In this document: one piece after another, positions 1-64,000 of the stretch
Layout: the number at the start of each line of letters is the position of its first letter
Position numbering within the stretch: position 1 is the first letter of the stretch
IMG/VR virus record: IMGVR_UViG_3300037466_003456
Location: 57,682-121,681 of that record
Reading direction: 5' to 3' (one strand)
DNA: 64,000 bases
From: a virus
Translations under genes and position numbers: made by a program
Notes under the pieces: generated by a model
Seen by the model: the letters and a program-made list of their open reading frames with translations, nothing else
Told to the model about the DNA's origin: nothing
The model's database searches: none

Positions 1-443
1 TCAAGATTGACTTCATCTTCTTCAACTTCTAGTTCATATTCAACCATTTCATCATTGGTGATATCCTTAAAATTGTGACCATCCCAATAACTATAAACCA
101 TAACAGTCTCCCAATAGCTACCGAAGGCGAATTTATTAGTGTTTGGATCATAAATAATTTTATCTTCGTAATTTTCAACATCTCCGTAAAAATCAGTTCC
201 GGTTACATTAGCTTTAATACCAATGCTTGCAAAGAATTCTTCAAGTTCTTCGTTATTATCATGATCTTCCTTGTATGCAGCGAGTTTTTCGTTTAACCAG
301 TCAAGATCTATATCCTTATCTGTTGTAAAGTCAACTTCCCAAGGTTCTTCCCCGAAGTTATAGCATTCTTTGATATCTTCTGGAGCTAGTAAATATGTGG
401 TTCCCTCTTCATAACTTGCTATCCAAAGTACTTTTTTCATCAT
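1..443 (-). CDS. Acidic hypothetical protein, truncated by the window edge
   Basis: Manually translated open frame MMKKVLWIASYEEGTTY... running off base 1; AAGGAGG RBS just upstream; not in the ORF track. Confidence 0.7.
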   Translation of the reverse strand, partial: MMKKVLWIASYEEGTTYLLAPEDIKECYNFGEEPWEVDFTTDKDIDLDWLNEKLAAYKEDHDNNEELEEFFASIGIKANVTGTDFYGDVENYEDKIIYDPNTNKFAFGSYWETVMVYSYWDGHNFKDITNDEMVEYELEVEEDEVNL

Positions 444-643
444 CCATTCCTCCTTAGATTTACTATGCCGTTTCTTTTATTGATAGTTTTATTATAACTC
501 CTTTCTGTCTTGAAAACAAGACGGTAAGGATATTGTTTTTTGCGAAAATATTCCATTAAGGTCGTTTCATAAATCGAGCCACTATTTTCATAGCTTCTTT
601 TGTTCGTAACCAACGCACTTCACGACTTCTTTTTCTTTTCATG

Positions 644-925
644 TCAACCAACCATCCTTCCTCTTCTGCTAACAGAACGTTGTATCGTTCCGGGTTTATG
701 ATAGTCAGGATCTGCACCTGGCATATCCCATCCAAACATGGCACCAACCCACATTGCCTTTGCTTCTTCAGATGTCACGCCATGAAGAAAATTCAATTCG
801 TCTGATGATTTCACATTATTTTTATCCCAATGATGAAGCCCTCTTTCGCCCAGAATAATCATCATCGTTTTTCCTGTTAATTCAGATTGAGCAAATGCAT
901 ATAACGGTAAATTGTTTTTCATCAT
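644..925 (-). CDS. Small conserved mobile-element protein (GxMFGWxxPxADP motif type)
   Basis: ORF track; GVTSEEAKAMWVGAMFGWDMPGADPDY resembles a motif recurring in Firmicutes plasmid/phage hypotheticals; function unknown. Confidence 0.5.
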   Translation of the reverse strand: MMKNNLPLYAFAQSELTGKTMMIILGERGLHHWDKNNVKSSDELNFLHGVTSEEAKAMWVGAMFGWDMPGADPDYHKPGTIQRSVSRRGRMVG

Positions 926-940
926 TATCCATCCCTTCTC

Positions 941-972
941 AAATAAAAAGACCCACCGGAATAAGGTGGGTC
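941..972 (-). terminator. Intrinsic terminator
   Basis: GACCCACC-7nt-GGTGGGTC stem followed by a T-tract on the minus strand. Confidence 0.65.
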
Positions 973-1357
973 AACTGATTTTTATAAAGTTGTGTACATC
1001 TTCACCGAATACAGTCTTCAACTTTTCTAAAGAAATCAATGTCCATGGGTCAATATCAACAGGTTTTGTATCCATAATCTCTTCGATTTTAATAGGCGTT
1101 CCATCAGCCTTTGCTACAACAGAATTTCCCGTTAAGTTTTGCTGATGGATCAAGGTCGCGATTTCTAACTCAACGAACAATTCTCTGGCTAGTTTTTCCC
1201 AATGCCTAATGATTTTTTCAGCCTGAAGCGTTTCTCTAGATAGAATCGCTTCTTCCAACATCTTGGAACCTTTGTTCAATCGAATCAAAGTAGCTTTTGC
1301 TTTTTTTAAACTTTCCTGATATTCAACGGTGCCTGCTGGGACTTTCACTGTTATCAC
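971..1357 (-). CDS. Hypothetical protein
   Basis: 128-aa ORF co-oriented with neighbours. Confidence 0.6.
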   Translation of the reverse strand: MITVKVPAGTVEYQESLKKAKATLIRLNKGSKMLEEAILSRETLQAEKIIRHWEKLARELFVELEIATLIHQQNLTGNSVVAKADGTPIKIEEIMDTKPVDIDPWTLISLEKLKTVFGEDVHNFIKIS

Positions 1358-1362
1358 TCTTT

Positions 1363-2007
1363 CTAGGATGGAATGCTTGAACTAATTCTGCTGACACCAT
1401 TTACTTTCTCTATATAAATAGAGTGGTCAGCTACCTGCATTAATGAGGTGTCATGGGTAATCATAATGTTTTGCTTTTTAAACATGTGTGTAAGTTCATA
1501 AATCAATTCGGCAAAGGCTTGTCTAGAACTTGCTGACACCATTTTACCTGGTTCATCAAGAATGATAGGACCGATTGGGGCGGGATTTAAAATTTTCAGT
1601 AATCCGAAACGAAGACCGGCAGCAATCACATCCACCACGCCACCACCTACGCTATCTTTTGGCTCAGAGCGGACATTTCCTTCTTCGTTCAATACATAGA
1701 AGGAAACAGCTGTACTATTATGAGATGTATCAATTTCAATTTCAAAAGACATGGAGTCTCCAAAAACGGACTGCAAGCATAATGTAACAATTTGTTCTAA
1801 ACCAGAAGCAATCTCGGCTCGTGCTGCTTCTGCTAACTCTTGGAGGAAAATACGAACTTCCTCCAATTTGGAAACTTCTTTTGTTAACTCTTCAAAAATT
1901 GATTCATTTCGCTGAATATCTCTTTTAAGGTCTTTGTGAGCTTGAATTAATTCTTCATGTTCTTGAATACGTCGACTGGTGATAGACAACAGACTTTCCA
2001 GTTCCAT
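1363..2007 (-). CDS. sbcC: SbcC/Rad50-like ABC ATPase, C-terminal half
   Basis: N-terminal coiled coil, signature-like SVGGGVVDV, Walker B IILDEP, H-loop ITHD; no Walker A. Confidence 0.8.
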   Translation of the reverse strand: MELESLLSITSRRIQEHEELIQAHKDLKRDIQRNESIFEELTKEVSKLEEVRIFLQELAEAARAEIASGLEQIVTLCLQSVFGDSMSFEIEIDTSHNSTAVSFYVLNEEGNVRSEPKDSVGGGVVDVIAAGLRFGLLKILNPAPIGPIILDEPGKMVSASSRQAFAELIYELTHMFKKQNIMITHDTSLMQVADHSIYIEKVNGVSRISSSIPS

Positions 2008-2276
2008 TAAACATCCTCCCCTAAGTCACGAAGGATTTCAGCCATTTGATTTTTCTTCTCTGTAATGGTCTTAGCGATTTCTTTCAAGTGCTCCATGCCC
2101 TCTTCATAAGAAGATATCTCGATTCCAGTTTCTTTTTTGATAGATTGATAAATATGCTGAATCTCACCAGTCAAGGCTTCTTTTTTACCTTGAGCCTGCT
2201 GTCCCTTCCGTTTGATTCGTTCCCCTTTGCTTTTCATATCCTCAATTTCTTTAAAAACTTCATCGAAAGTTGCCAT
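2007..2276 (-). CDS. Small coiled-coil protein between the two SbcC halves
   Basis: 89 aa, charged heptad-like; TAATG overlap with the downstream gene. Confidence 0.65.
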   Translation of the reverse strand: MATFDEVFKEIEDMKSKGERIKRKGQQAQGKKEALTGEIQHIYQSIKKETGIEISSYEEGMEHLKEIAKTITEKKNQMAEILRDLGEDV

Positions 2277-2293
2277 TTATGATTTCCTCCCCT

Positions 2294-3574
2294 TTAAATA
2301 AAAAGTGCCTCAACGTGTTCGTGACTGATAGAATCCGTCTTTTGTCCACATGTAGCACAAATGCCGGCATCATGAAACTTTGCCGCAAGCTCTAGGATGA
2401 GCTGTTTAAGCTGTGCTTCTGTTTCCTTAGTGATTTTTTTGTTGACTTCAATATCCTCTTCGTAACGCTTTATTCCTTCTAAATGGTTGAACAATATTCG
2501 GAATGTAGTTAATTCCATATCGGGAGTAACGGAATCAAGTTCAGTCAGACGACCGATATAACTGGTATCTATACCTTCTAACTCACTTTCCTTTGTTTCT
2601 AATTGCTGAAGCAGACGAGATAACTCCCGAAAATTCTCCACTTTTTCATCGATTTCTTTACGTTTGCCATCCCACGCTCGAATTTTATCCTCCGGGATTG
2701 TGTGGAGTACAGAAAGTTCAGCTTGGAGCTGTTCTAAACGATTGATAATGGGACTCAAAAAACGGAATTGTCGGACTTGATCATCGGCTTCGGCTGGCCA
2801 TTCAGTAATCAAACGGTCTGCTTTTTCGATGTCTTTTTTAAGTTGAATTAATTCTTCCTGAATATCACATAGCCTTTTTAATTGTTTCGTCATATATTCG
2901 TTTACTTCTAGGATCGATTCAATTCCTTCTTTTAGTTCTTTTAATGTTCCGATTTTCACCTGCAGCCGTTCGATTTCCACTTTCTTTTTCTCTAATTCCA
3001 GCTTTAGTTTTTTCAATTCTTTTTCAACACTATTTTTGGCTTTATTACTGGCGGTATGATCCGAATTGACCTCTGATAATGCACGATCGACCCGAGATAA
3101 TTCCTCTAAGTTTCCTAATACTTCAGCTCTTTGTTTCGGCTTCAATGACATCATAAAAGGACCTTCGGTTTGTTCGGCTATCTGAAAATAAATGCCGTCC
3201 CCCACAGGTGTAATGCCATGAGCTTTCACAATCTTTTCAGGTATTTTTTTGCCAAATCCAGAAAACGGATCTAATTTTCCATTCTCGTCTATTAGTTCAT
3301 AAAAATTGCCTTTCTTTCGGTCTCTTTTACGGATAATGGTTTTTCCGTTGGAGAGAAAAACTTTTACAATCGCTTCATTGGCCCCGTTTCGAATGAAATC
3401 TGTTCCGTCAGGACTATTTAACAAGCACCAACGGATTGCTCGGATAATCGAAGTTTTCCCTTGGTTGGATTCTCCAACAATGGCATTTAGACCATTAACG
3501 AAATCAATCGTAGTGAACTCGTGAGATTGAAAATTCGTTATTTCCAATCTCTTAATCCAAATATCTTCATTCAT
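2294..3574 (-). CDS. sbcC: SbcC/Rad50-like ABC ATPase, N-terminal half ending in the zinc hook
   Basis: IKRLEITNFQSH start, Walker A GESNQGKTS, Q-loop FQIAEQ, long coiled coil, terminal CATCGQ hook. Confidence 0.85.
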   Translation of the reverse strand: MNEDIWIKRLEITNFQSHEFTTIDFVNGLNAIVGESNQGKTSIIRAIRWCLLNSPDGTDFIRNGANEAIVKVFLSNGKTIIRKRDRKKGNFYELIDENGKLDPFSGFGKKIPEKIVKAHGITPVGDGIYFQIAEQTEGPFMMSLKPKQRAEVLGNLEELSRVDRALSEVNSDHTASNKAKNSVEKELKKLKLELEKKKVEIERLQVKIGTLKELKEGIESILEVNEYMTKQLKRLCDIQEELIQLKKDIEKADRLITEWPAEADDQVRQFRFLSPIINRLEQLQAELSVLHTIPEDKIRAWDGKRKEIDEKVENFRELSRLLQQLETKESELEGIDTSYIGRLTELDSVTPDMELTTFRILFNHLEGIKRYEEDIEVNKKITKETEAQLKQLILELAAKFHDAGICATCGQKTDSISHEHVEALFI

Positions 3575-4608
3575 GTTACTGGCGCACCTTCTTTATTTAA
3601 ACGTTTAAGTATTTCCTTAGCATCTTCATCAGTAGCAGTCGTAGGAACATCAATATATAAAGTTCCGATAAACATTCCATATTGCTTACGCTCCGGATCA
3701 TACAGACCACCATCGGGTATATTGATAAGGTTCCTATTTTTTATTCCTTTGTTGATCGGCATCTTCACTTTTTTTCCGTTAGGTAATGAAATGGTGATTT
3801 CGCCTCCTAATAAGGCTGTTTCAAAGGGAACAAGAATCTCTTGTGCCAAGTCATATTTATTTCGAATTACGTAAGTATCATTAACAGATTGCTGGAAAAC
3901 GATAAATAGATCACCGTTCTTCCCGCCATTCAATCCTGCGTCGCCCTTGTCCCGAATCCGCATTTGGAACCCTTCTGTCACTCCATCTGGAATCGGAAAG
4001 GTTATTTTTACTGCTTCGGAAACCTTTCCTTTTGTATGACAGGTTTGGCAATCTTCCCTTTGAAAATAACCGGTACCGTCGCAAGTACCGCATTCTTTTT
4101 CTGTTTTAATACTTCCAAAAGGAGTATGGGTATCAGTGAATGTATGGCCAGCACCTCCACAACGACTACACATGTTTGCGATGTCCCTGTGATAGCCGTG
4201 GCCGTCACAATCTTTGCAATTGGCTTCACGAACAAATTCAATTGTCTTTTCGGCTTGGGTTAATACTTCAGATGCGGTGAAGTATACTTTCATCTCCACG
4301 CTTTCGCCTTGTACGGGACTATGAGCACCTGTGCGATGGAAATGAAATTTACTTAACAGTTGATCAAACCCAAGGCCTTTTCCAACCGTTTTTAGTAAAT
4401 GGTCATAGCGTTCCCGTTCTTCAACATCTTTTAAGATTTCATAAGCGTTCACGACTTCCTGGTAACGCTCGACAGCATCCGGTTCTTTACATATATCTGG
4501 GTGCCACTTCTTTGCCTGTTTTCGATAAGCGACGTTGATTTCTTTTTCGGTTGCTGTTTCTTCAATTTCAAGGACTTCATAAAAGTTAATCATTTCGTGT
4601 TTCGTCAA
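3571..4608 (-). CDS. dnaJ: DnaJ/Hsp40 co-chaperone (type I-like, four CxxCxGxG-type repeats)
   Basis: J-domain NFYEVL...KKWHPD; CKDCDGHG, CSRCGGAG, CGTCDGTG, CQTCHTKG; C-terminal GDAGLNGGKNGDLFI. Confidence 0.92.
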   Translation of the reverse strand: MTKHEMINFYEVLEIEETATEKEINVAYRKQAKKWHPDICKEPDAVERYQEVVNAYEILKDVEERERYDHLLKTVGKGLGFDQLLSKFHFHRTGAHSPVQGESVEMKVYFTASEVLTQAEKTIEFVREANCKDCDGHGYHRDIANMCSRCGGAGHTFTDTHTPFGSIKTEKECGTCDGTGYFQREDCQTCHTKGKVSEAVKITFPIPDGVTEGFQMRIRDKGDAGLNGGKNGDLFIVFQQSVNDTYVIRNKYDLAQEILVPFETALLGGEITISLPNGKKVKMPINKGIKNRNLINIPDGGLYDPERKQYGMFIGTLYIDVPTTATDEDAKEILKRLNKEGAPVT

Positions 4609-4622
4609 ATCTATCCCTCATT

Positions 4623-5645
4623 TCATCCTATTTGTCTTAAATCCTCAAAACCTAGATATCTGACAACTTCGTTAAAGATTTCTGGTTTGGTTGAGTTTCG
4701 ATATTCTTCTAGGATGGCGCGAAGGTCGAGAGATTGAATATCGATGGTTCTAATGATTTCTCGGACATTTCCTTTTGCTTCTTTTAACTTTGCTAAAGCT
4801 TCTGCTTTTTTATCTATCTCTGTTCGGTCCATTACCTCTGTTCCTAACTTAGCGACAGGGCATTGAATCGGTTCGATTTCAGGAGTTCCATCGTCATGGA
4901 TGGTGATTAAGGCATATTTCGGCATACGGTTCATTTCCACATGACTAGCATGAACCCTGGCTAATGCACCCGGATTATAAACCAAACCATGGTCTGTTTT
5001 AGTGACTGGAAATCCTGTGTGCTCATGCCCTGTCAATGTCACCGTAGCACGGGTATGTTTCATTTCATCAATGACCGTATGGACAATATCATCCATAATC
5101 GGTTTAGGCGTTAACCAGCCATGCACGATATGAATATGGGGAGTTCCGTCGTATTCCTCAATGACGTAATCCCTTGAACGATGTTCTACAATTTCCTGTG
5201 TTTCAGGATCTAAGATATGTCGGTCTAACTGAGCGTAGGAACTCACGCCACTCAACTTCACCTTTTGCCCGTTTGCCTCAAAAATAATAGGCTGTCGATT
5301 TAAGATGACAAGATTAGGGAAAAAGTTTTGAAACACCCCAATGGAATTTTGATTGACCGTATTCGGGTTCATTCCGTGAATATCATGATTCCCCCAAATT
5401 CCATACATCATTTTTCCTTTTAATCCTTCGCGTATGATATTTCCTAAATGATTTACATACGACGCTGCTATATTTTCTCTATTAAAAAAATCTCCACCAT
5501 GCAAATAAGCATCTACACCTAATTCATGACCCAACCAAAAGGAATGGTTAATTTTAGCCTCTAGGGTACTGGGGAAATCATCGATTCGGGATTTTGGATT
5601 TTTGTTATCTCCATGCCAATCTGTTGTATATATAAATCTAAGCAT
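4623..5645 (-). CDS. sbcD: SbcD/Mre11-like metallophosphoesterase nuclease
   Basis: Calcineurin-like motifs TDWH, GGDFF, GNHD, VHGW, TGHEH, NPGAL; lies upstream of the SbcC halves. Confidence 0.85.
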   Translation of the reverse strand: MLRFIYTTDWHGDNKNPKSRIDDFPSTLEAKINHSFWLGHELGVDAYLHGGDFFNRENIAASYVNHLGNIIREGLKGKMMYGIWGNHDIHGMNPNTVNQNSIGVFQNFFPNLVILNRQPIIFEANGQKVKLSGVSSYAQLDRHILDPETQEIVEHRSRDYVIEEYDGTPHIHIVHGWLTPKPIMDDIVHTVIDEMKHTRATVTLTGHEHTGFPVTKTDHGLVYNPGALARVHASHVEMNRMPKYALITIHDDGTPEIEPIQCPVAKLGTEVMDRTEIDKKAEALAKLKEAKGNVREIIRTIDIQSLDLRAILEEYRNSTKPEIFNEVVRYLGFEDLRQIG

Positions 5646-6249
5646 CTTCCATGCCTCCGCCTATCGGTAGAACCAAGTTGGAAACTGGCTCTTTCATTAT
5701 GTTTTTTAACTCATCATCAAATTCAAATTCCACTACAACATCTTCATCGATTTCATCCAATGTGTCTTCATCCACATCGGGTACCTCTGTTTCTATCAAT
5801 TCTTTTTCTGTCCTAGAAAGACGGATGCCTTCTGTAATAGAAACAATTAAACGGTTCACTAATTCTTCTGTTAATACTTTGGTATCATAGGTTACTACAA
5901 GTTCTGGATAACCTGGGTGATCAATAAATGCTGTATGCATCGGGGCACTTGATTCCTTAATATAGAAATCCATGCACGCCTTAAATAATTGTCTTCCATA
6001 AGGGTTAGGAATATGGATTGGGATGGATACCAAGTTCTTCTTTGGGTCGTAAGGAAATTCGGTTCGATCCCCTACGATGGCGAAACAGACGGTATTTCCA
6101 AAGTTATTCAGCAAATCTTCATTTTTACTGGTTAACCGCCAGTGTTCCGTAAATTCCACTCGAATGGTGAGTAGGTGATTCTCGACTTTTTCCCAGAATT
6201 CTAGTTTGTAAATGTGATAATCTTGGCATTCCATTTGTACCAATTCCAC
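5638..6249 (-). CDS. Hypothetical protein with acidic C-terminus
   Basis: ORF track 5638..6297; start moved to the GTG at 6249 behind a GGAGGA RBS. Confidence 0.6.
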   Translation of the reverse strand: MELVQMECQDYHIYKLEFWEKVENHLLTIRVEFTEHWRLTSKNEDLLNNFGNTVCFAIVGDRTEFPYDPKKNLVSIPIHIPNPYGRQLFKACMDFYIKESSAPMHTAFIDHPGYPELVVTYDTKVLTEELVNRLIVSITEGIRLSRTEKELIETEVPDVDEDTLDEIDEDVVVEFEFDDELKNIMKEPVSNLVLPIGGGMEDA

Positions 6250-6283
6250 AGGACATTCCTCCCAAAGACTTAAAAAATAATAG

Positions 6284-6312
6284 GACAGGAGAACCATTTC
6301 GGCTCTCCTGTC
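6284..6312 (-). terminator. Intrinsic terminator
   Basis: GACAGGAGA/TCTCCTGTC 9-bp stem plus T-rich tail on the minus strand. Confidence 0.55.
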
Positions 6313-6318
6313 ATTCTA

Positions 6319-6687
6319 TCATAGTCCTTGATTGATTTTTGCGATATTTTGTTTTTTATTAAATATAACTATTGTTGTCAAACTTGCTACACCAGTTATC
6401 CATTTCACACTATCTAATATCATTTCTGTCATTTCTCTGCTATGCGCTTTTTCCATTTTTTCTCTTTCTATTTGCTGCGCCACTCTCTTGAACTCTTTGT
6501 CGTTCTCGATTTGCATTTTTTCAATCTCCAACAATCTTGCTTCCTTTGTTGCATGCTTTTTACAAACTGCTTCGACTATCAATCTCACAATTGCTTCATC
6601 GTGTTGATTTGCTCCTGTTTCTTGCTGCACTTCCTTAACTTCTTCCATTACTTCTTTTACTTCGCTTTGTCCTTTTTCCATCTTCAT
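6319..6687 (-). CDS. Hypothetical protein, possible C-terminal membrane helix
   Basis: 122 aa, coiled coil followed by WITGVASLTTIVIF. Confidence 0.6.
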   Translation of the reverse strand: MKMEKGQSEVKEVMEEVKEVQQETGANQHDEAIVRLIVEAVCKKHATKEARLLEIEKMQIENDKEFKRVAQQIEREKMEKAHSREMTEMILDSVKWITGVASLTTIVIFNKKQNIAKINQGL

Positions 6688-7304
6688 TCATCTCCTAAAT
6701 CGTTATTTACTTCCACATTCCTTATAACATGGTTTCTGCATTTTCTGGACTCCAGCAAGTTGGGGGTTAATGGCTTAAAATCCGTTTGAATTTTCCTCGG
6801 AACAAAGTTAGCTAACGCATGACAAAGGCTGGATTCATCGTAATAATTACCTGTCATAAACAAATGGGTCTTAAATACTAGAATGATAAAAACCTTTTGA
6901 TACTTACCGATGTTTTCAATTTCTTTGATAATGGGCTTCGTATTTCGGATGTACACTTTTGGTTTTTCCTTAATTTTGCGAAACATGGATTCTGGATCCC
7001 GTTTCATTTCATTCATTGTAAAAAATAAAGCCCCTCTTACTTCTTTTTGAGTGAGAGGGGCATGGGTCGGTTCGTATACAGACCAATGAGTATTTTGTTT
7101 ATTAAACCGAAAAACATAAGCTGCTCTTAAATTTGGAATCGTAACTAAATTTAAGATGCACCGTTTTAAACAAACGTCCATTTCGTCGTTCGTCGCAGTG
7201 CAATCAGCAATCGGCAATTCATAAATTTGCTTGGCATAAGGGTTTTTATTGATGATTGGGAACGGAGACTTCGCCAACACTTTAAGCATCATACCACCTC
7301 TCAA
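6684..7304 (-). CDS. Hypothetical protein
   Basis: 206-aa ORF overlapping its neighbours. Confidence 0.6.
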   Translation of the reverse strand: MRGGMMLKVLAKSPFPIINKNPYAKQIYELPIADCTATNDEMDVCLKRCILNLVTIPNLRAAYVFRFNKQNTHWSVYEPTHAPLTQKEVRGALFFTMNEMKRDPESMFRKIKEKPKVYIRNTKPIIKEIENIGKYQKVFIILVFKTHLFMTGNYYDESSLCHALANFVPRKIQTDFKPLTPNLLESRKCRNHVIRNVEVNNDLGDE

Positions 7305-7506
7305 TCAATCGGATTCTTACGCCACAGACACATAAGATGAATTTCAAATCCTTCCGGTAATTTCGGATATACTTCCTTTCGCATGCGGGACACACCAGCG
7401 ACCGCAATTGTTCTTGGTCAAAGGATAAATTGATATCTTTGCCTAATTCCTCTAAATCTACAAGTTGATCGCTTCTGCTGCCCAACTTTGAATTCTCGTT
7501 AACCAT
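7282..7506 (-). CDS. Small putative zinc-ribbon protein
   Basis: CPAC...CVCG; true start uncertain. Confidence 0.45.
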   Translation of the reverse strand: MVNENSKLGSRSDQLVDLEELGKDINLSFDQEQLRSLVCPACERKYIRNYRKDLKFILCVCGVRIRLIERWYDA

Positions 7507-7796
7507 TTAATCCCTCTTTCCACTTTTGGTCGAATTGCATCCCGCTTCTTCTTAATTCGTTCCGCTCTCCATACTACATACGCCATGCGCATATCATTGT
7601 CCGGCAAAACAATAATCGGCACATCATTAAAAGCTCGGATACCACAGAACCACATTAATTTTAGGAGTTCCTTCCGATTCATCATCTTAATTTGAAGAAG
7701 CTCATCCGGTTCGAAATCCATCGTTTCAAACGACTCTCTATCTTTCTCGGTTGCTCTCCCCACCTCCACTATCCTGATGTACAATTTCAGATTCAT
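7458..7796 (-). CDS. Hypothetical protein
   Basis: 112-aa ORF with GGAGGG RBS and an upstream TGTTATAAG motif. Confidence 0.6.
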   Translation of the reverse strand: MNLKLYIRIVEVGRATEKDRESFETMDFEPDELLQIKMMNRKELLKLMWFCGIRAFNDVPIIVLPDNDMRMAYVVWRAERIKKKRDAIRPKVERGIKWLTRIQSWAAEAINL

Positions 7797-7864
7797 CTTA
7801 ATCCCTCCAAATAAATAAAAAATAAGATAGAAATCCTCATGATCCCTATCTTTCTACCACCTTA

Positions 7865-7873
7865 CTTATAACA
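7865..7873 (-). promoter_or_regulatory. Candidate promoter motif TGTTATAAG (copies also at 6721, 34660, 40600 [GGTTATAAG], 50074, 60295, 62254)
   Basis: Seven copies, all on the minus strand and upstream of genes or candidate RNAs; resembles an extended -10. Confidence 0.55.
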
Positions 7874-8145
7874 TTTTTTCCCTCATACTCAGCGTTCTAA
7901 TTTTGCAATTATGATAGTATGAAATTATCAATTTAGGACTATAGTCATGCTATACTTTGAACAGGACAACTTATTTAAAAGGGCGGTGTAGATTATGGTG
8001 TATTCCTTAGTCGGCCCGAACGTGTATATGGATGTGAAAGGACAATTATTCAAGAAGGCAAGTGATGAGTTTGTTCTAATCAAAGATAAGTACACAGAGG
8101 CTGAGGACAGATATGTTGAAAAGCACGCCAACCGAAGGAGGAATC

Positions 8146-10572
8146 ATGATGAAAAGACGGATGATTAAAACGGCATCGGGGATTACCATGGCTGACAGTT
8201 CACCCGCTGCCATCGAAGAGGCTTTAGTGAACCAGTTGCAGGAAGCATTAGGAGAATGGAAAAACGTAGTTAATATTAAGCCATTCATGCAAGTGGATGA
8301 AGAAGATGCAGACCTTTCCGGAAATGTAAAAAATGCTTTTGGAGCCGTTCAGCTTTCCGTACATGGTGTGAATTTATATATTCCGTTTATTGTTGTGGAC
8401 AAAATGCTTCTCCCGTTTGATACCATCCGTATGGGCGGAGAAGAAGTCGCTTATGATTACAGCAAGTTAAGACGTCTCGTGAATGCCATCGAAACAAAGG
8501 TTAAAACGTCATCAGAAGGTGACAATGATCCGTTCCAGACCATGGAGGTGGCACGGTTTGAAGATGTTCAACCGAACAATGGTTTCTTGGGAACCATTAT
8601 GGGCATTCGTGATACAGCTCGCATGAGAAACGGTTTAGGGATGGATTCACCTTGGGATGGACCGGGATTTGGCAATATGGACGAGGAACGCATTATGCGT
8701 CAAGCGTCCGCTGTCGATGTTTTAAACGAATTTCACGAGGTTATGGAAAAGATTGCGAACGTAAAAGTTTTCTCTAAACTGCAAATGGAAGAATACGAAC
8801 AGCATCTGTTAAAACAGGCAGAAGAGGAACAGGAAGAGGAATTATCCAAAGTGGCCGAAGCAGAAGATACCCTTGAAGCAGCCAGTGTAAGACGAGATAT
8901 GCTTCAACTGGATGCAGAGAAACTAGTGAGTGTTCACCGTGTGGCTAGTGGAAACAACATCTCTTTCCCGATATTCGAAGCAGGTCGTTTTGAATACCAT
9001 TCAGGTCGTGTGTATCGAAACTTTGAAAGCTGGTTTAAGAATTCCACTACCTATGCTTCATCCAATAAGCTAGGGGCTTTAGTGATTGATTCTAAATCTG
9101 GTTACCGTTTCTTAAAGAGCGGCGAACCTTTTATGGCGAGCACCAGAGAACCCGGCAACTTCGAATTAGAAACGGAAGTAGCAAAGTCGTTAACGCATGG
9201 ACATATGTATACAATCGAAAAAGACCATGCTAACTTGTTCAATCCATTCATTGTAAAAGGTTCTTATTTGCAGGATAAATTGAATAACGGTATTGTCGTG
9301 AGTGTTCGTGAAATCGCTGACCCTACAAAAAGTCATATTCCTTCCAGAACAGCCAATAGCCTATTCTCTGATTCATTCGAGTGCTATGAATCCATGCCTG
9401 GTAACTGGAAAGGTGCTTCTGCTGATTTTGCGACAGGAAACAAACCGTTCTTTATCATCGTATCGAAAGACCGTAACATCAAAGCGCCAAAGTTCATGAA
9501 TCAGCAAGAACTAAGAGAATATATCATGCAGTATGCGGCTGATCCGCACGATGCCCTATTAGCAAAACAAGTCATTCATATTACAAATGACAACTGTGTC
9601 CTTGTGCCTGATTCCCTTCCGTTCTTTAAACTTGAAAAGAATATTACGTATTTCTACACAAGACCAGATGGGCTATTTAAACAAGGTCCAATGTCTAAGA
9701 CAGCTGCATATGGAGGTTTGAACCAAGCAACCTTGTATGTACAGAATGCCCGCAATCCGAAGACGTATGGGGTGAAATGGCAATTCGCTATTCCGACCAA
9801 AGTCGAGAATGATATCGAAGCAACCCAACTACAGAAACGCAATAAAGAAGGAATGAGTGAGGATCAAGCGAAGTCCATGTTGAACAAACTAGGATTCGAT
9901 TACCGTACTCAGCAAAAATTCTTTGAAATCACGAAACGTAACGGACGTTCTGCCACCTTTAATCTGCCGAACCCTACTTTAGCAGCAACGGTGTCAGCTC
10001 CTGATGTAGCGACTGAAAAAGTAAAAAAGAAAATGAAAGGTATTGCGGACTCTCTATTAAACTCACAAAACTTTATGCCTTTGATGGAAAATGCTGTAGC
10101 GGATGGACTTTCTGCTTTCGTTTCGAATGCATTCCCAGGTTCCGTTAATGCCGTCCATAACGTAGGTAACTTCTTCGATATGTCTAAACAATCGATGGAA
10201 ACCGCTTTGGAAATGGAAAAAGTGGCTACACGCTTTAATGGTGCCGAGTGGCATGAATTATCCGCTTTGTTGAACATGAAACATCGTTTAGATAAATTGG
10301 CTGCCGAAATGGAAGATGGAAGCTATTTGCAAAATGGTCGTGAAGTGTTTGAAAAAGTGGCTGAAATGAAACCGGTGATCGAGAAGAAAGCAAGTGACCT
10401 TATTCAATTTAACCGCGACCAGTTAATTCGCACCGACAGTTATTTCGTGGAACCAACGCTTGTGAAGCAAGCACTGGAGCAATTGGATGGACTTTATGTC
10501 TATGCTTGCTCCGAAAAAAAAAAGAGTCCTTTAGAAAAGTCGCTGGACTTTTTGGCGAGGGTGCGGAGTTAA
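8146..10572 (+). CDS. Large hypothetical, putative virion protein with KxA motifs; may be extended by a -1 frameshift
   Basis: ORF track 8113..10572; start at 8146 after AGGAGG; IKTAS, SKVAE, SKTAA, EKVAT, EKVAE motifs; ends over an A10 run. Confidence 0.7.
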   Translation: MMKRRMIKTASGITMADSSPAAIEEALVNQLQEALGEWKNVVNIKPFMQVDEEDADLSGNVKNAFGAVQLSVHGVNLYIPFIVVDKMLLPFDTIRMGGEEVAYDYSKLRRLVNAIETKVKTSSEGDNDPFQTMEVARFEDVQPNNGFLGTIMGIRDTARMRNGLGMDSPWDGPGFGNMDEERIMRQASAVDVLNEFHEVMEKIANVKVFSKLQMEEYEQHLLKQAEEEQEEELSKVAEAEDTLEAASVRRDMLQLDAEKLVSVHRVASGNNISFPIFEAGRFEYHSGRVYRNFESWFKNSTTYASSNKLGALVIDSKSGYRFLKSGEPFMASTREPGNFELETEVAKSLTHGHMYTIEKDHANLFNPFIVKGSYLQDKLNNGIVVSVREIADPTKSHIPSRTANSLFSDSFECYESMPGNWKGASADFATGNKPFFIIVSKDRNIKAPKFMNQQELREYIMQYAADPHDALLAKQVIHITNDNCVLVPDSLPFFKLEKNITYFYTRPDGLFKQGPMSKTAAYGGLNQATLYVQNARNPKTYGVKWQFAIPTKVENDIEATQLQKRNKEGMSEDQAKSMLNKLGFDYRTQQKFFEITKRNGRSATFNLPNPTLAATVSAPDVATEKVKKKMKGIADSLLNSQNFMPLMENAVADGLSAFVSNAFPGSVNAVHNVGNFFDMSKQSMETALEMEKVATRFNGAEWHELSALLNMKHRLDKLAAEMEDGSYLQNGREVFEKVAEMKPVIEKKASDLIQFNRDQLIRTDSYFVEPTLVKQALEQLDGLYVYACSEKKKSPLEKSLDFLARVRS

Positions 10573-10889
10573 AACGGGTAAGCGAAGCGATCCAACGATT
10601 GAAAGGTGACATTCAAGGTCTAAATTCGGACTACCGAAATGTTCACTCAAATTTAAGAGCGTCCATGCCTAAAGGATTCTCCTCTGACAAAGTTCAATCT
10701 GCTTTCAATGAAACGGAGCAGGCAGAGCAAAACCTGAATGAAAAAGTGGATGAGTTAAAATCCCTTTTTGGAGAACATGGTGAACTGAAACAAAAAGAAG
10801 CCAACAAGAACTATGGGATTGCTGCAGGATTCGGAATCCCTGGCTTAGTTGGATTAGGTTATGTGAATGAGCAGGCAAAAAACAACTAA
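10506..10889 (+). CDS. KxA/glycine-zipper module, probably reached by frameshift from the upstream ORF
   Basis: No good RBS before the TTG; FRKVAG motif, coiled coil, C-terminal GIAAGFGIPGLVGLGY. Confidence 0.5.
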   Translation: MLRKKKESFRKVAGLFGEGAELKRVSEAIQRLKGDIQGLNSDYRNVHSNLRASMPKGFSSDKVQSAFNETEQAEQNLNEKVDELKSLFGEHGELKQKEANKNYGIAAGFGIPGLVGLGYVNEQAKNN

Positions 10890-10896
10890 ACCGTAC

Positions 10897-10928
10897 AAAG
10901 GAGAGGTCAAATAACCCTCTCCTTTTTT
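10897..10928 (+). terminator. Intrinsic terminator
   Basis: AAAGGAGAGG/CCTCTCCTTT stem plus T-tract. Confidence 0.7.
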
Positions 10929-10964
10929 CAAATAAGTTTTTATGCCCCACACAAGAATAGGAGG

Positions 10965-11777
10965 ATGGTGCATATGGAACAATTCTATTTTCTTAAAGAA
11001 GCATTTGCTCAACAAAAAGGGAGATTATCCGAGGAAGAGGAATTACATCTATTGAAACAATATCAGGCGGGAGATTCACAATCAGGGGATAAATTAACGT
11101 TATCACTCCGTCCCCTAATTGAAAAAGCCATAGTGGATGTAAGCCCTGGTGGGAACGATGTCTCCTCTTCCAATCTACGGATGAGGGCTCATGTAGAGTT
11201 ACCTAAGATTCTACAAAACTATGATCAAAACCGAGATATCAAACTAAAGACGTTTGTAACGTCTCAGCTAAAAGGTTATCTTCGCAATGCGGTAGCAGAA
11301 AATGTGAGTGGCGCTTACGTTCCTCGGAATCAGCATACCGATTTAGAGCGGTACCGCCAAGCGGTAAGGGATGCGCAAATGGAATTCGGACACAATCCAT
11401 CCGAAGACCAGATTCGTTCGTTTTACCCAGAAGATGAAGCCAGCACCAGTTTCGATAAAATCAAACAATACCATTTAAACAACTATCTGGGTGACGCTAC
11501 TTTCGGTCAAGGCGAAGAAAGTGAAGGATTAACGTTCAAAGATCAGTTTGCGAATGATGAGGATACTATTGATCACGATGACCTCTTTTCTTCCCTATAT
11601 GATGACGAAGAAAATGATATAATTGCTAAAAATTTCACAGCTCAAGAACAACAAGTCATCGACAAAGTTAATAAAGAAGGTCAGTCCTTTGTCAATGCTG
11701 CCTTATCACTCGGAATCAGCACAGCCGAAGTCCGAAAAACGATGAGGCGCTGGCACGAAATCACTAAAAATAAATAG
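10965..11777 (+). CDS. Divergent sigma-70 family sigma factor (FliA/SigF-like architecture)
   Basis: Region 2-like LRPLIEKAI...QNYDQNRDIKLKTFVTSQLKGYLRNA, region 3 YVPR...EFGHNPSEDQI, C-terminal HTH AALSLGISTAEVRK. Confidence 0.75.
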   Translation: MVHMEQFYFLKEAFAQQKGRLSEEEELHLLKQYQAGDSQSGDKLTLSLRPLIEKAIVDVSPGGNDVSSSNLRMRAHVELPKILQNYDQNRDIKLKTFVTSQLKGYLRNAVAENVSGAYVPRNQHTDLERYRQAVRDAQMEFGHNPSEDQIRSFYPEDEASTSFDKIKQYHLNNYLGDATFGQGEESEGLTFKDQFANDEDTIDHDDLFSSLYDDEENDIIAKNFTAQEQQVIDKVNKEGQSFVNAALSLGISTAEVRKTMRRWHEITKNK

Positions 11778-11790
11778 TAAAGGGTGTTGT

Positions 11791-12528
11791 TTGATGAAAT
11801 TTCAAGGTGTAACAGCGCAAAACATTGGTCAAGCTCATGCTTTAAAAATGCTTACTAGTTCAAAGGATTATGCGTTTTTAACTGGACCGGCTGGAACGGG
11901 AAAGACGTTATTAACTGGCGCAGTTGGACTCGAACAAGTCATTAAACATCCTAAAGATGGATTCAAAAGTGTCATCTACACTCGTCTGCAAGTGCAAACG
12001 GGGGCAGACGTTGGATTCCTGCCAGGTGATTTGATGGAAGGAAAGACCGAACCTTTCTTGGAAGGATTTAAGGATAATTTCAAGGAAATGGATTACGACT
12101 TACCTTTCGACCATCTAATTAACAAGAAGCTGCAATTCGTGCCAATTCAAACCATGCGAGGAAGGACATTCCCTAATTCGTTCATTATCGTGGATGAAGC
12201 TCAAAACCTTGATGAAGATACTATTACAACCATTGCTACTCGATTGGGTATGGGGTCAAAAATGGTCTTCATGGGGAACTTCTCACAAATCGATGACAAA
12301 AAAGGATTCTTGAAAAAGCCTGAGAACAATGGGTTTTATCAATTGCTTAGTCGTTTTTACGAAACCACTGGCGGACACCAATTCTTTGAACATGTCCACC
12401 TTACAGAGATTCAGCGTTCTGGCGGTGCCGCTTTCGTAGAAAAGATGATGCGCAATCATAAATTAGATCCTCGTTTTGTTGATCTTGAGGAATGTGGAAT
12501 CGTTCAGGAAGAAGTTCTTTCTGCTTAA
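11791..12528 (+). CDS. phoH: PhoH family ATPase
   Basis: GPAGTGKT, MRGRTF, IVDEAQN, GSKMVFMGNFSQID. Confidence 0.93.
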   Translation: MMKFQGVTAQNIGQAHALKMLTSSKDYAFLTGPAGTGKTLLTGAVGLEQVIKHPKDGFKSVIYTRLQVQTGADVGFLPGDLMEGKTEPFLEGFKDNFKEMDYDLPFDHLINKKLQFVPIQTMRGRTFPNSFIIVDEAQNLDEDTITTIATRLGMGSKMVFMGNFSQIDDKKGFLKKPENNGFYQLLSRFYETTGGHQFFEHVHLTEIQRSGGAAFVEKMMRNHKLDPRFVDLEECGIVQEEVLSA

Positions 12529-12532
12529 TAGG

Positions 12533-12560
12533 AAAGTGACCTCATAGGTCACTTTTTTAT
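12533..12560 (+). terminator. Intrinsic terminator
   Basis: AAAGTGACC/GGTCACTTT stem plus T-tract after phoH. Confidence 0.7.
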
Positions 12561-12594
12561 TTATAATAGGACTATCGAACTAAAAAGAAAGAAG

Positions 12595-13278
12595 GTGGCA
12601 ATCTTGTCGCTTTTCGGTAATGACAATTTGGATTCCAAACAAAGAAGAAATGTCCATCTTGCACAGTTAGGCGGTGGTTTAGCGGGCGCAGGAGCAGGAT
12701 TCTTAACTTCTAAGGTGATGGATGCCTCACACGAAAAGTCGCTATTTCAGGCAGGAATGGACGCAACGAGAGATAATGAAAAAGCTGAGTTGCAATGGAA
12801 AAGGCTAATGGATTTATATTTAGGGAAAATCACCATCCAAGACATTCCGATTCCTGAACGTGATCGTTATTCAAAATGGCTAGAAGAAAATAAAGAAACA
12901 TTAGAGACTTTTCGCAACAATCCAGAGGAGTTTGAAAAATCCCTCAACGAAGTAAAAGGCGGTCGTCTGCAACCGTTATTTGGCCAAAAACCTTCCATCA
13001 AAGAACTTCTTTTTAGAAAGCGTCCGACCCAAGTGGATTTAAGAGGAGGAAATGTGGTTCCTTTATTTTCAGGCGAGAAAGAAGCTTTAATGGAAATTCC
13101 ACACGAAATCCACAACCCGAAGGCCTATGGATTAGCTGGAATGTTAGCCGCTGGCGGTTTAATAGGTGCAGGGTATCTAGCGGAAAGGAAATACGAAAAA
13201 GAGAATAAGGGCAAATATAACGAACAAGACTTAGATCAGCTTCAAAAAATGCTACAGGCATTGAAAGCACGAGGTTAA
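12595..13278 (+). CDS. Hypothetical protein with two glycine-rich hydrophobic segments
   Basis: LGGGLAGAGAGFL and YGLAGMLAAGGLIGAGY. Confidence 0.65.
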   Translation: MAILSLFGNDNLDSKQRRNVHLAQLGGGLAGAGAGFLTSKVMDASHEKSLFQAGMDATRDNEKAELQWKRLMDLYLGKITIQDIPIPERDRYSKWLEENKETLETFRNNPEEFEKSLNEVKGGRLQPLFGQKPSIKELLFRKRPTQVDLRGGNVVPLFSGEKEALMEIPHEIHNPKAYGLAGMLAAGGLIGAGYLAERKYEKENKGKYNEQDLDQLQKMLQALKARG

Positions 13279-13352
13279 AGCCTTGATTCGTGAATTATGA
13301 TACATTATTTATAGGTCATTTTTCCTATGTAAATAAAGTGAGGTGGAACTGT

Positions 13353-15590
13353 GTGGATGATTTATTAAACCGTTTGGAAAAGTCGGCGGGTCTCGGTGGC
13401 GGATTGTTTAAAGGATTCGGAAACTACCTTAAAAACGTTTCAAACTATAACGTTCGTAAATTAGAAAAAGCGAATGCCCTTCCGAAAGAAATTACGAACG
13501 CTAAAGTAGACCGTAATATCGCCCGCGCCGGAACGGCAGGTGTTGGTATGCTAGGTGGTGCTGCATATGGAGGTTATAAAGCCTTTGAAGGTACCCAACA
13601 GCAACCTATGGATACGACTTTGTATGAGCAAAATCAATTTACTCAAAATAACCTGCAACCGAAAATCGCTTCTGAAATGATGGATCGGTTGGAAAAGTCA
13701 GCTGGTAGTGAAGATATACCGCAATTAAATCATCATTCCCTTCTTAGTGCTGAAGGCGCAATGGCAACAGCCCCTATGGGAGCAATATTGGGTGGTTTAA
13801 AAAATGCTTCTAAGTTCGGGGAACGTGGTGCATTAAAAGGCGGACTCGGTGTTTTGCGCGGCGCGGCTGTAGGAGGTGTTCTAGGTGCTATACCAGGCAT
13901 GGAAGTAGGTGGAGCGATCGGTTCTCTTTTAGATGCCAACGAATTAACGAAATCACGCCGTTTGCAAGAACGACAAGCTATTAAGGATGCTATTAAAGAG
14001 GAGTTGAGAGAACAAATGGGGAAAACAGCAGAAACAGACCTGTTGGAGCGTTTAGAGAAAACTGCTGGTATTTTCGGCGATATTGTAAAAGCCACAGGTA
14101 TTGGAGCTGGACGTGCAGAAAAGAAATTCAATGAATTCGCTTCCCCTCAAGGGTTTTTACAGCACGAACCAACGATGGGTGCCCAGGATTGGCAACTACA
14201 AGCAAATAACCTAAAAAACCAAAGTGAACGAGCGGGGTTAGAACGTGATGTTGCACGTAAGAATCTTGTTGGCCCTGGTCTTGTAACAGGCGGTATAGCT
14301 GCACTTGCTGGGTCGATTGGTTTATCCGTTCATGAGATGCAACAACTTCATCAAGAAGCTTTGGCTGAATTGCAGGCAGAACAAGCACAAGGAGTACAAG
14401 CACAAGGGGTACAAGGAGATGATTATATGAAAGAGGCAAATGAATTACTAGAGCGATTAGAAAAAACAGCTTCTCTAAAGGAAGTTCAGGCAACAGACGA
14501 AGATTTATTTGCTCGTTTAGAAAAAACAGCAAATCCTTTTGAAGAGAAAGAAAAAAAGGACGAAGGTGAAGAAGAACAAAAGGCTCCGCAACAATCTAAA
14601 GAGGATTCTGAGCCGAAACAGTCACAAGCTCCAAAGCAAGAACAACCAGCACAACAAGCACAACCAGAACCACAAGCACAGACGGCACAACCGGAGCCAA
14701 CACCAGAGCCAACACCAGCACCTCAACAACAACAGGTGCCATTAGCAGCTCAACAACCACTTCCAGAACAAGCGCCAGATCCGCGTTTATTAATACTTCA
14801 GCAGATTTTAGCTGACCAACAACAAGGAGCGGCTCCAACGCCTGTTGAACCTCCAGTTCAGGAAGTCCCGCAAGAAGTAGCTGCTCCGGCTCCACAAGAT
14901 CCTCATTTGGAGTTGCAACAATTGCTTGCTCAACAACAAGCGGCAGACCCGACTCCAGTGGCAGCTTCATCAATGGCAGGGTATGGAGCACTCGAAACTG
15001 GTGATGCTTCTCAAGAAAGCCCTCGTCAAGGTGCAGGCTCTGTATCTAATGCCCCTGCTGGTGTAGATAAGACTGCTTCTTTATTTGAGAGTTTAGAAAA
15101 AACAGCAGCAGGCATTCCAGGACTTGGTTCTGTAGTCAATGCAGTTAAACCTAAAGCTACAAATCTAGCTATTAAAGGTGCACAAAAAGCCGGAGATTTC
15201 ACTAAACAAATCGGTGGCGGAGATTTCAAAGCTGGCTTAAAGAGAATTGGAACAGGTTCTGCTCTTGTTGGAGGTGGAGCTATTGCGGGTGCAAGTGCTC
15301 AAGCGTCTCATGACAGCAACATGAGTAAAGCGGCGGCTGAGGAAACACCAGCCGAACAAAAATCCATCGCGGATAAATCTGAAAAAGAATGGATCGACTT
15401 CATGCACAAAGTGGAAAAAGAAGATGGTGTGAAGGCAGAAGAAAAGCCTGAGAATCAATCAAAAACCGCTTCAGAAGACGATGATATGTTAAACGGATTA
15501 TTTAAAGAAGCCGCAGCCGCTATCATGGATATGCACTTTCCGGAAGTAAGACAGCATGTTGATCCAATCAACCGTATTACTTTCAACTAA
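13353..15590 (+). CDS. Repeat-motif polyprotein-like protein (six LxxLEK[S/T]A repeats, four glycine-zipper modules, Q/P/E-rich linker)
   Basis: ORF track 13290..15590; GTG start at 13353 after GAGGTGG; LLNRLEKSAG, MDRLEKSAG, LLERLEKTAG, LLERLEKTAS, LFARLEKTAN, LFESLEKTAA. Confidence 0.75.
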   Translation: MDDLLNRLEKSAGLGGGLFKGFGNYLKNVSNYNVRKLEKANALPKEITNAKVDRNIARAGTAGVGMLGGAAYGGYKAFEGTQQQPMDTTLYEQNQFTQNNLQPKIASEMMDRLEKSAGSEDIPQLNHHSLLSAEGAMATAPMGAILGGLKNASKFGERGALKGGLGVLRGAAVGGVLGAIPGMEVGGAIGSLLDANELTKSRRLQERQAIKDAIKEELREQMGKTAETDLLERLEKTAGIFGDIVKATGIGAGRAEKKFNEFASPQGFLQHEPTMGAQDWQLQANNLKNQSERAGLERDVARKNLVGPGLVTGGIAALAGSIGLSVHEMQQLHQEALAELQAEQAQGVQAQGVQGDDYMKEANELLERLEKTASLKEVQATDEDLFARLEKTANPFEEKEKKDEGEEEQKAPQQSKEDSEPKQSQAPKQEQPAQQAQPEPQAQTAQPEPTPEPTPAPQQQQVPLAAQQPLPEQAPDPRLLILQQILADQQQGAAPTPVEPPVQEVPQEVAAPAPQDPHLELQQLLAQQQAADPTPVAASSMAGYGALETGDASQESPRQGAGSVSNAPAGVDKTASLFESLEKTAAGIPGLGSVVNAVKPKATNLAIKGAQKAGDFTKQIGGGDFKAGLKRIGTGSALVGGGAIAGASAQASHDSNMSKAAAEETPAEQKSIADKSEKEWIDFMHKVEKEDGVKAEEKPENQSKTASEDDDMLNGLFKEAAAAIMDMHFPEVRQHVDPINRITFN

Positions 15591-15621
15591 TAAAACTCCC
15601 CAGTATTAGTTATTTTCTTTG

Positions 15622-15648
15622 ACACCCCCTTTGTAGGGGGTGTTTTCG
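15622..15648 (+). terminator. Intrinsic terminator
   Basis: ACACCCCCT/AGGGGGTGT stem plus short T-tract. Confidence 0.65.
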
Positions 15649-15727
15649 TTTAGGACTTTAGTTCTACTATAACCCCTCTTTTTAAAGTACAATAGTACTA
15701 CATAATCCGCTGAAAGGAGGGGTTGAA

Positions 15728-16900
15728 ATGGTGATTATACAGTATAACAAAGTCACTCCCGAATATCGTGATTTAGTTAGGTCTATTGAATCGAAAAGCT
15801 ATGTTGGGTACATACGATACCTATTGCTGAAACGATGGCCGTATGAACGGGTCAGAAAAGAACTAATGCGGATGGGCTTAGCCTGGAATGAGCAAGAAGA
15901 CTGTGAAGTGTATTTTCGGGAAGTCATTTACCCTCTCATTCAAAAATTCAAATTAGAAAAATACTATAAAAAATACCGGTTCGGCATGAAAGACGAAACG
16001 TTGTCCATTAGTTCCTTTGGCGGTTCAGAAACAGATCGAATTGCTTTTGTGGATTTAGTGAAAACATTAGAAATTGAGCAGTTCTTTGCTGAGGAAATCG
16101 TGAATTTCTATGGAGGGATGTTAAACATCCCCTTGCACCCTCAAACAGGAGAACCGATTATCGCACGAGAAAGACCAGTAGACCTTATCGAACTTCTGCA
16201 AAACGAGAGACGATATGCCATTGAACATATGTTGGTCGAAGGGTATTCTCCGAAGCAAATTAGTGAGCACTTGTTTCAACGATACGATATGGAGGTTACT
16301 CCTCACGAAATTAAAACATATGCCAAGTCATTTTTTAACGTTAAGCGCCATGATATTCAACGTCTGCTGGATTCTTTAACAGATGAAAAAGATGCGTTGG
16401 AGGAAAAACTATTTGAGGTGAAAAGACGTCCTCCTGATGATTTCAGCTATGGCGAAAGATTTGAGATTGTTTCTGCGATTAGCAACAAAATCAAGGAACT
16501 AAATTCCATGTTGAAAAAATTAAGCGGCGTCCACCTTGGAGCCACTTTTAACTCGGCAGTATTGGAAGTAACCGACATGAGGGAAATGTTTAAAGACGTG
16601 ATGGTTCGAACACATCGTAGATTCCGAGAATTAGATGAACGGACAGAGGATGAAATGGTCCATCCCTTAAACTCCCTCGTTAATATGATGGCAAAAGCAA
16701 CCGATAAGATTATCGGTATTGATGATGTCTTGAATCAAAAAGCAACTAAAACAATCAATGAAGAAATGCTCGAAGTTATTATGCCGTCTCTTGATCGTAT
16801 TGAGAAAGAAGAAAAAGAAGCGATGTTCCTTTACAAGCAAACTCTCAAAGAATCTAACGATGATGAAGATGATGACAATGGCATCATCGGCTTAGATTAG
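15728..16900 (+). CDS. Hypothetical protein, candidate terminase small subunit
   Basis: Directly upstream of TerL; HTH-like GYSPKQISEHL segment, coiled coil, acidic tail; function inferred from position only. Confidence 0.45.
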   Translation: MVIIQYNKVTPEYRDLVRSIESKSYVGYIRYLLLKRWPYERVRKELMRMGLAWNEQEDCEVYFREVIYPLIQKFKLEKYYKKYRFGMKDETLSISSFGGSETDRIAFVDLVKTLEIEQFFAEEIVNFYGGMLNIPLHPQTGEPIIARERPVDLIELLQNERRYAIEHMLVEGYSPKQISEHLFQRYDMEVTPHEIKTYAKSFFNVKRHDIQRLLDSLTDEKDALEEKLFEVKRRPPDDFSYGERFEIVSAISNKIKELNSMLKKLSGVHLGATFNSAVLEVTDMREMFKDVMVRTHRRFRELDERTEDEMVHPLNSLVNMMAKATDKIIGIDDVLNQKATKTINEEMLEVIMPSLDRIEKEEKEAMFLYKQTLKESNDDEDDDNGIIGLD

Positions 16901-16911
16901 GAGGTTGCAAG

Positions 16912-18567
16912 ATGGCTTCTTTAAAAGAAGTAGAAGGTCAGCTGACCCCGATGAGGTTCGCAGAATCAATGTATATGTTGGAAGGTTCCCCGTTACGATT
17001 TGGACCAGGGCGGAATTATCTGAAAGCCATACATAATGCGGACATCGAAGAATTGCTGATGATGACAGGTCGTCAGGTAGAGAAATCCACCTCGATCTCT
17101 GTAAAAATAGCCAACAACATTCTATTAAGAAGTTTCAGCCGGAATCTTTACGTCGCACCCCTAAACGAACAGGTGAAAGTATTCTCTCGTGGTCGTCTGG
17201 ATAAATTGTTCCGATACTCACAAAAGGATTTAATTCGGAAACGGTACCAGAGTAATGACTTGGTAAATCAGGTATTCCATAAAGAATTTATGAATGGTAG
17301 TGAAATTTACCTTCGGAACTGTTTTGAAGAAGCCGACAATATTCGTGGACTATCTGTCAGTGACATCTTTATCGATGAAATTCAGGACATCCTAGTCGAT
17401 GCCCTACCCGTAATCTTAGAAACTCAAACACGCGCAAAAAAGAAGCGTAGAATCTATACGGGAACTCCCAAGTCGTTTAGTAACACGATACAACAACAGT
17501 GGGAGAAAAGTAGTCAAGCAGATTGGGTGATTCGTTGCTCCCACTGTGGGAAGCACCAAGTTATGGGGGTCGATTCGGTTACTGCTGCTTCATATGTATG
17601 CCGAAATCCTCGATGCCGTAAACCGATTGATGATATCGTTCGGGCCATGGGTCGCTGGGAACACCGTTTTCCAGACCGCCGGATGAAGGGTTTCCGTGTC
17701 ACGCAAATGATGGTTCCTGACATTAAGTCTGCGGATCTCCTGCAGAAGATTGAAACCTACCCTATCCTCCGTTTGAAAAATGAGGTTTTAGGAGAATCCT
17801 ATGAAAATGCGGATAAACCATTCACCCGTCAATTTATGATGGATATTACTGATCACGAATTCTCGATGATGAACGGAATCGTCAATACCCCATTCGCCAA
17901 CACCCCAACATTCTTGGGTATTGACTGGGGCGAAGGCGAAAAGAATGGGCAAGCTGGAACAGGTTACACTGTTATGACAGTCGGAGCCTATAATTCCGAA
18001 GGAAAGTTCCAAATCCTTTATGCCAAGCGATTTGAACGTGGCGATGAGTTAGATCCTGATTATCAGATTCGTAGTCTTCTTAATCTAGTAAAAGTCTTTA
18101 ACTGTCGTTTTGTCGTCGCTGACTATGGAGCAGGGGTTAAAGAGAACAAGAGAATTCAAAAACAGTTGGGAAAAATATTTGCTCAAATTCAATACGTCGG
18201 ACAGCAAAAAAAGAAACTTAACTATGATGCGGGTGAGTTTAAGTTTCTAATCGAGCGTTCCGACTGGATGACCGACTTTATTGATTTCGCCCACGATGGA
18301 AACCTTCGTTTCTTTGGGAAAAATCATGAAGGGGCATTGGATTGGATTTACGATAATTTTTGTGCCATTTATTCCGAATACCGTCCTGCTTCCAATGGGC
18401 TGTCTGAGAAACTATTTTACGGTCACGATGTCTCCCAGCCAGACGATGCATTTCACAGTGTTTTTTATGCGTGGTTTGCTTCCACGATGTATAAGAATGG
18501 AAACTCTAACCCGCAAAGGAATACAGGTCAAAAGAAATATTTTGCCTCTGTCAAAGCGGGATACTAG
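16912..18567 (+). CDS. terL: Terminase large subunit
   Basis: Walker A variant GRQVEKST, Walker B IFIDEIQD, YTGTPKS coupling motif, CxxC...CxxxxC zinc finger, RNase H-like LGIDWG and PDDAFH. Confidence 0.88.
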   Translation: MASLKEVEGQLTPMRFAESMYMLEGSPLRFGPGRNYLKAIHNADIEELLMMTGRQVEKSTSISVKIANNILLRSFSRNLYVAPLNEQVKVFSRGRLDKLFRYSQKDLIRKRYQSNDLVNQVFHKEFMNGSEIYLRNCFEEADNIRGLSVSDIFIDEIQDILVDALPVILETQTRAKKKRRIYTGTPKSFSNTIQQQWEKSSQADWVIRCSHCGKHQVMGVDSVTAASYVCRNPRCRKPIDDIVRAMGRWEHRFPDRRMKGFRVTQMMVPDIKSADLLQKIETYPILRLKNEVLGESYENADKPFTRQFMMDITDHEFSMMNGIVNTPFANTPTFLGIDWGEGEKNGQAGTGYTVMTVGAYNSEGKFQILYAKRFERGDELDPDYQIRSLLNLVKVFNCRFVVADYGAGVKENKRIQKQLGKIFAQIQYVGQQKKKLNYDAGEFKFLIERSDWMTDFIDFAHDGNLRFFGKNHEGALDWIYDNFCAIYSEYRPASNGLSEKLFYGHDVSQPDDAFHSVFYAWFASTMYKNGNSNPQRNTGQKKYFASVKAGY

Positions 18568-18606
18568 TAAAATCATTATATAGAAAACTAAAAGGAGGAA
18601 TAGACC

Positions 18607-19521
18607 ATGATCCCTGTTAGAAATAAGAATACCGACATTAGTTCTGATGTGGCAGCGGGTAAGAAACTTCAGGATAAAATCAAGAAGTTAGCTGAAACGG
18701 CGGCAAATCAAAGCATCAATGACGGCAAAGATTTGGATGTCGTGCTTGCCGAGATAAGCAAACGGGAAAAGTTTAACCGGTTGCAGATTCAGAGGTTGGT
18801 AGAAGAATCAAATACGGTGGCTTACAATAAAAGGTATGACAAATTACGAAATCAAAAGGACAGGCGAATCGATTTCCCTCTCGCCTCTTTATCAGGAGTG
18901 ATTAATGAAATGGGTAATGATGCACCAGCAGAAATCAAAAATCCAAATTTAAAAGATGGCGGTCAAGGGACTGGAGAACTCTCTAAAGCGGCATCCGTAG
19001 AGGAATTCACATATATCCATACTCCCAATGCACGTTTAAAGGAAAGAGAAGAACGATACCTTTCCAAAGTAGCTTCCGTCCAACAGCGCCAAGACGAACG
19101 GGAAAAATCAAGACAAGAAAAAGATCACCAAAGTTCTCTCTTTAAAATTGCCAATTCTATTGTGATGTCCGAGCGCCAATATAAAAATGGGAATGAAGTG
19201 TTCAATACTCTTCTTTCTGATGTTTCATTGGCACAGGATGACATTGATGGCATTAAGAAGAAAGCCTCTGAAATCGGTGATGCATTGGTTAAAACGAAAC
19301 GAACCCATTCTGGCTTTGTGGTAACCTTAAAGGAGAATCCGATTGAGAAAGTCGCTAGTCATGTTCTTGGAGAATACAGCCTTTTAAAGGTTGCCGAGAG
19401 CAATGATAAGGTCAAAGTAGTAAAAGTCCAACCTACGGCAGATGTATCGGATTTTAATCAATTAGTCACTTTAGCCAGGAAGCTACAACAACAAGCAAGC
19501 ACTGGGAATGAGGTGAATTAA
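18607..19521 (+). CDS. Hypothetical putative virion protein with KxA motifs
   Basis: KKLAE, SKAAS, SKVAS, FKIAN, EKVAS, LKVAE; lies between terL and portal. Confidence 0.65.
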   Translation: MIPVRNKNTDISSDVAAGKKLQDKIKKLAETAANQSINDGKDLDVVLAEISKREKFNRLQIQRLVEESNTVAYNKRYDKLRNQKDRRIDFPLASLSGVINEMGNDAPAEIKNPNLKDGGQGTGELSKAASVEEFTYIHTPNARLKEREERYLSKVASVQQRQDEREKSRQEKDHQSSLFKIANSIVMSERQYKNGNEVFNTLLSDVSLAQDDIDGIKKKASEIGDALVKTKRTHSGFVVTLKENPIEKVASHVLGEYSLLKVAESNDKVKVVKVQPTADVSDFNQLVTLARKLQQQASTGNEVN

Positions 19522-19522
19522 T

Positions 19523-21175
19523 GTGTCGAACTACTTTGAAGAATTAGAGAAGATTGCCAATGACCTTACATTGGTGGATGATCTTGCTGCAGAGCCAATG
19601 GTTCCCGATTATGCACCTCAGATTCCTCCAGAGGAAGTGGAAGCGATTCAAGCCAATCAACCTGATATGGTCGATACCGAAGCTGGAATGGAAGGGCAAG
19701 AACCCGTTTCCCAGGAAGATATAGAAGCTTATGATCAGGCAATCGAGCAAGCTCAAATGCAATTGGAATCTGCTAAAGAAACGTTGGCGAGTGCCATGGA
19801 AGAATACAATGCATTCGAAAAAACCGCTCAAGAACTAAATGATGCTCTTCCGACCATGGGAGCATTGGCTAAGTTAATTGAATACTCCACAAGCGAAACC
19901 ATCGACGATGACCTTCGGAAACAGGCAAGCGACCGTTTAGTAATGGCGCTTGAAAGTGAAGAAAGTTTTGTAGAAGTCATGGATAAAACAGCAAACGAGC
20001 TATTTGAAGACCAAGAAGATAAGGATGCCCTATACTCTCCTGAAGGAAGGGAATATGTCATTGAGCGTCTTGCTTTGTTCGCTGAGGATGAGGAGTTAGA
20101 AAAGACAGCGGCTGATTTAGGTGGATTCGTGAATGACGCTCGTAAATGGGCCGCAGAATCCCTTGATGCAGCAAGGAAATTCCACAAATTACGTGCTGAT
20201 GTTAAACAAACACAAGCTGAGGTTGACCGTTTAGAATCAATCATGAAAGAAAAAGTAAATGCATTGAAAGATGCGCAAAGCTTAAATGATGATGACTTGG
20301 TGGCTAAATTAGAACCAGAGGCCTTTGGAGCAAGGGATGACCACACTCGAATGAAAGGTCAGCTTTTAGATGAGCAGATACAACGAGACCGAGGAAGGAA
20401 CTTATTGATCGGCGGGGCGACAGGACTGGTTGGTGGTTCTTTATTTGCAGGTAAAAAAATAGCCGATGCCTTCAATAATCATGGTGAAAACCAAGGTGAA
20501 AATGAATTGGCAGAGAAAACGGCTAGTGATACAATAAAACAAGATTATGTATTTAAAGAAGGAGGCAATATTAACATGGCAGAATCAATCGTAAAAGATT
20601 TTCTTAAAATCGCGGGAGCGGCTGTTTTATTAGATGTGGCAAACGATGAGGGTGCTGAAGAGGCAATCCGCAAAGAAGCAGCTGAAGCTTTTAACGGTAT
20701 CGCTCGCATGGGGCGTAAGGATATGGAGGAAGCTCTTGTAAAAGTTGCTACTCAAATGTATTCTGAAGACCAATTACACGAAATCGTTTCAGGCAAACAT
20801 AATGAAGAGTTATTCGGTAAGGTTGCATTCTTCACTAGCCTTAACGACCTTTCTGTGGACGAGCTTGAAAAAGTTGCGGCTGCTGAGTCTGTTGCAGCTA
20901 AAGGTGTTGGCGGCGCTCTTACTGACGCTAAATCAAACATCGAAGCAAAAGTAGAAGGCGACAAAAAGAAAACCGAAACAGTGGCTAACGGCGAAATCGG
21001 CACTAAAAAGGCTGACGATATGCGCGGTTACAATGTAATCAATAGCCCTGGTGAATACAAGGTTGAAAAAACTGCGGCTACACAAACTATGCTTGAAGAA
21101 GCTGAGCTTCGCAAAGAAGCAGCATACAAAGCATTTGTAGAAGCTGATACTTTCATTAAAAACAATTCTAAGTAA
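19523..21175 (+). CDS. Hypothetical putative virion/scaffold-like protein with many KxA motifs and one glycine-zipper module
   Basis: ELEKIAN, FEKTAQ, MDKTAN, ELEKTAA, EKTAS, FLKIAG, LVKVAT, FGKVAF, ELEKVAA, VEKTAA; LLIGGATGLVGGSLFAG. Confidence 0.7.
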   Translation: MSNYFEELEKIANDLTLVDDLAAEPMVPDYAPQIPPEEVEAIQANQPDMVDTEAGMEGQEPVSQEDIEAYDQAIEQAQMQLESAKETLASAMEEYNAFEKTAQELNDALPTMGALAKLIEYSTSETIDDDLRKQASDRLVMALESEESFVEVMDKTANELFEDQEDKDALYSPEGREYVIERLALFAEDEELEKTAADLGGFVNDARKWAAESLDAARKFHKLRADVKQTQAEVDRLESIMKEKVNALKDAQSLNDDDLVAKLEPEAFGARDDHTRMKGQLLDEQIQRDRGRNLLIGGATGLVGGSLFAGKKIADAFNNHGENQGENELAEKTASDTIKQDYVFKEGGNINMAESIVKDFLKIAGAAVLLDVANDEGAEEAIRKEAAEAFNGIARMGRKDMEEALVKVATQMYSEDQLHEIVSGKHNEELFGKVAFFTSLNDLSVDELEKVAAAESVAAKGVGGALTDAKSNIEAKVEGDKKKTETVANGEIGTKKADDMRGYNVINSPGEYKVEKTAATQTMLEEAELRKEAAYKAFVEADTFIKNNSK

Positions 21176-21201
21176 GATAGCAATAGCTTGAACTAAAAAT
21201 G

Positions 21202-21235
21202 AGAAAAGCGTCCTATGTGGCGCTTTTCTTTTTTG
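21202..21235 (+). terminator. Intrinsic terminator
   Basis: AGAAAAGCG/CGCTTTTCT stem plus T-tract. Confidence 0.65.
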
Positions 21236-21258
21236 TATTATATAGGACTTAAAATCTA

Positions 21259-21267
21259 GTACAATAG
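21259..21267 (+). promoter_or_regulatory. Candidate late-promoter motif GTACAATAG (also at 15687 plus, 42072 minus)
   Basis: Identical 9-mer upstream of the TerS candidate, the 21313 gene and the holin, always in the coding orientation. Confidence 0.4.
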
Positions 21268-21312
21268 AACTATCGAATAAAACGAACTTATGGAGATAGT
21301 AGGTGAAACCTT

Positions 21313-22755
21313 TTGGCAAAGAAAAAAGAGATGTATGAAGATCATTTAGGAAATCTTTCTTGGAAAGATTCTTGGCTTCAAAACACTGTCCAATTGGCAG
21401 CCTTGGGTGGAATCGTGGCGGGAGCGAGCAGTTTAGCCATTAAGGGTGACTTAGGAGATGCGTTCAGAACCGGTAAGTCTGCCTTTAAACCTGTAGGTAA
21501 GGTGTTTGATAAGTACGTGAAAGACAGAGCTGGCATGCCAGTTAAATTCGGGTACCAGGTGTTCAAAAATATGTATAACAACATGAGGAAATTGACACCT
21601 GAAGAAAGAGATGTCTTCGAACGAGGTTTCTATGGCCGAGTAGACAACGCGGTAGACAAAGTAGATACCGATCCCGAAATTCAAAATCGTATTTGGAAAG
21701 AAGTGGAACGGAGATTTCCGACAGAACGAGAAAGACAGAAAGTAAGAGACCGACGTAACGGAACCAATAATTTTTCCCAAACAAGTGACAATGAAGCGAT
21801 TGACCAGATTTATGAACAAGTACGCTCTGAAGAACGGGATAAGTTGATTTACGGCAACAGCAATGGAGGACAACGAAATAACCGAAACAACCGGAATAAC
21901 AATACTTTCAATAACCATAACAACAATCGACCGTTGTTCGACAAGAGAGATTTAGCCCAAAAGTTCATTGCAAGTGGCGTGATGGGATTAGGTACGGGAG
22001 CTGGTCTTACAGCCTTCCATTACATTGACCGATTATCGAAAGACCCGAGCTCCCAACAAAGATTGGAGAACACATTTCAACATGCTGGTTCGTTCTTAAA
22101 TCCTCAGAAAAAGGATGATGATAAAAAGATGGATAAACAAGCGAGTGTACTAGGATTTTACAACGCTGTAAAGGATGCACCTAAAAAACTACCTGAAGCT
22201 CTTTTTGCCGGCGCAGGATACACAGGTCTTACATTAGGTACTGCCAAGTTACTACATGGCCATGACCCGCGTAAGACAGAACCACAAGCAAATGAGGAAC
22301 CGGCGTCCGCAGGACCACGAGTCATCATTGAACTAGGAAACCCCACTGAAGAACAACAGCATGCTGGCATGCCACTCGGTTTAAGTGGTCTTCCTAAATT
22401 GGCAGGTTTCAGAAACTTTTTAAATGACTTTAACGGGCATGAAGCGGAAATTGGTAGATTGCAAAACATTCACCATGCAGATGTAGCGGCAGAAGCACTA
22501 AAGAATGAAAACGTCGAAGACCTTCTTCATCAGCAGTATGGGCATTTGGTCAACGATAAAACTCAAGCGAATTTCACCAATCGCCTTTTCGAAAGCAGAG
22601 CAGCGCAGTCTAAACAGGAAGCGGATGAAAGAATCAGACAACTTCAAGAACAAGAAGCAAGAGCAAAACTAACTGTTTACGGTGGCGGCATTGGCGCTGC
22701 TGGTTTAGCTGGAATGGGTTATGCCCACCACAAAAAGGAGCAACCAAATGTATAA
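21313..22755 (+). CDS. Hypothetical protein with several glycine-zipper segments and KxA motifs
   Basis: LAALGGIVAGAS, SGVMGLGTGAGL, AGAGYTGLTLG, YGGGIGAAGLAGMGY; MDKQAS, LPKLAG; Asn-rich patch. Confidence 0.7.
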   Translation: MAKKKEMYEDHLGNLSWKDSWLQNTVQLAALGGIVAGASSLAIKGDLGDAFRTGKSAFKPVGKVFDKYVKDRAGMPVKFGYQVFKNMYNNMRKLTPEERDVFERGFYGRVDNAVDKVDTDPEIQNRIWKEVERRFPTERERQKVRDRRNGTNNFSQTSDNEAIDQIYEQVRSEERDKLIYGNSNGGQRNNRNNRNNNTFNNHNNNRPLFDKRDLAQKFIASGVMGLGTGAGLTAFHYIDRLSKDPSSQQRLENTFQHAGSFLNPQKKDDDKKMDKQASVLGFYNAVKDAPKKLPEALFAGAGYTGLTLGTAKLLHGHDPRKTEPQANEEPASAGPRVIIELGNPTEEQQHAGMPLGLSGLPKLAGFRNFLNDFNGHEAEIGRLQNIHHADVAAEALKNENVEDLLHQQYGHLVNDKTQANFTNRLFESRAAQSKQEADERIRQLQEQEARAKLTVYGGGIGAAGLAGMGYAHHKKEQPNV

Positions 22756-23047
22756 CTTGCCCGTTGATCAGCACCCCACCGAAAGATGGGCAACTATTGT
22801 GGAAGGGGCCAGAACCCAACGCGTTATTGCCCTCCGATACCGGGATAAATCGTTCGAGGTGTCCGAAAGATTGGTTGAACCCTACGAGATCAAACAAGGA
22901 AAACTGTTTGCCCACTGTTTAACGAAAAACGGAATGAGAGCATTTATCCTCGACAACATTTTAGCGGCAGCAGGTACAAACACCGAGTTTGTTCCTCGCT
23001 TCCCTGTTGTCGTGGAATCCTTCCAGTCCTTGAAAGCAAAACAATAA
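22748..23047 (+). CDS. Stand-alone WYL-domain protein
   Basis: LRYRDK...SERLVEPYEI...LFAHCLTKNGMRAFILDNI matches the WYL fold pattern; ATG at 22748 coupled to the upstream stop. Confidence 0.75.
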   Translation: MYNLPVDQHPTERWATIVEGARTQRVIALRYRDKSFEVSERLVEPYEIKQGKLFAHCLTKNGMRAFILDNILAAAGTNTEFVPRFPVVVESFQSLKAKQ

Positions 23048-23070
23048 GCACCTCCCATAGGTGCTTTCTT
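23046..23070 (+). terminator. Intrinsic terminator
   Basis: AAGCACCT/AGGTGCTT stem plus T-rich tail. Confidence 0.55.
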
Positions 23071-23096
23071 CCATATAAAAGAGGTGAACCTTTTTA

Positions 23097-24986
23097 ATGA
23101 TTAAAATTTCGTCTTTTCTCGTCAATGACAGAGCAACAAGAGTATATGCCGATTATGTTGAAAAAGTCGCATTTCCAATAGGTGCTGACGCTGGTTTGAT
23201 TATGGGTTCGATTGCTGCTGGACTAACAATGAATCACTTCTCCAGAAAAGCAAAAGAGCAACAGCAACAACAAAACGCACAGCCATCTCCTAGCATTGAA
23301 AATGGTGCGTACACCCAAATTGAAAATATGTTACGTGATCTTAAAATTGTTTTCACACCGATTAGCGTCATTTATTCGGTGAATGGGCAAGTATTTGAAA
23401 TCATCAGTACCGAAGAAATGAATGCTTATATGAGGCAAGCGTTCATCCAAAAAGATGCTAATTATTTTCGTGACCTTCTCTTAAACAAAATTAATATGGA
23501 AACACAATTAGCCGAGCAAGCCTTTGCCCAGCGCCTTTTGACCGCAAACGGAGTGGGTGAACAGCAAAAGCAGGCAAACTTCCTGGAAAAACAAGAATAC
23601 CTTTTGAAACTTTCGGAAGAAGAAAGCGATGTTTTGGTGAAAAAAGCATCGCAAGGATTGGATGGAGTAAAAATCACCATCGACCCAACTTTTGATTCTC
23701 TCCGTCCCTTCGATCATTCCATCACTTTTTGCAACCCGAGGGAATTGGAAAAAGTGGCAGGCATTTTTGAATTATTCCAAGGCGATCAAGTTCAAGATGT
23801 CGGAGTTCATCAATTAAACAGTCAAGTGAACGTCGGATTCCTTCCTGACAGAGTGGTGTTCTTGTGGAATGGACAACTGATTGACCAGCTTACCCTCCTT
23901 CACATGAATGAAGAAGGTTTTGAAGCATTCCGGAACCGAGATAAACCATTTTTTATCGACTTATTTAAGCAATATACCAAAGAAGTAACGGAGGGATTAC
24001 AGGAATCTCCATCGGAACCAAATCATATTGAAGCGCCTGAAGAGGAAACCCATGAAGCTTCTGTATCCGACATTCTGGAACGGCTAGAAAAGACTGCTGA
24101 GGGCTTTGAGGACATCCTAGATGACTTTACTCCTGTTATTGAAAGAGATCATATAGAGCTATTTGAAGATCCTGATATCCATCCGATTGTGTACGACAAA
24201 GTATTGTCTCACAAGTACAGCAATTCATGGCACAGACACGAAATGGAATCAATTATGAAACAGATTGAGGAGGACTTCCACCTATCTAAAGGGATAGAGG
24301 AGAATCCACTTAATAAACTTTCCATCATTCATGCCATTTCGAATCCTGACCACGCCATGTACACATCACCATTTACATTTGAAAAGTACATGCGTGGTAT
24401 GAATTCCAAATCCGTTTTATTTGAGGATTTTCAAGGCAATCTCTCTTTCGAGGAAATCATGTTTGGTTTGGAATTAGCCAAACTCTATAACGGAGAGGAA
24501 GTGTTTTTTGAGTTCCACTCCAATGTTGCTGCTTATGTAGCAGAAGAAATCATGAATGATGGAGTTCGATTTGTTTCTAACGTGCTATACGACGAAACGA
24601 ATCCATCTGAAAATGATTTCTTCCGTACAGTCAATGACTTACTGATGAGGAAATGGAAAGAAGAAGATTCACTGGGATACAGGGATAACGAGGGCGTTCG
24701 CCATCGACATACATTAACGGAACAGATTGTTGAAATCGCCGATGACATCTTAAAACATTACAATTCTTTGTTGGATGTTGCGGATCCCTACAATTCTACC
24801 CGAAATATTTTGCGAAGTGAAAACTTACTGGATGTTGTTTCTTCACAAGACCAAACAAGTGTGAGAAACATGGTGGTTCAGAATGTTGTGGCTCATGTCA
24901 CCACTTCCTTGTTTTTAGATTATAAACGTGAAGAATATGAACACTCCATCTCATTGTTACAGAAAGAAGGTGTGCTAAATGGATGA
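23097..24986 (+). CDS. Hypothetical putative virion protein upstream of portal
   Basis: 629 aa; EKVAF followed by a hydrophobic Gly/Ala segment, LEKVAG, LERLEKTAE; overlaps the portal start. Confidence 0.7.
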   Translation: MIKISSFLVNDRATRVYADYVEKVAFPIGADAGLIMGSIAAGLTMNHFSRKAKEQQQQQNAQPSPSIENGAYTQIENMLRDLKIVFTPISVIYSVNGQVFEIISTEEMNAYMRQAFIQKDANYFRDLLLNKINMETQLAEQAFAQRLLTANGVGEQQKQANFLEKQEYLLKLSEEESDVLVKKASQGLDGVKITIDPTFDSLRPFDHSITFCNPRELEKVAGIFELFQGDQVQDVGVHQLNSQVNVGFLPDRVVFLWNGQLIDQLTLLHMNEEGFEAFRNRDKPFFIDLFKQYTKEVTEGLQESPSEPNHIEAPEEETHEASVSDILERLEKTAEGFEDILDDFTPVIERDHIELFEDPDIHPIVYDKVLSHKYSNSWHRHEMESIMKQIEEDFHLSKGIEENPLNKLSIIHAISNPDHAMYTSPFTFEKYMRGMNSKSVLFEDFQGNLSFEEIMFGLELAKLYNGEEVFFEFHSNVAAYVAEEIMNDGVRFVSNVLYDETNPSENDFFRTVNDLLMRKWKEEDSLGYRDNEGVRHRHTLTEQIVEIADDILKHYNSLLDVADPYNSTRNILRSENLLDVVSSQDQTSVRNMVVQNVVAHVTTSLFLDYKREEYEHSISLLQKEGVLNG

Positions 24987-27012
24987 AAACATGAAAGCCG
25001 ACATTTCCCGCATGGAAGAAAAGATGGCGAACTATCTTGATAAATTAACAGGTCATTCCGATGGAATGTTTAAAACGGCGGCTGCTACTGGGATGATGTA
25101 TAACTCCAGCTACAAACAATATCGTTCCAGCTTTTTAACCCTCGGAGATATGCAAATTCCTGATGATTATCGGGAGATTTTTAGATGGTGCCGATACTTT
25201 TTTAAGTTTGATAGTTTGGTTGGGGCGGCAGTTCGTTCACTAGCCACCTTCCCGATAACAGATTGGGTGTTAGATGATACGGAGAATTCCGACGATGAGG
25301 ATTCAGAGGATCAATCAGAGGATGAATCAGAAGAACCCTCTGAAACTTACAAATTTTACGAGAGTATCTTAAATGACATCAAGCTATACAGCCACATGAT
25401 TGAGGTTGGCTACGATTACTTCTTGTACGGTAACTGTGTCATATTTGCCGAGCCGGGAGTCAAGAATATCAAACGTCGTGACCCTGACACCGGACAAGTA
25501 TCCGAAAGAAAAGAAGTGGTTTGGAAATCGATTCAACGATTGGATGTTACCCGTCTTCGGATTGACCGAGACCCAAAAACAAATGAAAAACAATATTACT
25601 ATGACATTCCTTTGGAATTAAAGCGTGTCATTCAAACGCAGAAACCGAAGGAAAAATACGATAGAATACCAGAAATTTTCAAAAAGGCGGTTAAAGCAAA
25701 AGGATTGGTCAAACTAAAATCCGACTACATCTATCATTTGCAGATGCCTTCTGAAAGCGGAGATTCAGGATTATGGGCCACACCACCGGTGTTACATGCC
25801 ATGAAGCTTATCTTGTATTCGAACGTGTTGAGACAAGCGCAAGAAGCGATTGCCTATGAACATATCATCCCTAAGCGGATCTACTATTTCCAAGAAACGC
25901 AGGAGTATTCGCCAAACATGGACTTTGCTTCCATCGCTTCCGAGTTCGCCCTTGAATTAAAACGTCAGCTCGATGATCCAAACTACCAGGTCATTAGCCC
26001 GTTCCCAATCAATCAGCTCATGCATGGCGGACAGGGTAAGGCATTGATGCTCGTTCCTGAATTGGAACAGCTGCAAGAAACCATCTTAGCGGCGATGGGT
26101 ACTCCACGTGAATTCGTTTTTGGAGGAGTTTCCTATTCTGGCAGTACAACGAGTCTACGAATCTTGGAAAACCAATTTATCACGTACCGTACCAATTTAC
26201 TGGACTATATCAATGATTTCTTAATTAAGAGATTGGCAGAAATCCGAGGTGAATGGGAAACCATCGACGATGATAAAAAGCTCGTAAAAGTTCAGTTTGC
26301 CGAGCTCAAGATGCAAGATGATATCCAACAAAAGCAACTAATGTTGCAACTCAATGAAGCGGGTAAACTGCCGGATGAAGTGTTGTACGAAAAGGTATTG
26401 GGCCTCGATGCCAGCAAGACGATTAAGCAATTGCAGGCAGAACGCATCCGAAAACTAAAAGAGCAAGCAGAACTGCAAATTAACCAAATGGAAATTGAGC
26501 AGGAAATGCAAGATGAAGCGATGCAGAGGGGATTAATGACTCCACCTGTTCCTGTGAATGGTCCTGTTATTCCTGAACCTGCAGCAGGCGCATATGGTCA
26601 GGCAACCGAGGGAGACCCGATGATGGCTGAGGCTGGCGGTGATATGGCTGGCGATCCTACAGGAGGAGCTCAACCGACTTCGGACAGTAGTCAATCTTCT
26701 TCTGGTTCAAGTAGCGGAAGTAACTCATCATCAAAATCGGACAAGTCATCATCCGATAAAAAATCCGGTGAATCGGGTGGTAAGTCGGGACGTGAGGAAC
26801 GCGATGCCTTAAAGATGGCTCAGCAAATGGAACTAATGACTGAAGCACAAAAGGCGAATCTTATCCGCAAACTTCCTCAGAAGGAAGCGCAACGGATTCT
26901 CCTATACTACAACCAGTTAAAGGCAGAACACGGTTCATCCGATTCTGGAGAAACCGACATGAGACCATACCCTGAACAGCGCCCACCACGTAGAACGGTC
27001 GGTGGTGTGTAA
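24979..27012 (+). CDS. Phage portal protein
   Basis: REIFRWCRYFF...GAAVRSLATFP, AIAYEHIIPKRI, GGQGKALM, ILAAMGTPREFVFGG; low-complexity C-tail; located near terL. Confidence 0.75.
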   Translation: MDENMKADISRMEEKMANYLDKLTGHSDGMFKTAAATGMMYNSSYKQYRSSFLTLGDMQIPDDYREIFRWCRYFFKFDSLVGAAVRSLATFPITDWVLDDTENSDDEDSEDQSEDESEEPSETYKFYESILNDIKLYSHMIEVGYDYFLYGNCVIFAEPGVKNIKRRDPDTGQVSERKEVVWKSIQRLDVTRLRIDRDPKTNEKQYYYDIPLELKRVIQTQKPKEKYDRIPEIFKKAVKAKGLVKLKSDYIYHLQMPSESGDSGLWATPPVLHAMKLILYSNVLRQAQEAIAYEHIIPKRIYYFQETQEYSPNMDFASIASEFALELKRQLDDPNYQVISPFPINQLMHGGQGKALMLVPELEQLQETILAAMGTPREFVFGGVSYSGSTTSLRILENQFITYRTNLLDYINDFLIKRLAEIRGEWETIDDDKKLVKVQFAELKMQDDIQQKQLMLQLNEAGKLPDEVLYEKVLGLDASKTIKQLQAERIRKLKEQAELQINQMEIEQEMQDEAMQRGLMTPPVPVNGPVIPEPAAGAYGQATEGDPMMAEAGGDMAGDPTGGAQPTSDSSQSSSGSSSGSNSSSKSDKSSSDKKSGESGGKSGREERDALKMAQQMELMTEAQKANLIRKLPQKEAQRILLYYNQLKAEHGSSDSGETDMRPYPEQRPPRRTVGGV

Positions 27013-27347
27013 TGCTTCGTGCCTATGATCTTTCTTCCATGACGGAAAAAGCAAATGAATTATTAAATGATCCATCCTTACGGTTAATTAGCTTAAATAT
27101 TTCCTGTTCTGCTGAAACGGCCTACACGGTTGCAAGCATGCGTCTTGCGCCGTGTCCTGCTAGGGAAACGAGATTCAACCGCTATTTGGAACGATTCATT
27201 TTGCTTGGAGGAAGTGGGAATCATGATTTAGATAGAAAATTAGCCGATAAAAATGTTCGATTGCTGAAACAGCATATTTTCCCGACCAGCGAAGGGACGA
27301 TCGTGGTCATCGATTATCAGGTTAAAAAAGGAAGGACGGTTGACTAA
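27012..27347 (+). CDS. Hypothetical protein coupled to portal and RNAP
   Basis: 111 aa; TAATG overlaps at both ends. Confidence 0.6.
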   Translation: MLRAYDLSSMTEKANELLNDPSLRLISLNISCSAETAYTVASMRLAPCPARETRFNRYLERFILLGGSGNHDLDRKLADKNVRLLKQHIFPTSEGTIVVIDYQVKKGRTVD

Positions 27348-30300
27348 TGGAACAGTTCAATCATCAGCAAGCGGTTGAAAACCTACATGCTAAAGTAAAA
27401 GCTATTTTTGATCAATACTTCCCATACGAAAGAAATGATTATCGTTTTGAGGTGAAGAACATCCACTTCGAAGATCCTTCCATTTCGCATGCTAGCCAAG
27501 AACAGGCTTTCTTAAATGACTCCAGCATTGAATCCCTTGTTCGTGGTGACGTAGAAGTTTACCACAAAGGGCAGTTGGTGAAGACACACACTAATCAAAT
27601 TCTAGTCCGTATCCCTTACCCAACGGAAAGAGGTACATACATTGCAGCAGGAAACGAACTGGCTGTTTTAAATCGTATGTCGAGAAGGAATGGAATCTAC
27701 ATTCACCCTGTTAGGGATATTCGGCATACGCAAATCCTTACAGCAGAAGTCCGTTCAAAAGGCTCTCGTTTCGAAATCAATTTTGATACAAACAGAGGTC
27801 AAATCAAGATTGAGAAATTAGGAGATTTCGGTAAAAGCAGTCCTGGTTCCATTGATTTAATCTCATTCCTTCATGTATTAGGTGTAACGGATGCGGAAAT
27901 CAAGTCCGCTGTGAATGATAAGGAATTGTCAGATACCCTTCTTGCCAATTCAACCAATGCGACTACACAAAAAATCTACACCGCTATTTTTGCCAAGGAA
28001 TATCCGGGAGCAGAAGAAGCAAAGCAACAAATTATTGATTTCGTCAATGGTCGCTTAGTCTTTGATCAAGACGCCCAAAAAGTGAATAATCAAACCATTG
28101 GTTCTCCTATCAGCGTATTTGATGCCAGCGCCTTTTTACAGACACTTTCCCAGCTTAGTAAGGAATACCGAAGTCCGGGAACAACGGTGGAGCCTGACGA
28201 TTTCCGTTTTAAAGAAATTAAGGCACCAGAAGACACCGTTTCTGAATTTGTCCGCAGAGGGATTAAGGAGTGGGTAGACAAAAGGCTCCGTCCGATTACT
28301 TATTCCGATTACAATGACCGAAAAACCATCAATGCCAAACCAGACCAATTCATTTACAGACCTATTAAATCACTCTACAACAGTGATATTGCGGAACTAG
28401 TAGATAGCGCAAATCCTCTGGATGTGCATCAAAAACTCTATAAAGTAACACAGGTCGGCACTGGAAATATGAACAAGAAATCGGTAACGAACTATAACCG
28501 TAATATTCAGGACACAGCATTTGCGAAAGTCGATGCCCTTGAAACTCCACAAAGCTACAGTATGGGATTGGTGCAGCATTTCGCTTCGGGAGCCAAAATT
28601 AAGGATGGCCGTGTCTATTCGAAGTTTTATCGGGTGAACAATGGAAAAATCGATACAAGCAAAGTTATCGATGACATTGACCCTCTCGACGAGTATGAAG
28701 AGTTTATCGGATTTAACACACCCGCAGAATTAAATAAGGATGCAAGTGGCCATATTACTTCTTTCAAAAACGATCAGGTTCGAGTCCGTCATCACGGGAC
28801 CTTCATGACCGTTCCGAAAAATCAAGTAACCCTAATTGATACCAGTTCTTCTGCACATATGAGCCATGCCTTGAGTTTAATTCCATTTGGTGCAAGCAAT
28901 GATGGCGCGCGTATGCTGATGGGAGCATCGATGCAAAAGCAATCGTTAAATCTCGAGAATCCTGAAGCTCCACTTGTGCAAAGTATATCCGATCCTGTAA
29001 CCGGAAAAACAGTTGAACAAGAAATGGCAGACCGAGCTTCTTATATCCTTCGTTCCCCTGTCAGCGGCACGGTTAAGCATATTGGAGAAAACTCCATTGA
29101 TATCGATACGGGAGATGGTGTTCATAAGGTTGACAAGCTAAATTATTTTGTCACAGGCAAAGCAGGTGGATTTATTCATCACAAACCAACAGTGAAAGTC
29201 GGAGATACCGTTCAGAAGGATGATTTGCTTGCTGACGGCTGGCAAAGTAAGAACGGACAGTTGGCATTGGGTAGAAACATCACCGTCGCTTACATGCCGT
29301 TTAAGGGCTACAATTTTGAGGATGGAGTAGTAGTTTCAGAGAGTTTCGCTAAAAAAATGGCGTCGGAAGAAGTAAAACCTCTTGAGATTATCCTAGAATC
29401 ACAGAATGGCAGAGTTTTATTCAATGACCCTAAAGCAACGTCCATCCTTAATGGGTTACACGTGTCTCCTGCCCTGTTATCTAAGTTGGATTCAAACGGA
29501 ATCATCAAGAAGGGCGAGGAAGTTCATGCTGGCGATATCCTTGTCGCAGCGGTAAAGGAAATTGAAAAAGAAGATTTATCAGCTGGACAAAGAGATTTGA
29601 AGAATTTACTGCGTGGGAAGATCGTTCAAAGCGAAGCCGATAATTACAAAGATGTTTCCCGGAGAGCAGTCGGTTACCAGAAAGGAAAAGTCATCAATGT
29701 GCAAGTGACCAATACCGCAGAAGGACAAACTAAAGTAACGATTCTTCTTTTATCCTTCAAACCCATGGAATTGGGAGATAAACTATCTGGAAGACACGGA
29801 AACAAGGGTACGATTACTAAAATACTTCCTGACGATCAAATGCCTCATACAGAGGATGGAAAGCCAGTTGAATTGATTTTCTCCCCTCTTGCGGTGCCGT
29901 CGAGAAAAAATCCGGGGCAGCTTTATGAAGTGAATGCCGGACTGGTCGCACAGAAAAAAGGAATGGATGTTTACAAGGTTCATAACTTTGATGCCAATGA
30001 AGTGGATAAGCTGAAGAAACACCTTGAAGACATTGGCATGCCAGATGGAAAGCAAACATTGATTAATCCCGACACCGGAAAACCTTATGAAAATAAGATT
30101 ACTGTGGGTCCCATGTTTATTTTAAAACTGAAACATAAAGTAGAAAGCAAGATTACGGCAAGAAATATAAACGGTTCTCAGGATCCTCTCAAATTATCGC
30201 CAAGAAAAACATCAGGTTCCATTGATGGGGATCGCCACAATCCGCAATCTGTGGGGGGAATGGAGTTCTGGAGCCTAACAAGCGCCGGCGCTGTTCATAA

Positions 30301-33300
30301 CATTCACGATATGACCACTCTTAAATCCGATGGAGCTGGAGATAAAAAACGACGGAAAGAAATCTTTGATGCGATAAGACGTGGGATGCCGATTCCTGAA
30401 CCTGTCACTCCTCAGAGTGTGAAGATATTAGGAGACAAACTATTATCCGCAGGGGTGCAAATGACTCCTCTTCGTGAAGATAAACAAGTTTCTCTCGATG
30501 ATAAGTTTACGGAACTTATGCTCAATCCATTAAGAAAAGACGACCTTATGAATCTGGCAAAAGACAAGGTAACTTCTTCTAAGGGGATGATCGCAAGAAC
30601 CAAAAATTTCGCTCCTGGCGGTATTTATGACCCTGAGATTTTTGGTGCAGACGGTTCACAATGGGCAAGGATTGATTTAGCGGAACCAATGCCAAATCCG
30701 TTATTCCTTGAAAACAATACGGGACCTCGCCCATATGAAGCGATGTTGTTTTCGAAAGGATATAAACAAACGGACATTAAAAATCTAGTGAATGGTGATA
30801 TGTTCCTTGTAGAAGACCCGAAGGATTCAGGATTAAAACAAGGAGAATTGGTCAATTTAAAACAGTTAGACGACCTAATGGCAGAAGGAAAAAAACTAGT
30901 GACTGATACCGGAGGTAGAGCCCTTTCAAAGTTATTAGAAAAGGTTGATATAAAGGAAGAGTTAAAGAAAGCAGAAAGCCGTTTAAGTGAAGCAAAGACG
31001 CTTGCTCAACGCTCAAAGGCTGAACAACAAGTATTAGTATTAGGGAAAGCCTTAGATCAAAAATTGAAGCCGACAGACTTTATGATGACTTCTGTTCCTG
31101 TCCTCCCTGTTAAATATAGGGAACCTAAGCTCGACGGAAAAGTGTTTACCGAGGATGGAATCTCCAAACTCTATAACAACTTAATCAAAAAGAACGATGA
31201 ATATGAAAAATTCAAAGAGGCACATAACGGAGATCTTTCCAATTCGGACCGTTCCGCATACGCAGGAGCGATGGGAGATTACTACGATGGTCTTAAGGAT
31301 ATTATCGGCACTAAGCTAAAACCTGTAGTAGACGATAAGACTGGTCAGCCATTGAAAGGTATCATGCACACCTTAAAGTCCAAACAAGGATTTCTCCGTT
31401 CCAACATGCAATCGAAAATGCAAGATTACTCAGGACGTTCCGTTATTATCGTTGATCCTACTCTGAAGCTGGATGAAGTGGCCCTGCCGGAAGACATGGC
31501 AAGCGAACTGTTCCTCCCTCATGTCATGGGTGAGCTACAACGATTACGCTACTCTCCGAAAGAAATCGAACATTTTGTTACGCATAAGACGAAAGAATTC
31601 CGAGATGCCTTGGAGAAAGTAACCAAGAATCATCCTGTCATTTTAAACCGTCAACCTTCTTTGCACCGCCATAGTTTACAAGCCTTCTACCCTAGAATTA
31701 ACTGGAATGGGGATAAGGTAAAACATCGTGCAATCGGGCTAAATCCCGTTGTTACGACAGGGTACAACGCTGATTTTGATGGTGACACGATGTCTGTACA
31801 TGTGCCAATCACACCTGCTGCCATCGAAGAAGCAAAGAACAAATTGCTTCCAAGTCAGAATCTACTCAACCCGACAAACAATGGCATCATCACTGACCTA
31901 AAACACGAAATGCAACTAGGAATCTTCTATATGACACGGGATATTCTACCTCAAGGAAAGCCGGAGGAGTTCTCCAATTTCCGAGAATTAGAGGATGCTT
32001 ATAATAAAGGCCGCATTAAAACCTATGAATCGGTTCGGATGAATGTTCCTGGTATCGGTTTGGTCACAGCAACAGCAGGACAGCATCTATTTAACCTTTC
32101 TCTACCAATGGGATTCCAAGATTATGAGGGCAACAAAAACGTCAACAAAGGCAAGATGGAGAAGATTCTTTCTAAGATCATCAATGCTCCGAATGGCGGC
32201 GCTCAAAAAGCAGTTCAAGCGATCAATGCCTTACAGACGATTGGGTTCCAAACCGCCACATATTCAGGGATGAGCATTGGGGCAAAAGACTTTGAACCAG
32301 TGCTTCAGGAGAAACAAAACCATCTTTTAGAGGCGGCAGAAAAACAATTCGGTAAAGCAGAGAACCGATTAGCCGCAGGATTATTGGATGTACGACAGGT
32401 GTGGGATGAGGAGAAAGCAAAGCTCGCCAAGAATCATCTAGTCGATTACATTAAGACTTCCCTTGACTCTAACAATCCTGTGGAAATCATGCAGCGTTCA
32501 GGAGCTCGTGGTAATGCCGGACAGATCAATGCGATGGCGGGTATTATCGGGGTTGGTAAAGACGTCACAGGTCGGGAAACACGTGCGATTACCGGCTCTC
32601 ACCTAGAAGGTTTAAGTCCTGACCAATTCTGGGATTTAGCTTACGACAGCCGTAAAGGGATTCTGGATAAATCCATCTCTACTCAAGACCCAGGTGCTTT
32701 AACACGAGAAATCTGGATGACGAATAAGCAAACTGTCATTTCGGAACGTGATTGTGGTGATACGCAAGGTATCTGGCTGGATATGACAAACAGTAGTGAT
32801 AAACAAACCATTAAGGGGCGTGTGTTATTACATGATGTTCCCCTTTCAAAAGGCGGGGTTGTACGTGTCACTCGACGTCCTTTGACCGTTCATGAGGAAG
32901 AATTGATTATGTCTCATGCAAAAGGAAAAGTGAATGTTCGCAGTCCGTTAAGCTGTAAATCCACAAGTGGAGTCTGTCAGATGTGTTATGGAAGAAAGCC
33001 AGGAGGCGTGACGAATGATTTCATTCCAATTGGTGACCCTGTTGGAAGTATCGCAGCTCAGGCGCTGGGCGAACCATCCACTCAGGCCATCTTGAAGGCA
33101 TTTCACGTCGGCGCGGCCAATGCCGCTGCTTCAAATGCGTTTGAACGGATTCAAGAAGCTCTCCGGATTCCACAGCATTTGAAAAACACTTCTAAAGAGG
33201 CAGTCATTGCAGAGGAAGATGGTGTGGTAACAGATGTTGAACATCATCCGATTACCGGAACCGTTGTAAAAATCGGAAGCAAGAAATACAAATTGCATCA

Positions 33301-34072
33301 CAAAGTATTATCCGATTTCGTCAAAGCAGGTGCCCATATCAATAAGGGAGATTTGTTGACCAAGGAGTTTACAGATAGTGGCGATCGTTTGGTTATCCGA
33401 AATCCACATGATGTCTTAAAATTCCAAGGAGTAGATGCAGCTCAGGATTATATCATGAGAGCCATTGAAGATGGATACCACGCGGCGGATATTAAAGATA
33501 CAGACCGCAGACACTATGAGGTCATCACCCGTAATATGATGGATCATGCAGTCATCAAAAACCCTGGCACTTCCCCTTATACGTCAGGTCAGGTCGTTCC
33601 GCTTAGCACGGTGGAAAAATATAATCAGTTGGCCGGAAGAGTTCACTCTGTTGCGATGGATTACTCTAATCGGATGAATGTCATTGGAGCTGTGGCGGCA
33701 CAGGATTACAATGATCCAATCACCATGAAGCCAATTGTCCATAAAGGTGAAGTTATCACGGAACCTATTTGGGAACAACTGAAAAACAGACAGCATATCA
33801 AGGTTCAGAAAAAACCGCTTGAGTACGAGCGAAAACTTATCGGGGTTAATACTAAGAGCTTAAAAGGTAACAATTGGTTAGATTCCGCTGGTTTCGGGGA
33901 TGCAACCCGATTAATTGGCGAAGCGGCTGTCCTTGGCATGAAGGATAAGTTGGATACACCTCTTTCTCGTCAAATGACAGGACTAAAAGGTAACTTCTCT
34001 GACGGGTATGAACCGCACAAAGAGAAAGAAAAAGAACATGGAATTATGGCGTTTGTCCATGGTTTCTTGTAA
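27347..34072 (+). CDS. rpoBC: Single-chain fused beta-beta' multisubunit-type DNA-directed RNA polymerase
   Basis: Beta motifs ETPQ, ARMLMGASMQKQ, GYNFEDG, GDKLSGRHGNKG, PSRKNPGQ, GGMEFWSL; beta' motifs DYSGRSVI, LNRQPSLHR, catalytic NADFDGD (31766-31786), SGARG, RSPLSC, CQMCYG, GEPSTQ. Confidence 0.97.
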   Translation: MEQFNHQQAVENLHAKVKAIFDQYFPYERNDYRFEVKNIHFEDPSISHASQEQAFLNDSSIESLVRGDVEVYHKGQLVKTHTNQILVRIPYPTERGTYIAAGNELAVLNRMSRRNGIYIHPVRDIRHTQILTAEVRSKGSRFEINFDTNRGQIKIEKLGDFGKSSPGSIDLISFLHVLGVTDAEIKSAVNDKELSDTLLANSTNATTQKIYTAIFAKEYPGAEEAKQQIIDFVNGRLVFDQDAQKVNNQTIGSPISVFDASAFLQTLSQLSKEYRSPGTTVEPDDFRFKEIKAPEDTVSEFVRRGIKEWVDKRLRPITYSDYNDRKTINAKPDQFIYRPIKSLYNSDIAELVDSANPLDVHQKLYKVTQVGTGNMNKKSVTNYNRNIQDTAFAKVDALETPQSYSMGLVQHFASGAKIKDGRVYSKFYRVNNGKIDTSKVIDDIDPLDEYEEFIGFNTPAELNKDASGHITSFKNDQVRVRHHGTFMTVPKNQVTLIDTSSSAHMSHALSLIPFGASNDGARMLMGASMQKQSLNLENPEAPLVQSISDPVTGKTVEQEMADRASYILRSPVSGTVKHIGENSIDIDTGDGVHKVDKLNYFVTGKAGGFIHHKPTVKVGDTVQKDDLLADGWQSKNGQLALGRNITVAYMPFKGYNFEDGVVVSESFAKKMASEEVKPLEIILESQNGRVLFNDPKATSILNGLHVSPALLSKLDSNGIIKKGEEVHAGDILVAAVKEIEKEDLSAGQRDLKNLLRGKIVQSEADNYKDVSRRAVGYQKGKVINVQVTNTAEGQTKVTILLLSFKPMELGDKLSGRHGNKGTITKILPDDQMPHTEDGKPVELIFSPLAVPSRKNPGQLYEVNAGLVAQKKGMDVYKVHNFDANEVDKLKKHLEDIGMPDGKQTLINPDTGKPYENKITVGPMFILKLKHKVESKITARNINGSQDPLKLSPRKTSGSIDGDRHNPQSVGGMEFWSLTSAGAVHNIHDMTTLKSDGAGDKKRRKEIFDAIRRGMPIPEPVTPQSVKILGDKLLSAGVQMTPLREDKQVSLDDKFTELMLNPLRKDDLMNLAKDKVTSSKGMIARTKNFAPGGIYDPEIFGADGSQWARIDLAEPMPNPLFLENNTGPRPYEAMLFSKGYKQTDIKNLVNGDMFLVEDPKDSGLKQGELVNLKQLDDLMAEGKKLVTDTGGRALSKLLEKVDIKEELKKAESRLSEAKTLAQRSKAEQQVLVLGKALDQKLKPTDFMMTSVPVLPVKYREPKLDGKVFTEDGISKLYNNLIKKNDEYEKFKEAHNGDLSNSDRSAYAGAMGDYYDGLKDIIGTKLKPVVDDKTGQPLKGIMHTLKSKQGFLRSNMQSKMQDYSGRSVIIVDPTLKLDEVALPEDMASELFLPHVMGELQRLRYSPKEIEHFVTHKTKEFRDALEKVTKNHPVILNRQPSLHRHSLQAFYPRINWNGDKVKHRAIGLNPVVTTGYNADFDGDTMSVHVPITPAAIEEAKNKLLPSQNLLNPTNNGIITDLKHEMQLGIFYMTRDILPQGKPEEFSNFRELEDAYNKGRIKTYESVRMNVPGIGLVTATAGQHLFNLSLPMGFQDYEGNKNVNKGKMEKILSKIINAPNGGAQKAVQAINALQTIGFQTATYSGMSIGAKDFEPVLQEKQNHLLEAAEKQFGKAENRLAAGLLDVRQVWDEEKAKLAKNHLVDYIKTSLDSNNPVEIMQRSGARGNAGQINAMAGIIGVGKDVTGRETRAITGSHLEGLSPDQFWDLAYDSRKGILDKSISTQDPGALTREIWMTNKQTVISERDCGDTQGIWLDMTNSSDKQTIKGRVLLHDVPLSKGGVVRVTRRPLTVHEEELIMSHAKGKVNVRSPLSCKSTSGVCQMCYGRKPGGVTNDFIPIGDPVGSIAAQALGEPSTQAILKAFHVGAANAAASNAFERIQEALRIPQHLKNTSKEAVIAEEDGVVTDVEHHPITGTVVKIGSKKYKLHHKVLSDFVKAGAHINKGDLLTKEFTDSGDRLVIRNPHDVLKFQGVDAAQDYIMRAIEDGYHAADIKDTDRRHYEVITRNMMDHAVIKNPGTSPYTSGQVVPLSTVEKYNQLAGRVHSVAMDYSNRMNVIGAVAAQDYNDPITMKPIVHKGEVITEPIWEQLKNRQHIKVQKKPLEYERKLIGVNTKSLKGNNWLDSAGFGDATRLIGEAAVLGMKDKLDTPLSRQMTGLKGNFSDGYEPHKEKEKEHGIMAFVHGFL

Positions 34073-34277
34073 AATAGAGGAGTAATCATTTAATTCAAGG
34101 AAGAACTTTCAACTTTTGGGGAATTGCTTTTCTTTCCCCTGAAGCCTTGCACTAGGGGTCAAGTCTTCGAAAAAGGTTGAAGTAAAGGAAAAGAGTGAAC
34201 CTCGAAGCGTTTAGGCTAGAAAAGTCCGTTGTTCGCTGTGACGTCCCCGATTCGGTCGCAGGCTCGATTCTTCTTCA

Positions 34278-34320
34278 AACAAAAAAACAGAAGACCCCAA
34301 AGGGTCCTCTGTTTTTTGTT
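34278..34320. terminator. Bidirectional terminator between convergent blocks
   Basis: AAAAAACAGAAGACCC-caaa-GGGTCCTCTGTTTTTT with A/T tracts on both sides. Confidence 0.7.
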
Positions 34321-34629
34321 TTATTCTTCAATGCTTGCTACTGCTTCTTTAAGTCCAATAAATTGACCTCTATCATATTCTTCTTCGAATGCTAATTCAT
34401 GTGCTTCCTCAATATCTGCTACACGTGTTTTTGCTACTGCATCAATTTTGAAATTCTCTTCTAATGCTAATTCGCGTGCTACTTCAACATCTGTAATGCG
34501 CGTTGCTTGCTCTTCTGTGATTTGTACACTTGATTGTTTTTCATTAGCTGCTAAATATGCTAATCCAAATCCTACTCCAAATCCTACTAAACCTAATATT
34601 ACTTTTGTTCCTTTTTTCATCAATACCAT
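34321..34629 (-). CDS. Small N-terminally membrane-anchored protein
   Basis: VILGLVGFGVGFGLAYLAA; internal repeat DVEVARELALEENF / DIEEAHELAFEEEY; own TGTTATAAG motif. Confidence 0.65.
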   Translation of the reverse strand: MVLMKKGTKVILGLVGFGVGFGLAYLAANEKQSSVQITEEQATRITDVEVARELALEENFKIDAVAKTRVADIEEAHELAFEEEYDRGQFIGLKEAVASIEE

Positions 34630-34712
34630 CTCCTAAAATTGTTATTTACTTCCACTTTGCTTATAACATGATTATTTACATAATTTGCGAATCAATAAAA
34701 AAAGAGACCAGC

Positions 34713-34901
34713 TTATTTGCTAGTCTCTTTGACTGGTAAAACTTCACTTACTGGTATTTCTTCACCTGTTCGTCTATCCACGATGTATAGGTGCGCACTC
34801 CCATAAGCACCACCTCTGGCCACGAAGGAAACCGCATATCTCTCTTCGATTTCCTCTAACTCATGGACAGCAAGCGCGGCTCGATATTTCATATCTTTCA
34901 C
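34713..34901 (-). CDS. Hypothetical protein
   Basis: 62 aa; overlaps the dinG stop. Confidence 0.5.
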   Translation of the reverse strand: MKDMKYRAALAVHELEEIEERYAVSFVARGGAYGSAHLYIVDRRTGEEIPVSEVLPVKETSK

Positions 34902-36970
34902 CCCTCTAGTTGTAACGATTGGATATATGCTGCCACGTCTTCCCAGTTCTTTGTTGCCTTAATTTTAAAGTCGAATGAATTAAATATCCTGTTTTTGTAG
35001 CTTGCGGAGGATAGCCTTCCTTCATAGCAAGCAAAAATTCCTTTATCGGTTGCCGTTCGGTTCAGTCGTCCAGAACCTTGCTTCAGGCTGATAATCGCTT
35101 CTGGCAAACTAAACGTATAGAATCCTCTTGGCTCCGACATGAGGTAATCGTTAATTGGATCAGCAACCATCGGAAAAGGTAGTTTATCTATCAAGACAGC
35201 TGATAAGTTCTGACCTTGAATATCAATACCCGTAAACAGAGATTTCGTTCCAAGAACAACTGTATCCGGATGTTTTTTTAAATGATCGATGATTTTCTGC
35301 TTCGGCCATTTCTCTTGTGAAATCACTTGAATGGATTTCGGCAATACTCGAGTAAAATAGGTTTCTGCTTCTAATAGGTTTTTCCTTGATGTGAACAAAC
35401 ACAACGTGCGACCGTGCAAAAGATTAATGACCTTTTCCATCTGCACCAGAACAAAGGGCAAATGTTCCTTATCGGTACCTGCAGGTGTGCCAGGCGGCAA
35501 ATACCAAAGAAAATTATTCTCTAAATCAAATGGGGAGCTAACGATGATTTCCTTCACAGGAAAGCGTTCTTGGTCACTCTCAATGCCGAGATCCGACTTA
35601 ATATGTTCAAACGACTGATTGGCAGAAAGGGTAGCGGACATCACAATCGGAATATATCCTTCTTCTCTCTTTTCAAACAATCGTTTGGTGAGTGCTGCTC
35701 CTGTAGTTGGTTTGGCATGAAGACTAACCATATCGTTTAGCGGTTGGAGCCAAAACAAATCCGTTCCATCATCCTGGTTTTCTTCATAATGAAAGATATA
35801 TTCCAACAGGTTTGCTTTTTGTTCCAGCAGTTCCATTAAACGATAGACAATGATAAACCACTCTACCGAATCATCCCCATACATTTCAGCAGTCGCATGG
35901 ATACTTTCCATGGAAAAACCAAACTTTCTTAGGTAGTTTTCTGCTACCCCCGCAGAGAAACGTAGCGCCTCGATATGGGCGGTTGCATACTTTTGGAGAC
36001 GAGTACGCTCAGGCACCTCTATTTGCCAAAAATCACGGGTGTAGTGACCTCTCACGACCCTTTTATATTCATGTGTCAGACCGACAAACATATCCGTCAA
36101 AGTTCCGTTTACCTGGTCTAACTCCATATCTGTAAAAATATTTATTACAGTTTCTCCTACTTCTGAAAGTTCTGCTCTTTGCATGGCTTTGGCGAATTGG
36201 TCAAAGTGGTTTTTAAGGATACTGATGCTGTATTTTCTCTCTTGAAAGTCTCGGGCGATCGTGCTGACCTCGTGCCCTTCGTCACATATAAGGACTCGCG
36301 CTTTTGGAGGCAGCATATTTACTTCATCCAAAGCAGAGAAGAAGTAGTGGTAATTACAGACGACTAATTTGGAAGTAGCCACTTTCTTTCTTTCTCGATA
36401 ATAATGACAAGTGTCGTAAAACGGACATTGTTTTCCGGTACACTCATTATTATCCAAACAAGCGACCTTCCCCCATACAACGGCGCTTGGATTGAAGTCC
36501 ATTTCGGATTTGTCACCTGTTTTGGTACTGACTGCCCACTTCATGACACTATCATACTCTTCCGCATAATCGGGAGAGGAGAATCCAACTTTTCCACTTA
36601 ATGCATCATTCAGTTTTTTAGGACATAAATAATTGTTTCGCCCTTTGATAAGAACTGGCGTTGCTTGGAAATTATACAGTTTCTCTAGTGTCGGAATATC
36701 TTTATTAATATACTGTTCTTGAAGGATGATCGAGCTAGTGGCAACTATCACCGGTTCATCCGTTTTCATAATATGTTCGAAAGCTGGCACAAGGGCGGCT
36801 AAACTTTTGCCGACCCCTGTAGGAGCTTCTCCTAACAATGCTGACTCGTCTTTGATGGCTTCTTGTATCTTTTGAGACAGTTCCACTTGTTGAGGTCTCT
36901 CTTTGTAATTTGGAACAGCCTTCGCTAATAACCCCTGTTCACCGAACGTTTCGGTTACTAAATCCCTCAT
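34898..36970 (-). CDS. dinG: DinG/YoaA-family Fe-S ATP-dependent DNA helicase
   Basis: GEAPTGVGKS, KGRNNYLC plus three further Cys, NYHYFF, DEGHE, MSATL, LFTS, GIDIQG, IDKLPFP, QGSGRLNR; start taken at ATG 36970. Confidence 0.92.
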   Translation of the reverse strand: MRDLVTETFGEQGLLAKAVPNYKERPQQVELSQKIQEAIKDESALLGEAPTGVGKSLAALVPAFEHIMKTDEPVIVATSSIILQEQYINKDIPTLEKLYNFQATPVLIKGRNNYLCPKKLNDALSGKVGFSSPDYAEEYDSVMKWAVSTKTGDKSEMDFNPSAVVWGKVACLDNNECTGKQCPFYDTCHYYRERKKVATSKLVVCNYHYFFSALDEVNMLPPKARVLICDEGHEVSTIARDFQERKYSISILKNHFDQFAKAMQRAELSEVGETVINIFTDMELDQVNGTLTDMFVGLTHEYKRVVRGHYTRDFWQIEVPERTRLQKYATAHIEALRFSAGVAENYLRKFGFSMESIHATAEMYGDDSVEWFIIVYRLMELLEQKANLLEYIFHYEENQDDGTDLFWLQPLNDMVSLHAKPTTGAALTKRLFEKREEGYIPIVMSATLSANQSFEHIKSDLGIESDQERFPVKEIIVSSPFDLENNFLWYLPPGTPAGTDKEHLPFVLVQMEKVINLLHGRTLCLFTSRKNLLEAETYFTRVLPKSIQVISQEKWPKQKIIDHLKKHPDTVVLGTKSLFTGIDIQGQNLSAVLIDKLPFPMVADPINDYLMSEPRGFYTFSLPEAIISLKQGSGRLNRTATDKGIFACYEGRLSSASYKNRIFNSFDFKIKATKNWEDVAAYIQSLQLEG

Positions 36971-36983
36971 TGTCAAGACCCCT

Positions 36984-37289
36984 TTATTCTTCGTTAACGA
37001 ACGCTTCCGCCCAAATGCCTTCATCCTCTGTATAATTTAACTCGATAACGGTGACATTTGGATCGAACGAATGATATCGTTCAAGGAAACTTTGGATTCC
37101 TACTAAGATGTTCTCAGTCTCTAATTCTTTTTTATATTTAGATCTGTAAACTGCTATAGCCGAGAACTCGCCACCTATGTGGTAATTAATTTCTTTTACA
37201 TCCACATATTCAGGGTCTCCGTCATATTGATCCGCTACGTATACACAGATGCCGTCAATTATTTCTTGTTCGTTCAATTCAAGTTTCAT
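36984..37289 (-). CDS. DUF2653 (YxcD-like) protein
   Basis: NEQEIIDGICVYVA...VDV...FSA...NILVGIQSFL...IELNYTEDEGIWAE resembles the Bacillus YxcD family. Confidence 0.6.
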   Translation of the reverse strand: MKLELNEQEIIDGICVYVADQYDGDPEYVDVKEINYHIGGEFSAIAVYRSKYKKELETENILVGIQSFLERYHSFDPNVTVIELNYTEDEGIWAEAFVNEE

Positions 37290-37291
37290 TA

Positions 37292-37927
37292 TTAAAATCT
37301 CCTCTTGTATACAACTTTTCTAGGTGAGCATGCTCGAATAATCGCAATCACAAGGACAATTAGAATGATTAACACAATCAAATCCACAATCCAGGCTAGC
37401 GGCGATGGTCCGTATGTAGTGTAATGACCTCCTACATAATAGATGTGACCCCATGGGTGCATCATGCTTCCCATAAACATACCTGTAGTGAAACCGTTGT
37501 AGTAACCGAACCATCCATACGGTGAGTACCCCGCGTGATAATAATGGTTGACCGAAACAGAACGTCCGTTGTAATAAGCCTTCGTTGATCTGCTGGTGTA
37601 AGTCTTACCTTTAGTTTTTACAGTAGATGTCTTACCTGAAAAACTCCCTTTAGTCTTGGTTGTTTTGGTAGAGGTTCTACCGGAAAAACTTTTGGATTTG
37701 GTTGTAGTTGGTTTCTTGGTCGTACTTGAAGATTTGGTGCTACTTGATTTACTTGAACTCGACTTTGAAATAGATATCTTTGGTGATGAACTTTTCACAC
37801 TGAAACTAGAACGGGAAGAGTGTGAAGAAAAGGAAGAACGCCCTCCACTAAATCCTCTTGCCTCCGCTAAACTAGGTACAATTAAAGTAAAAGTTAACAA
37901 TAAGGCGAATATCGCTTTTGATTTCAT
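37292..37927 (-). CDS. Secreted/membrane protein with Ser/Lys/Thr-rich region (YxcE-like by context)
   Basis: Signal peptide ending AEA, GFSGGRSSFS low-complexity stretch, aromatic-rich segment, C-terminal TM helix. Confidence 0.6.
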   Translation of the reverse strand: MKSKAIFALLLTFTLIVPSLAEARGFSGGRSSFSSHSSRSSFSVKSSSPKISISKSSSSKSSSTKSSSTTKKPTTTKSKSFSGRTSTKTTKTKGSFSGKTSTVKTKGKTYTSRSTKAYYNGRSVSVNHYYHAGYSPYGWFGYYNGFTTGMFMGSMMHPWGHIYYVGGHYTTYGPSPLAWIVDLIVLIILIVLVIAIIRACSPRKVVYKRRF

Positions 37928-38613
37928 TTTTCTACATCCTTTTGAATTTCTGTTGTAAGTAAATGATAAAAAACTGCTAATGAATCCGATTCATCCATGG
38001 TCATATTGGAAAAATCAATTAACCTCGGATAATGGGCTTCAAAATAACTGCGCAATCTACAATGAATCTCCCACTTTGTATCAACTGCCATTTCGTCTGT
38101 TCCCTTTTTGAACAGGGTGAAATCTTTAATATCTCGTCGTATCTTTGCTCGAACTGTTGCCTCGTCGAAATCGTATATAGGGACTTTTCTTAAACCAGAA
38201 TAGAAATACAAACCGCCGATGATTTCCGCAAGAAGTTTTGTCGTTAAAATCCCATTAAACGATTTATTCTTTTCTACAGCTATGATGTTTGGCCTAATGG
38301 AATCCAAATAGAATCCTACCTGTTCTCCGATGTTCCGTAGCAGTTGACGGTGAGAAAACACTTTATATTCAGCTATCCTTTTCCCAGCTTCTTTTTTTGA
38401 AATCTCATGCTCCCCAGGCTTCAATAAGCCGGGAAACGAATCTCCTCGATAGTGAATCTTCTTGGGTTCTTGTGTCGTGTACCCTAATTCTTTGGCAGAT
38501 GGCTTTTTCGGAATAATCGCCAAGGTTTTTAAGTACGACACCTTCTGATCTTTTAACTGGGCAAACGTCACACCAATGCAGACACTGGATAAGTCAAAAC
38601 ACATGACAATCAC
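37924..38613 (-). CDS. RuvC-like Holliday junction resolvase
   Basis: MCFDLSSVCIGV, IIAVEK, DESDSLAV acidic catalytic pattern. Confidence 0.7.
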   Translation of the reverse strand: MIVMCFDLSSVCIGVTFAQLKDQKVSYLKTLAIIPKKPSAKELGYTTQEPKKIHYRGDSFPGLLKPGEHEISKKEAGKRIAEYKVFSHRQLLRNIGEQVGFYLDSIRPNIIAVEKNKSFNGILTTKLLAEIIGGLYFYSGLRKVPIYDFDEATVRAKIRRDIKDFTLFKKGTDEMAVDTKWEIHCRLRSYFEAHYPRLIDFSNMTMDESDSLAVFYHLLTTEIQKDVEK

Positions 38614-38640
38614 TGGATTCGCCTCCTTCAGATAATAAAA

Positions 38641-38670
38641 TTCCTGCCACCTAAAAAAGGATGGCAGGAA
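38641..38670 (-). terminator. Hairpin / possible terminator
   Basis: TTCCTGCCA/TGGCAGGAA stem. Confidence 0.45.
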
Positions 38671-38675
38671 CAGAT

Positions 38676-39545
38676 TTAGAACATATCTGCGTTAGCTCCA
38701 GTTGCTCCTTCAACATCATGCTCGCCTTGTTCAGTCTGAGCGAATGTTGTAGCAGTCGCCACGTTTTCTTGCTCGAATTCTTTATAGGAACTATAAGCTT
38801 CCAAGTTTGCAGTTAAACGGCCAATGCTCACCAATGGCTGCTCTTTATCTACCTTGAAGACCAATTTCGGGAACGGACCGTAGTCAGTGTTTTGCATTTC
38901 AACAGATGCAATGACGTTCAATGCACCAAGGATTGGGCGTTTTAGTTTCTTTTTCACTAATGCCAAACCTTTCATCATTTCAACGCTCATGAAGCCTTTC
39001 TTAAACTCACTTACACTAATACCTGCAGCTAATAGATGGAATAGAGTCCCATCTTGCAACGTGCAAGTTAGCAGGATTTGTTCACGGCAAGGTGAAGCAC
39101 CTCCGCCCTCTGGGAACTTACTGAATTCACATGATTCACATGCTCTGCCGGCATACGCGGATTGAGTTTCATTTGCACCGTATTTTCCATCAAGAGAACG
39201 ACATGTATAAGTGTTCGACTTTTTAAATGGCTGCGGGAAAAGAACCCTCACTGATTGAATCTTTAGGATGCTCAATCCTTTTAATACTTCACCAGCGTTT
39301 CCTTTGATGATCGTACCATCTGGCAATTCGATATCCCCTAAATCACGACCCGGCGCAATCTTCGAATACATTTTCCCGTAAGGAACACGAATGTCTGAAG
39401 CGTTGATGGATTCAATACCTGACAAACCGTCTAATTCATCAAGGTCAAACCCTAATGCGCCAAGATCGTAATCTTCAATGCTAGCAACCTCAGTATTTTG
39501 TACCGCTAATTCAGTTTGTTCTTTATCAGCTGTAGTTTTTGCCAT
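38676..39545 (-). CDS. Putative Zn-binding ssDNA-binding/annealing protein
   Basis: SDIRVP, CRSLDG...CESC...C pattern; acidic tail ending ...ADMF as in SSB tails; in the recombination module. Confidence 0.5.
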   Translation of the reverse strand: MAKTTADKEQTELAVQNTEVASIEDYDLGALGFDLDELDGLSGIESINASDIRVPYGKMYSKIAPGRDLGDIELPDGTIIKGNAGEVLKGLSILKIQSVRVLFPQPFKKSNTYTCRSLDGKYGANETQSAYAGRACESCEFSKFPEGGGASPCREQILLTCTLQDGTLFHLLAAGISVSEFKKGFMSVEMMKGLALVKKKLKRPILGALNVIASVEMQNTDYGPFPKLVFKVDKEQPLVSIGRLTANLEAYSSYKEFEQENVATATTFAQTEQGEHDVEGATGANADMF

Positions 39546-39603
39546 AAAAACAGACCTCCTGATTAATTAGATTAGTAGTATGATGGGTAGACCTGTTAAC
39601 GGA

Positions 39604-39963
39604 TTACTTGTTTAGTCCAGCCTTTAAAGAACGGCGAGTACGGATACTAAGCTTGCGAGATGGTTCCCCATTTTCGTTCTTACGAGCTTTGGATTCGTGA
39701 ACGAAAACATTGAATTGGTGAGGCACTTCTAAAGAGTTACCTTGGTGAAGGATAGAAGCGATTGCTTTTTCTAAGTTTTCGCTGAAAGCATCCCCAAGTG
39801 CTTTTTCTGTAAAATGCTTAAATTGAAATTCGGTTAATCCTAAAATTTCTGCTAATTCTTCATCTGTTTTGTCTTTGTACTTAGGCTTCGCAACCTTTAA
39901 TGCTTCCTTAAAGGATTCCTTTGCTACTGCTTGTACGAGTTGTGGTAACTTAATTTTTTCCAT
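39604..39963 (-). CDS. Divergent HU/IHF-like DNA-binding protein
   Basis: KLPQLVQAVAKE start; AIASILHQGNSLEVPHQFNVFVHESKARK...RKLSIRTRRSLKAGLN follows the HU fold pattern with a helical insertion and shortened arm. Confidence 0.6.
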   Translation of the reverse strand: MEKIKLPQLVQAVAKESFKEALKVAKPKYKDKTDEELAEILGLTEFQFKHFTEKALGDAFSENLEKAIASILHQGNSLEVPHQFNVFVHESKARKNENGEPSRKLSIRTRRSLKAGLNK

Positions 39964-40037
39964 GTTCTGAACTTCCTCTCTCTGTTTAAACTCCTATCAA
40001 TCAGAGAGATATTTAAAAAGTGCCTGCCCGCACATTT

Positions 40038-40550
40038 TTAAAACAAGTTTTTGTTGGTCGGGATGCTGTCAGGCATAAGTACTGCCTGCTTCGCTTCGTT
40101 TAACAAAAAATGAACATACGTATTAAAGGTTTCAACGAGTCTCCTTGCGTTTTTGGCGCTTTGCTGGACGTTACTCATCTTCTCCTCTAATTCTTCAATG
40201 CTCGTTTTTAATTTTTGTACCCTTGCGATATCTTCCTGGTAATCAGGTCGTGCCATTTGTAATTCCTTTTTATAGGCTTTTCTTTGTTTATCAGAACCTT
40301 CCCGAGGTGGATATTTCACCATCACCTGCATATCGAACTCTGATTCCAAAAGAGCCAAATTAGTTTCGAGATTCAGCTTCTCCGCATACAAAGGGCGAAG
40401 TTCCTCTCGGATTTCTATCACTGCATCAATTTCCTTTTGGATATATTTCAGCTGTTGATCAATTTCCATATACGTTGCGAAATAGGTCATCACTTCAACA
40501 GGAGATGCATCAGGATTGTTTTGCAAGTACTCAATAACTTTCCAGCTCAT
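40038..40550 (-). CDS. Coiled-coil protein, possibly UvsY-like recombination mediator
   Basis: 170 aa all-helical, next to the SSB-like gene; assignment is weak. Confidence 0.35.
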   Translation of the reverse strand: MSWKVIEYLQNNPDASPVEVMTYFATYMEIDQQLKYIQKEIDAVIEIREELRPLYAEKLNLETNLALLESEFDMQVMVKYPPREGSDKQRKAYKKELQMARPDYQEDIARVQKLKTSIEELEEKMSNVQQSAKNARRLVETFNTYVHFLLNEAKQAVLMPDSIPTNKNLF

Positions 40551-40613
40551 TTATGCTCCTCCTAAATAAAAAAATAAAAAGATTTATCTTTCCACTATCC
40601 TTATAACCGTTTT

Positions 40614-41366
40614 TCATCCAATATCCGTTCGGACTTTTATCATCATTTCTTCGTTATACCCTTCCCACACGCAATAGTCTTGTCTCGGTAACAAAATCAC
40701 TTCTTCAGAATAAGTAACTTTATTAAGCCAGCACATTAAGTACAATGCCTTGTCACTAAATGTAAGGGAATCTGCTCCATTAACCGAGAAGTGACGAATG
40801 TACGTTTCGACTCTTGTAGGTTGGTTTTCTACGGAAAAATACAACACGAGCTGGTCATCTTCAATACGAATGGTATTATCCGTACTTTTTTTAACCTTTG
40901 CTTTATGCTTTTGGAGTTTTTTTAAGTCTTCCGAAGCCATCTTAAGATAGGGAGCGTTCCGTTCGTAAGAAGAGACAATGGAATCCTCTAATTTAAATTC
41001 CACATCTTTCTTCAATGGAAAACTAGGGATGTCTACATCCAACAATACCTGTGAAGATCCATCCAATAACAATTTACCAGGAGTCATAACGAAGCCGGTC
41101 AATATCTTTTGATAAAAGATAGAATGTTTATTACCTATTTCTTTCTTGGATGCCTGGACGTACGTTAGCAGGTTCAGGTAAGTTGTTTTTGTCATCATCA
41201 TCGAATATCCAATGACTAAACCTGTTCTGACATATACGTAATCCTTCTTATTCTGCGCAAGGATAAATACCGTATGGGGAGCGATAAAATGTATGGCTGT
41301 TGCTCGAAGGTCATCGGCCATAATCAATATATTTTTCAGGTCTTTAATGGCACCCGAAAGGTACAT
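40614..41366 (-). CDS. Hypothetical protein (possible sliding-clamp-like fold)
   Basis: 250-aa ORF with good RBS; the fold guess is speculative. Confidence 0.5.
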   Translation of the reverse strand: MYLSGAIKDLKNILIMADDLRATAIHFIAPHTVFILAQNKKDYVYVRTGLVIGYSMMMTKTTYLNLLTYVQASKKEIGNKHSIFYQKILTGFVMTPGKLLLDGSSQVLLDVDIPSFPLKKDVEFKLEDSIVSSYERNAPYLKMASEDLKKLQKHKAKVKKSTDNTIRIEDDQLVLYFSVENQPTRVETYIRHFSVNGADSLTFSDKALYLMCWLNKVTYSEEVILLPRQDYCVWEGYNEEMMIKVRTDIG

Positions 41367-41560
41367 AAAAACAACTCCCTGCTTCGTAAAACTTTAGTCC
41401 TACTCCCATTATACTATAAATAACCTATTAAAGAATATGTGTTCTATGAAAAAATACCTTTACTAGCTCGTTTTTTTTATAATCCCTGCTATAATGACGA
41501 AAGACCGTGAGTCCAATGCTGGGGACACAAATAAAACCGCGATGTGGGAGTCGCGGTTTT

Positions 41561-42043
41561 TCATTTTTCTTCAGTTTTTTCTTCGGCCTTCTCTTCTTGC
41601 GGTTTAAGTACCTCAATCATAGATCTTAAAAATTTCGGAACAGGTAATCCTGCTTTTCCGGCATTTTCGGTAATAGAGAGCCATTCATTAAACAAATAAA
41701 AATAAATAATAGTATCACGAACGACATGGCCTTTTGCAATAAATTCCTTGCCGCCAAAGTCTAAGGCTTGCGCAATCGTATTAGTCGCATCTCCCAATAC
41801 TCGATCACACATATGACCGACCGCCACGATAATAAATATGAGTGCCTTTCGTTTAATACCTAAATAAGTAATCTTACTTTTTAGTGTACCTGTTTTCCCG
41901 CCAGCTAAAATTCCTGTAAGAAAGTCTAGTGCCACCGCTAAAAATAGGTAAGCCAATGCTTCTGGCCATCCTCCAAAAATAAAGGATACTACGGAACCAA
42001 AGGCTGCTCCTACCCACTTGAAAAATGTGATCTTATCCAACAT
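41561..42043 (-). CDS. Phage holin (Phage_holin_4 type)
   Basis: FIFGGW...ALDFLTG...GIKRKALIFIIVAVGHMCD...YFYLFNEWLSITENAGKAGLPVP. Confidence 0.9.
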   Translation of the reverse strand: MLDKITFFKWVGAAFGSVVSFIFGGWPEALAYLFLAVALDFLTGILAGGKTGTLKSKITYLGIKRKALIFIIVAVGHMCDRVLGDATNTIAQALDFGGKEFIAKGHVVRDTIIYFYLFNEWLSITENAGKAGLPVPKFLRSMIEVLKPQEEKAEEKTEEK

Positions 42044-42100
42044 ATAAACACCCCTCATCCCACATATAGGACTATTGTACCATCCATAAGGAGAATCCTC

Positions 42101-42337
42101 TCAGAAACGTCGTTCATCAAGGCAATTAGGGTTTTTACAGGTTCGAAGCAATACACCAAGAGATTCACACTTCAATGTAAAAGAAGTACCGTCGCATTTA
42201 GAGCATCTGCCTGGTCTTTCACCATCATTTTGCTGAAGCAATTCTGCCTCTCGTTCCGCTTGTTCCCGTTTCAATTTCATATGCTGCTCAAAGGTCAGTT
42301 TTTTTCCTTCTGGGTTGTAGGTGGGTAGTTTGGTCAT
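42101..42337 (-). CDS. Small zinc-finger protein
   Basis: CSKCDG...CKNPNC; ATG at 42337 coupled to the upstream stop. Confidence 0.55.
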   Translation of the reverse strand: MTKLPTYNPEGKKLTFEQHMKLKREQAEREAELLQQNDGERPGRCSKCDGTSFTLKCESLGVLLRTCKNPNCLDERRF

Positions 42338-43371
42338 TACACTTCCACTACCTGTTTCGGTTCCACTGGCGTTTCCTCTTCCCATTCCTTCGCGCTGTCC
42401 GTACCTTTTAAAAATAAATTGCGGAAAATTGGATCATTGTAAAACATGATAAAGAAATCCATTAGCAAATCATGTTGGGCTCCGTCGTATCGTTTTGAAA
42501 CACCAAGTTGACGTAAAACAAAGTTTTGAATGGCTTTGGATGAATAGATCGGTTTACACAAACCACATAAACCAAAGTTATATTGCAGCATCATCGGGAT
42601 AAATTGGTCCTGACAATGGCAGCAGATACCGACTCTTAACCGATTATTGTGCCATACCGGAACGTCACTCGGCCGTTTCCATCCTAATGCATAGACGAAT
42701 TTATCAATACCAATCTTGATGATTTGTTCCATGGTCATGTTGGTGTGAGCATTAAGAAAGGCACGGTATTCATCCCGCATGAACTTTTCCCAGATACGTT
42801 TGATCTGTGAGATGGATAGTCGGTCTCCATCATCCTTTCCCAAAAATCCTGCATTCCTCTTTTTGAAGTGGTCAGTTACTTGTTTTAACGCTTCTTCCCG
42901 TTGTTCATCGGTTTCGGCATTGTCTGCTAACGACTGATAGAGTTTATTGGCATTTAGGAATTTTTTATAATCTTTGAACGTCTTGTCCAATAGTTCGGTG
43001 TAATTATCCGGAATCTTGATGTCCGCTTCTGGGCGCTTATATTCCTGTTCATTTTTGAAAACAAAATCCTCTTCCACTTCGGTAAACCGTTTCTCTAGCG
43101 TCCCGTCCTCATGCTGTTTATACCCATTGAAATCATCAACTTCCCTTGCCCATACCTTTCCGTCATACTCCGCTTCATAGATGACATAGGTCTGTTCGTC
43201 AGGTGACACCCACTCGTCAGCCACTTTCGTAAACAGCATGACCTCTTGGGTAGAATGGTGCAAAGCAGTCATCATTTCGGTTGTTTGAACCGTTTCTTTG
43301 AATGGTACGGTTATGGCTAGTTGGTTATAGAAATTACCCTTAAAATGCTTGAATTGTTTCAATGTTGACAC
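42337..43371 (-). CDS. DUF1653-domain fusion protein with C-terminal Cys cluster
   Basis: FKHFKGNFY...VIYEAEYDGKVWAREVDDF...KRF; CCHC...CGLC. Confidence 0.6.
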   Translation of the reverse strand: MSTLKQFKHFKGNFYNQLAITVPFKETVQTTEMMTALHHSTQEVMLFTKVADEWVSPDEQTYVIYEAEYDGKVWAREVDDFNGYKQHEDGTLEKRFTEVEEDFVFKNEQEYKRPEADIKIPDNYTELLDKTFKDYKKFLNANKLYQSLADNAETDEQREEALKQVTDHFKKRNAGFLGKDDGDRLSISQIKRIWEKFMRDEYRAFLNAHTNMTMEQIIKIGIDKFVYALGWKRPSDVPVWHNNRLRVGICCHCQDQFIPMMLQYNFGLCGLCKPIYSSKAIQNFVLRQLGVSKRYDGAQHDLLMDFFIMFYNDPIFRNLFLKGTDSAKEWEEETPVEPKQVVEV

Positions 43372-43416
43372 TCCTTTTATCTTAGGACTATGTATCTATG
43401 AAAAAAATAAAAGAAA

Positions 43417-43454
43417 TGACACCGCACCAGGCATGGTAGCCTGGTGCGGTGTCA
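43417..43454 (-). terminator. Perfect 16-bp GC-rich hairpin with minus-strand T-tract
   Basis: TGACACCGCACCAGGC-atggta-GCCTGGTGCGGTGTCA. Confidence 0.65.
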
Positions 43455-43672
43455 ATTTAGACATGCATAGCGCTTTGTTTTGCCTATCTCTTATTCTACA
43501 AGAATATAGTCCTATATAAAAGGAAAACATTGATACTTTTGTCCTATAATAGAGACATAGGTTTATTGATTTCGATTAAAAAACATACGAATGAAGGACC
43601 AAATGATACCACCTGCCACGAATGACAAAAAGAAATCCATTTATTATTCCACCTTCCGAAAGGAGATTTATT

Positions 43673-44359
43673 ATGTTATTCCCTATTATTAAAACAAATT
43701 CTGAGCCATTCGAAAAACAAGCGAGCATCCTTGGTTTATTGGCTGGTATGGGAATTGGAGAGCTGGGCATGCAAGCTGCTTCCAAGTTCGGTCAAAAGAG
43801 AGGAGCAAACCTGTTGCGAACGGGCATAGATTTAAGTCAGAAGGGAGAGAAGATGGCACCCTTGACTGAAACCCTTTCCCGGAATCTTCTCGGCAACAAG
43901 GCGATGTCTCCTTATGATGCTGGCTTGAAAATCGGTAACAAGATCACAGAAAAAAATATGGAACCTGAACGGGCTCAAAAGTTTATTGACCGTGTGGTGA
44001 AATGGAATGTAGACAAAAAGACACGATTGGAACAGGCAGGGGAGAAAGTAAAGGACCCTGTTCTTCATGCCATGGATGATTACCTACTTTTTAAAGACCT
44101 CAAACACCCGAAGTTCCAAAAAATGTTGAATGAGGGAAGTATTCCACAAGAGAAAAGCGGAGCAGGAGGGAAGATTGTCGGTAATGCTCTAACCGGTCTA
44201 GCAGCTCCGCAGAGTTGGGGAGATTTTCGTTTTGCTGCTCGCCCTCTCGTCCGTAAAGCAGAGAATACGCCTGCTGTTCAAAATGCACAGAACAAACTAT
44301 TCCCTGCTGGGACGATGCGAGAAAAAGGATACAACATGGTTAGGAATTATATTGATTAA
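43673..44359 (+). CDS. Isolated plus-strand KxA/glycine-zipper protein
   Basis: ORF track 43622..44359; ATG 43673 after AAGGAG; FEKQASILGLLAGMGIGELG. Confidence 0.65.
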   Translation: MLFPIIKTNSEPFEKQASILGLLAGMGIGELGMQAASKFGQKRGANLLRTGIDLSQKGEKMAPLTETLSRNLLGNKAMSPYDAGLKIGNKITEKNMEPERAQKFIDRVVKWNVDKKTRLEQAGEKVKDPVLHAMDDYLLFKDLKHPKFQKMLNEGSIPQEKSGAGGKIVGNALTGLAAPQSWGDFRFAARPLVRKAENTPAVQNAQNKLFPAGTMREKGYNMVRNYID

Positions 44360-45272
44360 CTGGGGGAATCGGTACTCCATTTCTGAAGAAGTATCCTAGC
44401 CGTTCAAATTTACCTCGAACGGCTAGAGCGCTTTTTCCCACCTTTTGAGCGATTGTGTTCAAACCATAACCCTGATTGTACATAGAAATAATTAATTGTT
44501 CCTGTTCTGGTGTCCATAGTCTTTTTTTAGTTTGCTTTGGATTCTTGGCACCCAAATCATACAATTTTCTCTTAATAGCTGCTTCCGACCGTTTTAACCG
44601 TTCGGCTATTTCGGGATAGGTATACTTCTGAGAATTGACCATGCCCAGTAATGTGTTGATATCTTCTTTTGACCATGCCACTTTTAATTTCTTTTCAAAG
44701 TTCAATTTATCTGCATCTCGTTTCACTTTCACCCATTCAGGCTCAGGACCTAATCGAAATGGTTCAAGACGTGAAAAGTTAATCGTTTGCTTGTTCTTTT
44801 CTGCCCACTTCCAAAACTCCTCATACCCGATGACCCAAACTTCCATTTCTTTTACAAATATCTTTTTATAGGCCGGCATGCCGTACTGAGTTACCCAATT
44901 TAATACAATGCAATAAGAAACATTAAAAGCATTTGCTAACTGATTGATAGTGATTCCGTCAAAGGAAAGCGTAGCATCGCCTAGTCCCATTTTTACGACT
45001 TTTTCTCTGACAGAATTAAAACTTCTACCAAGTTTTTTAGCTATGTCTTCGATGCTTATTACCCCTAATTTTTCTTCAACATATAATTCTTCTCGTTCTG
45101 ACCACTCTCGACCTTTGCGATCTTTGATATCGTCTAGCTTTAATCCTAATTTTCTTCTTTTTTGGTCAATTGAGTGGAATGGCCTTTTTAATTTTTTTGA
45201 TATATATTGCTCTCCTTGGTGCCAATTCTTGATTAAAAAATCTATCTCTTCTTGTGCCCATTTACGGTACAT
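44340..45272 (-). CDS. Multi-HTH (Myb/SANT-like W-x-x-E repeat) DNA-binding protein
   Basis: KWAQEE, EWSERE, AWSKED, LWTPEQ, each followed by IAxxLxRS-type helices. Confidence 0.65.
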   Translation of the reverse strand: MYRKWAQEEIDFLIKNWHQGEQYISKKLKRPFHSIDQKRRKLGLKLDDIKDRKGREWSEREELYVEEKLGVISIEDIAKKLGRSFNSVREKVVKMGLGDATLSFDGITINQLANAFNVSYCIVLNWVTQYGMPAYKKIFVKEMEVWVIGYEEFWKWAEKNKQTINFSRLEPFRLGPEPEWVKVKRDADKLNFEKKLKVAWSKEDINTLLGMVNSQKYTYPEIAERLKRSEAAIKRKLYDLGAKNPKQTKKRLWTPEQEQLIISMYNQGYGLNTIAQKVGKSALAVRGKFERLGYFFRNGVPIPPVNQYNS

Positions 45273-45856
45273 TACAATACCATCTCCTTGATGTACAAAT
45301 TGCGAAACTTAATAAAAGAGCGCTTTACAATCTTTTTAGCTTGATACGTACTGGTATTCTTTCCTTCGATTAACTCACTTTTGGAATACCCGTCAATGTA
45401 ATTGATAATATCAAACCTCTGCCGTTCCGAAAACTGGCTGAATATCTTCCGCAAGATGACCTGATCTATAACATCAGAGGAAAAAGTCTCATCAACCCCA
45501 ACCACTTCCATCAATTCGGTTTCATCGCCATTCTTTCCTCTTAATGTTGACTGTAGGCTCTCAACGGACTTTATTTGAGCCGTCTTATTTTCTGATTTTG
45601 GCTTATGCTTCAAATGGTATCGTAGCACTTCATTGATAACATATTTTTTAGCCAATGTTCCAAATGTAAACCCTCGTTCAATATCGTAGTTCTTATAGGC
45701 CTTCCATAAACCAATTGAAGCGGTTTGGAATATATCATCTCGATCATACTGAACCCAAATATACGCCTGTTTGTTCATCAAAGGAGTATACATTTTATAC
45801 ACTTCTTCAAAAGACATTTCTTTTCTTACACCTTTAGGTAAAATTAGTATTTTCAT
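45272..45856 (-). CDS. Sigma-70 family sigma factor (short, regions 2+4)
   Basis: DDIFQTASIGLWKAYKNYDIERGFTFGTLAKKYVINEV; C-terminal FSERQR...GYSKSEL. Confidence 0.85.
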   Translation of the reverse strand: MKILILPKGVRKEMSFEEVYKMYTPLMNKQAYIWVQYDRDDIFQTASIGLWKAYKNYDIERGFTFGTLAKKYVINEVLRYHLKHKPKSENKTAQIKSVESLQSTLRGKNGDETELMEVVGVDETFSSDVIDQVILRKIFSQFSERQRFDIINYIDGYSKSELIEGKNTSTYQAKKIVKRSFIKFRNLYIKEMVL

Positions 45857-46236
45857 TACCAAACCCTCCCGACGGGTAAATTTCGATACTTATAATGTTC
45901 ATCCTGATAAGACAAATGGAATTGATTAATCATCTTAAGAAAATCATGATCTATCGGCGGTTCAACCACATCATATCTAAAATTAATAAAATCCTTTCTC
46001 TCTTCCTGGCTTACATATTGGAATTCATTTTCATCTCCATATAATTCAAGAGATGTAAGCATTTCATATAATTCATTGATCGAATCTTCTTGTAAAACCG
46101 TCCATATAAACGGCGGTTCATTCTCTAAGAAACCAACGCTATCATAGGCATCTAACAACATCGTTCTTATTTCCGACATTTTGTACCAATGGGCTTTGTT
46201 CAATATTTTCCAACCTGAACCAGTTATAAGATCCAT
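45856..46236 (-). CDS. Hypothetical protein
   Basis: 126-aa ORF with GGAGG RBS. Confidence 0.6.
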   Translation of the reverse strand: MDLITGSGWKILNKAHWYKMSEIRTMLLDAYDSVGFLENEPPFIWTVLQEDSINELYEMLTSLELYGDENEFQYVSQEERKDFINFRYDVVEPPIDHDFLKMINQFHLSYQDEHYKYRNLPVGRVW

Positions 46237-46276
46237 CTTATTGCCTCCTTAATTCAAAAAAAATAAGCCTGAGCGA

Positions 46277-46837
46277 TTAATTGCCCAGGCTTTCTAAATA
46301 TTCGTCCATCATGGTAATAGCATTATCCAAGTGATCCATTTGTTCGTGCATTTTATCATTTTCTTCTTCATCAAGAACATATTTTGCTATTTCTGTTTCG
46401 TAAGCTATCTTCACACCCCATAGAGTACCAATCAGTGGCAACGCTTTGATATATTCCTCTTGAATCGCTAGTAATTGTGGTTCCTCTGGTTCAGGGGCAT
46501 GAACGATTTCTTTACTCAGTGCTGCCATTTTATGAAAAGAATCATCAAAGTTCTTTTTGCAATCCGAGTCAGGCAAACATGCTAACGCAATCATAGCTTT
46601 CCCTTCCTCACTCTTCATCTTCGAACTAGTTGTTTTGAACCATTTTACATATTCTCGGTCAGGTACTGACAATGTATCTATTGGATCTGACGTTACTGTT
46701 TCATAATCATTTTCAAACCGATATTTTTTAATTTCCTTTTCGACTACTACTCCAATCACTACAAAAGACAAAATGAACAACCATATTATTTTGGCTTTCT
46801 TGGATAATGAGGGGTGATCATTTCTTTTCAACATCAT
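46277..46837 (-). CDS. Membrane-anchored hypothetical protein
   Basis: N-terminal TM IIWLFILSFVVIGVVV followed by a helical domain. Confidence 0.6.
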   Translation of the reverse strand: MMLKRNDHPSLSKKAKIIWLFILSFVVIGVVVEKEIKKYRFENDYETVTSDPIDTLSVPDREYVKWFKTTSSKMKSEEGKAMIALACLPDSDCKKNFDDSFHKMAALSKEIVHAPEPEEPQLLAIQEEYIKALPLIGTLWGVKIAYETEIAKYVLDEEENDKMHEQMDHLDNAITMMDEYLESLGN

Positions 46838-46913
46838 CTCTTGTCAACTCTTCCTTAATCGTTATTTAGTTTATATATTATACTATTTGACGAACGATTC
46901 GATATTCCTGTTT

Positions 46914-48191
46914 TTAGGCTTCTTTTTCTTCACTACCTTCCAATTTGAATATGCCCATAGTATCTTCTTCGCCATTCATCACTAAAGCCGTGCCTTCTCC
47001 ACCTGGCATCAGTTGTCTTATTGCGTTAAGCATATTCCTTAACTTCCTTTCATGACGGTATGGATTATACGCAAACCAAGGAGCGTATAATACACGTTGG
47101 ATTTTGTTCAACTTCATAGCCAACGGGTCTTCAACACTTCCTTCTGCAAATAGTGTGTAATTGGAATAAGGAAGGAGGTATGTTCCGCATCCTACTTCTG
47201 GCTCGTAAAACTCCATCATTTTCAATTCCTCAGGGTCTTTACCTTCCATCTCTTTTTTAAGGTCTATAACAATCTGATTAAAGTCAGGGACTTCGGCTGC
47301 TACATCCCGTTCTTCTTGTACATCTTTTGAATTAAATTCCACTAACAGCCACGTCATATAATCATGAGGAAACTTGATTAATAAATCAAAAGCGAGGGTT
47401 CGATACCAACGTTCGTTCACTTCCATCGGAATGTCAGGATGTTGCTCCGTTGCATCCATTGCCCATAGAATCCATTCTGCAAAATCATCTAACGTGCAGC
47501 CATATCGTATTCCGTAGTTCACGCAATCGCTTAACATCGCTTGAACGTTACGGATGATACTCTGATCCGTGCACCAGGAAAGTTGAGGAATCGGGCCGGC
47601 TTCTTCAATGGTGTATACCTCATCTAAAATATGATGCCACCAGTCATAACGACCCCAGAACAAGTATTCGCAAGAAAAGATATAAGGCATCATCCATCCT
47701 TTCTTTTCAAACGTTTCGGAATGATTCCTTGGAACGCCTCCCATTTTAGTAGCATAGAAAATTTGGCGGTGCATGGAACCTTCAATTCTTTCTCTCGAAA
47801 ATCCAGATAGGTCAAGCAAATGAGGATGACGTTCTACTGAGAGATTTTTCAATCCCTTCTTCTTTCCCTCCTCATATTCCACCATCAAATTTTTGCAGAC
47901 AGGATATGTGATCGTGGCTGCCATTACTTTTTCGACAGCTGCCATTCCATGCTTTTCTATCAGTATATTTAATTCCTGTTCATATCTGTCTATTTGATAC
48001 TGACTCACTTCCTTACCTGCTTTTACATCATCCTGCATGGTTTTAGCAATATATATACAACGCGCTATCGCAAGTTCTTCGGAATTCGTTATTTCTTTCA
48101 ACTTCTCAATACGTTTATCCATTTGCTGCTTAATAATGGAAGTGCCCATTAAATTTTTATTCTTTTTAATCTTCTTAATTCCCTTACCCAA
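46914..48191 (-). CDS. Degenerate N6-methyltransferase-like protein, paralogue A
   Basis: WGRYDWW, GPIPQ, PHDYMT, FYEPEVGCGTYLLPYSNY...DPLAMKLNKI...LYAPW (motif-I-like); no NPPY. Confidence 0.5.
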   Translation of the reverse strand: MGKGIKKIKKNKNLMGTSIIKQQMDKRIEKLKEITNSEELAIARCIYIAKTMQDDVKAGKEVSQYQIDRYEQELNILIEKHGMAAVEKVMAATITYPVCKNLMVEYEEGKKKGLKNLSVERHPHLLDLSGFSRERIEGSMHRQIFYATKMGGVPRNHSETFEKKGWMMPYIFSCEYLFWGRYDWWHHILDEVYTIEEAGPIPQLSWCTDQSIIRNVQAMLSDCVNYGIRYGCTLDDFAEWILWAMDATEQHPDIPMEVNERWYRTLAFDLLIKFPHDYMTWLLVEFNSKDVQEERDVAAEVPDFNQIVIDLKKEMEGKDPEELKMMEFYEPEVGCGTYLLPYSNYTLFAEGSVEDPLAMKLNKIQRVLYAPWFAYNPYRHERKLRNMLNAIRQLMPGGEGTALVMNGEEDTMGIFKLEGSEEKEA

Positions 48192-48259
48192 ATGTAACAG
48201 CTCCTTTAAATTTGTTTTATAAAATAAAAAAAGCGTAAGATCACATATGTGTTCTTACG

Positions 48260-49492
48260 CTATTCTTGTAACATCATTTCCTCAATCAATCGTTGGTCCT
48301 CAATCGTAATAAATTGGGGCTTACCATTTGATTTATCTAACATAATCAGTCGAGGTGTATCGTCAATCGAACCGTCATTGATGAACAACTGCGCCACCAG
48401 CTCTTTTATATCCATTGGTTTCCATCTTTCTAACGACTTGTCACGAAATGGATTATGCGCATACCAAGGAGCATACAGTGTCATATTGATTTTATTCAGC
48501 TTCATAGCAAGGGGATCAGCGACACCTCCACCTGCAAAGAATGTGTAGTTCGAGTAAGGTAATAGTGCAGCGCCGCATCCAACCTCCTCCTCGTAAATCT
48601 CAATCTTTTTCAGTCTTTCAGCATTCTTACCGGATAAATCATCTTCGACTTTCTGTAGGTAAACTTTGAAATCTACCATTTCCAAAGAAACGTTCCTTTC
48701 TTCTTCCACATCTCTGGAATACCATTCAATCAAGAGTGGTGTCATATAATCATAAGGGTATCGGATCATGGAATCATAATCGAAATTTTTCAACCAATAG
48801 ATATTTACTTCCGATGGTATATCCGGATGCTTTGATGCAGCACCACCGAATCCCCATAAAATCCAGTCGGCAAAGTCATCAAGCGTACATCCATATCTAA
48901 TTCCATAATTCACGCAATCCCTTATACTAGCTTGAATAGTGCGTAAGATGAGTGGATCGGTACACCACATAATTTGTGGGATTGGGCCACTTTTCTCAAT
49001 GCCGCTTCGCATCACTCCCATCCAGTATTCCCAACGTCCCCAATGGAGCCATTCACTAGCAAGAACTGGTGCAAACAAATGGCCTGCCTTCTCATAAGTT
49101 TCCTCATGTTTTTCTAATGCGACGCTCCCCTTAATTAAAGAATTATAGAATACATGTCGTCTCGCCCAACCTCTAAATTGTTCATGTGTAAATCCTTCAA
49201 CCGATAATAAATGCCCATGTCTTTCCCATTTATCATTTCGTTCTCCCTTGGTACGACGTTCTTGAACATATTCACAGAAGTCTTCCCAATGACGGCTAAT
49301 AATGATATCTGCCATCGTAGTCAGGATAGGTTCGGGGATCCTATCTAAGTGCCACCGAAGAATATATTCGCTTTTAATCGTCTTGAACTTTTCAATGTCC
49401 TGGTGAATCATCATTAATGTAGTCTCTTTCTCTTGGATCTTCCTTAGTTCCTGTTCTTTTCGTTCCTTTTTCAATCTTGCTCCTTTTCCCAT
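48260..49492 (-). CDS. Degenerate N6-methyltransferase-like protein, paralogue B
   Basis: Shares long identical blocks with paralogue A (CVNYGIRYGCTLDDFA, EVGCG, LLPYSNYT, DPLAMKLNKI, LYAPW). Confidence 0.5.
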   Translation of the reverse strand: MGKGARLKKERKEQELRKIQEKETTLMMIHQDIEKFKTIKSEYILRWHLDRIPEPILTTMADIIISRHWEDFCEYVQERRTKGERNDKWERHGHLLSVEGFTHEQFRGWARRHVFYNSLIKGSVALEKHEETYEKAGHLFAPVLASEWLHWGRWEYWMGVMRSGIEKSGPIPQIMWCTDPLILRTIQASIRDCVNYGIRYGCTLDDFADWILWGFGGAASKHPDIPSEVNIYWLKNFDYDSMIRYPYDYMTPLLIEWYSRDVEEERNVSLEMVDFKVYLQKVEDDLSGKNAERLKKIEIYEEEVGCGAALLPYSNYTFFAGGGVADPLAMKLNKINMTLYAPWYAHNPFRDKSLERWKPMDIKELVAQLFINDGSIDDTPRLIMLDKSNGKPQFITIEDQRLIEEMMLQE

Positions 49493-49573
49493 CAATAAAC
49501 AGCTCCTTTTCATATTTTTATATATAAAAAAAGCGCAAGCACATGATAAGTGCTTACGCTTTTGTTTTAGTGT

Positions 49574-49885
49574 TTATAAGTGATTAAAAACCAGGTTCAT
49601 TAAACTTAATGCATCTGAATCGGAAGTATTCACTAAAAACTCAGGTATTGTTCGGATACCCATGACATATTGTTGCTCGATTGAACGAACAACATATTCA
49701 AACCAATAAAAAGAAACAGCTTCACTAAGCGGGCTTTGTTCAAATTCCCAACCTTTTAGTTCTGAACGATTGAATCCAATATCCCTTTTTATTTCCACAT
49801 AAAACGTTTGATTCCCAGTTAAATACCATCTTACTACTACATGACCGATTTTTTTTGTTTGCCCGTTGATTGATTGAGTCTCCAT
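49574..49885 (-). CDS. Hypothetical protein at the aimX position
   Basis: First ORF downstream of aimP and the long hairpin; AGGGG RBS. Confidence 0.55.
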   Translation of the reverse strand: METQSINGQTKKIGHVVVRWYLTGNQTFYVEIKRDIGFNRSELKGWEFEQSPLSEAVSFYWFEYVVRSIEQQYVMGIRTIPEFLVNTSDSDALSLMNLVFNHL

Positions 49886-49935
49886 GAGTGTTTTCCCCCT
49901 ACAAAGCCATGATGTTATCTATTTATATATTGTTA

Positions 49936-49995
49936 GTTTTTACCAAAAGTTCTGTTTTTGCTTATTTGAGCAAAAACAGAATTTTTGGTAAAAAC
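49936..49995. repeat. 27-bp near-perfect inverted repeat downstream of aimP
   Basis: GTTTTTACCAAAAGTTCTGTTTTTGCT-tatttg-AGCAAAAACAGAATTTTTGGTAAAAAC (one mismatch). Confidence 0.85.
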
Positions 49996-50123
49996 AGCGA
50001 ATGACACCGCCAAAAAGAACGATGTCATTCAAAGAAAAATATAAAATTATAAATCTTACTTTTCTTCAACTTTCTTATAACAGAAAATTGCAAAATTATT
50101 ACTGTTTATTAAATCCCCTTTTT

Positions 50124-50303
50124 TTACCAACCACCTGGATCTCCATAAGTTGTCATTGTGGTATCTGCGCTTACCAAATTGATTGCAGAATCATTTTCCA
50201 AACTAGCTACTTCATTTTCAACTGCCTTCGGAGCGTTAAATAAAAGCAATCCAGCGATAATAATGACTGGGATAATTAAAAATAATTTTCTCATCTTTTT
50301 CAC
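50124..50303 (-). CDS. aimP: Arbitrium-type signalling pro-peptide (59 aa)
   Basis: Manual translation MKKMRKLFLIIPVIIIAGLLLFNAPKAVENEVASLENDSAINLVSADTTMTTYGDPGGW*; GGAGGTG RBS, signal peptide, DPGG-type C-terminus; directly after aimR; below the ORF-track size cutoff. Confidence 0.85.
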   Translation of the reverse strand: MKKMRKLFLIIPVIIIAGLLLFNAPKAVENEVASLENDSAINLVSADTTMTTYGDPGGW

Positions 50304-50339
50304 TATAGCTCACCTCCCCTAAAAATAATAGCGCTTTTT

Positions 50340-51482
50340 TTACAAAATCCCCAAATATTTCTTTGGCAAATGGGAGTAAAAAATATTTCCAGAATCCTCA
50401 AATTTTTGAAGAGATTTTTTTATAATTTCTTCCTTGTTTTGAGCCAGTCCTAGATAAAACGTTTGAATGTCGCTTAATTCATTGTTTGATTCGTTCAACT
50501 CATTTAAAATATCCACCGCTTCATCGTGCTTATTTCGTTTGATTTTTAAATAAGCAATTTCGGCAGGGTGAATATCCAGCTCATCTAAAGAATCTAATTC
50601 TATTCCATGATGGATTTTTAAAAAAGCCAGTGTATATTCAGTGATTTTCCGCTTTCGAGTCATTCCTAAAGAATCATGGTTATCCAAAAACGAAACAGCT
50701 TTTTCTAAAAACCTTTTTGATGTTTCGTAATCTTCGAATAAGTAAGATTCTCCCATTTTAAAAAGTGCTGTGGCATATGGCACTTTAATGATTGGTTCGT
50801 TTTCGAAAATATCAAAAATTTCATTACACAACTGTCTGGATTCCTGGATGTTTCCTCGCTGTAACGAAATGACACACGTCGCTTCCTTAAGCCTGATTTG
50901 CAACGATTCCTTAATGTATTTGTTGGATATTTTCTTTATTTCTTTGTCCAAATTTTTAAGATGGAGGGCGACTAAAACATAATTACCGGTTTGGTATAAA
51001 GACTGTATCGACATTAGTTCTAGTAGAATTTTCATTTCTAATGTTTTTACAGTTTTCATCTTATCACTAAGTGCATTCAAGTAATATTGTGTGTCAACCG
51101 GTTCTGTGAATCTTTTATGAATCAAATCAAATATATAAGCCCATTCTCTATTTTCAGGTGTAGCTGACTCTTTTTCAGCATCAATGATCACTTTTAATAA
51201 ATCAAATCTACCCAATTGATAGGCCAATTCTAATGCTTCTCTTCGATTTTCGGGCTTTGCTTGATTTAAATAACTAAAGAATAGCTCAACTTTTTTATTG
51301 ACCGAATAATTCCGATTGAGTTGGATCAACGTTTTAACAAAAAAAGAACAGCTCATTTCTCTTTTTAATTTAAATACTTCCGAAACACCGCTTGGGCTAA
51401 TCCCCCAAATTTTAGCTAATTCTTTTTGTTTGATGCCTATAGAGGCAAGATCGTTACGAAGTTTGGACAATAGTACCTCCAT
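50340..51482 (-). CDS. aimR: AimR-family arbitrium receptor (HTH + TPR)
   Basis: N-terminal HTH; ALELAYQLGRF, NREWAYIFDLIHKR, EMKILLEL...TGNY, GESYLFEDYE, FYLGL...FEDSGNIFYSHLP parallel the SPbeta AimR; 380 aa. Confidence 0.88.
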   Translation of the reverse strand: MEVLLSKLRNDLASIGIKQKELAKIWGISPSGVSEVFKLKREMSCSFFVKTLIQLNRNYSVNKKVELFFSYLNQAKPENRREALELAYQLGRFDLLKVIIDAEKESATPENREWAYIFDLIHKRFTEPVDTQYYLNALSDKMKTVKTLEMKILLELMSIQSLYQTGNYVLVALHLKNLDKEIKKISNKYIKESLQIRLKEATCVISLQRGNIQESRQLCNEIFDIFENEPIIKVPYATALFKMGESYLFEDYETSKRFLEKAVSFLDNHDSLGMTRKRKITEYTLAFLKIHHGIELDSLDELDIHPAEIAYLKIKRNKHDEAVDILNELNESNNELSDIQTFYLGLAQNKEEIIKKSLQKFEDSGNIFYSHLPKKYLGIL

Positions 51483-51588
51483 AGTACCTCCATGATCCCC
51501 CTCCTACATAAATATCGAAACTTCCCCCCAATTTATCAAACATTTTAACTTTACTACCAAAACGGTAACCAAAATGGTAGGTATGGGT

Positions 51589-52083
51589 TTAAAATTTGCC
51601 GCCTTTTTCCAGCGACTTCTTAATAATACTATTTGCATCAATTCCAGCGTGTTTTAAATTAAGGAGGAATAGTTCTCGAGCTCTCTCTCTTTTATACCCG
51701 TAATTTTTCTTGGCTTTCCAAAACCTCGGATCTTTGATTCCAAACTCATTTGTTTCTTTCTCCCATGAAATGATGTCTATCTCGACAAGATTTTGCAACT
51801 CATTCGACGCTTTGTGCGCCTGAACCCCACAGGTCTCAAAATCCCTTAATAATGGGATTACACACGTATTTTTACCGAAGTTATAACTTAAACCGATTAT
51901 GAAAGTCAGAATCGCCCGTTGGCGTTTCGTAAAATCATATTTCATTATTTCAGAATGAATATATAACTCTCTCAAAAAAAAAGTCTTATCAGTGGAGGTG
52001 TGTTCGATTAATGCATCGACTAAATCGGAATAAACTTGAGATGTGTTTGCATAGTCCTCTTTTATATTGCTGTACCAAGGCAA
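51589..52083 (-). CDS. Phage replication protein O-like winged-helix protein, paralogue 1
   Basis: DFTKRQRAILTFIIGLSYNFGK...IP...DFETCG...ELQNLVEIDIISW. Confidence 0.6.
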   Translation of the reverse strand: MPWYSNIKEDYANTSQVYSDLVDALIEHTSTDKTFFLRELYIHSEIMKYDFTKRQRAILTFIIGLSYNFGKNTCVIPLLRDFETCGVQAHKASNELQNLVEIDIISWEKETNEFGIKDPRFWKAKKNYGYKRERARELFLLNLKHAGIDANSIIKKSLEKGGKF

Positions 52084-52150
52084 TACATCCCCTCCAAACT
52101 TTGGCTAGTTATTTCAAGTTCACATTTTATAAACTAAAAAATAAAAAAAA

Positions 52151-52630
52151 TCATTTTTTCTTATTCAGTTCCTGTAAATACTCTAAATTCTCTACGAACA
52201 GTTCATAAGCCCTGTTTTCCGAATAATTATCGTGGTAAGGAGCTTTCCAAAAAACAATGTCATTAATTGAAAAAATGTTTCTGTCTGCTTCTCTTATCCA
52301 GGTAATGACACCCATCTTTTCTAACTTTCTGAGTTCCGCGGCGACCAATGTCTTGCTAATTCCTGCCAGTTGAAAATCCATCAATTTTGGTATGACGCAG
52401 CTATCTTTCCCATACGTAAAGCAAAACATGCCAATCATTTGAATGATTTTCAACTGTCTTTTCGTTAAATCTCTTCGTATCGTTTCCACACCAACCATAA
52501 GCTCTTTCATCGTTATTTCTTTTGAACGATTAAGACAGATATTAATAAAGGAATCGTAGAAACCTGATTCATACCTTTGCTTTGTGTTTTCAGAAATAGA
52601 GGGCATTATTGCACTCGGCCTAATTGACAT
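52151..52630 (-). CDS. Phage replication protein O-like winged-helix protein, paralogue 2
   Basis: DLTKRQLKIIQMIGMFCFTYGK...IPKLMDFQLAG...ELRKLEKMGVITW. Confidence 0.6.
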   Translation of the reverse strand: MSIRPSAIMPSISENTKQRYESGFYDSFINICLNRSKEITMKELMVGVETIRRDLTKRQLKIIQMIGMFCFTYGKDSCVIPKLMDFQLAGISKTLVAAELRKLEKMGVITWIREADRNIFSINDIVFWKAPYHDNYSENRAYELFVENLEYLQELNKKK

Positions 52631-52731
52631 AAATGCTTCCTCCGCTTTTCTTTATTATAGAATATTACTAAAACTCACTTGATAAATTATAATCAGAACG
52701 GGAGTAAATTACTATAAGACGATTTTCCTAT

Positions 52732-52953
52732 TCATGCCACTTCAAAATATGTAAGAATTTCTTCTGGTAGTTCGTAATTGACCGACACTCGTTTCAGTGC
52801 ATCCTCACCCGATATAGCAGCAGTCGCACCAACAATGACACCAATGTCCTGAAGCAATTTTAAATTAGTTCCAGTTTCATCTAAAAAAATAAAGGCTTCA
52901 TTCACAAAATCACTCTTCACAGCTATAATAAATGTCTTAAACATAGGCGTCAC
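52732..52953 (-). CDS. Hypothetical protein
   Basis: 73-aa ORF with GAGG RBS. Confidence 0.5.
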   Translation of the reverse strand: MTPMFKTFIIAVKSDFVNEAFIFLDETGTNLKLLQDIGVIVGATAAISGEDALKRVSVNYELPEEILTYFEVA

Positions 52954-53109
52954 CTCGTAATAATTGTTTGAATTTTCCTTCTAGGATCTATACTTAAATT
53001 ATACTGGAATCTATGAAAAGAGTAATAAGACCTTAGTCCTACTTTTAGGGAATTTTGTCGACAATGTTTTGTCGAATTTTCGATTTTTATAAAAAAATAA
53101 AAAATTAAA

Positions 53110-53139
53110 AAGGGGATGCTCTTGAAAGAGCATCCCCTT
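53110..53139 (-). terminator. Intrinsic terminator
   Basis: AAGGGGATGCTCT-tgaa-AGAGCATCCCCTT, 13-bp stem with T-tract on the minus strand. Confidence 0.75.
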
Positions 53140-53142
53140 ATA

Positions 53143-53295
53143 TCACGCTTGCAATGTTTTTCTGATCAATTCCATAACTCTATTTATGCCAAGCCTTTTC
53201 GAGTCTTCGTAGGTTAATTCTACTCCAGCCTCTTTTAGCTTTGATTCTAAAGATGTCATACTAACCATTACTATGTTTCCTTTCTGTTGGCTCAT
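53143..53295 (-). CDS. Small hypothetical protein (50 aa)
   Basis: Manual translation MSQQKGNIVMVSMTSLESKLKEAG...KTLQA*; sits directly before the terminator. Confidence 0.45.
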   Translation of the reverse strand: MSQQKGNIVMVSMTSLESKLKEAGVELTYEDSKRLGINRVMELIRKTLQA

Positions 53296-53442
53296 CTCCA
53301 ATCATCCCCCTAGATGATAAGTTCGCTATACTTACTTAGTTACCATTTTATATAAAAAATACAACTATATATATAGGTTTAAAGTCTTAATTGTTGCACA
53401 TGGGCAAAAAGTGAATTACAATATAGGAACGTGTGTTCTTTT

Positions 53443-53652
53443 TTATTCCTCTGATTTCCTCTGGAATTCTTGCCAATCTAGGTTTCTTTTTTTTAGTCTT
53501 TGCCACGTCTGTTCCTCCCTTTTTCGTTCTTCAATGATTCTTTTCTCCACTGTTGGTCTGATGAGTATCAGCAATTGTTTCTTTGTTTCTTTGGATGGCT
53601 GGCCGAAGTTTCCGATTTTATGAATTCCCATCTTGCTTTCCCTCCAACTCAT
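53443..53652 (-). CDS. Small basic hypothetical protein
   Basis: ORF track; start uncertain. Confidence 0.45.
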   Translation of the reverse strand: MSWRESKMGIHKIGNFGQPSKETKKQLLILIRPTVEKRIIEERKREEQTWQRLKKRNLDWQEFQRKSEE

Positions 53653-53845
53653 TCACAAACATTTGTCCGAGGATATGAAGCAGTTGCCGTTCATCGGCAA
53701 CCACTTCTTCATCCACACCATTTTCACTTTCGTCAATCTTCTGCTGAATAAATTTTGTAGGAGCTGATTCTTTCCCAAAAGTTTTTTCACACAATCCCAG
53801 CCAGTTTCCTAATGTGCTAGGGATTCCTAACGATAACATTTTCAT
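53618..53845 (-). CDS. Small hypothetical protein
   Basis: 75 aa, in a run of short co-oriented ORFs. Confidence 0.55.
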   Translation of the reverse strand: MKMLSLGIPSTLGNWLGLCEKTFGKESAPTKFIQQKIDESENGVDEEVVADERQLLHILGQMFVNELEGKQDGNS

Positions 53846-54042
53846 TTTTTTAACACTCCAACTCTAATTCTTCTGCACGATTTAAAATAGCAATCATAAC
53901 GTCCTGATCAAAAAGACAACGATCTAGCCTTTTTTTTGCATCCTGCTCGGTTAGGTCATAACGCTCGATAAGCATGTTTAATAATTGAGTATACCCCTCC
54001 ATTGCCTTTCCTCCTTAGTGGACAATTTGTTCGTATAGCGAC

Positions 54043-54240
54043 TTAGCTATCTGCTAATTTTCTCAACGCTTCGTGATTCTTTTGAATCGTTTGTTCAAGA
54101 AATTTATCTCTAATTCTTTGGTACTTTTCAGCCTGTTCAATAAGCCAGTCAATATCTTCTGTTAGAGTTGTAAGTTCCCAACCTTCACCTTTTCGAAATT
54201 CGTGATTAGCTTTTATTTCCTCTAATCGACTTTTCATCAT
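54043..54240 (-). CDS. Small hypothetical protein
   Basis: 65 aa, GGAGG RBS; DIDWLIEQAE motif typical of Bacillus phage small ORFs. Confidence 0.55.
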   Translation of the reverse strand: MMKSRLEEIKANHEFRKGEGWELTTLTEDIDWLIEQAEKYQRIRDKFLEQTIQKNHEALRKLADS

Positions 54241-54285
54241 CTTCCTCCTATATGTCGCAATTTTTGTCTATAGGACTCTTTTCTG

Positions 54286-54570
54286 TCAAAATGGCAGATT
54301 GCCATCAAGATGTTTCCGTTCTATTTCCCTTACCAGCTCGGTAATGTCCTGATCCCCATCAGCAATCACTTCTTCCAAGACAGCACGATAGGACATTTCC
54401 TTTTGAATCTGCTTCCAGAACTCATACGCCACTTGCTCTGGCTTTCTTCCCCTCAGTGGAAAAGAACCACGCTGCAGGATACGACTCGCTGCTACATAAT
54501 GGATTTGAATATTAACGTTCACGATAATACCTCCCCCAGAAACCATTCGGATTGTGCGGACTGTATTCAT
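54286..54570 (-). CDS. Conserved Bacillus-phage hypothetical protein
   Basis: QRGSFPLRGRKPEQVAYEFWKQI...DITELV...NLPF; start uncertain. Confidence 0.55.
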   Translation of the reverse strand: MNTVRTIRMVSGGGIIVNVNIQIHYVAASRILQRGSFPLRGRKPEQVAYEFWKQIQKEMSYRAVLEEVIADGDQDITELVREIERKHLDGNLPF

Positions 54571-54832
54571 GCTCGTGAATCCTTTTCTCGTCGCCTTCTT
54601 TGAATTCTTCTAGCCACTTCTCACCCAGTTCAAACAAAGGCATCGGGTTTCCATCGTCGATTCGGTACTCGAGATCACAGACTCCCAAAGTTCCTGTCAA
54701 ATACAATTGCACAATATAGCGCCCAAAGAGTTGTTTTTGCACATAACAAACAACTTCTCCTTTGACGCGTTGATAGTAGTTAAATTTCTTTGAGTAAAAC
54801 CATCCTGGTACTTCTGTGAATCCCCAAATCAT
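54512..54832 (-). CDS. Hypothetical protein
   Basis: 106-aa ORF overlapping its neighbours. Confidence 0.55.
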   Translation of the reverse strand: MIWGFTEVPGWFYSKKFNYYQRVKGEVVCYVQKQLFGRYIVQLYLTGTLGVCDLEYRIDDGNPMPLFELGEKWLEEFKEGDEKRIHEHEYSPHNPNGFWGRYYRER

Positions 54833-55176
54833 TCTTCTGTTTCCTCTCTACGTTGTTCTAGTTCTGCTAATTGAGCTTCGATGTCTGCCATATTAAAAAT
54901 TACATCAGGCTTTGAGTTCAAGATATCAGCAACCTTCTGAGCAACCTCTGGTTTTCTCGGAATATTCCCATTGAAGATCCACTTTTGAACAGTGCTATGG
55001 CTGACCCCTACCTTTTGCGCCATTTCAGCCGTTGTAATTTTTTCTGTGAACATGAGTCCATAGAGATACCGATTCACGACAATTCTTTTGGTTGGTTCAC
55101 GGAACTTTTTCAATTTGTACCCTGGCTTTTTGTGTTTTCGTAATTCAGCGAAATTATCTTCTGTCACTATCGTCAC
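54829..55176 (-). CDS. XRE/Cro-type HTH regulator
   Basis: ITTAEMAQKVGVSHSTVQKWIFNGNIP...KVADIL. Confidence 0.8.
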   Translation of the reverse strand: MTIVTEDNFAELRKHKKPGYKLKKFREPTKRIVVNRYLYGLMFTEKITTAEMAQKVGVSHSTVQKWIFNGNIPRKPEVAQKVADILNSKPDVIFNMADIEAQLAELEQRREETEE

Positions 55177-55255
55177 CTCATAAAACGAGTATAGCTCGTT
55201 TATTCATCACCTTACCTTTATTATATGTTTCGTGGAACTCGAATATCAAGTTTTT

Positions 55256-55849
55256 TTACATTAAAATGGTAATATCATAAATTTCCTTTTGACCGTTTAG
55301 CAAAGATTCCACATTTTTTTCAGCTAAGTAGGTGCCAAGCAACGCTTTTTTTGCTGTTAACATCATCATCAGAGGTGGTGTATCACCCATAAACATTCCG
55401 CCTGTTTTAAACACAAATTTCCCTAAGACATCACTAAAGCTCATGTATTTGTCTTCCCAAAGATGGACTTCTTTCTCCGTTATATCTATGCCTTTCAAAA
55501 TATTTTCGATGTAGAAATTATCCAGCTTATACATATCATCCAAGTTAAAGTTTTCTTCTAAAATGAACGCAAAACTCTCTGTATCTAATTCAGAGAAGAA
55601 CCACAATTCATTTTCATATATGTGTAAGTCATATTTTCTTAATTCATCAAATAAATTAAGCCTTTCATCAATGTCGTAGTCTGCTAACTTTGTATACAAA
55701 TAACGATTTATAGATAACTGAGAAACAAACGATTTCCCAGCTTCGACAATCCCTCTTTGTTCTTCAATAGCATTATTTACATCCTCTACAACAACTTTAG
55801 GCATTAATGAAATTAACATATCTTTATTCATGAATAAATCACTCCTCAT
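55256..55849 (-). CDS. Hypothetical protein
   Basis: 197-aa acidic ORF. Confidence 0.6.
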   Translation of the reverse strand: MRSDLFMNKDMLISLMPKVVVEDVNNAIEEQRGIVEAGKSFVSQLSINRYLYTKLADYDIDERLNLFDELRKYDLHIYENELWFFSELDTESFAFILEENFNLDDMYKLDNFYIENILKGIDITEKEVHLWEDKYMSFSDVLGKFVFKTGGMFMGDTPPLMMMLTAKKALLGTYLAEKNVESLLNGQKEIYDITILM

Positions 55850-55876
55850 AATTTTTAATAAATAAAAAAAGGGAGA

Positions 55877-56041
55877 TTATTCTCCCTTTACTGGCTCTAT
55901 ATATATGGCTTCTACTGTATGAGAATACTCGAATAGTTCACCTTCGCAGACAGGGCAGCACTTTGGCACATCGTCTTTTTCCACAGCAAAACAGTGAGGT
56001 GTATCTTCTTCACAATTGTAGACATCCATCAATAATTTCAT
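55877..56041 (-). CDS. Small Cys-rich (zinc-ribbon-like) protein, 54 aa
   Basis: Manual translation MKLLMDVYNCEEDTPHCFAV...KCCPVCEG...; GGAGG RBS; terminator follows. Confidence 0.55.
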   Translation of the reverse strand: MKLLMDVYNCEEDTPHCFAVEKDDVPKCCPVCEGELFEYSHTVEAIYIEPVKGE

Positions 56042-56062
56042 TTGGAGTCCTCCCTTAATTCC

Positions 56063-56863
56063 TTATTTCTTTTTCTTTTTCTTCGCTTTAGGTTTAGATG
56101 TTATGGTTACTTTTGTTTTCTTTTTCGCCTTTTGCTTTGGTTTTGGTTCAGGCTTCGGCTTCGGTTCCTTCTTTGGTTTCGGTGTTTTCTTTGCCTTTTC
56201 TGGAACGGGATAATATTCATCAGCAAAAGGTAACATGAGAAACAAAACATCTCCGGCTTCCATTACAAATGCCCTGGTGCTGCTGAAGAGATACATATTG
56301 ATTTCAGTCGTACTTACCTTCTGAATAATTTTTAACATTTCTAGCATTCTGGAAGCATCGTAATAAATCTTTATTGGTAAACCGACTTCTTCGAAGGGCA
56401 AGTCACGATAAACAAATGCCATAGACTCCCCAAATATATTTTTCTCCAAACTCTTTGCCCTCAAGGTTTTATCGGCAGTATCCAAGGTGGTGTGAAACCG
56501 ATTATGTTTCATGAGGCAAATTTGTTCATGCGCACTAATCCATTCATATAGATTTTCGATTTTTAACTTACAACTGTATTGACTTACATCTGGAAGAATC
56601 GCGTTGCAATTCGGATAGATTGGTTCCTCAGAAGAAAAATACATGATATCTCCCATGGAATACCCATGAATTTTTGGTGATGGCACATCCTCGTTATGTT
56701 TGATGCGAACCATCCACATGGAATCGGTTGCCCACACATTCTCGTGATCTATATAAGCGCCACGCAAAGCAGGACGGGTTGAGTCCTGAATACTTTTTCT
56801 TCTGGGACCCGTAAAGTTTTTTGCAATATCTAATGCCTCCTTGATAGAATAGCTCACTCTCAA
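56063..56863 (-). CDS. Truncated DNA polymerase III beta-clamp-like protein with Lys/Pro-rich tail
   Basis: STRPALRGAYI...VWATDSMWM (DnaN domain II pattern); IYYDASRMLEMLK...TRAFVM...LFLMLP (domain III pattern); PKPKKEPKPKPEPKPK...KKKKKK tail. Confidence 0.65.
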   Translation of the reverse strand: MRVSYSIKEALDIAKNFTGPRRKSIQDSTRPALRGAYIDHENVWATDSMWMVRIKHNEDVPSPKIHGYSMGDIMYFSSEEPIYPNCNAILPDVSQYSCKLKIENLYEWISAHEQICLMKHNRFHTTLDTADKTLRAKSLEKNIFGESMAFVYRDLPFEEVGLPIKIYYDASRMLEMLKIIQKVSTTEINMYLFSSTRAFVMEAGDVLFLMLPFADEYYPVPEKAKKTPKPKKEPKPKPEPKPKQKAKKKTKVTITSKPKAKKKKKK

Positions 56864-56864
56864 C

Positions 56865-57182
56865 TTACCCCCATTTCCAAATATCTTTATTCCATGTTCC
56901 CTTTACCACGTGTTGAGGAGGGAAACTACCACCAATTTCACGAATTTCATATTGCCCTTTCCCTGCTTTCGTTCGGTAATCAATTCGAAGGGTGTAAGGT
57001 TCCACAACCTCTATCCAACATTGCTGAACACTCTTCATCTTCTTTCTTATATCATCGAGAAACTTGTAAGAATAGTAGCGGTCATTCAATTCAACGACCG
57101 CTACATTTCTCCATCGTGTAAATTCAGACTGCAATTGTTCTAAGCTCTCTTCATCAACCTCAAACATGTTCATCACCTCCAT
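56865..57182 (-). CDS. Hypothetical protein
   Basis: 105-aa co-oriented ORF. Confidence 0.55.
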   Translation of the reverse strand: MEVMNMFEVDEESLEQLQSEFTRWRNVAVVELNDRYYSYKFLDDIRKKMKSVQQCWIEVVEPYTLRIDYRTKAGKGQYEIREIGGSFPPQHVVKGTWNKDIWKWG

Positions 57183-57484
57183 CAGATAGCAGCAAAAGTT
57201 TTACTGCTATGCTGTTTTCTGATGTTCTTTCGACTTACTTCACCCTTTAACAATCCAGTATTTTCAAACCATTGTTCAAAATCCTCAACATTCTCCCAAG
57301 AATTCCATAGCCCAGGGCCATTCGCTGTATGCACCCGATAAACCACAAAGTCACGACCCGTATTAGCATAGAACTCAATGGATTTAATTCTTGGATGTTT
57401 CACACTCACTTTGATCGGTGGATTACAAATAGGCTCAACTTTGAAAAAAGAACGGATAAATAACATTTGCTGACGATTACTCAT
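57182..57484 (-). CDS. Hypothetical protein
   Basis: 100-aa coupled ORF. Confidence 0.55.
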   Translation of the reverse strand: MSNRQQMLFIRSFFKVEPICNPPIKVSVKHPRIKSIEFYANTGRDFVVYRVHTANGPGLWNSWENVEDFEQWFENTGLLKGEVSRKNIRKQHSSKTFAAI

Positions 57485-57709
57485 TTAAACTTCCTCCTTT
57501 AGATACTCCATAAATTGGTCAAAACAACGATCCATTCCAATGCGTACATATGGGTTGAGGCCTTGTTGTTTTTTAATGTAATCTCGTGCCTTCTTTAAGT
57601 TATAGCCAGCGTTATAGCACTCTTCTAAATATCGCTGGAAAGAAGAGATTGTGAGAGTAGCAGGGGAATCCGCAGCTACACTCAGCATCATTTCATATCG
57701 TTTACTCAA
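57485..57709 (-). CDS. Hypothetical protein
   Basis: 74-aa coupled ORF. Confidence 0.55.
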   Translation of the reverse strand: MSKRYEMMLSVAADSPATLTISSFQRYLEECYNAGYNLKKARDYIKKQQGLNPYVRIGMDRCFDQFMEYLKEEV

Positions 57710-58058
57710 TTCCGACGACCTCGATTCGATCTGTAAAGATTGTCACTTGTAACTCTGTACATCCTTCGAAGACTGAAAGAACGGTATTTCCTCGGATATC
57801 GATAACTGGCTTAATACAATCTTTCATCTTTCGCTTCGAAACGGTGTATTTTTCTTTTTGTTCACATGGAAGGATGACGACCATTTTTCTTTCTTGCTGT
57901 AGATCATACTTGAAGAATGTTCCGACTTGGAAAACAGTGTCTAATAGCTCTTTATCTTGGAGATACACACCTCTGGCAGACATTTTGGCTTTACGAAACT
58001 TAACAAAACCATTAACGAAGACTTCTATTTCTTGATTTTCTACAACTACACTATTCAT
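57702..58058 (-). CDS. Hypothetical protein (AbrB/SpoVT-like repeat possible)
   Basis: 118 aa; KMSARGVYL / TVSKRK...PVIDIR internal similarity. Confidence 0.5.
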   Translation of the reverse strand: MNSVVVENQEIEVFVNGFVKFRKAKMSARGVYLQDKELLDTVFQVGTFFKYDLQQERKMVVILPCEQKEKYTVSKRKMKDCIKPVIDIRGNTVLSVFEGCTELQVTIFTDRIEVVGIE

Positions 58059-58086
58059 TTTCTTCTCTCCTTATTACCTATATACC

Positions 58087-58281
58087 TTATTTAGTGGAAC
58101 TCATATTTTTAATAATTTCTTCGTAATTTTGTTTCCAAACCCACTTGAACATATATTCCTTGCCTTTTTCAGCAACTCTCAGCTTAACAGAGGTTTTTGT
58201 CTCCTCGATTATGACATCCGCAAACACTTCAATCTTGTGTCCGTTGTAGCCGTCATCCACAAAAAATGTTCGCTCTAGCAA
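58087..58281 (-). CDS. Small hypothetical protein
   Basis: 64 aa, GAGGGG RBS. Confidence 0.55.
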   Translation of the reverse strand: MLERTFFVDDGYNGHKIEVFADVIIEETKTSVKLRVAEKGKEYMFKWVWKQNYEEIIKNMSSTK

Positions 58282-58282
58282 A

Positions 58283-59182
58283 TCACATCACCCCTCCACA
58301 CTTCTTCGATTCAAACCATGCCATTTTATTCTTTAAGTACTTAATAGACTCTGATATTTTCTTCTCTTTCGAAATCTTCTGCAGCCACGTTTGCCCATCA
58401 AACGAATACAGCTCTGGGCACGCTTCAATGATATCAACGTCCAGTGAACCGAGTAGATGGAACTTCTTATCCGGATGACGATCAATGATGTTTCGGATAA
58501 TCTCAATACGCTTTGCCTTGGTGTATCCTTTCACTTTAGAAAAAGCCGTACCACCAATCGCAATATAATCTGCGTCCTGTGCATAATAATCCAATACATC
58601 CCACTCCTTATTTTCATAAATGGTGTCCTTTAATAGAGTAGTAGCCTGGTAAACAGGAATAACCGGAACATCCAAGTGTCGCATAATCCGGTAGGCCAGT
58701 AATGATTGTTCGTTGTCTCCAATGCGGTCAAAGGCGAAGCAACGATTGTATCTCCTTTTATTCCACCACAAGAAATTCATGTATTGATGGAATAAGGGGA
58801 ATTGGCTCTTATCCTCTTTATAGAAATCCTCTTCAAACTGATTGAACCACCAATGACAGAAGATAGCCATATCTACATCGTCATGGATATCAAAAGTCTT
58901 TCCGTCTTCTTCCACCATTTCAGTGTAGGTTTCAATGATATCTTCCAACCCATAATCTTCATCGTTGCGAAAAGTGTAGGCTCCGCAATCCACAATAATG
59001 CTTTCAGGCTCATAACCAATACGGTCTTTTAAATCCAACTGGAGGTCCTTATCTTCTGTTCGGTTCCGCCACATTGCGAAGGATGTTAAGATATTCGGCG
59101 GCTTAGCGGTGCGCAGACACAGGATTTCATCTTCACGGTAACTAGTAGCGAAATACATTTTTCCATTGTCGAATACGCTCAT
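58283..59182 (-). CDS. dpdA: DpdA/tRNA-guanine-transglycosylase-like protein (putative DNA deazaguanine insertion)
   Basis: IIVDCGAYTF (DSG-like), FAFDRIGD, VIPVYQ, YIAIGG, KFHLLG, YSFDGQTW follow the TGT/DpdA motif order with the conserved Asp positions present. Confidence 0.7.
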   Translation of the reverse strand: MSVFDNGKMYFATSYREDEILCLRTAKPPNILTSFAMWRNRTEDKDLQLDLKDRIGYEPESIIVDCGAYTFRNDEDYGLEDIIETYTEMVEEDGKTFDIHDDVDMAIFCHWWFNQFEEDFYKEDKSQFPLFHQYMNFLWWNKRRYNRCFAFDRIGDNEQSLLAYRIMRHLDVPVIPVYQATTLLKDTIYENKEWDVLDYYAQDADYIAIGGTAFSKVKGYTKAKRIEIIRNIIDRHPDKKFHLLGSLDVDIIEACPELYSFDGQTWLQKISKEKKISESIKYLKNKMAWFESKKCGGVM

Positions 59183-59598
59183 TTTGTAATCCACTTTACG
59201 ACTAAGGCCTTCAGTTTCTCAGGATCATAGTATTTAAAAGGGTGTACCTCATCCCGTAGAGTTTCATCATGAAACGGATCAGAGACCATTTGACCGTATG
59301 ACTCAAACGTAAACTTCGTATCACTCGTTTCCGCGTTATATTCTGCGATTTCATATAAAAAGGGAACCAACTGACTTTCTAATTTATAATCCCGTTTGTT
59401 TTGAGCCTTCGCGTCTCCGATGGCACACTCCCACTGGGATGCTAAATCTTCTAAACTATGAGGAGATAAATTATATTTAGGCACCACTTCATTAATAAAA
59501 TCGCAGAAACCTGTATCTAATTCGCATTGATTAGAAATATCATATAAGGTGTTTACCAGCTGAACCAACAATATCATTTGGTCTTCCGTTACTTTCAT
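59179..59598 (-). CDS. Hypothetical protein
   Basis: ORF track 59179..59664; start moved to ATG 59598 behind AGGAG. Confidence 0.55.
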   Translation of the reverse strand: MKVTEDQMILLVQLVNTLYDISNQCELDTGFCDFINEVVPKYNLSPHSLEDLASQWECAIGDAKAQNKRDYKLESQLVPFLYEIAEYNAETSDTKFTFESYGQMVSDPFHDETLRDEVHPFKYYDPEKLKALVVKWITK

Positions 59599-59611
59599 TT
59601 GTTCCACACTC

Positions 59612-60022
59612 CTAATAAGTTCGATTTTCAAGTTCTTCTTTGATTTTTTCGTAATCCTCACCAAATAAATAATGAAGCTGTTTGCCGCTCTCTACGCAAT
59701 CTTCATAGATTTTAAGGTGTTCTGGGTTCCAATCTTCATAGCCAATTTCCCAACACCATTCGCTAAATGAAATGTCGGTGGCATAGGCATCTCTGAAACA
59801 AGTATCAAGGACTAAGAATAGGTCAGGTGGTGTTAATCCATGTCCTATTCCCATACCAAATGGAACTTTGATCTGCCGGCCGTCATATTCTAAATGACAA
59901 ATCCACGGGATATGTTCCCAATTCCAATCGTATGGTTTCTCTTCCATATCCGACTGAAAACAAAACAAAGGCTTGCATCCATTCCGAAATTCCACTTTTC
60001 GAAATACCTTATACGTAGGCAT
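59612..60022 (-). CDS. Conserved phage/plasmid hypothetical protein
   Basis: GRQIKVPFGMGIGH...VLDTCFRDA...SFSEWCWEIGYED...IYEDC pattern. Confidence 0.6.
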   Translation of the reverse strand: MPTYKVFRKVEFRNGCKPLFCFQSDMEEKPYDWNWEHIPWICHLEYDGRQIKVPFGMGIGHGLTPPDLFLVLDTCFRDAYATDISFSEWCWEIGYEDWNPEHLKIYEDCVESGKQLHYLFGEDYEKIKEELENRTY

Positions 60023-60049
60023 TCAATCGACTTTCACCTCCAGATAAAA

Positions 60050-60290
60050 AAATAAGCCCTTTGCTATAAAAGCAAAGGGCTTTAATACTCCAGATCGGCA
60101 GGGGTGCTAATCTCGTGAGTTATGTTGAGCTATTCATTCCGCTTTTGTCTTCGTTGCCACGTGCCTTGGTGTCAGTCAAGAGACCATTTTTTCCTTGAAA
60201 CTGGAACAGAAAGGAGGAGCGGCAACACAAGACGCCTAGACGAAATAACGACAGAGAATGACTCGGACGCATTCTCTGTTTTTCGCTCAA
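60050..60290 (-). ncRNA. Candidate structured small RNA with anti-Shine-Dalgarno motif
   Basis: Between a TGTTATAAG motif and a terminator; 10-bp hairpin 60251-60279, long-range stem 60147-60158/60221-60233, CUCCUCCUUUCU at 60208-60219. Confidence 0.45.
60054..60082 (-). terminator. Intrinsic terminator
   Basis: AAGCCCTTTGCT-ataaa-AGCAAAGGGCTT plus T-tract. Confidence 0.75.
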
Positions 60291-60361
60291 ATTACTTATA
60301 ACACAATAATCCATTGAAGGATAGAGTCTCATTTCTAACGAAAGAACGTTCAAAACTTTCG

Positions 60362-60952
60362 TTAGTGAGACTTAACAAACAAGTTTTTTTCCATTTTAAA
60401 GATGTCAATGAAATCATGCTTATCGGATTGAATGAAAACGGAATCCCCCGATTCGTTTTCATTCAGATAAATAGTTTCTGCAGCACCAATTAGGTTCGTG
60501 CAATCCACCATCCATCTGCCAAAGCTTACTTGTCTCGGAAGTGCTTCAGTGTGATAGCCTAACGAAGCTAAATGAAGAAAAAGCGGTTGTAAGGCAGCTT
60601 TCCGTCTTTCGAGTTTCTTTCGGTTCTCGAGTTCATATGCTTTCAGCTTCCATGACTTATGGGCTTTCACCATTTTCGCCAATTCCTTCTTGGATATGCG
60701 GTTTGGAAGGTCCATTCCCAATAGTTCCGCCATCGCCACGAAGTCCTCTTTGGATGTGACAGCTGAATGCAGTTGGTCCACCAGGTCCACAATGTCCTGT
60801 GCCCCTCTGAACCAATTAATCTCGAATATTTGGAAATGAGCGAGTTGCCCCAACTCATATAAGCTGTGAAAGGAACGGTGCAACCAGTCGTCCTTTTGAC
60901 CTACTTCCTCAAAGGCGAGGTCGATGGCACGAACTAAGTCTCGTACTCTCAT
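60362..60952 (-). CDS. Hypothetical protein
   Basis: ORF track 60362..60985; start at ATG 60952 after GGGAGG. Confidence 0.6.
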   Translation of the reverse strand: MRVRDLVRAIDLAFEEVGQKDDWLHRSFHSLYELGQLAHFQIFEINWFRGAQDIVDLVDQLHSAVTSKEDFVAMAELLGMDLPNRISKKELAKMVKAHKSWKLKAYELENRKKLERRKAALQPLFLHLASLGYHTEALPRQVSFGRWMVDCTNLIGAAETIYLNENESGDSVFIQSDKHDFIDIFKMEKNLFVKSH

Positions 60953-61181
60953 ATCCTCCCACCTACTTTCTTCATAAATCCGCATAAACTAGCAGTCTTC
61001 CTCTTTCTATTTTACCCTATCAGACCTTGTAAATAAAGGGCAGAGAGCGTTTTTTCACTCACAAAACTTTTTTGCGTTCAAAGAAAAAAGACCCCAGTGC
61101 TCCTCTGGTCCAAAGAGGTAGGTCTGGGGTCTTTCCCTGTCTTCAACAAAAAATTTGATTAACATGCACAGGACGATTATA

Positions 61182-61928
61182 CTATTTCCCCGTCCACATG
61201 TCCATAATATATTTCTTGCTTATAAATGACATTGGGATATAACAGTAGCCATTGTCGCCCCATGAGTCGCCCCATGAGTTACGGACAATCATGTAGTCCT
61301 TGCGGTTGATCCGCTTGTAGCCCACGACACACATCGCATGACCACCCAAGCTCTGTTCCCACTTCTCCGGAACTGGCACAATGCCTGTGCGAGCCACAAC
61401 GTCGGATTCAAAAGAATCATAGAGCAACATACCGATGACAACAGGATTCCCTTCAGCGAGTGCGGTCTTTAATCCTACAACATCCGTAATACGACGGTAC
61501 TCCGTAATTTTATACTTAGCTGCATCCGTTTCTGCCACTTGAGTAGGTGCATCTGTAAAATGCGTAATGTCATATGGATAATCCAATTCTGGAGGTACAC
61601 CCAGTTGTTGCAGCACCTTCATCCCATCACGAATGTAAGCACCTGAGTCTTCATTGATGGTTCCTTCCAATGCACGCTCATGCCAATAGAGATAGAGTCG
61701 GCTCAGGCGGGTAAGCGGCTCACCTGCAGTCAGCAAGATATATTCACGTAGTCCTGATACAATGGCGTTTGCTGTACAGCTGCCAAGTGTACCTTGATCG
61801 ACTACGGGTGACATTTGTTCGCGAAGGTCAACGCTCTCCGGCAGATGGTCGGGGTGTCTGATGCTGCTTGCTCGGAATACTTTGTCACGTAAGTCTACTT
61901 TGTCTTTTTTGATTGCGTATTTTAGCAT
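61182..61928 (-). CDS. Papain-like C1A cysteine peptidase, no signal peptide
   Basis: VDLREQMSPVVDQGTLGSCTANA (Gln/Cys), GGHAMCVVGY (His), VRNSWGDSWGDNGY (Asn). Confidence 0.92.
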   Translation of the reverse strand: MLKYAIKKDKVDLRDKVFRASSIRHPDHLPESVDLREQMSPVVDQGTLGSCTANAIVSGLREYILLTAGEPLTRLSRLYLYWHERALEGTINEDSGAYIRDGMKVLQQLGVPPELDYPYDITHFTDAPTQVAETDAAKYKITEYRRITDVVGLKTALAEGNPVVIGMLLYDSFESDVVARTGIVPVPEKWEQSLGGHAMCVVGYKRINRKDYMIVRNSWGDSWGDNGYCYIPMSFISKKYIMDMWTGK

Positions 61929-62029
61929 GGTGATACCTCCCTATGAAATTAATAAAAAAGAAAAATAGTATATTATGCAATTAGCATAATATGTAACTAT
62001 AAAAACACACAGTCACCCAGTCGCCGTTT

Positions 62030-62250
62030 ATGATTCTAGATCACTACGCCACATTTCCCAAAGGGTGCCCGCAAAACGTGGTAATACGTTGTGTGTTTGT
62101 TATTCCCGCCATCCCACCTCGCGTTGAAACAGGAGAATGCCGGATCTCTATATCCGCTCACGAATTCCGTTAGATTTCGCGTCCTTTTCAACTGCTCGAA
62201 CTCGCTTTCCCCTCCGTCGGGTAATCGCCTCGGGCTTTCGCCCCCTCACT
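62030..62250 (-). ncRNA. Candidate structured ncRNA
   Basis: GC-rich intergenic stretch downstream of a TGTTATAAG motif; GGGC-GAAA-GCCC tetraloop at 62232-62243, further hairpin 62141-62156; no credible ORF. Confidence 0.4.
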
Positions 62251-62465
62251 ATTCTTATAACACTATGTCTTTATGAAAACATAAAATTATATAATTATGC
62301 TTTCTTATTCACAACCGCCACATTGTAACCTTTATCCTCAGCCAATTTGACCATGTGATCGCGGCCGACTTCGTGATTTCCTTTTGAGTAGGCTTTTAAT
62401 GCGCCATCGATATGCAATTCATAGCGGTCATTGTCTTCCACCCACTTCACCTTTGCAAAGCTCAT

Positions 62466-62810
62466 CTATTTTCTCTCCTTTAATACTCGTAATATCTTCT
62501 TTCCGGAATCGAGTGCATGGATCAAAGAATGGCAGTTACCGCACAGTACAGATGTGTTGTGGCTATCGTCATTTTTGGAAAGACTTCTCGCTTCCTTGTC
62601 AAACTCATCATATCCAGCAGTCTTTGCTTCCTCGATGAGCTGGTTGAGCTCAGGTTCAATGTGCTTCAATGCAGCACGTAGTTTATTCTCCATCGCCTGA
62701 TGTTCTTGGTAGTCAATGTGATGAACCTCTAAGCTGGTGCGGTGGCCACAGATTTCACATGCTTCACCGTATTTTTCCAATGCGGTTTGTCGGTAGTATT
62801 TATCGATCAT
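62466..62810 (-). CDS. HNH endonuclease with helical insertion
   Basis: CEICG...LEVHH...NTSVLCGNCHSLIH. Confidence 0.85.
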   Translation of the reverse strand: MIDKYYRQTALEKYGEACEICGHRTSLEVHHIDYQEHQAMENKLRAALKHIEPELNQLIEEAKTAGYDEFDKEARSLSKNDDSHNTSVLCGNCHSLIHALDSGKKILRVLKERK

Positions 62811-63202
62811 GTGTTCTCACCTTGTTTCTCTTCGTAATTAAATAGACGATGCTGCGCACGGTCATAATCCCGTTTCGCCACCGCTTCTTGACCAACCAAA
62901 TCCTTGTTGAAGTGCTCGAATGATAAGTCCGCTAATCCATATCCGATTCCTGCACCAAACATACCGCCAAGTGCAGCACCTATAGCTTTGGATTGCGGAG
63001 TCTTCTTGCCCAACATCCCGCCGATTGTGGAGCCTGCAAGTCCAGCTACTCCCGTAAATTTACGTTCATTCTTCTTTTCTTTTAGCTTCACTTTTCGTTG
63101 AATCTGCCGATGATCATTCCATTTATCATCTGCTTCATCGGATAATGCTTGATGTTTCGGGTCATTGGACCAATCCAGTGCGATTTTAATTAAACCGTCC
63201 AT
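62807..63202 (-). CDS. KxA/glycine-zipper protein
   Basis: Start MDGLIKIAL at 63202; GVAGLAGSTIGGMLG...GAALGGMFGAGIGYG. Confidence 0.65.
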   Translation of the reverse strand: MDGLIKIALDWSNDPKHQALSDEADDKWNDHRQIQRKVKLKEKKNERKFTGVAGLAGSTIGGMLGKKTPQSKAIGAALGGMFGAGIGYGLADLSFEHFNKDLVGQEAVAKRDYDRAQHRLFNYEEKQGENT

Positions 63203-63743
63203 TTGGATTCGCCTCATTTCTGTGATTGAACCCTTGTGTTGCCAAGTACCCAGCCCCCGCACCAAGACCTGCCAATCCTAAAGCAGCTCCGCCGCCATGT
63301 AGAATAGGAAATAGCTTCTTTCCTAATGGCTCGGTCGCATGAAGCTCGGCTCTTGTAGGCATAGGAGTCGGGCGAGGACTATGATTACGTACACCTGCCA
63401 TTGGGTCATAAGGTTGCTTAGGGAACTCCTGATGGTGGGCATCCAGAAACGATTGCGGGTCTTTCGCTTCTTGGTGCAGCTGATTGATTAATGATTCTCT
63501 CTCCTCATCCCATTTCCCACGAATCTGTTGGTATCGAGGGGATGATGGGTCTAAGCCATAAAGCTGGCCTTGGTATCTTTTTGCTAATTCGGTTTCTTGC
63601 TTAATGGATGCTTGTTGGAAGTCCTGGCGTTGCTTTGCGCCCACTTGGTCCCATGCAGCAGGGCCACCCATACGTTCATTCATTTGTTGTTGATCTTCCC
63701 GTGAGAGAAGGGCAATTTTTACTAATCCATTCATAAATTTCAC
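63186..63743 (-). CDS. KxA/glycine-zipper protein
   Basis: MNGLVKIAL start; C-terminal HGGGAALGLAGLGAGAGY. Confidence 0.65.
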   Translation of the reverse strand: MKFMNGLVKIALLSREDQQQMNERMGGPAAWDQVGAKQRQDFQQASIKQETELAKRYQGQLYGLDPSSPRYQQIRGKWDEERESLINQLHQEAKDPQSFLDAHHQEFPKQPYDPMAGVRNHSPRPTPMPTRAELHATEPLGKKLFPILHGGGAALGLAGLGAGAGYLATQGFNHRNEANPNGRFN

Positions 63744-63943
63744 TTCTTTCTCTTTTTAATGGGATGCACATTCATTTTTACAAATGGCACTTGGTCTACC
63801 TTTAACGTAATCTCTAAGCGTGTGAGATGTTTAGGCAGATACAGTACCTCATCCAACCTCACGAACATCTCATCCACCTGTGTCTTCGTCATCATGATTC
63901 TTCGCATCACCGGAATTTTCTTGTGAGGACTGTCCAGTTTCAC
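63740..63943 (-). CDS. Small hypothetical protein
   Basis: 67 aa; overlaps the next gene start. Confidence 0.45.
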   Translation of the reverse strand: MKLDSPHKKIPVMRRIMMTKTQVDEMFVRLDEVLYLPKHLTRLEITLKVDQVPFVKMNVHPIKKRKK

Positions 63944-64000
63944 ATTGAGCCATCCTCTTTCGGGTTCCAGTATTAAACTGGCATCGAATAGGGGAAAGTC

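Follow-up and report, generated by a model that had tools for sequence, protein, structure and literature searches.

A Lys-x-Ala motif in head-region proteins of an uncultured soil phage as a putative prohead protease recognition code

To our knowledge, T4, phiKZ, and SPN3US have the only prohead proteases with a well-defined multisubstrate code, and all of them cut after Glu. The herpesvirus protease assemblin cuts (V/L/I)-x-A|S at its M and R sites, and the gp4 protease of phage HK97 removes the delta domain of the capsid protein gp5 by cleaving behind Lys103; we know of no multiprotein K-x-A code described for HK97. T4 gp21 and phiKZ gp175 recognize short motifs, present in multiple redundant copies, in scaffold and internal proteins that they cleave, and the proteases themselves are processed as well (PMC9026906, PMC10052503).

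We analyzed a 64,000-nucleotide window from an uncultured soil phage, whose source contig is 121.7 kb long, truncated, and 80% complete according to CheckV. A preliminary description of the window had proposed that a K-x-A motif shared by its head-region proteins is a genome-wide cleavage or capsid-targeting code. The scale of that proposal shrank, with the motif restricted to some 8 to 10 head proteins. The predicted code itself gained support from every computational test that was run, namely, exclusivity, conservation, the protease of related phages, and placement of sites in modeled linkers.

Distribution of the motif

Motif enrichment across the proteome, suggested as a check in the preliminary description, was assessed by scanning 123 ORFs of the contig for [LFMIVY]-x-K-x-A (Phi-x-K-x-A) against each protein's own composition. 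After Bonferroni correction, five ORFs were significant, which we name by their start positions in the window: 8113, 13290, 18607, 19523, and 23097 (Table 1). The remaining ORFs, when pooled, had no excess (51 versus 48.2 expected). The stricter form Phi-[ED]-K-[TSVI]-A was exclusive to the five ORFs, which held 20 of the 20 copies on the contig (0.19 expected, an approximately 100-fold excess). For the core [ED]K[TSVI]A, the five ORFs held 21 copies against a shuffle mean of 0.8 (z = 25), and the 36 kaa outside them held 2 (5.0 expected).

Table 1. Head-region features of the window and their Phi-x-K-x-A sites
Feature	Coordinates	Strand	Sites (expected)	P	First site	Remarks
Head-region protein, fold not recognized	8113..10572	+	10 (1.61)	7.4e-6	K19 or K8	819 aa if started at 8113, 808 aa with the more probable start at 8146; candidate protease substrate; K19, 213, 234, 246, 529, 703, 728, 748, 758, 785
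-1-frame continuation of the 8113 protein	10506..10889	+	1			Read from the DNA and from ortholog lengths
Polyprotein-like 766-aa protein	13290..15590	+	11 (1.63)	1.3e-6	K31	
Large terminase subunit	16912..18567	+				phrog_675, E 1.2e-53; within the block; negative control
304-aa protein directly 3' of the large terminase	18607..19521	+	7 (0.67)	6.9e-6	K27	K27, 127, 154, 180, 218, 248, 261
Acidic scaffold-like 550-aa protein	19523..21175	+	12 (1.59)	1.3e-7	K10	119 D+E
480-aa protein with Gly-rich hydrophobic segments	21313..22755	+				Marginal member; K275 (MDKQA-S), K362
Head-region 629-aa protein	23097..24986	+	5 (0.56)	2.9e-4	K23	All sites within the first 334 residues
Portal protein	24979..27012	+	1			Single candidate N-terminal processing site, K32 (GMFKTA-A)

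The signal was specific to the residues and spacing of the motif. Within-protein shuffles that preserve composition gave z values of 9 to 25 for the motif, and the reversed motif was at chance. Across the five ORFs, K.A reached 2.64 times and Phi.K.A 7.4 times expectation. Control patterns in the same ORFs were flat (R.A, 0.89x; K.G, 0.97x; K.S, 0.95x; K..A, 0.98x), and KA and E.A were likewise at expectation in the composition-preserving controls, which argues that Arg, Gly, Ser, or changed spacing cannot replace the motif residues. The preliminary description had set its consensus apart from the Glu-based ones, and neither the T4-type [LI].E (1.05x) nor the phiKZ-type [SAG].E (1.00x) was enriched in the five ORFs; the herpes-type [VLI].A was not enriched there either. 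In a sequence logo, six successive positions carried information; the position separating K from A favored beta-branched residues, and the motif Ala was followed by a small residue, 64% of sites having S, A, G, N, or T there. We read the consensus as Phi-[E/D]-K-[V/T/I]-A-[S/A/G].

These results redraw the set of carriers. The motif had been placed throughout the block of head-region genes; this held for the five significant ORFs, while 10506 is a frame continuation with one site, and the 21313 and portal proteins carry one or two conserved sites each. Distant genes at 43673, 62807, and 63186, also named as carriers, contain single K-x-A triplets at chance level, and the RNA polymerase adjoining the portal likewise has only chance-level triplets. 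The impression that the motif is inconspicuous in replication genes was correct. No strict site was present in the large terminase, which lies within the block, or in its orthologs.

Conservation of sites in the candidate substrates

In four protein families (19523, 8113, 23097, and the protease of related phages described below), no residues were better conserved than Lys and Ala of the motif, each family being aligned with 22 to 54 sequences at identities down to 21%. In the 19523 family (22 homologs), K and A were conserved at 77% and 82% inside the motif versus 44% and 51% outside it. The motif copies are spelled with differing synonymous codons, as in the 13290 protein. Together, the alignments indicate that K and A of the motif are under purifying selection in the four families.

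Thirteen of the 18 K-x-A triplets of the 19523 protein were kept in at least 17 of 22 homologs (33 to 71% identity), and the invariant columns of the alignment were mostly the motif K and A. Complete cutting would leave pieces of 12 to 168 residues. In the 13290 protein, 6 of the 11 sites read LxxLEK[ST]A; sites are often paired at 10 to 12 residues and divide the protein into hydrophobic modules rich in Gly and Ala and a spacer rich in P and Q. Its orthologs each retained 6 to 10 sites at only 12 to 22% identity. Four sites of the 18607 protein were kept in all three orthologs at 42 to 44% identity.

No PHROG or Pfam family matched the 8113 protein, and its Atlas model was poor. K518, K692, and K774 (numbering of the 808-aa form) were kept in 25 of 25 homologs at 26 to 91% identity, and eight further sites in 16 to 24 of the 25. 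Where 8113 meets 10506, a run of ten A nucleotides (10513 to 10522) contains the slippery heptamer A_AAA_AAG. The continuation opens with the site FRKVA-G and closes with a Gly-rich hydrophobic tail. Most orthologs are about 900 aa long and read LxKxAGFF at the junction, with the junction site present in 21 of 25. The close relatives P0156 and P0158 are, like the 808-aa form, about 805 aa long.

In the 23097 family, sites near K23, K158, and K332 were kept in 37, 49, and 45 of 54 cluster representatives (21 to 54% identity), and the last 40% of the protein was nearly site-free. The AlphaFold model of the window protein (pLDDT, 81) has a site-free, helical C-terminal domain (residues ~350 to 629) that is confidently folded, and K23, K158, K219, and K332 fall in disordered or linker stretches; structure searches with the model returned no fold match. 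The C-terminal domain is likely the mature product. The 21313 protein was not significantly enriched on its own. K275 and K55 were kept in four of four orthologs, and in relatives a DLEKTA or DLQKTA insertion occurs close to K362. The portal was identified by Atlas features (0.96), by structural similarity to portal clusters (TM, 0.59 to 0.63), and by a weak PHROG portal match. Its K32 was kept in three of three orthologs; the protein shows no enrichment, one site being too few for statistics.

A motif-flanked protease in complete relatives

The preliminary description had expected a prohead protease elsewhere in the genome. Searches of the truncated contig, which ends 87 residues into the gene after the capsid cluster, found no such gene, and for this reason the link between motif and protease rests on relatives. 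Two complete genomes of 174 to 175 kb (G001 and G002) contain the head cluster that the contig lacks and encode an 823- to 848-aa protein matching the head-maturation-protease PHROG 18299 (E 1.3e-11). Its N-terminal domain aligned with T4 gp21 (5jbl_B; Z = 8.9; rmsd, 3.4; 126 aligned residues); the next unrelated match had a Z of 5.4, and the human cytomegalovirus protease (1ieg_A) had a Z of 4.1. Neither of the Pfam models S77 and S78 detected it, nor did a sequence profile search against the PDB. Among 47 protease sequences (30 to 82% identity), H90 and S141 were invariant, as were H167, H192, D193, and S195; judging from their position, H90 and S141 would be the catalytic pair. A Cys4 cluster is inserted into the catalytic domain. 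About 600 extra residues are fused to that domain; they comprise, among other parts, a helical domain that is folded and a tail with many sites.

Conserved motif copies bracket the catalytic domain (residues 40 to 200): K28 was kept in 47 of 47 sequences, K224 in 44, K244 in 47, K262 in 38, and K273 in 42. In the models, these copies lie mostly in low-confidence linkers, with pLDDT below 50 for the K28 and K224 segments. Models of the 23097 protein and of the protease placed most domain-bordering sites in linkers; toward the C terminus of the protease, many sites are in predicted helices rather than loops. Scans of G001 and G002 ranked at the top the protease, its two coiled-coil neighbors of 225 aa (P = 5e-5) and 406 aa (P = 6e-5), and orthologs of window ORFs, including motif-enriched orthologs of the 18607 protein. 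Their 305-aa major capsid protein has zero motif sites. Every substrate candidate, in the window and in the relatives, carries a site within its first 8 to 31 residues (K28 in the protease, K22 and K15 in its 225-aa and 406-aa neighbors).

The code extends to cultured phages. It surrounds the homologous protease of Bacillus phage G (gp19, P = 1.7e-5), and four protease neighbors are enriched in Vibrio phage D181 (P down to 4e-8). The homolog in mycobacteriophage Myrna shows no motif enrichment, and the code is thus not universal in the protease family. In the literature that we read, we found no description of a Lys-x-Ala prohead protease specificity for any phage and no reported cleavage, neo-N-terminus, or virion proteome for any motif carrier.

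Proposed processing and comparison with known systems

We consider it likely that the prohead protease of this lineage, an enzyme of the gp21/assemblin fold, recognizes and cleaves Phi-[E/D]-K-[V/T/I]-A-[S/A/G]. The scissile bond would probably follow Ala, with the bond after Lys as the alternative. A cut after Ala would put K at P3, A at P1, and a small residue at P1', in keeping with the P3-x-P1 geometry known from T4, phiKZ, and herpesviruses. In the mechanism that we infer, the five window proteins, the protease extensions, and the two scaffold-like proteins adjoining the capsid gene would coassemble inside the procapsid, where the protease would release its own catalytic domain through the sites on both flanks. 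Acidic proteins of scaffold-like character, namely, 19523 and the 406-aa protein of the relatives, would be chopped into small peptides that exit the shell. Cargo proteins would lose short N-terminal leaders and linker regions, leaving mature domains in the head, such as the last 295 residues of the 23097 protein and the 13290 modules.

An uncleaved motif could instead serve as a docking or capsid-targeting peptide, with repeated copies that occupy a pocket on the capsid's inner surface, the scaffold, or the portal and load proteins by avidity, as encapsulin cargo-loading peptides do. Binding and cutting look alike at the sequence level, and several copies per protein, an N-proximal copy in every member, confinement to head-region proteins, and a site-free capsid protein would all fit. 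We regard this as improbable, however, given that invariant copies on both sides of the catalytic domain are the self-processing signature of T4 gp21 and phiKZ gp175, that many sites lie in disordered interdomain linkers, and that 12 or 13 copies in one acidic scaffold-like protein suit degradation better. The two roles are not mutually exclusive, as T4 leaders serve both.

Another enzyme might read the motif, either to modify or cross-link the invariant Lys or as a host protease; the host enzyme Prp, for example, processes capsid and scaffold proteins of staphylococcal phage 80alpha. This seems very unlikely. One code is common to phages of both Bacillota and Vibrio, which argues for a phage-encoded reader, and it always accompanies and flanks the phage gp21-fold protease; moreover, we know of no lysine-modification consensus of the form Phi-x-K-x-A. 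Least credible is a by-product of helical coiled coils (helix cap or heptad) with no shared reader. E, K, and A are abundant in the proteins and several sites are predicted to be helical, but the shuffles and control patterns largely refute this reading. Sites also occur in disordered linkers and in the nonhelical, Gly-rich 13290 protein, and K and A are far better conserved inside the motif than elsewhere in these proteins.

The preferred reading, cleavage by the prohead protease, would mean that specificity was fully switched within one fold while the logic of scaffold degradation, leader removal, and self-release was kept. For many mostly uncultured phages of 120 to 500 kb, sequence would suffice to read out which proteins lie inside the head and what their mature domains are, and the motif would offer a new tag to load foreign proteins into capsids and then trim them. 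Phage G and Vibrio phage D181, as cultured carriers, make the code directly testable. A bolder extension, which we hold only tentatively and think rather doubtful, is an old cross-phylum branch of gp21-fold specificity, shared by Vibrio phages and by Bacillota phages such as phage G, that cuts after Ala like herpesvirus assemblin and so links phage and herpesvirus specificity; the 13290 protein would then be a true polyprotein whose doubled sites free glycine-zipper peptides of ~100 residues, packaged with the DNA and ejected to act on the host membrane.

Among described systems, HK97 would share a Lys beside the scissile bond of a prohead protease substrate. The Pfam S78 model, however, had no match to the relatives' protease, and its search of the source contig, which has no protease gene, was also empty. 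Herpesvirus assemblin has the same superfold and sites with Ala followed by a small residue. As there, protease and scaffold would be cut and the capsid protein spared, and a scaffold-like C-terminal fusion would be released by flanking sites. In contrast, two positions ahead of Ala, herpesvirus sites have a hydrophobic residue and the motif studied here an invariant Lys, and dozens of sites in many proteins replace their two or three.

Resemblance to T4 is broader. Beyond the fold shared with gp21, whose sites read (L/I)-x-E, the motif is short and has a pair of fixed residues at a spacing of two, and the scaffold-like proteins are site-rich, as is the T4 scaffold core (gp22, gp67, and gp68); T4 internal proteins are cut as well. 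Protease sites occur at both ends of the catalytic domain, and the portal is T4-like by Atlas. Each candidate cargo has a short N-terminal leader ending at a site, as in the T4 capsid-targeting sequence, and by analogy we predict a targeting role. The fixed residues differ (Lys and Ala here, Leu/Ile and Glu in T4), as do the fused residues and Cys4 insertion of the relatives' protease and the short capsid protein, whose lack of sites also sets it apart from those of phiKZ and HK97.

The proteases of the phiKZ group (phiKZ gp175, 201phi2-1 gp268, and SPN3US gp245) have S/A/G-x-E sites in proteins of the inner body and in ejection proteins. In these phages, processing affects many head proteins, propeptides have redundant sites, the protease is self-processed at its C terminus, and the head proteome is predictable from the motif (PMC9026906, PMC10052503); the corresponding processing is predicted for the phages studied here. 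Those proteases cut after Glu, and their capsid protein and portal are clearly cleaved, unlike the site-free capsid protein of the relatives. With both Glu-type motifs at expectation, this phage would appear to work like the T4 and phiKZ systems without sharing their specificity.

Enrichment of a Lys-x-Ala motif in five proteins

The preliminary description had proposed that a K-x-A tag marks the virion-region proteins as a cleavage or capsid-targeting code. We called 161 non-overlapping open reading frames (ORFs) on the whole contig and counted the motif in each; ORFs are named by their start positions in the window. The contig holds 23 copies of [ED]K[TSVI]A, 21 of which fall in ORFs 8113, 13290, 18607, 19523, and 23097. 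When these five proteins were shuffled internally, 0.8 copies were expected (z = 25), and K-x-A-[SGANT] was observed 41 times versus an expected 7.5. Reversed motifs occurred at chance level, and in the other 156 ORFs (36 kaa) the motif was at or slightly below expectation. A proteome-wide Poisson test, in which counts of [LFMIVY]-x-K-x-A were compared with each protein's own composition, bore out the proposed enrichment: after Bonferroni correction, exactly the same five ORFs were significant (P = 1.3e-7 to 2.9e-4). Outside of them, the summed count was 51 against 48.2 expected. The strict form Phi-[ED]-K-[TSVI]-A (Phi, hydrophobic) was confined to the five ORFs (20/20 copies, 0.19 expected; 0 elsewhere); low expected counts prevent any depletion in nonsubstrates from being shown.

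The signal is specific to the Lys-x-Ala spacing. Within the five ORFs, K.A occurs at 2.6 times and Phi.K.A at 7.4 times expectation; R.A, K.G, K.S, K..A, KA, and E.A all occur at 0.76 to 1.0 of expectation. Motif copies use different synonymous codons, which indicates that it is the protein sequence that is maintained and that recent DNA duplication does not account for the copies.

Other proposed carriers fared less well. The distant genes 43673, 62807, and 63186 contain single K-x-A triplets at chance level. ORF 21313 and the portal each have one or two conserved sites, which makes them plausible members of the set, with too few sites for statistics. ORF 10506 had been listed as a separate motif gene and is instead the -1-frame continuation of the 8113 protein. 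A ten-A run at window positions 10513 to 10522, containing the -1 slippery heptamer A_AAA_AAG, joins ORFs 8113-10572 and 10506-10889, and from a conserved site onward the latter continues the homology to ~900-aa orthologs. Although most relatives encode a protein of ~900 aa, two close ones (90% and 80% identical) also have ~805 aa. Given these two relatives, the split may reflect conserved programmed -1 frameshifting, or slippage during transcription, that yields both a short and a long form, and not a sequencing error in the homopolymer.

Gene block surrounding the motif proteins

The window makes up the final 64 kb of one linear IMG/VR virus contig of 121,681 bp with an estimated completeness of 80% (CheckV), and its 8.1- to 34-kb region is one plus-strand gene block. 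Several large ORFs between the named genes of the block have no family match, and Pfam and PHROG searches placed none of the five motif proteins in a family. A PDB sequence search with the portal and an Atlas search with the 8113 protein were uninformative. We considered whether 8113 was the true portal or capsid protein and dropped the idea, since the portal is ORF 24979 and relatives encode their capsid protein (305 aa) in a gene of its own. No close relatives were found for the window's proteins in the INPHARED phage collection or by a single-sequence terminase search of IMG/VR, and a genome scan of GTDB for relatives found nothing.

Features of the gene block and of the head cluster in relatives (window coordinates unless stated)
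Feature	Position	Strand	Support or detail
Sigma factor	10965-11777	+	
PhoH-like protein (ATPase)	11791-12528	+	
Large terminase	16912	+	phrog_675, E = 1.2e-53
WYL-like small protein	22721	+	
Portal	24979	+	Atlas features 0.96; structure TM ~0.6 vs portal clusters
Fused beta/beta' RNA polymerase	27347-34072	+	2241 aa
Glycine-zipper-like segments	12595-13278; 13290-15590; 21313-22755; 10506-10889 (C terminus); 23097-24986 (residues 23-45)		
Head cluster (relatives)			Order: 823-848-aa protein, 225-aa protein, 406-aa coiled-coil protein, 148-aa protein, 305-aa major head protein; tail sheath further on
Major head protein, 305 aa (relatives)			phrog_2522, E = 1e-23
Cys4(+His) cluster of protease (relatives)	G001 156716..154245; L018:14245-16716; residues 144-167	- (L018)	

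The sigma-factor and PhoH-like ATPase genes sit amid the head and packaging genes. Phage G (gp3) and Salmonella phage Arash (gp10) also have a sigma factor in a comparable location close to the terminase, and the 174- to 175-kb relatives lack PhoH at the corresponding position. In our contig and in two complete relatives from IMG/VR (G001 and G002), the RNA polymerase gene comes directly next. In one relative (the L004 type; loci L004, L005, and L008 were compared with window 27347-34072), the small gene behind the portal has no long plus-strand ORF after it, so that the polymerase gene is not adjacent. Gly/Ala-rich hydrophobic, glycine-zipper-like segments, such as AYGLAGMLAAGGLIGAGYL, GGLGVLRGAAVGGVLGAIPGM, and LAALGGIVAGASSLAI, are common to several block proteins. 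They form a second shared feature beside K-x-A and may mark membrane-active ejected proteins. Contigs of 175 to 180 kb from relatives are also present in several Priestia megaterium assemblies at NCBI (proteins P0014, P0015, P0021, P0065, P0067, P0163, P0164, and P0173). This suggests that P. megaterium is the host, in which the phage would be carried as an episome or pseudolysogen, and such strains may offer a way to a system that can be cultured.

Conservation and structural context of the sites

Motif sites are retained in highly diverged homologs. We found 35 homologs of 19523 and aligned 22 of them at 33 to 71% identity; 13 of the 18 K-x-A triplets were kept in at least 17 of the 22, and the invariant columns are essentially the K and A of the motif. 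Conservation in this family is 77% for K and 82% for A within the motif, compared with 44% for K and 51% for A outside it. The 8113 family (25 sequences, 26 to 91% identity) has 11 conserved sites, three of them in 25/25 members, and 13290 orthologs carry 6 to 10 sites each despite only 12 to 22% identity. Among 54 cluster representatives of the 23097 family (21 to 54% identity), sites near K23, K158, and K332 recur in 37 to 49 members, and the last 40% of the protein is almost without sites. A logo built from 37 conserved sites reads hydrophobic at -2 (86% L/F/I/M/V), E/D at -1 (46%), K, V/T/I (58%), A, S/A/G/N/T (64%), and E/D. Every motif protein has a site within its first 8 to 31 residues.

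In the model of 23097 (pLDDT 81), the folded modules are separated by stretches that are disordered or form linkers, and K23, K158, K219, and K332 all lie there; the C-terminal domain (pLDDT > 90) has no sites. The model had no fold match in the PDB (Foldseek and a wide VIA-align comparison; best Z = 5.3), and its sole match in BFVD was one uncharacterized phage protein.

A gp21-fold protease and the predicted cleavage code

A prohead protease, anticipated elsewhere in the genome, was absent from the contig itself, where Pfam S78 and S77 searches came back empty because the contig is truncated. Through related loci in IMG/VR we reached the complete relatives G001 (174,193 bp, with terminal repeats) and G002 (175,348 bp), in which the whole block is syntenic and the same orthologs are enriched. 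Both carry a head cluster that our contig lacks, since the contig starts within the gene that lies downstream of the cluster, 87 residues from the beginning of its product. The first protein of the cluster (823 aa) matches the PHROG "head maturation protease" (E = 1.3e-11). Residues 40 to 200 of its AlphaFold model (pLDDT 71.8) align with T4 gp21 (5jbl_B; Z = 8.9, rmsd 3.4 over 126 residues), ahead of the next match, an unrelated one (Z = 5.4), and of the HCMV protease (Z = 4.1). The assignment is by fold and PHROG; Pfam gave no support, and PDB sequence searches with the protein and its profile returned nothing useful. Among 47 family members (30 to 82% identity), H90 and S141 are invariant, as are C144, C151, C154, C165, and H167, a cluster within the catalytic domain that resembles an inserted zinc ribbon. 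We know of no such insert in T4 gp21.

In G001 and G002 alike, motif enrichment is strongest in the protease itself (11 and 13 sites; P = 9e-8 and 2e-8), followed by its 225-aa and 406-aa neighbors; the 305-aa capsid protein has zero sites. The catalytic domain of the protease is bracketed by K28 (47/47), K224 (44/47), K244 (47/47), K262, and K273, with K28 and K224 in segments of pLDDT < 50. The helical middle domain (280 to 530) is folded and site-free, and a further cluster of sites occupies the C-terminal tail.

T4 gp21 and phiKZ gp175 recognize short motifs in which two residues at a spacing of two positions are fixed, cut scaffold and propeptide regions redundantly at many sites, remove short N-terminal leaders that end in a site, and process themselves (PMC9026906, PMC10052503). 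Because the features described here match point by point, the motif is probably, by analogy, the code by which a prohead protease of the gp21 fold selects its cleavage sites; for this genome we infer that protease through its relatives. Protein 19523 and the 406-aa protein of relatives would then serve as scaffold to be degraded, 23097 and 8113 would be cargo from which leaders and linkers are removed, and 13290 would be a polyprotein of Gly/Ala-rich hydrophobic modules. For the scissile bond we lean toward a cut after Ala, with K-x-A in P3-x-P1 spacing and P1' small, an arrangement also found in herpes assemblin; a cut after Lys, which Phi-x-K would fit, is less likely.

The predicted code extends beyond these genomes. 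All 30 protease-family proteins that we sampled from the 120 matches listed, of 397 at E ≤ 0.001, have 7 to 13 Phi-x-K-x-A sites versus ~1.2 to 2.3 expected, down to ~29% identity and including Clostridia-associated contigs. Some cultured phages also encode homologs of the catalytic domain. In gp19 of Bacillus phage G there are 7 sites versus 0.77 expected (P = 1.7e-5); a recent phage G study names it a maturation protease and does not give its specificity. Vibrio phage D181 has 5 to 9 sites in each of four proteins, the protease homolog and three of its neighbors (P as low as 4e-8), and most of these sites read Phi-x-K-x-A-S. The homolog of mycobacteriophage Myrna showed no motif enrichment. 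For Salmonella phage Arash, analysis of the first 45 kb gave no clear enrichment, with a weak signal in gp4 alone.

Prohead-protease cleavage codes as such are already known. In the openly accessible literature searched on this class, we found Glu-based codes only and no description of a Lys-x-Ala code, which is apparently new. In contrast to its counterparts in T4, phiKZ, and HK97, the capsid protein, which has no site in the relatives, appears to be unprocessed here; in this respect, the system resembles the herpesvirus arrangement.

Follow-up and report, generated by a model that had tools for sequence, protein, structure and literature searches.

The polymerase gene and its neighborhood

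A 64,000-nucleotide stretch of IMG/VR virus record IMGVR_UViG_3300037466_003456 (positions 57,682 to 121,681 of the record; hereafter the window, on which all coordinates are given) was analyzed. The record derives from an uncultured soil phage with a Bacillus-type host, comprises 121,681 bp, is ~80% complete and holds only one polymerase locus. At this locus, the ORF listing and translation gave one unbroken ATG-start ORF of 2241 amino acids on the plus strand, the product of which is referred to as P0001. The features of the locus and of the unit leading into it are as follows.

21243-21249, plus strand: TAGGACT element preceded by a terminator-like hairpin; the late unit 21313-34072 may start here
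24979-27012, plus strand: portal protein, 677 aa (AF2 and Foldseek; similarity to Arash gp204)
27012-27347, plus strand: 111-aa ORF between portal and polymerase (junction sequences, AF2, homologue search)
27347-34072, plus strand: single-chain beta-beta' RNA polymerase gene, P0001 (ORF, Pfam and solved-structure matches)
27347-30484, plus strand: beta module, approximately residues 1-1046 (the Pfam and NCBIfam rpoB models stop at residues 1039-1040)
30485-34069, plus strand: beta' module, approximately residues 1047-2241 (Bacillus beta' alignment; the rpoC model spans residues 1140-2096)
30617-30690, plus strand: site of the beta' four-Cys zinc-ribbon deletion (...EIFG/ADGSQW...; Bacillus beta' alignment)
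31766-31786, plus strand: catalytic NADFDGD motif, residues 1474-1480 (translation; family and bacteria/mReC alignments)

An earlier note on this DNA had described the ORF as a beta block followed by a beta' block in bacterial order, and this was confirmed by the translation and by Pfam, which gave Rpb2_3, Rpb2_45, Rpb2_6 and Rpb2_7 followed by Rpb1_1 to Rpb1_5, with the beta barrel matched at E 4.8e-71 (Rpb2_6, PF00562) and the beta' barrel at E 1.6e-29 (PF00623). The nearest solved structures are bacterial beta' chains (E 8e-114) and beta chains (E 6.7e-95). Beta homology stops near residue 1040-1047 and beta' starts almost linker-free, without a separate linker domain; the junction near residue 1046 (~nt 30485) falls within the interval 30470-30500 that the note had proposed. 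The NADFDGD motif, also read there, is present, and its three aspartates (D1476, D1478, and D1480) are invariant in an alignment of 18 family members, as are the cysteines of the second zinc site (Cys 1803, 1870, 1877, and 1880). Many further core residues are likewise invariant in relatives down to 26% identity. The same note had called the chain divergent and compact. The first holds, P0001 reaching no more than ~30% identity with polymerases of bacteria, plasmid-borne ones, or those deposited for phages, whereas the second applies modestly, with 2241 aa compared to 2409 aa for the Bacillus beta and beta' ORFs combined (locus L150, own ORF calling).

Several regions of the chain have changed. 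The N-terminal ~330 residues form a shortened protrusion/lobe region with no Pfam match, and the alignment shows P0001 to lack ~90 residues of the Bacillus lobe. In the rifampicin-region alignment, cluster I has diverged, and the enzyme may be insensitive to rifampicin. The trigger loop keeps its FH and has no SI3 insert, and shows M to L and R to K changes when aligned with bacteria and mReC. Finally, 33 residues of Bacillus beta' containing the CxC...CxxC of the zinc ribbon have no counterpart in P0001, a clean deletion. The diverged rifampicin pocket and lobe, the missing ribbon and the two trigger-loop changes are what a decayed or repurposed homologue without polymerase activity might display, but the 6.7-kb frame is intact, the catalytic and zinc-site residues are all invariant across the family, and relatives at 90% down to 26% identity keep a constant length. 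Insertions of 296-566 aa in the relatives sit exactly at the NADFDGD motif, the trigger loop and the beta GRHGNKG, PSR, and ETP motifs, and several of the insertion-bearing proteins have Pfam records of intein or homing-endonuclease domains. Since intein-type insertions at active-site motifs are a pattern typical of essential enzymes, they argue against decay, which we regard as very improbable.

Phylogenetic position of P0001

Trees were built on FFT-NS-2 alignments (MAFFT) trimmed to well-filled columns, using FastTree (65 rows, 1867 columns) and IQ-TREE with LG+C20+F+G4 (46 rows, 1125 columns), and with representatives of 16-19 phyla, including five to six Bacillota rows, as bacterial rows. 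Both trees separate Bacteria (SH-like support 99-100), mReC (99-100), and a clade of fused and Arash-type enzymes (100). P0001 is placed inside this last, phage-only clade with 100% SH-like support in both trees, nearest to P0004 and P0009 and then to the F2 group, which includes L009. The mReC rows form a clade of their own in both trees, and P0001 is not an mReC member. Among these rows is L066, which agrees in sample and in its length of 149,482 bp with a listed mReC contig. The zinc-ribbon deletion was observed in all 16 displayed rows of the fused clade and the Arash type, whereas the displayed mReC and bacterial rows retain the ribbon. Sampled members of the clade have three traits in common, all found for P0001: beta and beta' are fused, the beta' zinc ribbon is lost, and a portal gene precedes the polymerase in the same orientation (39 of 42 fused loci).

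The bacterial motif order and the likely host family of the source phage, Priestia/Bacillaceae within Bacillota, are compatible with a recent capture of host Bacillota rpoB and rpoC genes that were then fused in the phage. However, P0001 is 28-30% identical to the enzymes of Bacillus, Clostridioides, and other Bacillota, and Bacteria including the Bacillota rows are monophyletic in both trees to the exclusion of the phage clade. The scores of P0001 are also far under the NCBIfam rpoB and rpoC cut-offs (TIGR02013, 387.7 vs 801; NF001616, 448.1 vs 896; TIGR02386, 564.7 vs 963.5). A scan of genomes representing 185,579 species of bacteria and archaea returned only true bacterial rpoBC at no more than 31% identity, with no close copy and no prophage copy of P0001. 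Recent host capture is refuted by both trees together with the NCBIfam scores, and we assign it practically no probability; clustering within Bacillota rpoBC, named in the earlier note as the outcome that would speak for a captured gene, was not seen. Judged from its sequence, P0001 is a member of a deep-branching, phage-specific polymerase lineage and not a captured host gene.

The fused enzyme family is large and conserved, with dozens of metagenomic members, and is biochemically uncharacterized; searches of the open-access literature turned up no account of a fully fused enzyme. Homologues of P0001 (WP_098793433, WP_427598296, and WP_328251222) are also present, unannotated, in Priestia megaterium isolate assemblies, on contigs of 174-180 kb. 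One candidate locus, L087, was rejected as a phage polymerase, being an ordinary Saccharibacteria rpoB/rpoC pair.

Comparison with known polymerases

Gp206 and gp216 of Salmonella phage Arash (OQ632216) and the enzymes of Vibrio phages D69, D181, and D148 belong to the same clade in both trees, where they nest among the fused metagenomic rows. Arash and D69 share with the source phage the order portal, small ORF, polymerase as well as the zinc-ribbon deletion, and Arash-type phages likewise have a phage sigma factor and no alpha gene. In the Arash type, the fusion takes in beta and the first two thirds of beta', whereas the chain of the source phage is continuous. The cut corresponds to P0001 residue ~1565-1573, the position of the cyanobacterial gamma/beta'' split, and the C-terminal piece of beta' is encoded downstream, at a distance of 4.8 kb in Arash and 0.6 kb in D69. 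These are isolated phages of 181-187 kb with Gram-negative hosts, and their enzymes are only ~26% identical to P0001. The Arash record and paper name the proteins as polymerase subunits, and the paper reports them in particles, but the enzyme itself was not studied (PMC10585845). In the D69 record, the polymerase pieces are listed as hypothetical proteins. The phage-encoded single-chain enzyme of the earlier note thus stands, but it is less isolated than implied there, having partly fused cultured relatives in addition to the fused metagenomic ones.

The mReC enzymes resemble P0001 in being phage-encoded, bacterial-like beta/beta' polymerases that fall outside the cellular clades and are found in IMG/VR contigs (PMC7481178). 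The entries of the supplementary table in that work are separate gene pairs, with beta of ~1000 or ~1365 aa and beta' of ~900-1000 aa (PMC7481178). In the IMG/VR loci assigned to mReC, beta' precedes beta, whereas in P0001 beta precedes beta' in one ORF. The mReC enzymes keep the zinc ribbon that P0001 lacks, and mReC phages have a T4-type capsid and terminase (PF07068, PF03237), while the source phage has a GpA-type terminase (GpA_ATPase PF05876/phrog_675), the difference being seen in the terminase. The RpoBC fusions of Helicobacter and Wolbachia (NF007172, NF011417) are also ordered beta then beta' with the same termini joined, but these are ordinary bacterial enzymes of ~2840-2890 aa. P0001 scored 588 and 562 bits against the respective cut-offs of 5372 and 4632, and in the FastTree analysis the Wolbachia row groups among the Pseudomonadota, whereas P0001 lies outside the bacterial clade. 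Helicobacter and Wolbachia encode alpha.

The crAss-like gp66, YonO, and the tape-measure-fused polymerase of P23-45 are, like P0001, single-chain two-barrel phage enzymes. They keep little beyond the two barrels and escape the beta/beta' family models, whereas P0001 matches nine Pfam families. Gp66 of crAss-like phages is virion-delivered, and the P23-45 polymerase is described as such. The phiKZ/AR9 enzymes have two barrels and no alpha or omega, and one set of them is virion-packaged (PMC7598289); by analogy, they are the closest functional model for P0001. They are split into four or five polypeptides, come in two paralogous sets, and are far more diverged, whereas P0001 is one chain with full Pfam coverage, and phiKZ/AR9 phages have no recognizable sigma factor (PMC7824862), while a sigma gene is present in the source phage. 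With one ORF and matches to nine beta/beta' families, P0001 is of neither the split phiKZ/AR9, the short YonO nor the crAss type, in agreement with the earlier note.

Portal, small ORF, and head operon

The AF2 model of the 677-aa ORF (pLDDT 68.9) gave Foldseek matches of which those listed are all portals of phages or archaeal viruses (E down to 2.4e-10), and the protein shares 25% identity (E 1e-40) with Arash gp204, an annotated portal. A portal gene does lie upstream of the polymerase as the earlier note had stated, but not in direct adjacency, as the 111-aa ORF intervenes and is joined to both neighbors by TAATG stop/start overlaps. This small ORF has seven homologues besides itself, which occur in close kin only, and two of them lie on contigs equal in length to contigs with close polymerase homologues. 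Its AF2 model (pLDDT 89.4) contains two beta-alpha-beta-beta units and returned generic ACT/ferredoxin-like matches only (Z no higher than 5.8), with no omega- or alpha-like match. The idea of a clade-wide accessory subunit encoded by the small ORF was dropped, as the ORFs at distant loci share its position and have no detectable sequence similarity.

In 39 of 42 fused IMG/VR loci, and likewise in Arash and Vibrio D69, the polymerase is preceded by a portal homologue on the same strand, and the linkage persists at 25-33% protein identity. In the source phage, the polymerase is the last gene of the putative late unit 21313-34072, which has no gap or strong terminator inside. TAGGACT occurs in all four identified plus-strand intergenic gaps of the head block (7934, 12567, 15651, and 21243), and three of these copies follow a hairpin and T-run. 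Genome-wide the element is not enriched (20 copies vs 15.8 expected), and its placement in the head-block gaps alone is notable. Scans for sigma-70-type promoters and terminators around the polymerase gene gave background levels, and the K-x-A motif, a proposed head-protease tag, has no copy in the polymerase compared to ~0.6 expected by chance. A conserved polymerase-helicase pair was considered and dropped, the helicase at 34898-37024 (XPD/DinG-like) being unrelated to the Arash gp217 helicase. One tyrosine recombinase and the homologues in Priestia megaterium isolate assemblies are suggestive, at most, of a temperate lifestyle.

The portal-polymerase order and the Arash virion homologue lend support, by analogy, to late expression and packaging of the polymerase. 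In Arash particles, gp206 is the most-detected virion protein with 3516 spectra, exceeding the major capsid protein, and gp216 (1210 spectra) and the sigma factor gp10 are also present (PMC10585845). As 116 of the 272 phage proteins were detected in the particle preparation, and carry-over is raised as an alternative by the authors (PMC10585845), the abundance of gp206 is not proof of specific packaging. Because the Arash enzyme is split and so distant in sequence, we can only infer packaging of P0001 from it.

The polymerase could instead be a non-virion enzyme that stays in the cell and transcribes middle or late genes, the proximity to the portal then reflecting nothing but shared late regulation. 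With one polymerase gene found, the same enzyme must serve every phase needing one, and two strand-specific promoter-like classes are present. Moreover, presence in the virion is known within the clade for Arash alone, by mass spectrometry, and possible carry-over of abundant enzymes is accepted there (PMC10585845). A polymerase for late transcription should however precede the late genes, whereas this gene is the last, portal-coupled cistron of the head operon; a portal linkage retained at such low protein identity in nearly all fused loci suggests more than chance co-regulation, and in Arash particles the homologue out-counts even the major capsid protein. We consider a purely intracellular role unlikely, though deserving of serious attention.

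Sigma factor, promoter-like motifs, and the missing alpha and omega genes

Two further features, both on the minus strand, bear on the specificity of the polymerase.

34660-34668, minus strand: nearest copy of the promoter-like motif TGTTAYAAG-N4-GTG (TGTTATAAG-N4-GTG; motif scan)
45272-45862, minus strand: phage sigma-70-family factor P0126 of 196 aa, which may serve as specificity subunit (Sigma70_r2, TIGR02937)

P0126 matches Sigma70_r2 (PF04542) at E 4.6e-8 with a score of 33.2 against a cut-off of 24, and TIGR02937 over residues 18-187 at 44.7 bits (cut-off 42.9), both sigma-70 region 2 and region 4 being found. Sigma70_r2 matches are present in eight of 12 related records, above the cut-off in four. 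No relationship between P0126 and Arash gp10 was detectable, and a word-indexed search gave only two close homologues. The gene sits among minus-strand genes and not among the head genes, and P0126 may redirect the host polymerase instead. TGTTAYAAG-N4-GTG occurs in eight copies in the window compared to 1.04 expected, and in 17 genome-wide; every copy is on the minus strand, and most lie 30-70 nt ahead of a gene of that strand. It is a putative promoter class that the phage enzyme may use.

The earlier note had seen no alpha or omega gene in the window, and this holds for the whole 121,681-bp record, where alpha (PF01000, PF01193) and omega (PF01192) gave no match. Nor was there a credible PF01000 match to alpha in the 12 related records searched in full, which comprise 10 IMG/VR records (nine of them at least 90% complete, three with terminal repeats) and two isolate genomes. 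The missing part of the source record might hold an alpha-like gene or a second polymerase, and host alpha and omega could be borrowed.

In the latter case P0001 would be part of a hybrid enzyme, the fused chain being unable to assemble or function without a host alpha dimer, and perhaps omega. Such a need is understood to exist for the natural RpoBC fusions of Helicobacter and Wolbachia, the architecture of P0001 is near-bacterial, and phages that borrow alpha would equally lack a gene for it. On the other hand, the hosts of the clade are very diverse (Salmonella, Vibrio, and Priestia-type) and identity to host polymerases is at most ~30%, which makes conserved docking of such varied host alphas less likely. 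Enzymes of the phiKZ/AR9 type function without alpha (PMC7598289), and a packaged enzyme would need to be active on arrival. Dependence on host alpha appears doubtful to us. The enzyme family to which P0001 belongs probably travels in the virion and functions without the usual helper subunits.

Working model

As a whole, we find it moderately probable that P0001 is the active, single-chain two-barrel core of a phage lineage, made late, packaged, free of alpha and omega, and directed by sigma. With its gene closing a late head operon, the polymerase would be made alongside the head proteins, with translational coupling running from the portal through the 111-aa ORF to the polymerase. The enzyme would then be packaged in the capsid and enter the next cell with the phage DNA, where it would transcribe phage genes independently of the host polymerase and without phage-encoded alpha or omega. 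Promoter choice would come from one or more phage sigma factors, such as the 196-aa protein encoded at 45272-45862.

Significance

An alpha-dimer platform is considered necessary for the assembly of cellular-type RNA polymerases, and to our knowledge well-studied exceptions are limited to the jumbo-phage enzymes, which are highly fragmented and diverged. The fused clade is the opposite case, with near-complete bacterial architecture in one chain, a candidate sigma partner, and no alpha gene found in the records searched. It is conceivable, and we put it forward tentatively, that P0001 is a self-sufficient one-chain core of bacterial type without alpha, omega or zinc ribbon, which is loaded into the capsid beside the portal, delivered through the tail, independent of the host, insensitive to rifampicin, and set by sigma on promoters like TGTTAYAAG-N4-GTG. 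If true, no simpler sigma-programmable enzyme of cellular type would be known, and P0001 would mark an ancient lineage of ~120-190 kb phages across Gram-positive and Gram-negative hosts.

With one expressible gene, it becomes testable whether the fusion replaces the assembly platform, while the ribbon-less clade opens the question of what the beta' zinc ribbon does. The packaging and delivery of a 250-kDa enzyme likewise become addressable, and an orthogonal transcription system programmed by sigma and encoded by a single gene could be built on the enzyme. Being long and alignable, the polymerase is also a marker by which to classify a large phage group, mostly uncultured, to which the unannotated homologues of Priestia megaterium isolates offer a cultivable entry point.

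Structure of the polymerase

In P0001, the 2241-aa single-chain polymerase, the Pfam domains follow the bacterial order, with Rpb2_3, Rpb2_45, Rpb2_6 (E 4.8e-71) and Rpb2_7 preceding Rpb1_1 to Rpb1_5, and the closest solved structures are bacterial beta' (E 8e-114) and beta (E 6.7e-95) chains. The main interpretation of the earlier note, a bacteria-like beta-beta' polymerase encoded by a phage as one chain, is upheld. Beta homology stops at residues 1039-1047 and beta' begins directly after, which places the junction at about nt 30485, in agreement with the position proposed earlier. NADFDGD occupies residues 1474-1480. Across 18 aligned members of the P0001 family, whose identities range from 69% down to 26%, no variation is seen at the three catalytic Asp, at the second-zinc-site Cys 1803, 1870, 1877, and 1880, or at about 100 further positions. 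Compared with Bacillus, P0001 lacks about 90 residues in the beta lobe region and carries a 55-residue insert close to the C-terminus. Its trigger loop is short, without SI3, and its rifampicin cluster I region is diverged, with Lys and Thr in the places that we take as counterparts of E. coli H526 and S531; on these grounds P0001 is predicted to be rifampicin-insensitive.

Gene neighborhood

The polymerase gene ends a + strand block (8113-34072) that includes the large terminase and portal genes.

Features around the polymerase gene
16912-18567 (+), large terminase, GpA-type
21176-21312 (+ block), last intergenic gap upstream of the polymerase, with a terminator-like hairpin followed by TAGGACT
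24979-27012 (+), portal, 677 aa
27012-27347 (+), 111-aa ORF
27347-34072 (+), polymerase (P0001), one unbroken ORF
34898-37024 (-), XPD/DinG-type helicase with DEAD_2 and Helicase_C_2 domains, convergent to the polymerase gene

The portal was confirmed by an AF2 model (pLDDT 68.9) for which the Foldseek matches listed were portal proteins only (E down to 2.4e-10). The polymerase had been described as directly downstream of the portal; the order is right, but the 111-aa ORF intervenes, with a TAATG overlap at both junctions, and a Shine-Dalgarno-like AAAGGAAGG precedes the polymerase start. Homologues of this small ORF were found in close kin only, with the motif CSxETAYTVA...R...C invariant; the AF2 model of its product (pLDDT 89.4) contains two beta-alpha-beta-beta units and gave no specific match in a structural search. 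Since the last upstream gap, with its hairpin and TAGGACT, lies at 21176-21312, the polymerase is the final cistron of a late-looking unit, 21313-34072. The convergent helicase is syntenic in L009, the closest complete relative, at 30% identity. Two further genes were observed in this part of the window, a 108-aa WYL-domain protein (22721-23047, +; PF13280, E 9e-7) in the late head operon two genes before the portal, and a PhoH-like ATPase (11791-12528, +; PF02562, E 2e-41) within the structural block.

Phylogeny and features of the fused clade

P0001 shares at most ~30% identity with everything in the phage, plasmid, and species-representative genome collections, and scores far under the cut-offs that NCBIfam sets for rpoB, rpoC, and fusions of the Helicobacter and Wolbachia types. 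The phylogeny proposed in the earlier note was built on beta plus beta' of family proteins from a 5.8-billion-protein search, IMG/VR loci, Vibrio phage D69, and 19 rpoB-rpoC pairs taken across many bacterial phyla, using FastTree (65 rows, 1867 columns) and IQ-TREE (LG+C20+F+G4; 46 rows, 1125 columns). The trees, unrooted, without outgroup, and based on a fast alignment, say nothing on age. Both recovered the same three groups: Bacteria, with Bacillota within (SH-like support 99-100), loci in which beta' and beta are encoded separately (99-100), and all fused proteins together with the Arash-type ones, which are split within beta' as in Salmonella phage Arash (100). Capture from the host would place P0001 among the Bacillota; given the three-group split in both trees, it does not cluster there, but belongs with the fused and Arash-type clade, outside both Bacteria and mReC, the phage polymerases with separate beta and beta' genes. 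The separate-gene group includes L066 (IMGVR_UViG_3300017989_000062, 149 kb), which matches a contig of the mReC supplementary table by sample number and length (149,482 bp). In the part of that table used here, every entry is a separate protein pair, each protein at most 1563 aa, and L066 and several other contigs carry two different beta/beta' pairs each (PMC7481178). This is reminiscent of jumbo phages, which have one virion and one non-virion set. A pipeline needing separate beta and beta' matches may have skipped fused genes.

The polymerase is a single ORF in 42 IMG/VR loci (1930-2200 aa, up to 2944 aa with insertions), while 10 loci are Arash-type, with beta and N-terminal beta' in one gene and C-terminal beta' in another; the remaining loci are mReC-like. 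The CxC...CxxC zinc ribbon at the beta' N-terminus is absent from all fused and Arash-type rows displayed and present in the mReC and bacterial ones. A portal homologue lies upstream on the same strand in 39 of the 42 fused loci, at a distance of at most 1.2 kb in half of these, and two of the three exceptions have no upstream sequence. The Arash-type split, at P0001 residues 1565/1573, falls where cyanobacterial gamma gives way to beta'', and beta' is split at the cyanobacterial/plastid rpoC1/rpoC2 boundary position in L002, L003, L028, L030, L034, and L077.

Insertions of 296-566 aa, at most three per protein, lie exactly at NADFDGD, the trigger-loop FH, GRHGNKG, PSR, and ETP in relatives (P0023, P0054, P0067-P0081; L021, L036, L037, L040, L051, L053, L056, L059), several with LAGLIDADG/Hom_end or intein domains on record; P0001 itself has none at these motifs. 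Such placement at active-enzyme motifs argues for an essential and active polymerase. Homing-endonuclease genes also occur inside the polymerase region of Vibrio phages D181 and D148.

Cultured relatives and packaging

In Arash (OQ632216), portal gp204 is followed by the small gp205 and by gp206 (1525 aa, aligning to P0001 residues 25-1565), with gp216, the C-terminal beta', further downstream; the genes are arranged alike in Vibrio phage D69. The helicase beside the Arash beta' C-terminal gene was considered as kin of that at 34898-37024, and the two are unrelated. In purified Arash particles, gp206 was the most-detected of 116 phage proteins (3516 spectra, above the major capsid protein), and gp216 (1210 spectra) and sigma factor gp10 were also present, with carry-over possible according to the authors (PMC10585845). 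As this sole experimental hint comes from a relative 26% identical to P0001, we infer packaging of P0001 in the virion by analogy; that the portal linkage is conserved and that the gene lies in a late operon strengthen the argument.

Sigma factor and promoter-like motifs

The record, bases 57682-121681 of which form the window, has one polymerase locus and is 80% complete by CheckV estimate; no end repeats were found. As previously noted for the window, no alpha or omega was detected: the alpha N-terminal domain (PF01000, PF01193) and omega (PF01192) were without match in the entire 121,681 bp. Nor was a credible alpha match obtained in 12 relatives searched over their whole length, namely Arash, D69, and 10 IMG/VR records (nine at least 90% complete, three with direct terminal repeats); the single match, at E 0.02, is interrupted by stop codons. 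A sigma factor is encoded in the window, and sigma region 2 matches occur in eight of the 12 related records, above cut-off in four.

Sigma factor and motif sites
45272-45862 (-), P0126, sigma-70-family, 196 aa, regions 2 and 4
6721, 7865, 14280, 34660, 48265, 50074, 60295, 62254 (-), TGTTAYAAG, from motif scan
7934, 12567, 15651, 21243 (+), TAGGACT, present in each of the four head-block intergenic gaps identified

Inspected by eye, the translation seems to keep the clamp helices of beta' along with a segment like the flap tip, which is compatible with sigma binding by P0001. Directly downstream of the sigma gene, with a 1-base overlap, lies a gene for a 310-aa protein (44340-45272, -) with several helix-turn-helix units of HTH_38, HTH_23, Sigma70_r4_2-like, and Myb-like type.

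TGTTAYAAG, mostly followed by N4-GTG, has 17 copies in the 121.7-kb record, all on the minus strand and mostly 30-70 nt before minus-strand genes; eight are in the window (1.04 expected) and nine upstream in the genome. It is similar to an extended -10 element in which G replaces the usual last T, looks like a promoter of non-structural gene blocks, and could be read by the phage holoenzyme or the host enzyme. TAGGACT directly follows a hairpin and T-run in three of its four gaps, and the inverse form AGTCCTATA(A/T)AA precedes several + strand genes of the tail block. TAGGACT may serve as a late promoter or as a site for a regulator; it shows no genome-wide enrichment (20 copies vs 15.8 expected).

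Host and lifestyle

Homologues 65-66% identical to the polymerase, all annotated as hypothetical, are found in five Priestia megaterium isolate assemblies (WP_427598296, MGG4438235, WP_098793433, WP_336090141, and WP_328251222), in four of which the contig measures 174.5-180.1 kb and in the fifth 27 kb. These homologues support a Bacillaceae host and are a hint that the element is stably carried, as an episomal prophage or in a carrier state; the four long contigs suggest a whole carried phage genome. The only recombinase found in the record lies outside the window:

G000:C1:36472-36927 (-), short tyrosine recombinase (PF00589, E 1.6e-23, 220-aa frame)

This enzyme may act as an integrase or resolve dimers of an episomal prophage; no serine recombinase was found in the record. 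A temperate lifestyle is plausible.

The polymerase is real, and its kind is less isolated than the earlier note supposed: partly fused cultured relatives exist. Fused homologues, metagenomic and isolate-borne, number in the dozens, some already labeled beta/beta' by JGI, and the open-access literature searched contained no description or enzyme study of the fully fused, ribbon-less, portal-linked clade. As phage-encoded polymerases of cellular type, P0001 and its clade are of interest to transcription and phage biologists.

Follow-up and report, generated by a model that had tools for sequence, protein, structure and literature searches.

We identified a genuine arbitrium receptor and peptide pair at positions 50124-51482 of the window, that is, the whole 64,000-nucleotide stretch of viral DNA analyzed here (positions 57,682 to 121,681 of IMG/VR record IMGVR_UViG_3300037466_003456), on the same molecule as a gene for a single-chain beta-beta′ RNA polymerase. 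The explanation we favor, and consider reasonably probable, is that aimR, aimP, a terminator and an inverted repeat together form a functional arbitrium module for sensing and output, captured from temperate Bacillaceae elements with serine recombinases. The carrier, on the same explanation, is a soil myovirus lineage of Bacillaceae with genomes of roughly 120-180 kb and its own single-chain beta-beta′ RNA polymerase. The module occupies the early region on the minus strand, and a conserved 103-aa gene of the phage backbone directly follows it (Table 1).

The receptor matched the NCBIfam equivalog NF038310 ('lysogeny_AimR') over the full length of the model (score 356 bits, cut-off 70; positions 1-365 of the 365 in the model), as well as Pfam PF22871 (E 8.8e-50) and PHROG 1728 (E 6e-113), and it aligned over almost its whole length with solved AimR/YopK structures in the PDB (E about 1e-10). 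An HTH_3 match at residues 7-34 was weak. A preliminary description of this DNA had called the protein a clear AimR with HTH and TPR regions, and these matches bear that out. Identity reached 46% to B. cereus-group proteins, was 61-68% to uncultured temperate kin, and rose to 85% in a sister lineage, L036; aimR is under purifying selection (dN/dS 0.20, calculated against L036).

The peptide gene begins 36 nt 3′ of aimR on the same strand, and its GTG start codon lies 7 nt past GGAGGTGA, a strong Shine-Dalgarno sequence. Its product begins with a signal-like stretch, basic at first and hydrophobic thereafter, and has a C-terminus reading ...TTMTTYGDPGGW. Directly after all four related aimR genes that we compared (61-85% identical) there were ORFs of 47-61 aa with a signal sequence common to all, and these ended in ADPGGW or SDPGGW, such that receptor and peptide vary together and the clade varies mainly at the residue before DPGGW. 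Because comparable ORFs, each with the signal sequence and an xDPGGW ending, stand behind four related aimR genes, aimP is not a chance reading frame, and the unannotated 59-aa secreted pro-peptide proposed in the preliminary description is upheld. The mature signal is predicted from the tail to be GDPGGW or a slightly longer C-terminal peptide. DPGG...W tails have been published for AimP of the B. cereus group (PMC11526630, PMC6669507), and published arbitrium tails include DPGGGGW and DPGGSVG. A predicted complex of AimR with AimP residues 24-59 had a median score of 0.24 (mark 0.32). We also considered whether the 59-aa ORF belonged to a tandem paralogue family located upstream of the window, and rejected this, as that family has another tail (...PVGKVW) and no signal peptide.

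Table 1. Features of the cassette, its surroundings and the carrier phage, in window coordinates
Feature	Coordinates	Strand	Basis or remark
Large terminase	16912..18567	+	phrog_675 E 1.2e-53; best cultured match Arash, 27.8%
Portal protein, two genes upstream of RNA polymerase	24979..27012	+	BLASTP to Arash gp204
Single-chain beta-beta′ RNA polymerase, 2241 aa	27347..34072	+	Rpb2 then Rpb1 domains
Phage sigma-70-family factor	45272..45862	-	phrog_351 E 2.3e-15; TIGR02937 44.7 bits (cut-off 42.9)
Two paralogous genes, 417 aa and 425 aa, N6-adenine-methylase-like fold	46914..49513	-	Next downstream
Terminator-like hairpin past 103-aa gene, 14-bp stem then T run	49529..49563	-	Terminator scan
103-aa backbone gene in aimX slot	49574..49885	-	Homologues in L036 (86%) and cassette-free P. 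megaterium L031 (31%)
Inverted repeat TTCTGTTTTT-N12-AAAAACAGAA, candidate operator	49950..49981	.	Core of 27-nt-arm palindrome 49936-49995
aimP terminator hairpin GAATGACATCG...CGGTGTCATTC, then GCTGTTTTT	49998..50031	-	Terminator scan
Promoter-like phage motif TGTTATAAG, then N4-TTG	50074..50082	-	42 nt past aimP stop
aimP, 59-aa secreted pro-peptide, ends GDPGGW	50124..50303	-	ORF, Shine-Dalgarno, conserved tail
aimR, arbitrium receptor, N-terminal HTH and TPR, 380 aa	50340..51482	-	Pfam, NCBIfam, PHROG and PDB matches
Two DnaD/RepO-N-terminal-like genes, 164 aa and 159 aa	51589..52630	-	Directly upstream of aimR
XRE-type HTH protein, 115 aa, only one in record	54829..55176	-	PF01381 25.2 bits

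Three putative control elements follow aimP. The promoter-like motif occurs eight times in the window, always on the minus strand (against an expectation of about one), and 17 times in the record, mostly about 40 nt ahead of start codons; the roughly 70-nt stretch that bears it here is missing from the temperate kin and is specific to the RNA-polymerase phage lineage. The aimP terminator and the 12-bp repeat are common to the temperate kin, with different loops and spacers. Specifically, the terminator is kept in L036, L027 and L038, the last of which has G-U wobble changes, and the repeat arms are invariant around a variable spacer across AimR systems 61-100% identical. The leader RNA folded at -57.7 kcal/mol (z -10.8). 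Occurring only once in the 121.7-kb record, the inverted repeat is, from its sequence and conservation, a candidate AimR operator and antitermination site, with invariant arms that are compatible with a protein operator and an RNA hairpin alike. An AACAG-N18-CTGTT element was discarded as the operator, not being conserved in L036. Separately, the half-site AAAAACAGAA was also present in a leader hairpin of a cassette-free relative, possibly a low-complexity coincidence.

The terminator and repeat precede the 103-aa backbone gene, and a recognizable aimX was not seen there. The 103-aa protein belongs to a small family (18 representatives) and was modeled by AF2 with four strands plus helices (pLDDT 88.8). 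It had no Pfam or PHROG match (the PHROG search was run together with its neighbors) and no usable ESM Atlas feature match, and its model had no Foldseek hit in the PDB at E <= 0.001. A weak likeness to a PC4/PUR fold (best VIA-align Z 7.3, within the noise range) is not claimed. The methylase-like paralogues, for which there is a homologue in the cassette-free P. megaterium contig L031, were likewise without Pfam or PHROG matches; their assignment comes from an ESM Atlas feature score of 0.94 and TM values of 0.52/0.75 to N6_Mtase clusters. Upstream of aimR, the DnaD/RepO-like pair (PF04492, E 1.4e-12 and 1.6e-08; phrog_16826) travels with the cassette, the same arrangement being present in L036. 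The XRE-type HTH gene shares its strand with aimR and is located 3.3 kb upstream of it, which is not the aimC position, and its product had weak PHROG matches to regulators and excisionases.

Receptor and polymerase remain joined in independent assemblies, each on a single contig (84.7 kb in a JGI assembly, 82 kb in a Logan assembly), such that their location on one molecule, as first described, is confirmed. The 82-kb contig (run X1) ends at window position 63175, where two short variant contigs start; this comparison, made with contigs only, exhibited no joint excising the cassette and no informative ends. On both sides, the flanks have homologues in the same order in L031, a Priestia megaterium phage contig that is without the cassette. 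Embedded as it is in a backbone common to P. megaterium phage contigs, the cassette is neither a chimera, which the independent assemblies also rule out, nor a nested prophage. That it is a functionless passenger, an assembly artefact or a nested element is very improbable and largely refuted. Such an origin would fit a low-GC island (32-36% against 40% for the record) and the fact that neither the P. megaterium relative nor any of 12 distant phage records with a fused RNAP has the cassette; against this, the same context recurs across independent assemblies and samples, the flanks are syntenic with relatives, the reading frames are intact with the dN/dS given above, and the cassette is retained with its regulatory element over about 14% nucleotide divergence.

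That divergence is seen in L036, which has the same gene order with 86% nucleotide identity over 5.9 kb, and in which cassette and backbone proteins are similarly diverged (AimR 85%, 103-aa protein 86%, 417-aa protein 92% identical). The origin of the cassette is temperate: in the AimR tree, the window and L036 sequences formed a pair (support 100/99) nested among serine-recombinase-linked AimRs, and these were in turn placed inside the AimRs of the B. cereus group. The GC content of the cassette region, lower than that of the record, also speaks for capture. Megablast of window positions 44-56 kb and tblastn with an 819-aa ORF gave no match in the phage collection, the plasmid collection gave none to the P. 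megaterium locus, and scans of viral contigs with AimR and with the 417-aa protein were also negative. An alignment search with the 417-aa protein returned four unrelated phages, none with AimR or this RNA polymerase, and the AimR family was absent from the 12 distant fused-RNAP IMG/VR records examined, most of which are fragments.

With respect to the carrier, the 2241-aa ORF contains Pfam Rpb2_6 (4.8e-71) and then Rpb1_1 to Rpb1_5, with the NADFDGD motif at residue 1474, and is 65% identical to P. megaterium contig proteins. The phage therefore does encode its own RNA polymerase, as had been proposed, and probably starts transcription with it. The enzyme was previously set beside those of phiKZ and AR9/PBS1, but it is not of that type, being a one-chain beta-beta′ protein with Salmonella phage Arash as its closest cultured kin. 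No phiKZ- or AR9/PBS1-type phage was among the best 30 phage records in the polymerase search, and matches to PHROGs of that type were weak and partial (E 1e-30 to 2e-05) compared with those to two full-length PHROG families (E 1e-112 to 5e-115). Using the polymerase as query, only host rpoBC was recovered from the plasmid collection and only the ordinary rpoB of two MAGs from genome contigs. BLASTP likewise paired the portal protein with Arash gp204 (25% identity across 501 columns of the alignment, E 7e-44). Published work describes Arash as a lytic phage whose virions contain its RNA polymerase (PMC10585845), and by analogy the polymerase here is probably virion-borne. The label 'jumbo-type' was also misplaced, as the criterion is a genome above 200 kb, and this record has 121,681 bp and is estimated to be about 80% complete, with relatives of 145-180 kb.

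The presence of arbitrium alongside such a polymerase had been taken to imply a quorum-controlled temperate or plasmid-like state. Such a state is not shown by the data: no integrase proper, partition gene or aimC/aimL was found, and the P. megaterium contigs provide the one hint in its favor. In the 121.7-kb record (about 80% complete), we detected no serine recombinase, ParB, ParA (AAA_31) or S24 repressor, and no aimC/aimL pair was beside the cassette, where every downstream gene runs in the direction of the cassette; the temperate kin L037-L039 and L027 do have aimC/aimL-like HTH genes. About a fifth of arbitrium systems are without aimX/aimC/aimL or the SPbeta context (bioRxiv 10.1101/2025.11.23.689978). 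What the search for integrase and partition genes did yield was a 214-aa Xer-like tyrosine recombinase, the only recombinase in the record. Its homologues in phi105, phIS3501, Athena and similar phages adjoin the late regulator ArpU and are separated from the lysogeny module, and phages with a protein of this type do not use it as their main integrase. Hence, from the initial interpretation, a real pair that is not nested and an RNA polymerase on the same molecule stand, the jumbo size and the phiKZ/AR9 type do not, and the temperate state is not shown.

Our leading guess as to the decision controlled is one between productive lysis and a quiescent, non-integrated carrier state. The sole positive hint of carriage comes from P. 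megaterium isolates, in which relatives occur as discrete contigs of 174.5, 175.2, 179.8 and 180.1 kb in at least four, probably five, assemblies; no AimR is at the corresponding place in the relative that gives this hint, which counts against a carrier state, as do the missing lysogeny genes and aimC/aimL, the lytic lifestyle of Arash, the location of Xer-like homologues outside the lysogeny module, and the absence of the portal protein from all 401 Bacillales species genomes searched. The contig of 180.1 kb is NUKD01000006.1, with 180,101 bp. Several of these same observations would suit a strictly lytic phage, in which arbitrium would serve a density-dependent decision unrelated to dormancy, such as the tuning of early host takeover or anti-restriction, or of lysis timing once most hosts are infected. 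Specifically, lysogeny genes were not found in the record, the closest cultured relative is lytic, none of the 401 genomes has the portal, and the output would be an early gene of the backbone, with methylase-like genes behind it, rather than an antirepressor. We nevertheless regard this as doubtful, given that arbitrium has so far been shown to control only lysis versus lysogeny or induction, that the relatives persist as discrete contigs in the isolate assemblies, and that an Xer-like recombinase of temperate-phage type is present.

Under the favored explanation of a captured, working module, the phage would produce AimR and secrete AimP early in infection, and peptide-free AimR would bind the inverted repeat beside the aimP terminator. 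The bound state would allow read-through into the 103-aa gene, and perhaps also into the methylase-like paralogues. As the processed peptide (GDPGGW or slightly longer) accumulated and was re-imported, AimR would release and the output would be turned off. We infer the binding of AimR to the repeat, its action by antitermination and the role of the 103-aa gene as output by analogy with AimR elsewhere, which acts by anti-termination (bioRxiv 10.1101/2025.11.23.689978).

Because the xDPGGW peptide family is common to this phage and to co-occurring temperate elements, the phage may eavesdrop on or jam the latter. Cross-talk with resident temperate phages could even be the main function, with the phage listening to their xDPGGW signals or driving competitors into lysogeny with a look-alike peptide, although we find this improbable. 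The ADPGGW of L036 is identical to the last six residues of the temperate L027 peptide, their receptors having diverged, and DPGGW is common to the whole clade with the difference mainly at the preceding residue. Yet the residues ahead of the hexamer differ, the mature peptide is only predicted, the GDPGGW of the window was in no temperate element sampled, and aimR and the output site are also kept, which favors self-signaling. A broader proposal, which we put forward as tentative, returns to the captured module: a phage with a virion RNA polymerase and no classical lysogeny module may have domesticated a temperate arbitrium system and rewired its antitermination output to an early gene of its own, thereby placing under peptide quorum control a decision new to arbitrium, be it the step into a dormant or carrier state without integration or a switch within a purely lytic program, possibly with eavesdropping or jamming besides.

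In the accessible literature, arbitrium is tied only to the lysis-lysogeny choice in conventional temperate phages and to certain conjugative elements, with an antirepressor, antitoxin or RNA as the output. Here, selection has preserved the sensor and its candidate read-through site in a virus of quite another kind, with no visible repressor or integrase module. If the system works, either large phages of spore-formers that encode an RNA polymerase can lie quiescent under quorum control, a result that would alter how they are classified and used, or arbitrium can govern decisions within a lytic cycle.

Comparison with Salmonella phage Arash and its uncultured kin revealed the same order of portal, small gene and RNA polymerase. 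Portal, large terminase (28%) and RNA polymerase (26%) are homologous, and they share the possession of their own sigma factor and of a helicase adjoining the RNA polymerase. In contrast, Arash encodes beta and beta′ separately in two genes and has a Gram-negative host, a lytic lifestyle and no communication system, while the carrier here has one 2241-aa chain plus arbitrium; virion packaging is known for Arash only. The phiKZ and AR9/PBS1 jumbo phages share with the carrier the possession of their own multisubunit-type RNA polymerase, but theirs is split into several beta/beta′ pieces rather than being one ORF, and their genomes exceed 200 kb.

The logic and receptor fold are those of the SPbeta/phi3T system (AimR-AimP-AimX), but identity to it is only about 24%, and the peptide is xDPGGW here as opposed to xxxxGA/GG. 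General profile searches of the cassette neighbors gave no Pfam or PHROG match pointing to sroDEF or yopMNOPQR. YonO, the polymerase that SPbeta itself encodes, is short and consists of a single subunit.

Finally, extended arbitrium of the B. cereus group, present in temperate phages or phage-plasmids such as Waukesha92, BMBtp14, B83 and RBClin15, has an AimR of the same family, a co-directional aimP immediately 3′ of aimR that encodes a signal peptide and a DPGG-type tail with W as its last residue, and a terminator past aimP followed by a conserved site, all as found here. Unlike those aimX/aimC/aimL systems (Kabel et al. 2025), the locus has no aimX-like small ORF, opposite-strand aimC repressor or aimL; the output slot is occupied by the 103-aa gene of the carrier phage's own backbone, a phage-type promoter-like motif is inserted between aimP and the terminator, and the carrier is a large RNA-polymerase-encoding myovirus with no recognized lysogeny module. 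We read the locus as a known arbitrium system in variant form, probably wired to one of the phage's own genes instead of to the usual dormancy switch.

The receptor and the pro-peptide gene downstream of it were both described correctly in the preliminary description, which rested on sequence inspection. The AimR ORF matched Pfam AimR (E 8.8e-50) and PHROG 1728 (E 6e-113), scored 356 bits across the whole of NF038310, the NCBI equivalog "AimR family lysis-lysogeny pheromone receptor" (cut-off 70 bits), and was matched over nearly its full length by solved AimR/YopK structures (E about 1e-10). Its nearest relatives, 61-85% identical, came solely from metagenome and Logan assemblies, and upstream of aimR lies a sigma-A-like promoter match, a match to consensus only. 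The aimP gene starts with GTG seven bases 3' of GGAGGTGA, and its product has a lysine-rich and then hydrophobic, signal-like N-terminus and ends in ...TTMTTYGDPGGW, with the tail GDPGGW. An ORF of 47-61 aa followed every related AimR gene whose downstream DNA was readable; these AimP-like ORFs had in common the signal sequence MKKL.KL.PVLLIAGLL.F and ended in ADPGGW in L036 (a diverged relative locus with the same cassette in the RNA-polymerase-phage lineage), and in SDPGGW (L037-L039) or ADPGGW (L027) in loci of temperate kin. A DPGG tail with or without the final W is established arbitrium style, given the published B. cereus-group pro-peptides of RBClin15 (...MMVDPGGGGW; PMC11526630) and B83 (...MADPGGSVG; PMC6669507). 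Judged from these comparisons, the 59-aa ORF is no chance ORF, and the predicted mature signal would most simply be GDPGGW or a slightly longer C-terminal peptide. Separately, a tandem array of twelve paralogues (ORFs of 107-160 aa) lies 3-8 kb before the start of the window; the tails of 11 share a motif such as IN.PVGKVW and the other ends in CPYGGGIW. Kinship of these with AimP was excluded, as their tail differs and a signal peptide is absent.

Positions of the cassette, its leader and other genes discussed (G000:C1 denotes coordinates of the whole record)
Feature	Position	Strand	Remarks
aimR	50340-51482	-	380-aa ORF
aimP	50124-50303	-	59-aa ORF, 36 bases 3' of aimR, same strand
Promoter-like motif TGTTATAAG-N4-TTG	50082-50074	-	leader part (a)
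aimP terminator hairpin, then GCTGTTTTT	50031-49998	-	leader part (b)
Inverted repeat core AATTCTGTTTTT-N12-AAAAACAGAATT	about 49948-49983		leader part (c)
103-aa gene	49574-49885	-	next gene after aimP
417-aa paralogue	48260-49513	-	N6-adenine-methylase-like
425-aa paralogue	46914-48191	-	N6-adenine-methylase-like
TGTTATAAG motif copies	6721, 7865, 14280, 34660, 48265, 50074, 60295, 62254	-	motif scan of the window
207-aa gene	60362-60985		flank of the cassette
303-aa protein	58283-59194	-	
248-aa protein	61182-61928	-	
310-aa HTH protein	44340-45272	-	
409-aa HTH protein	G000:C1:39265-40494	-	
214-aa tyrosine recombinase	G000:C1:36427-37071	-	catalytic domain only; outside the window
Twelve tandem ORFs	G000:C1:49975-54649	-	

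The window forms the final 64 kb of the record, which is estimated to hold about 80% of the genome, is densely coding, has no host flank and encodes a large terminase, baseplate and tail proteins, helicases, a primase, a holin and a sigma factor. Two genes 3' of the portal, which has a homologue in the portal of Salmonella phage Arash (E 7e-44), is a 2241-aa ORF in which Rpb2 domains are followed by Rpb1 domains and NADFDGD is present, that is, a single-chain beta-beta' RNA polymerase. About 40 full-length fused relatives in metagenomes were 41-90% identical to it, and the enzymes of Vibrio phage D69 and Arash 26%; the best cultured match of the terminase was also Arash. The carrier is a member of a group of myoviruses, mostly uncultured and about 145-180 kb in size, so that the earlier term "jumbo-type" was wrong for a record of 121,681 bp at this completeness, and the proposed likeness to phiKZ and AR9 was not borne out, the closest cultured link being Arash. 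The core surprise stands, namely arbitrium on a phage encoding its own multisubunit-type RNA polymerase, a combination for which our literature search found no description. Purified Arash virions are rich in its beta and beta' proteins as well as in a sigma factor and a helicase (PMC10585845), and by analogy with Arash alone the polymerase is probably injected.

Several soil and rhizosphere samples yielded the exact AimR protein, on 18 contigs in all and with the same neighborhood each time, and it occurred together with the polymerase on a JGI contig (84.7 kb) and a Logan contig (82 kb). Because the two share one contig in both assemblies, a chimeric assembly, named beforehand as a possible refutation, is very unlikely. 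A related phage (RNAP 65%, terminase 73%, and portal 67% identical) on a contig from a Priestia megaterium isolate, NUKD01000006.1 (180,101 bp), keeps the cassette-flanking genes in the same order, with the 103-aa gene and both paralogues on one side and a homologue of the 207-aa gene on the other, and no AimR, AimP or DnaD-like gene between them. From this order, the cassette is an accessory insertion in a variable early region of the phage backbone and, both flanks being syntenic, not the separate nested prophage that had been considered. Its GC content (32-36%, versus 40% for the record) fits a foreign origin. The limits of the acquired segment may be those of a low-GC island at 50000-54000, within which lie aimP and aimR, both DnaD-like genes and a few small ORFs. 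Elsewhere, the 303-aa protein matched a PHROG queuine tRNA-ribosyltransferase (E 4e-18), has a homologue in the P. megaterium relative and may be a DpdA-like enzyme for 7-deazaguanine modification of phage DNA. The 248-aa protein has a papain-family Peptidase_C1 domain (precomputed Pfam match, identical protein on other contigs), unusual for a phage early region. The 310-aa protein, encoded directly 3' of the sigma-factor gene, and the 409-aa protein are both made up of several HTH modules, and PHROG 323 ("transcriptional regulator, D5-like") is the match of each.

In a maximum-likelihood tree of 45 AimRs, a check that had been suggested at the outset, the window and L036 sequences formed a supported pair (100/99) nested within three successive branches whose members adjoin large serine recombinases in ordinary lysogeny modules, which also hold opposite-strand HTH repressor-like and cro-like genes. 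All of these fell within the B. cereus-group AimRs, and the topology is most simply read as the RNA-polymerase phage having acquired the module from a temperate element. The module could also act in cross-talk with temperate phages whose signals are of the same peptide family, a reading to which we assign only a small probability. L036, from a different study, aligned colinearly with 5.9 kb of the window (86% nucleotide identity), and cassette and backbone proteins had diverged similarly (AimR 85%, 103-aa protein 86%, 417-aa 92%, and 425-aa 89% identical); AimP was 59% identical overall, with signal sequence and tail kept. The similar divergence, together with an AimR dN/dS of 0.20 at dS 0.36, indicates that the module has been inherited under purifying selection in the phage lineage. 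That the cassette is a functionless passenger is likewise improbable in our estimate.

Comparison of the window with L036 showed the 238 bp that separate aimP from the following gene to be conserved as well as the surrounding coding DNA, and as RNA this leader is far more stably folded than its shuffled controls (-57.7 kcal/mol, z -10.8). Roughly 70 nt carrying the TGTTATAAG motif are absent from temperate kin. Eight copies of this motif (TGTTAYAAG, usually then N4-GTG) were counted in the window, where about one was expected, and the record had 17, all of them on the minus strand. Most follow a terminator and precede a start codon by about 40 nt, and a clear -35 element is lacking; three copies were present in L031, from the P. 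megaterium relative. The motif probably represents a class of promoter that is specific to the phage and serves its minus-strand (non-structural) genes. The terminator and inverted repeat, the latter a single occurrence in the record, were common to the window and temperate loci L038, L037 and L027, with invariant arms and variable loop and spacer, and the AimR HTH segments were nearly identical in the same kin. Sensor, terminator and repeat were transferred intact.

The 103-aa protein is one of a small family whose members are about 100 aa long, and its structure is predicted with confidence as four strands plus helices (pLDDT 88.8), for which fold comparison gave no decisive match. The cassette-free P. 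megaterium relative also has this gene, preceded by a TGTTATAAG motif and a leader hairpin of its own. In the window the 103-aa gene is followed by a further terminator, the two paralogues and, later, the sigma factor. The paralogues had no Pfam or PHROG match and resemble N6-adenine DNA methylases in language-model features and an Atlas model, their homologues keeping a VGCG and an NPF motif. In known systems, apo-AimR promotes aimX expression by anti-termination (Kabel et al., bioRxiv 10.1101/2025.11.23.689978). The identities of the genes and the conservation, origin and architecture of the module are observed; by analogy with known arbitrium we infer that AimR binds the repeat and acts by antitermination, with the 103-aa gene as output: AimR and AimP would be produced early, peptide-free AimR on the repeat would give read-through into the 103-aa gene, and imported peptide would switch this off.

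As to the decision controlled, a peptide-controlled carrier or episomal state is a tentative proposal, one we hold at somewhat less than even confidence. The hints at such a state are indirect. Polymerase relatives (65-66% identical) have been annotated in isolate assemblies of P. megaterium, five in all and from different submissions; four lie on contigs of 174.5, 175.2, 179.8 and 180.1 kb, the fifth on one of 27 kb. That the four sizes are so uniform, and match the genome length expected, suggests discrete replicons that are not integrated and persist in culture. These relatives had no phage-collection match beyond 30% identity. Counting against a quiescent state, the record contained no serine recombinase, ParB, AAA_31 ParA or S24 repressor and a single XRE HTH gene, outside the aimC position; a search of 401 genomes of Bacillales species found the portal in none; AimR is absent from the equivalent position in the P. 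megaterium relative; and Arash is lytic, its authors having found no lysogeny genes (PMC10585845). The earlier inference that lysogeny is implied needs correcting. The integrase and partition genes it had proposed to seek were represented by the tyrosine recombinase alone, which is 52-60% identical to small Xer-like recombinases beside ArpU in many temperate Firmicutes siphophages, odd company in a large RNA-polymerase phage. Its presence is a hint in favor of a quiescent state. However, its homologues (phi105, phIS3501, Athena, streptococcal prophages) lie in the late region, apart from the main integrases, and we do not take it as proof of integration; resolving multimers is a role that it could have. 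That the module controls some step of the lytic programme, rather than a carrier or episomal state, seems to us unlikely, if less so than cross-talk or a passenger role.

Among arbitrium systems, about 75% have an aimX/aimC/aimL extension, about 4% the SPbeta context and the remainder neither (bioRxiv 10.1101/2025.11.23.689978), and the window's system belongs to this last class. New here are the module's temperate origin, the selection that has maintained it, the transfer of terminator and repeat along with it, and the backbone gene that stands in place of aimX. The system is a variant of known arbitrium whose biological meaning is directly testable and which, in contrast to systems with aimX, holds a 103-aa phage-backbone gene in that slot.
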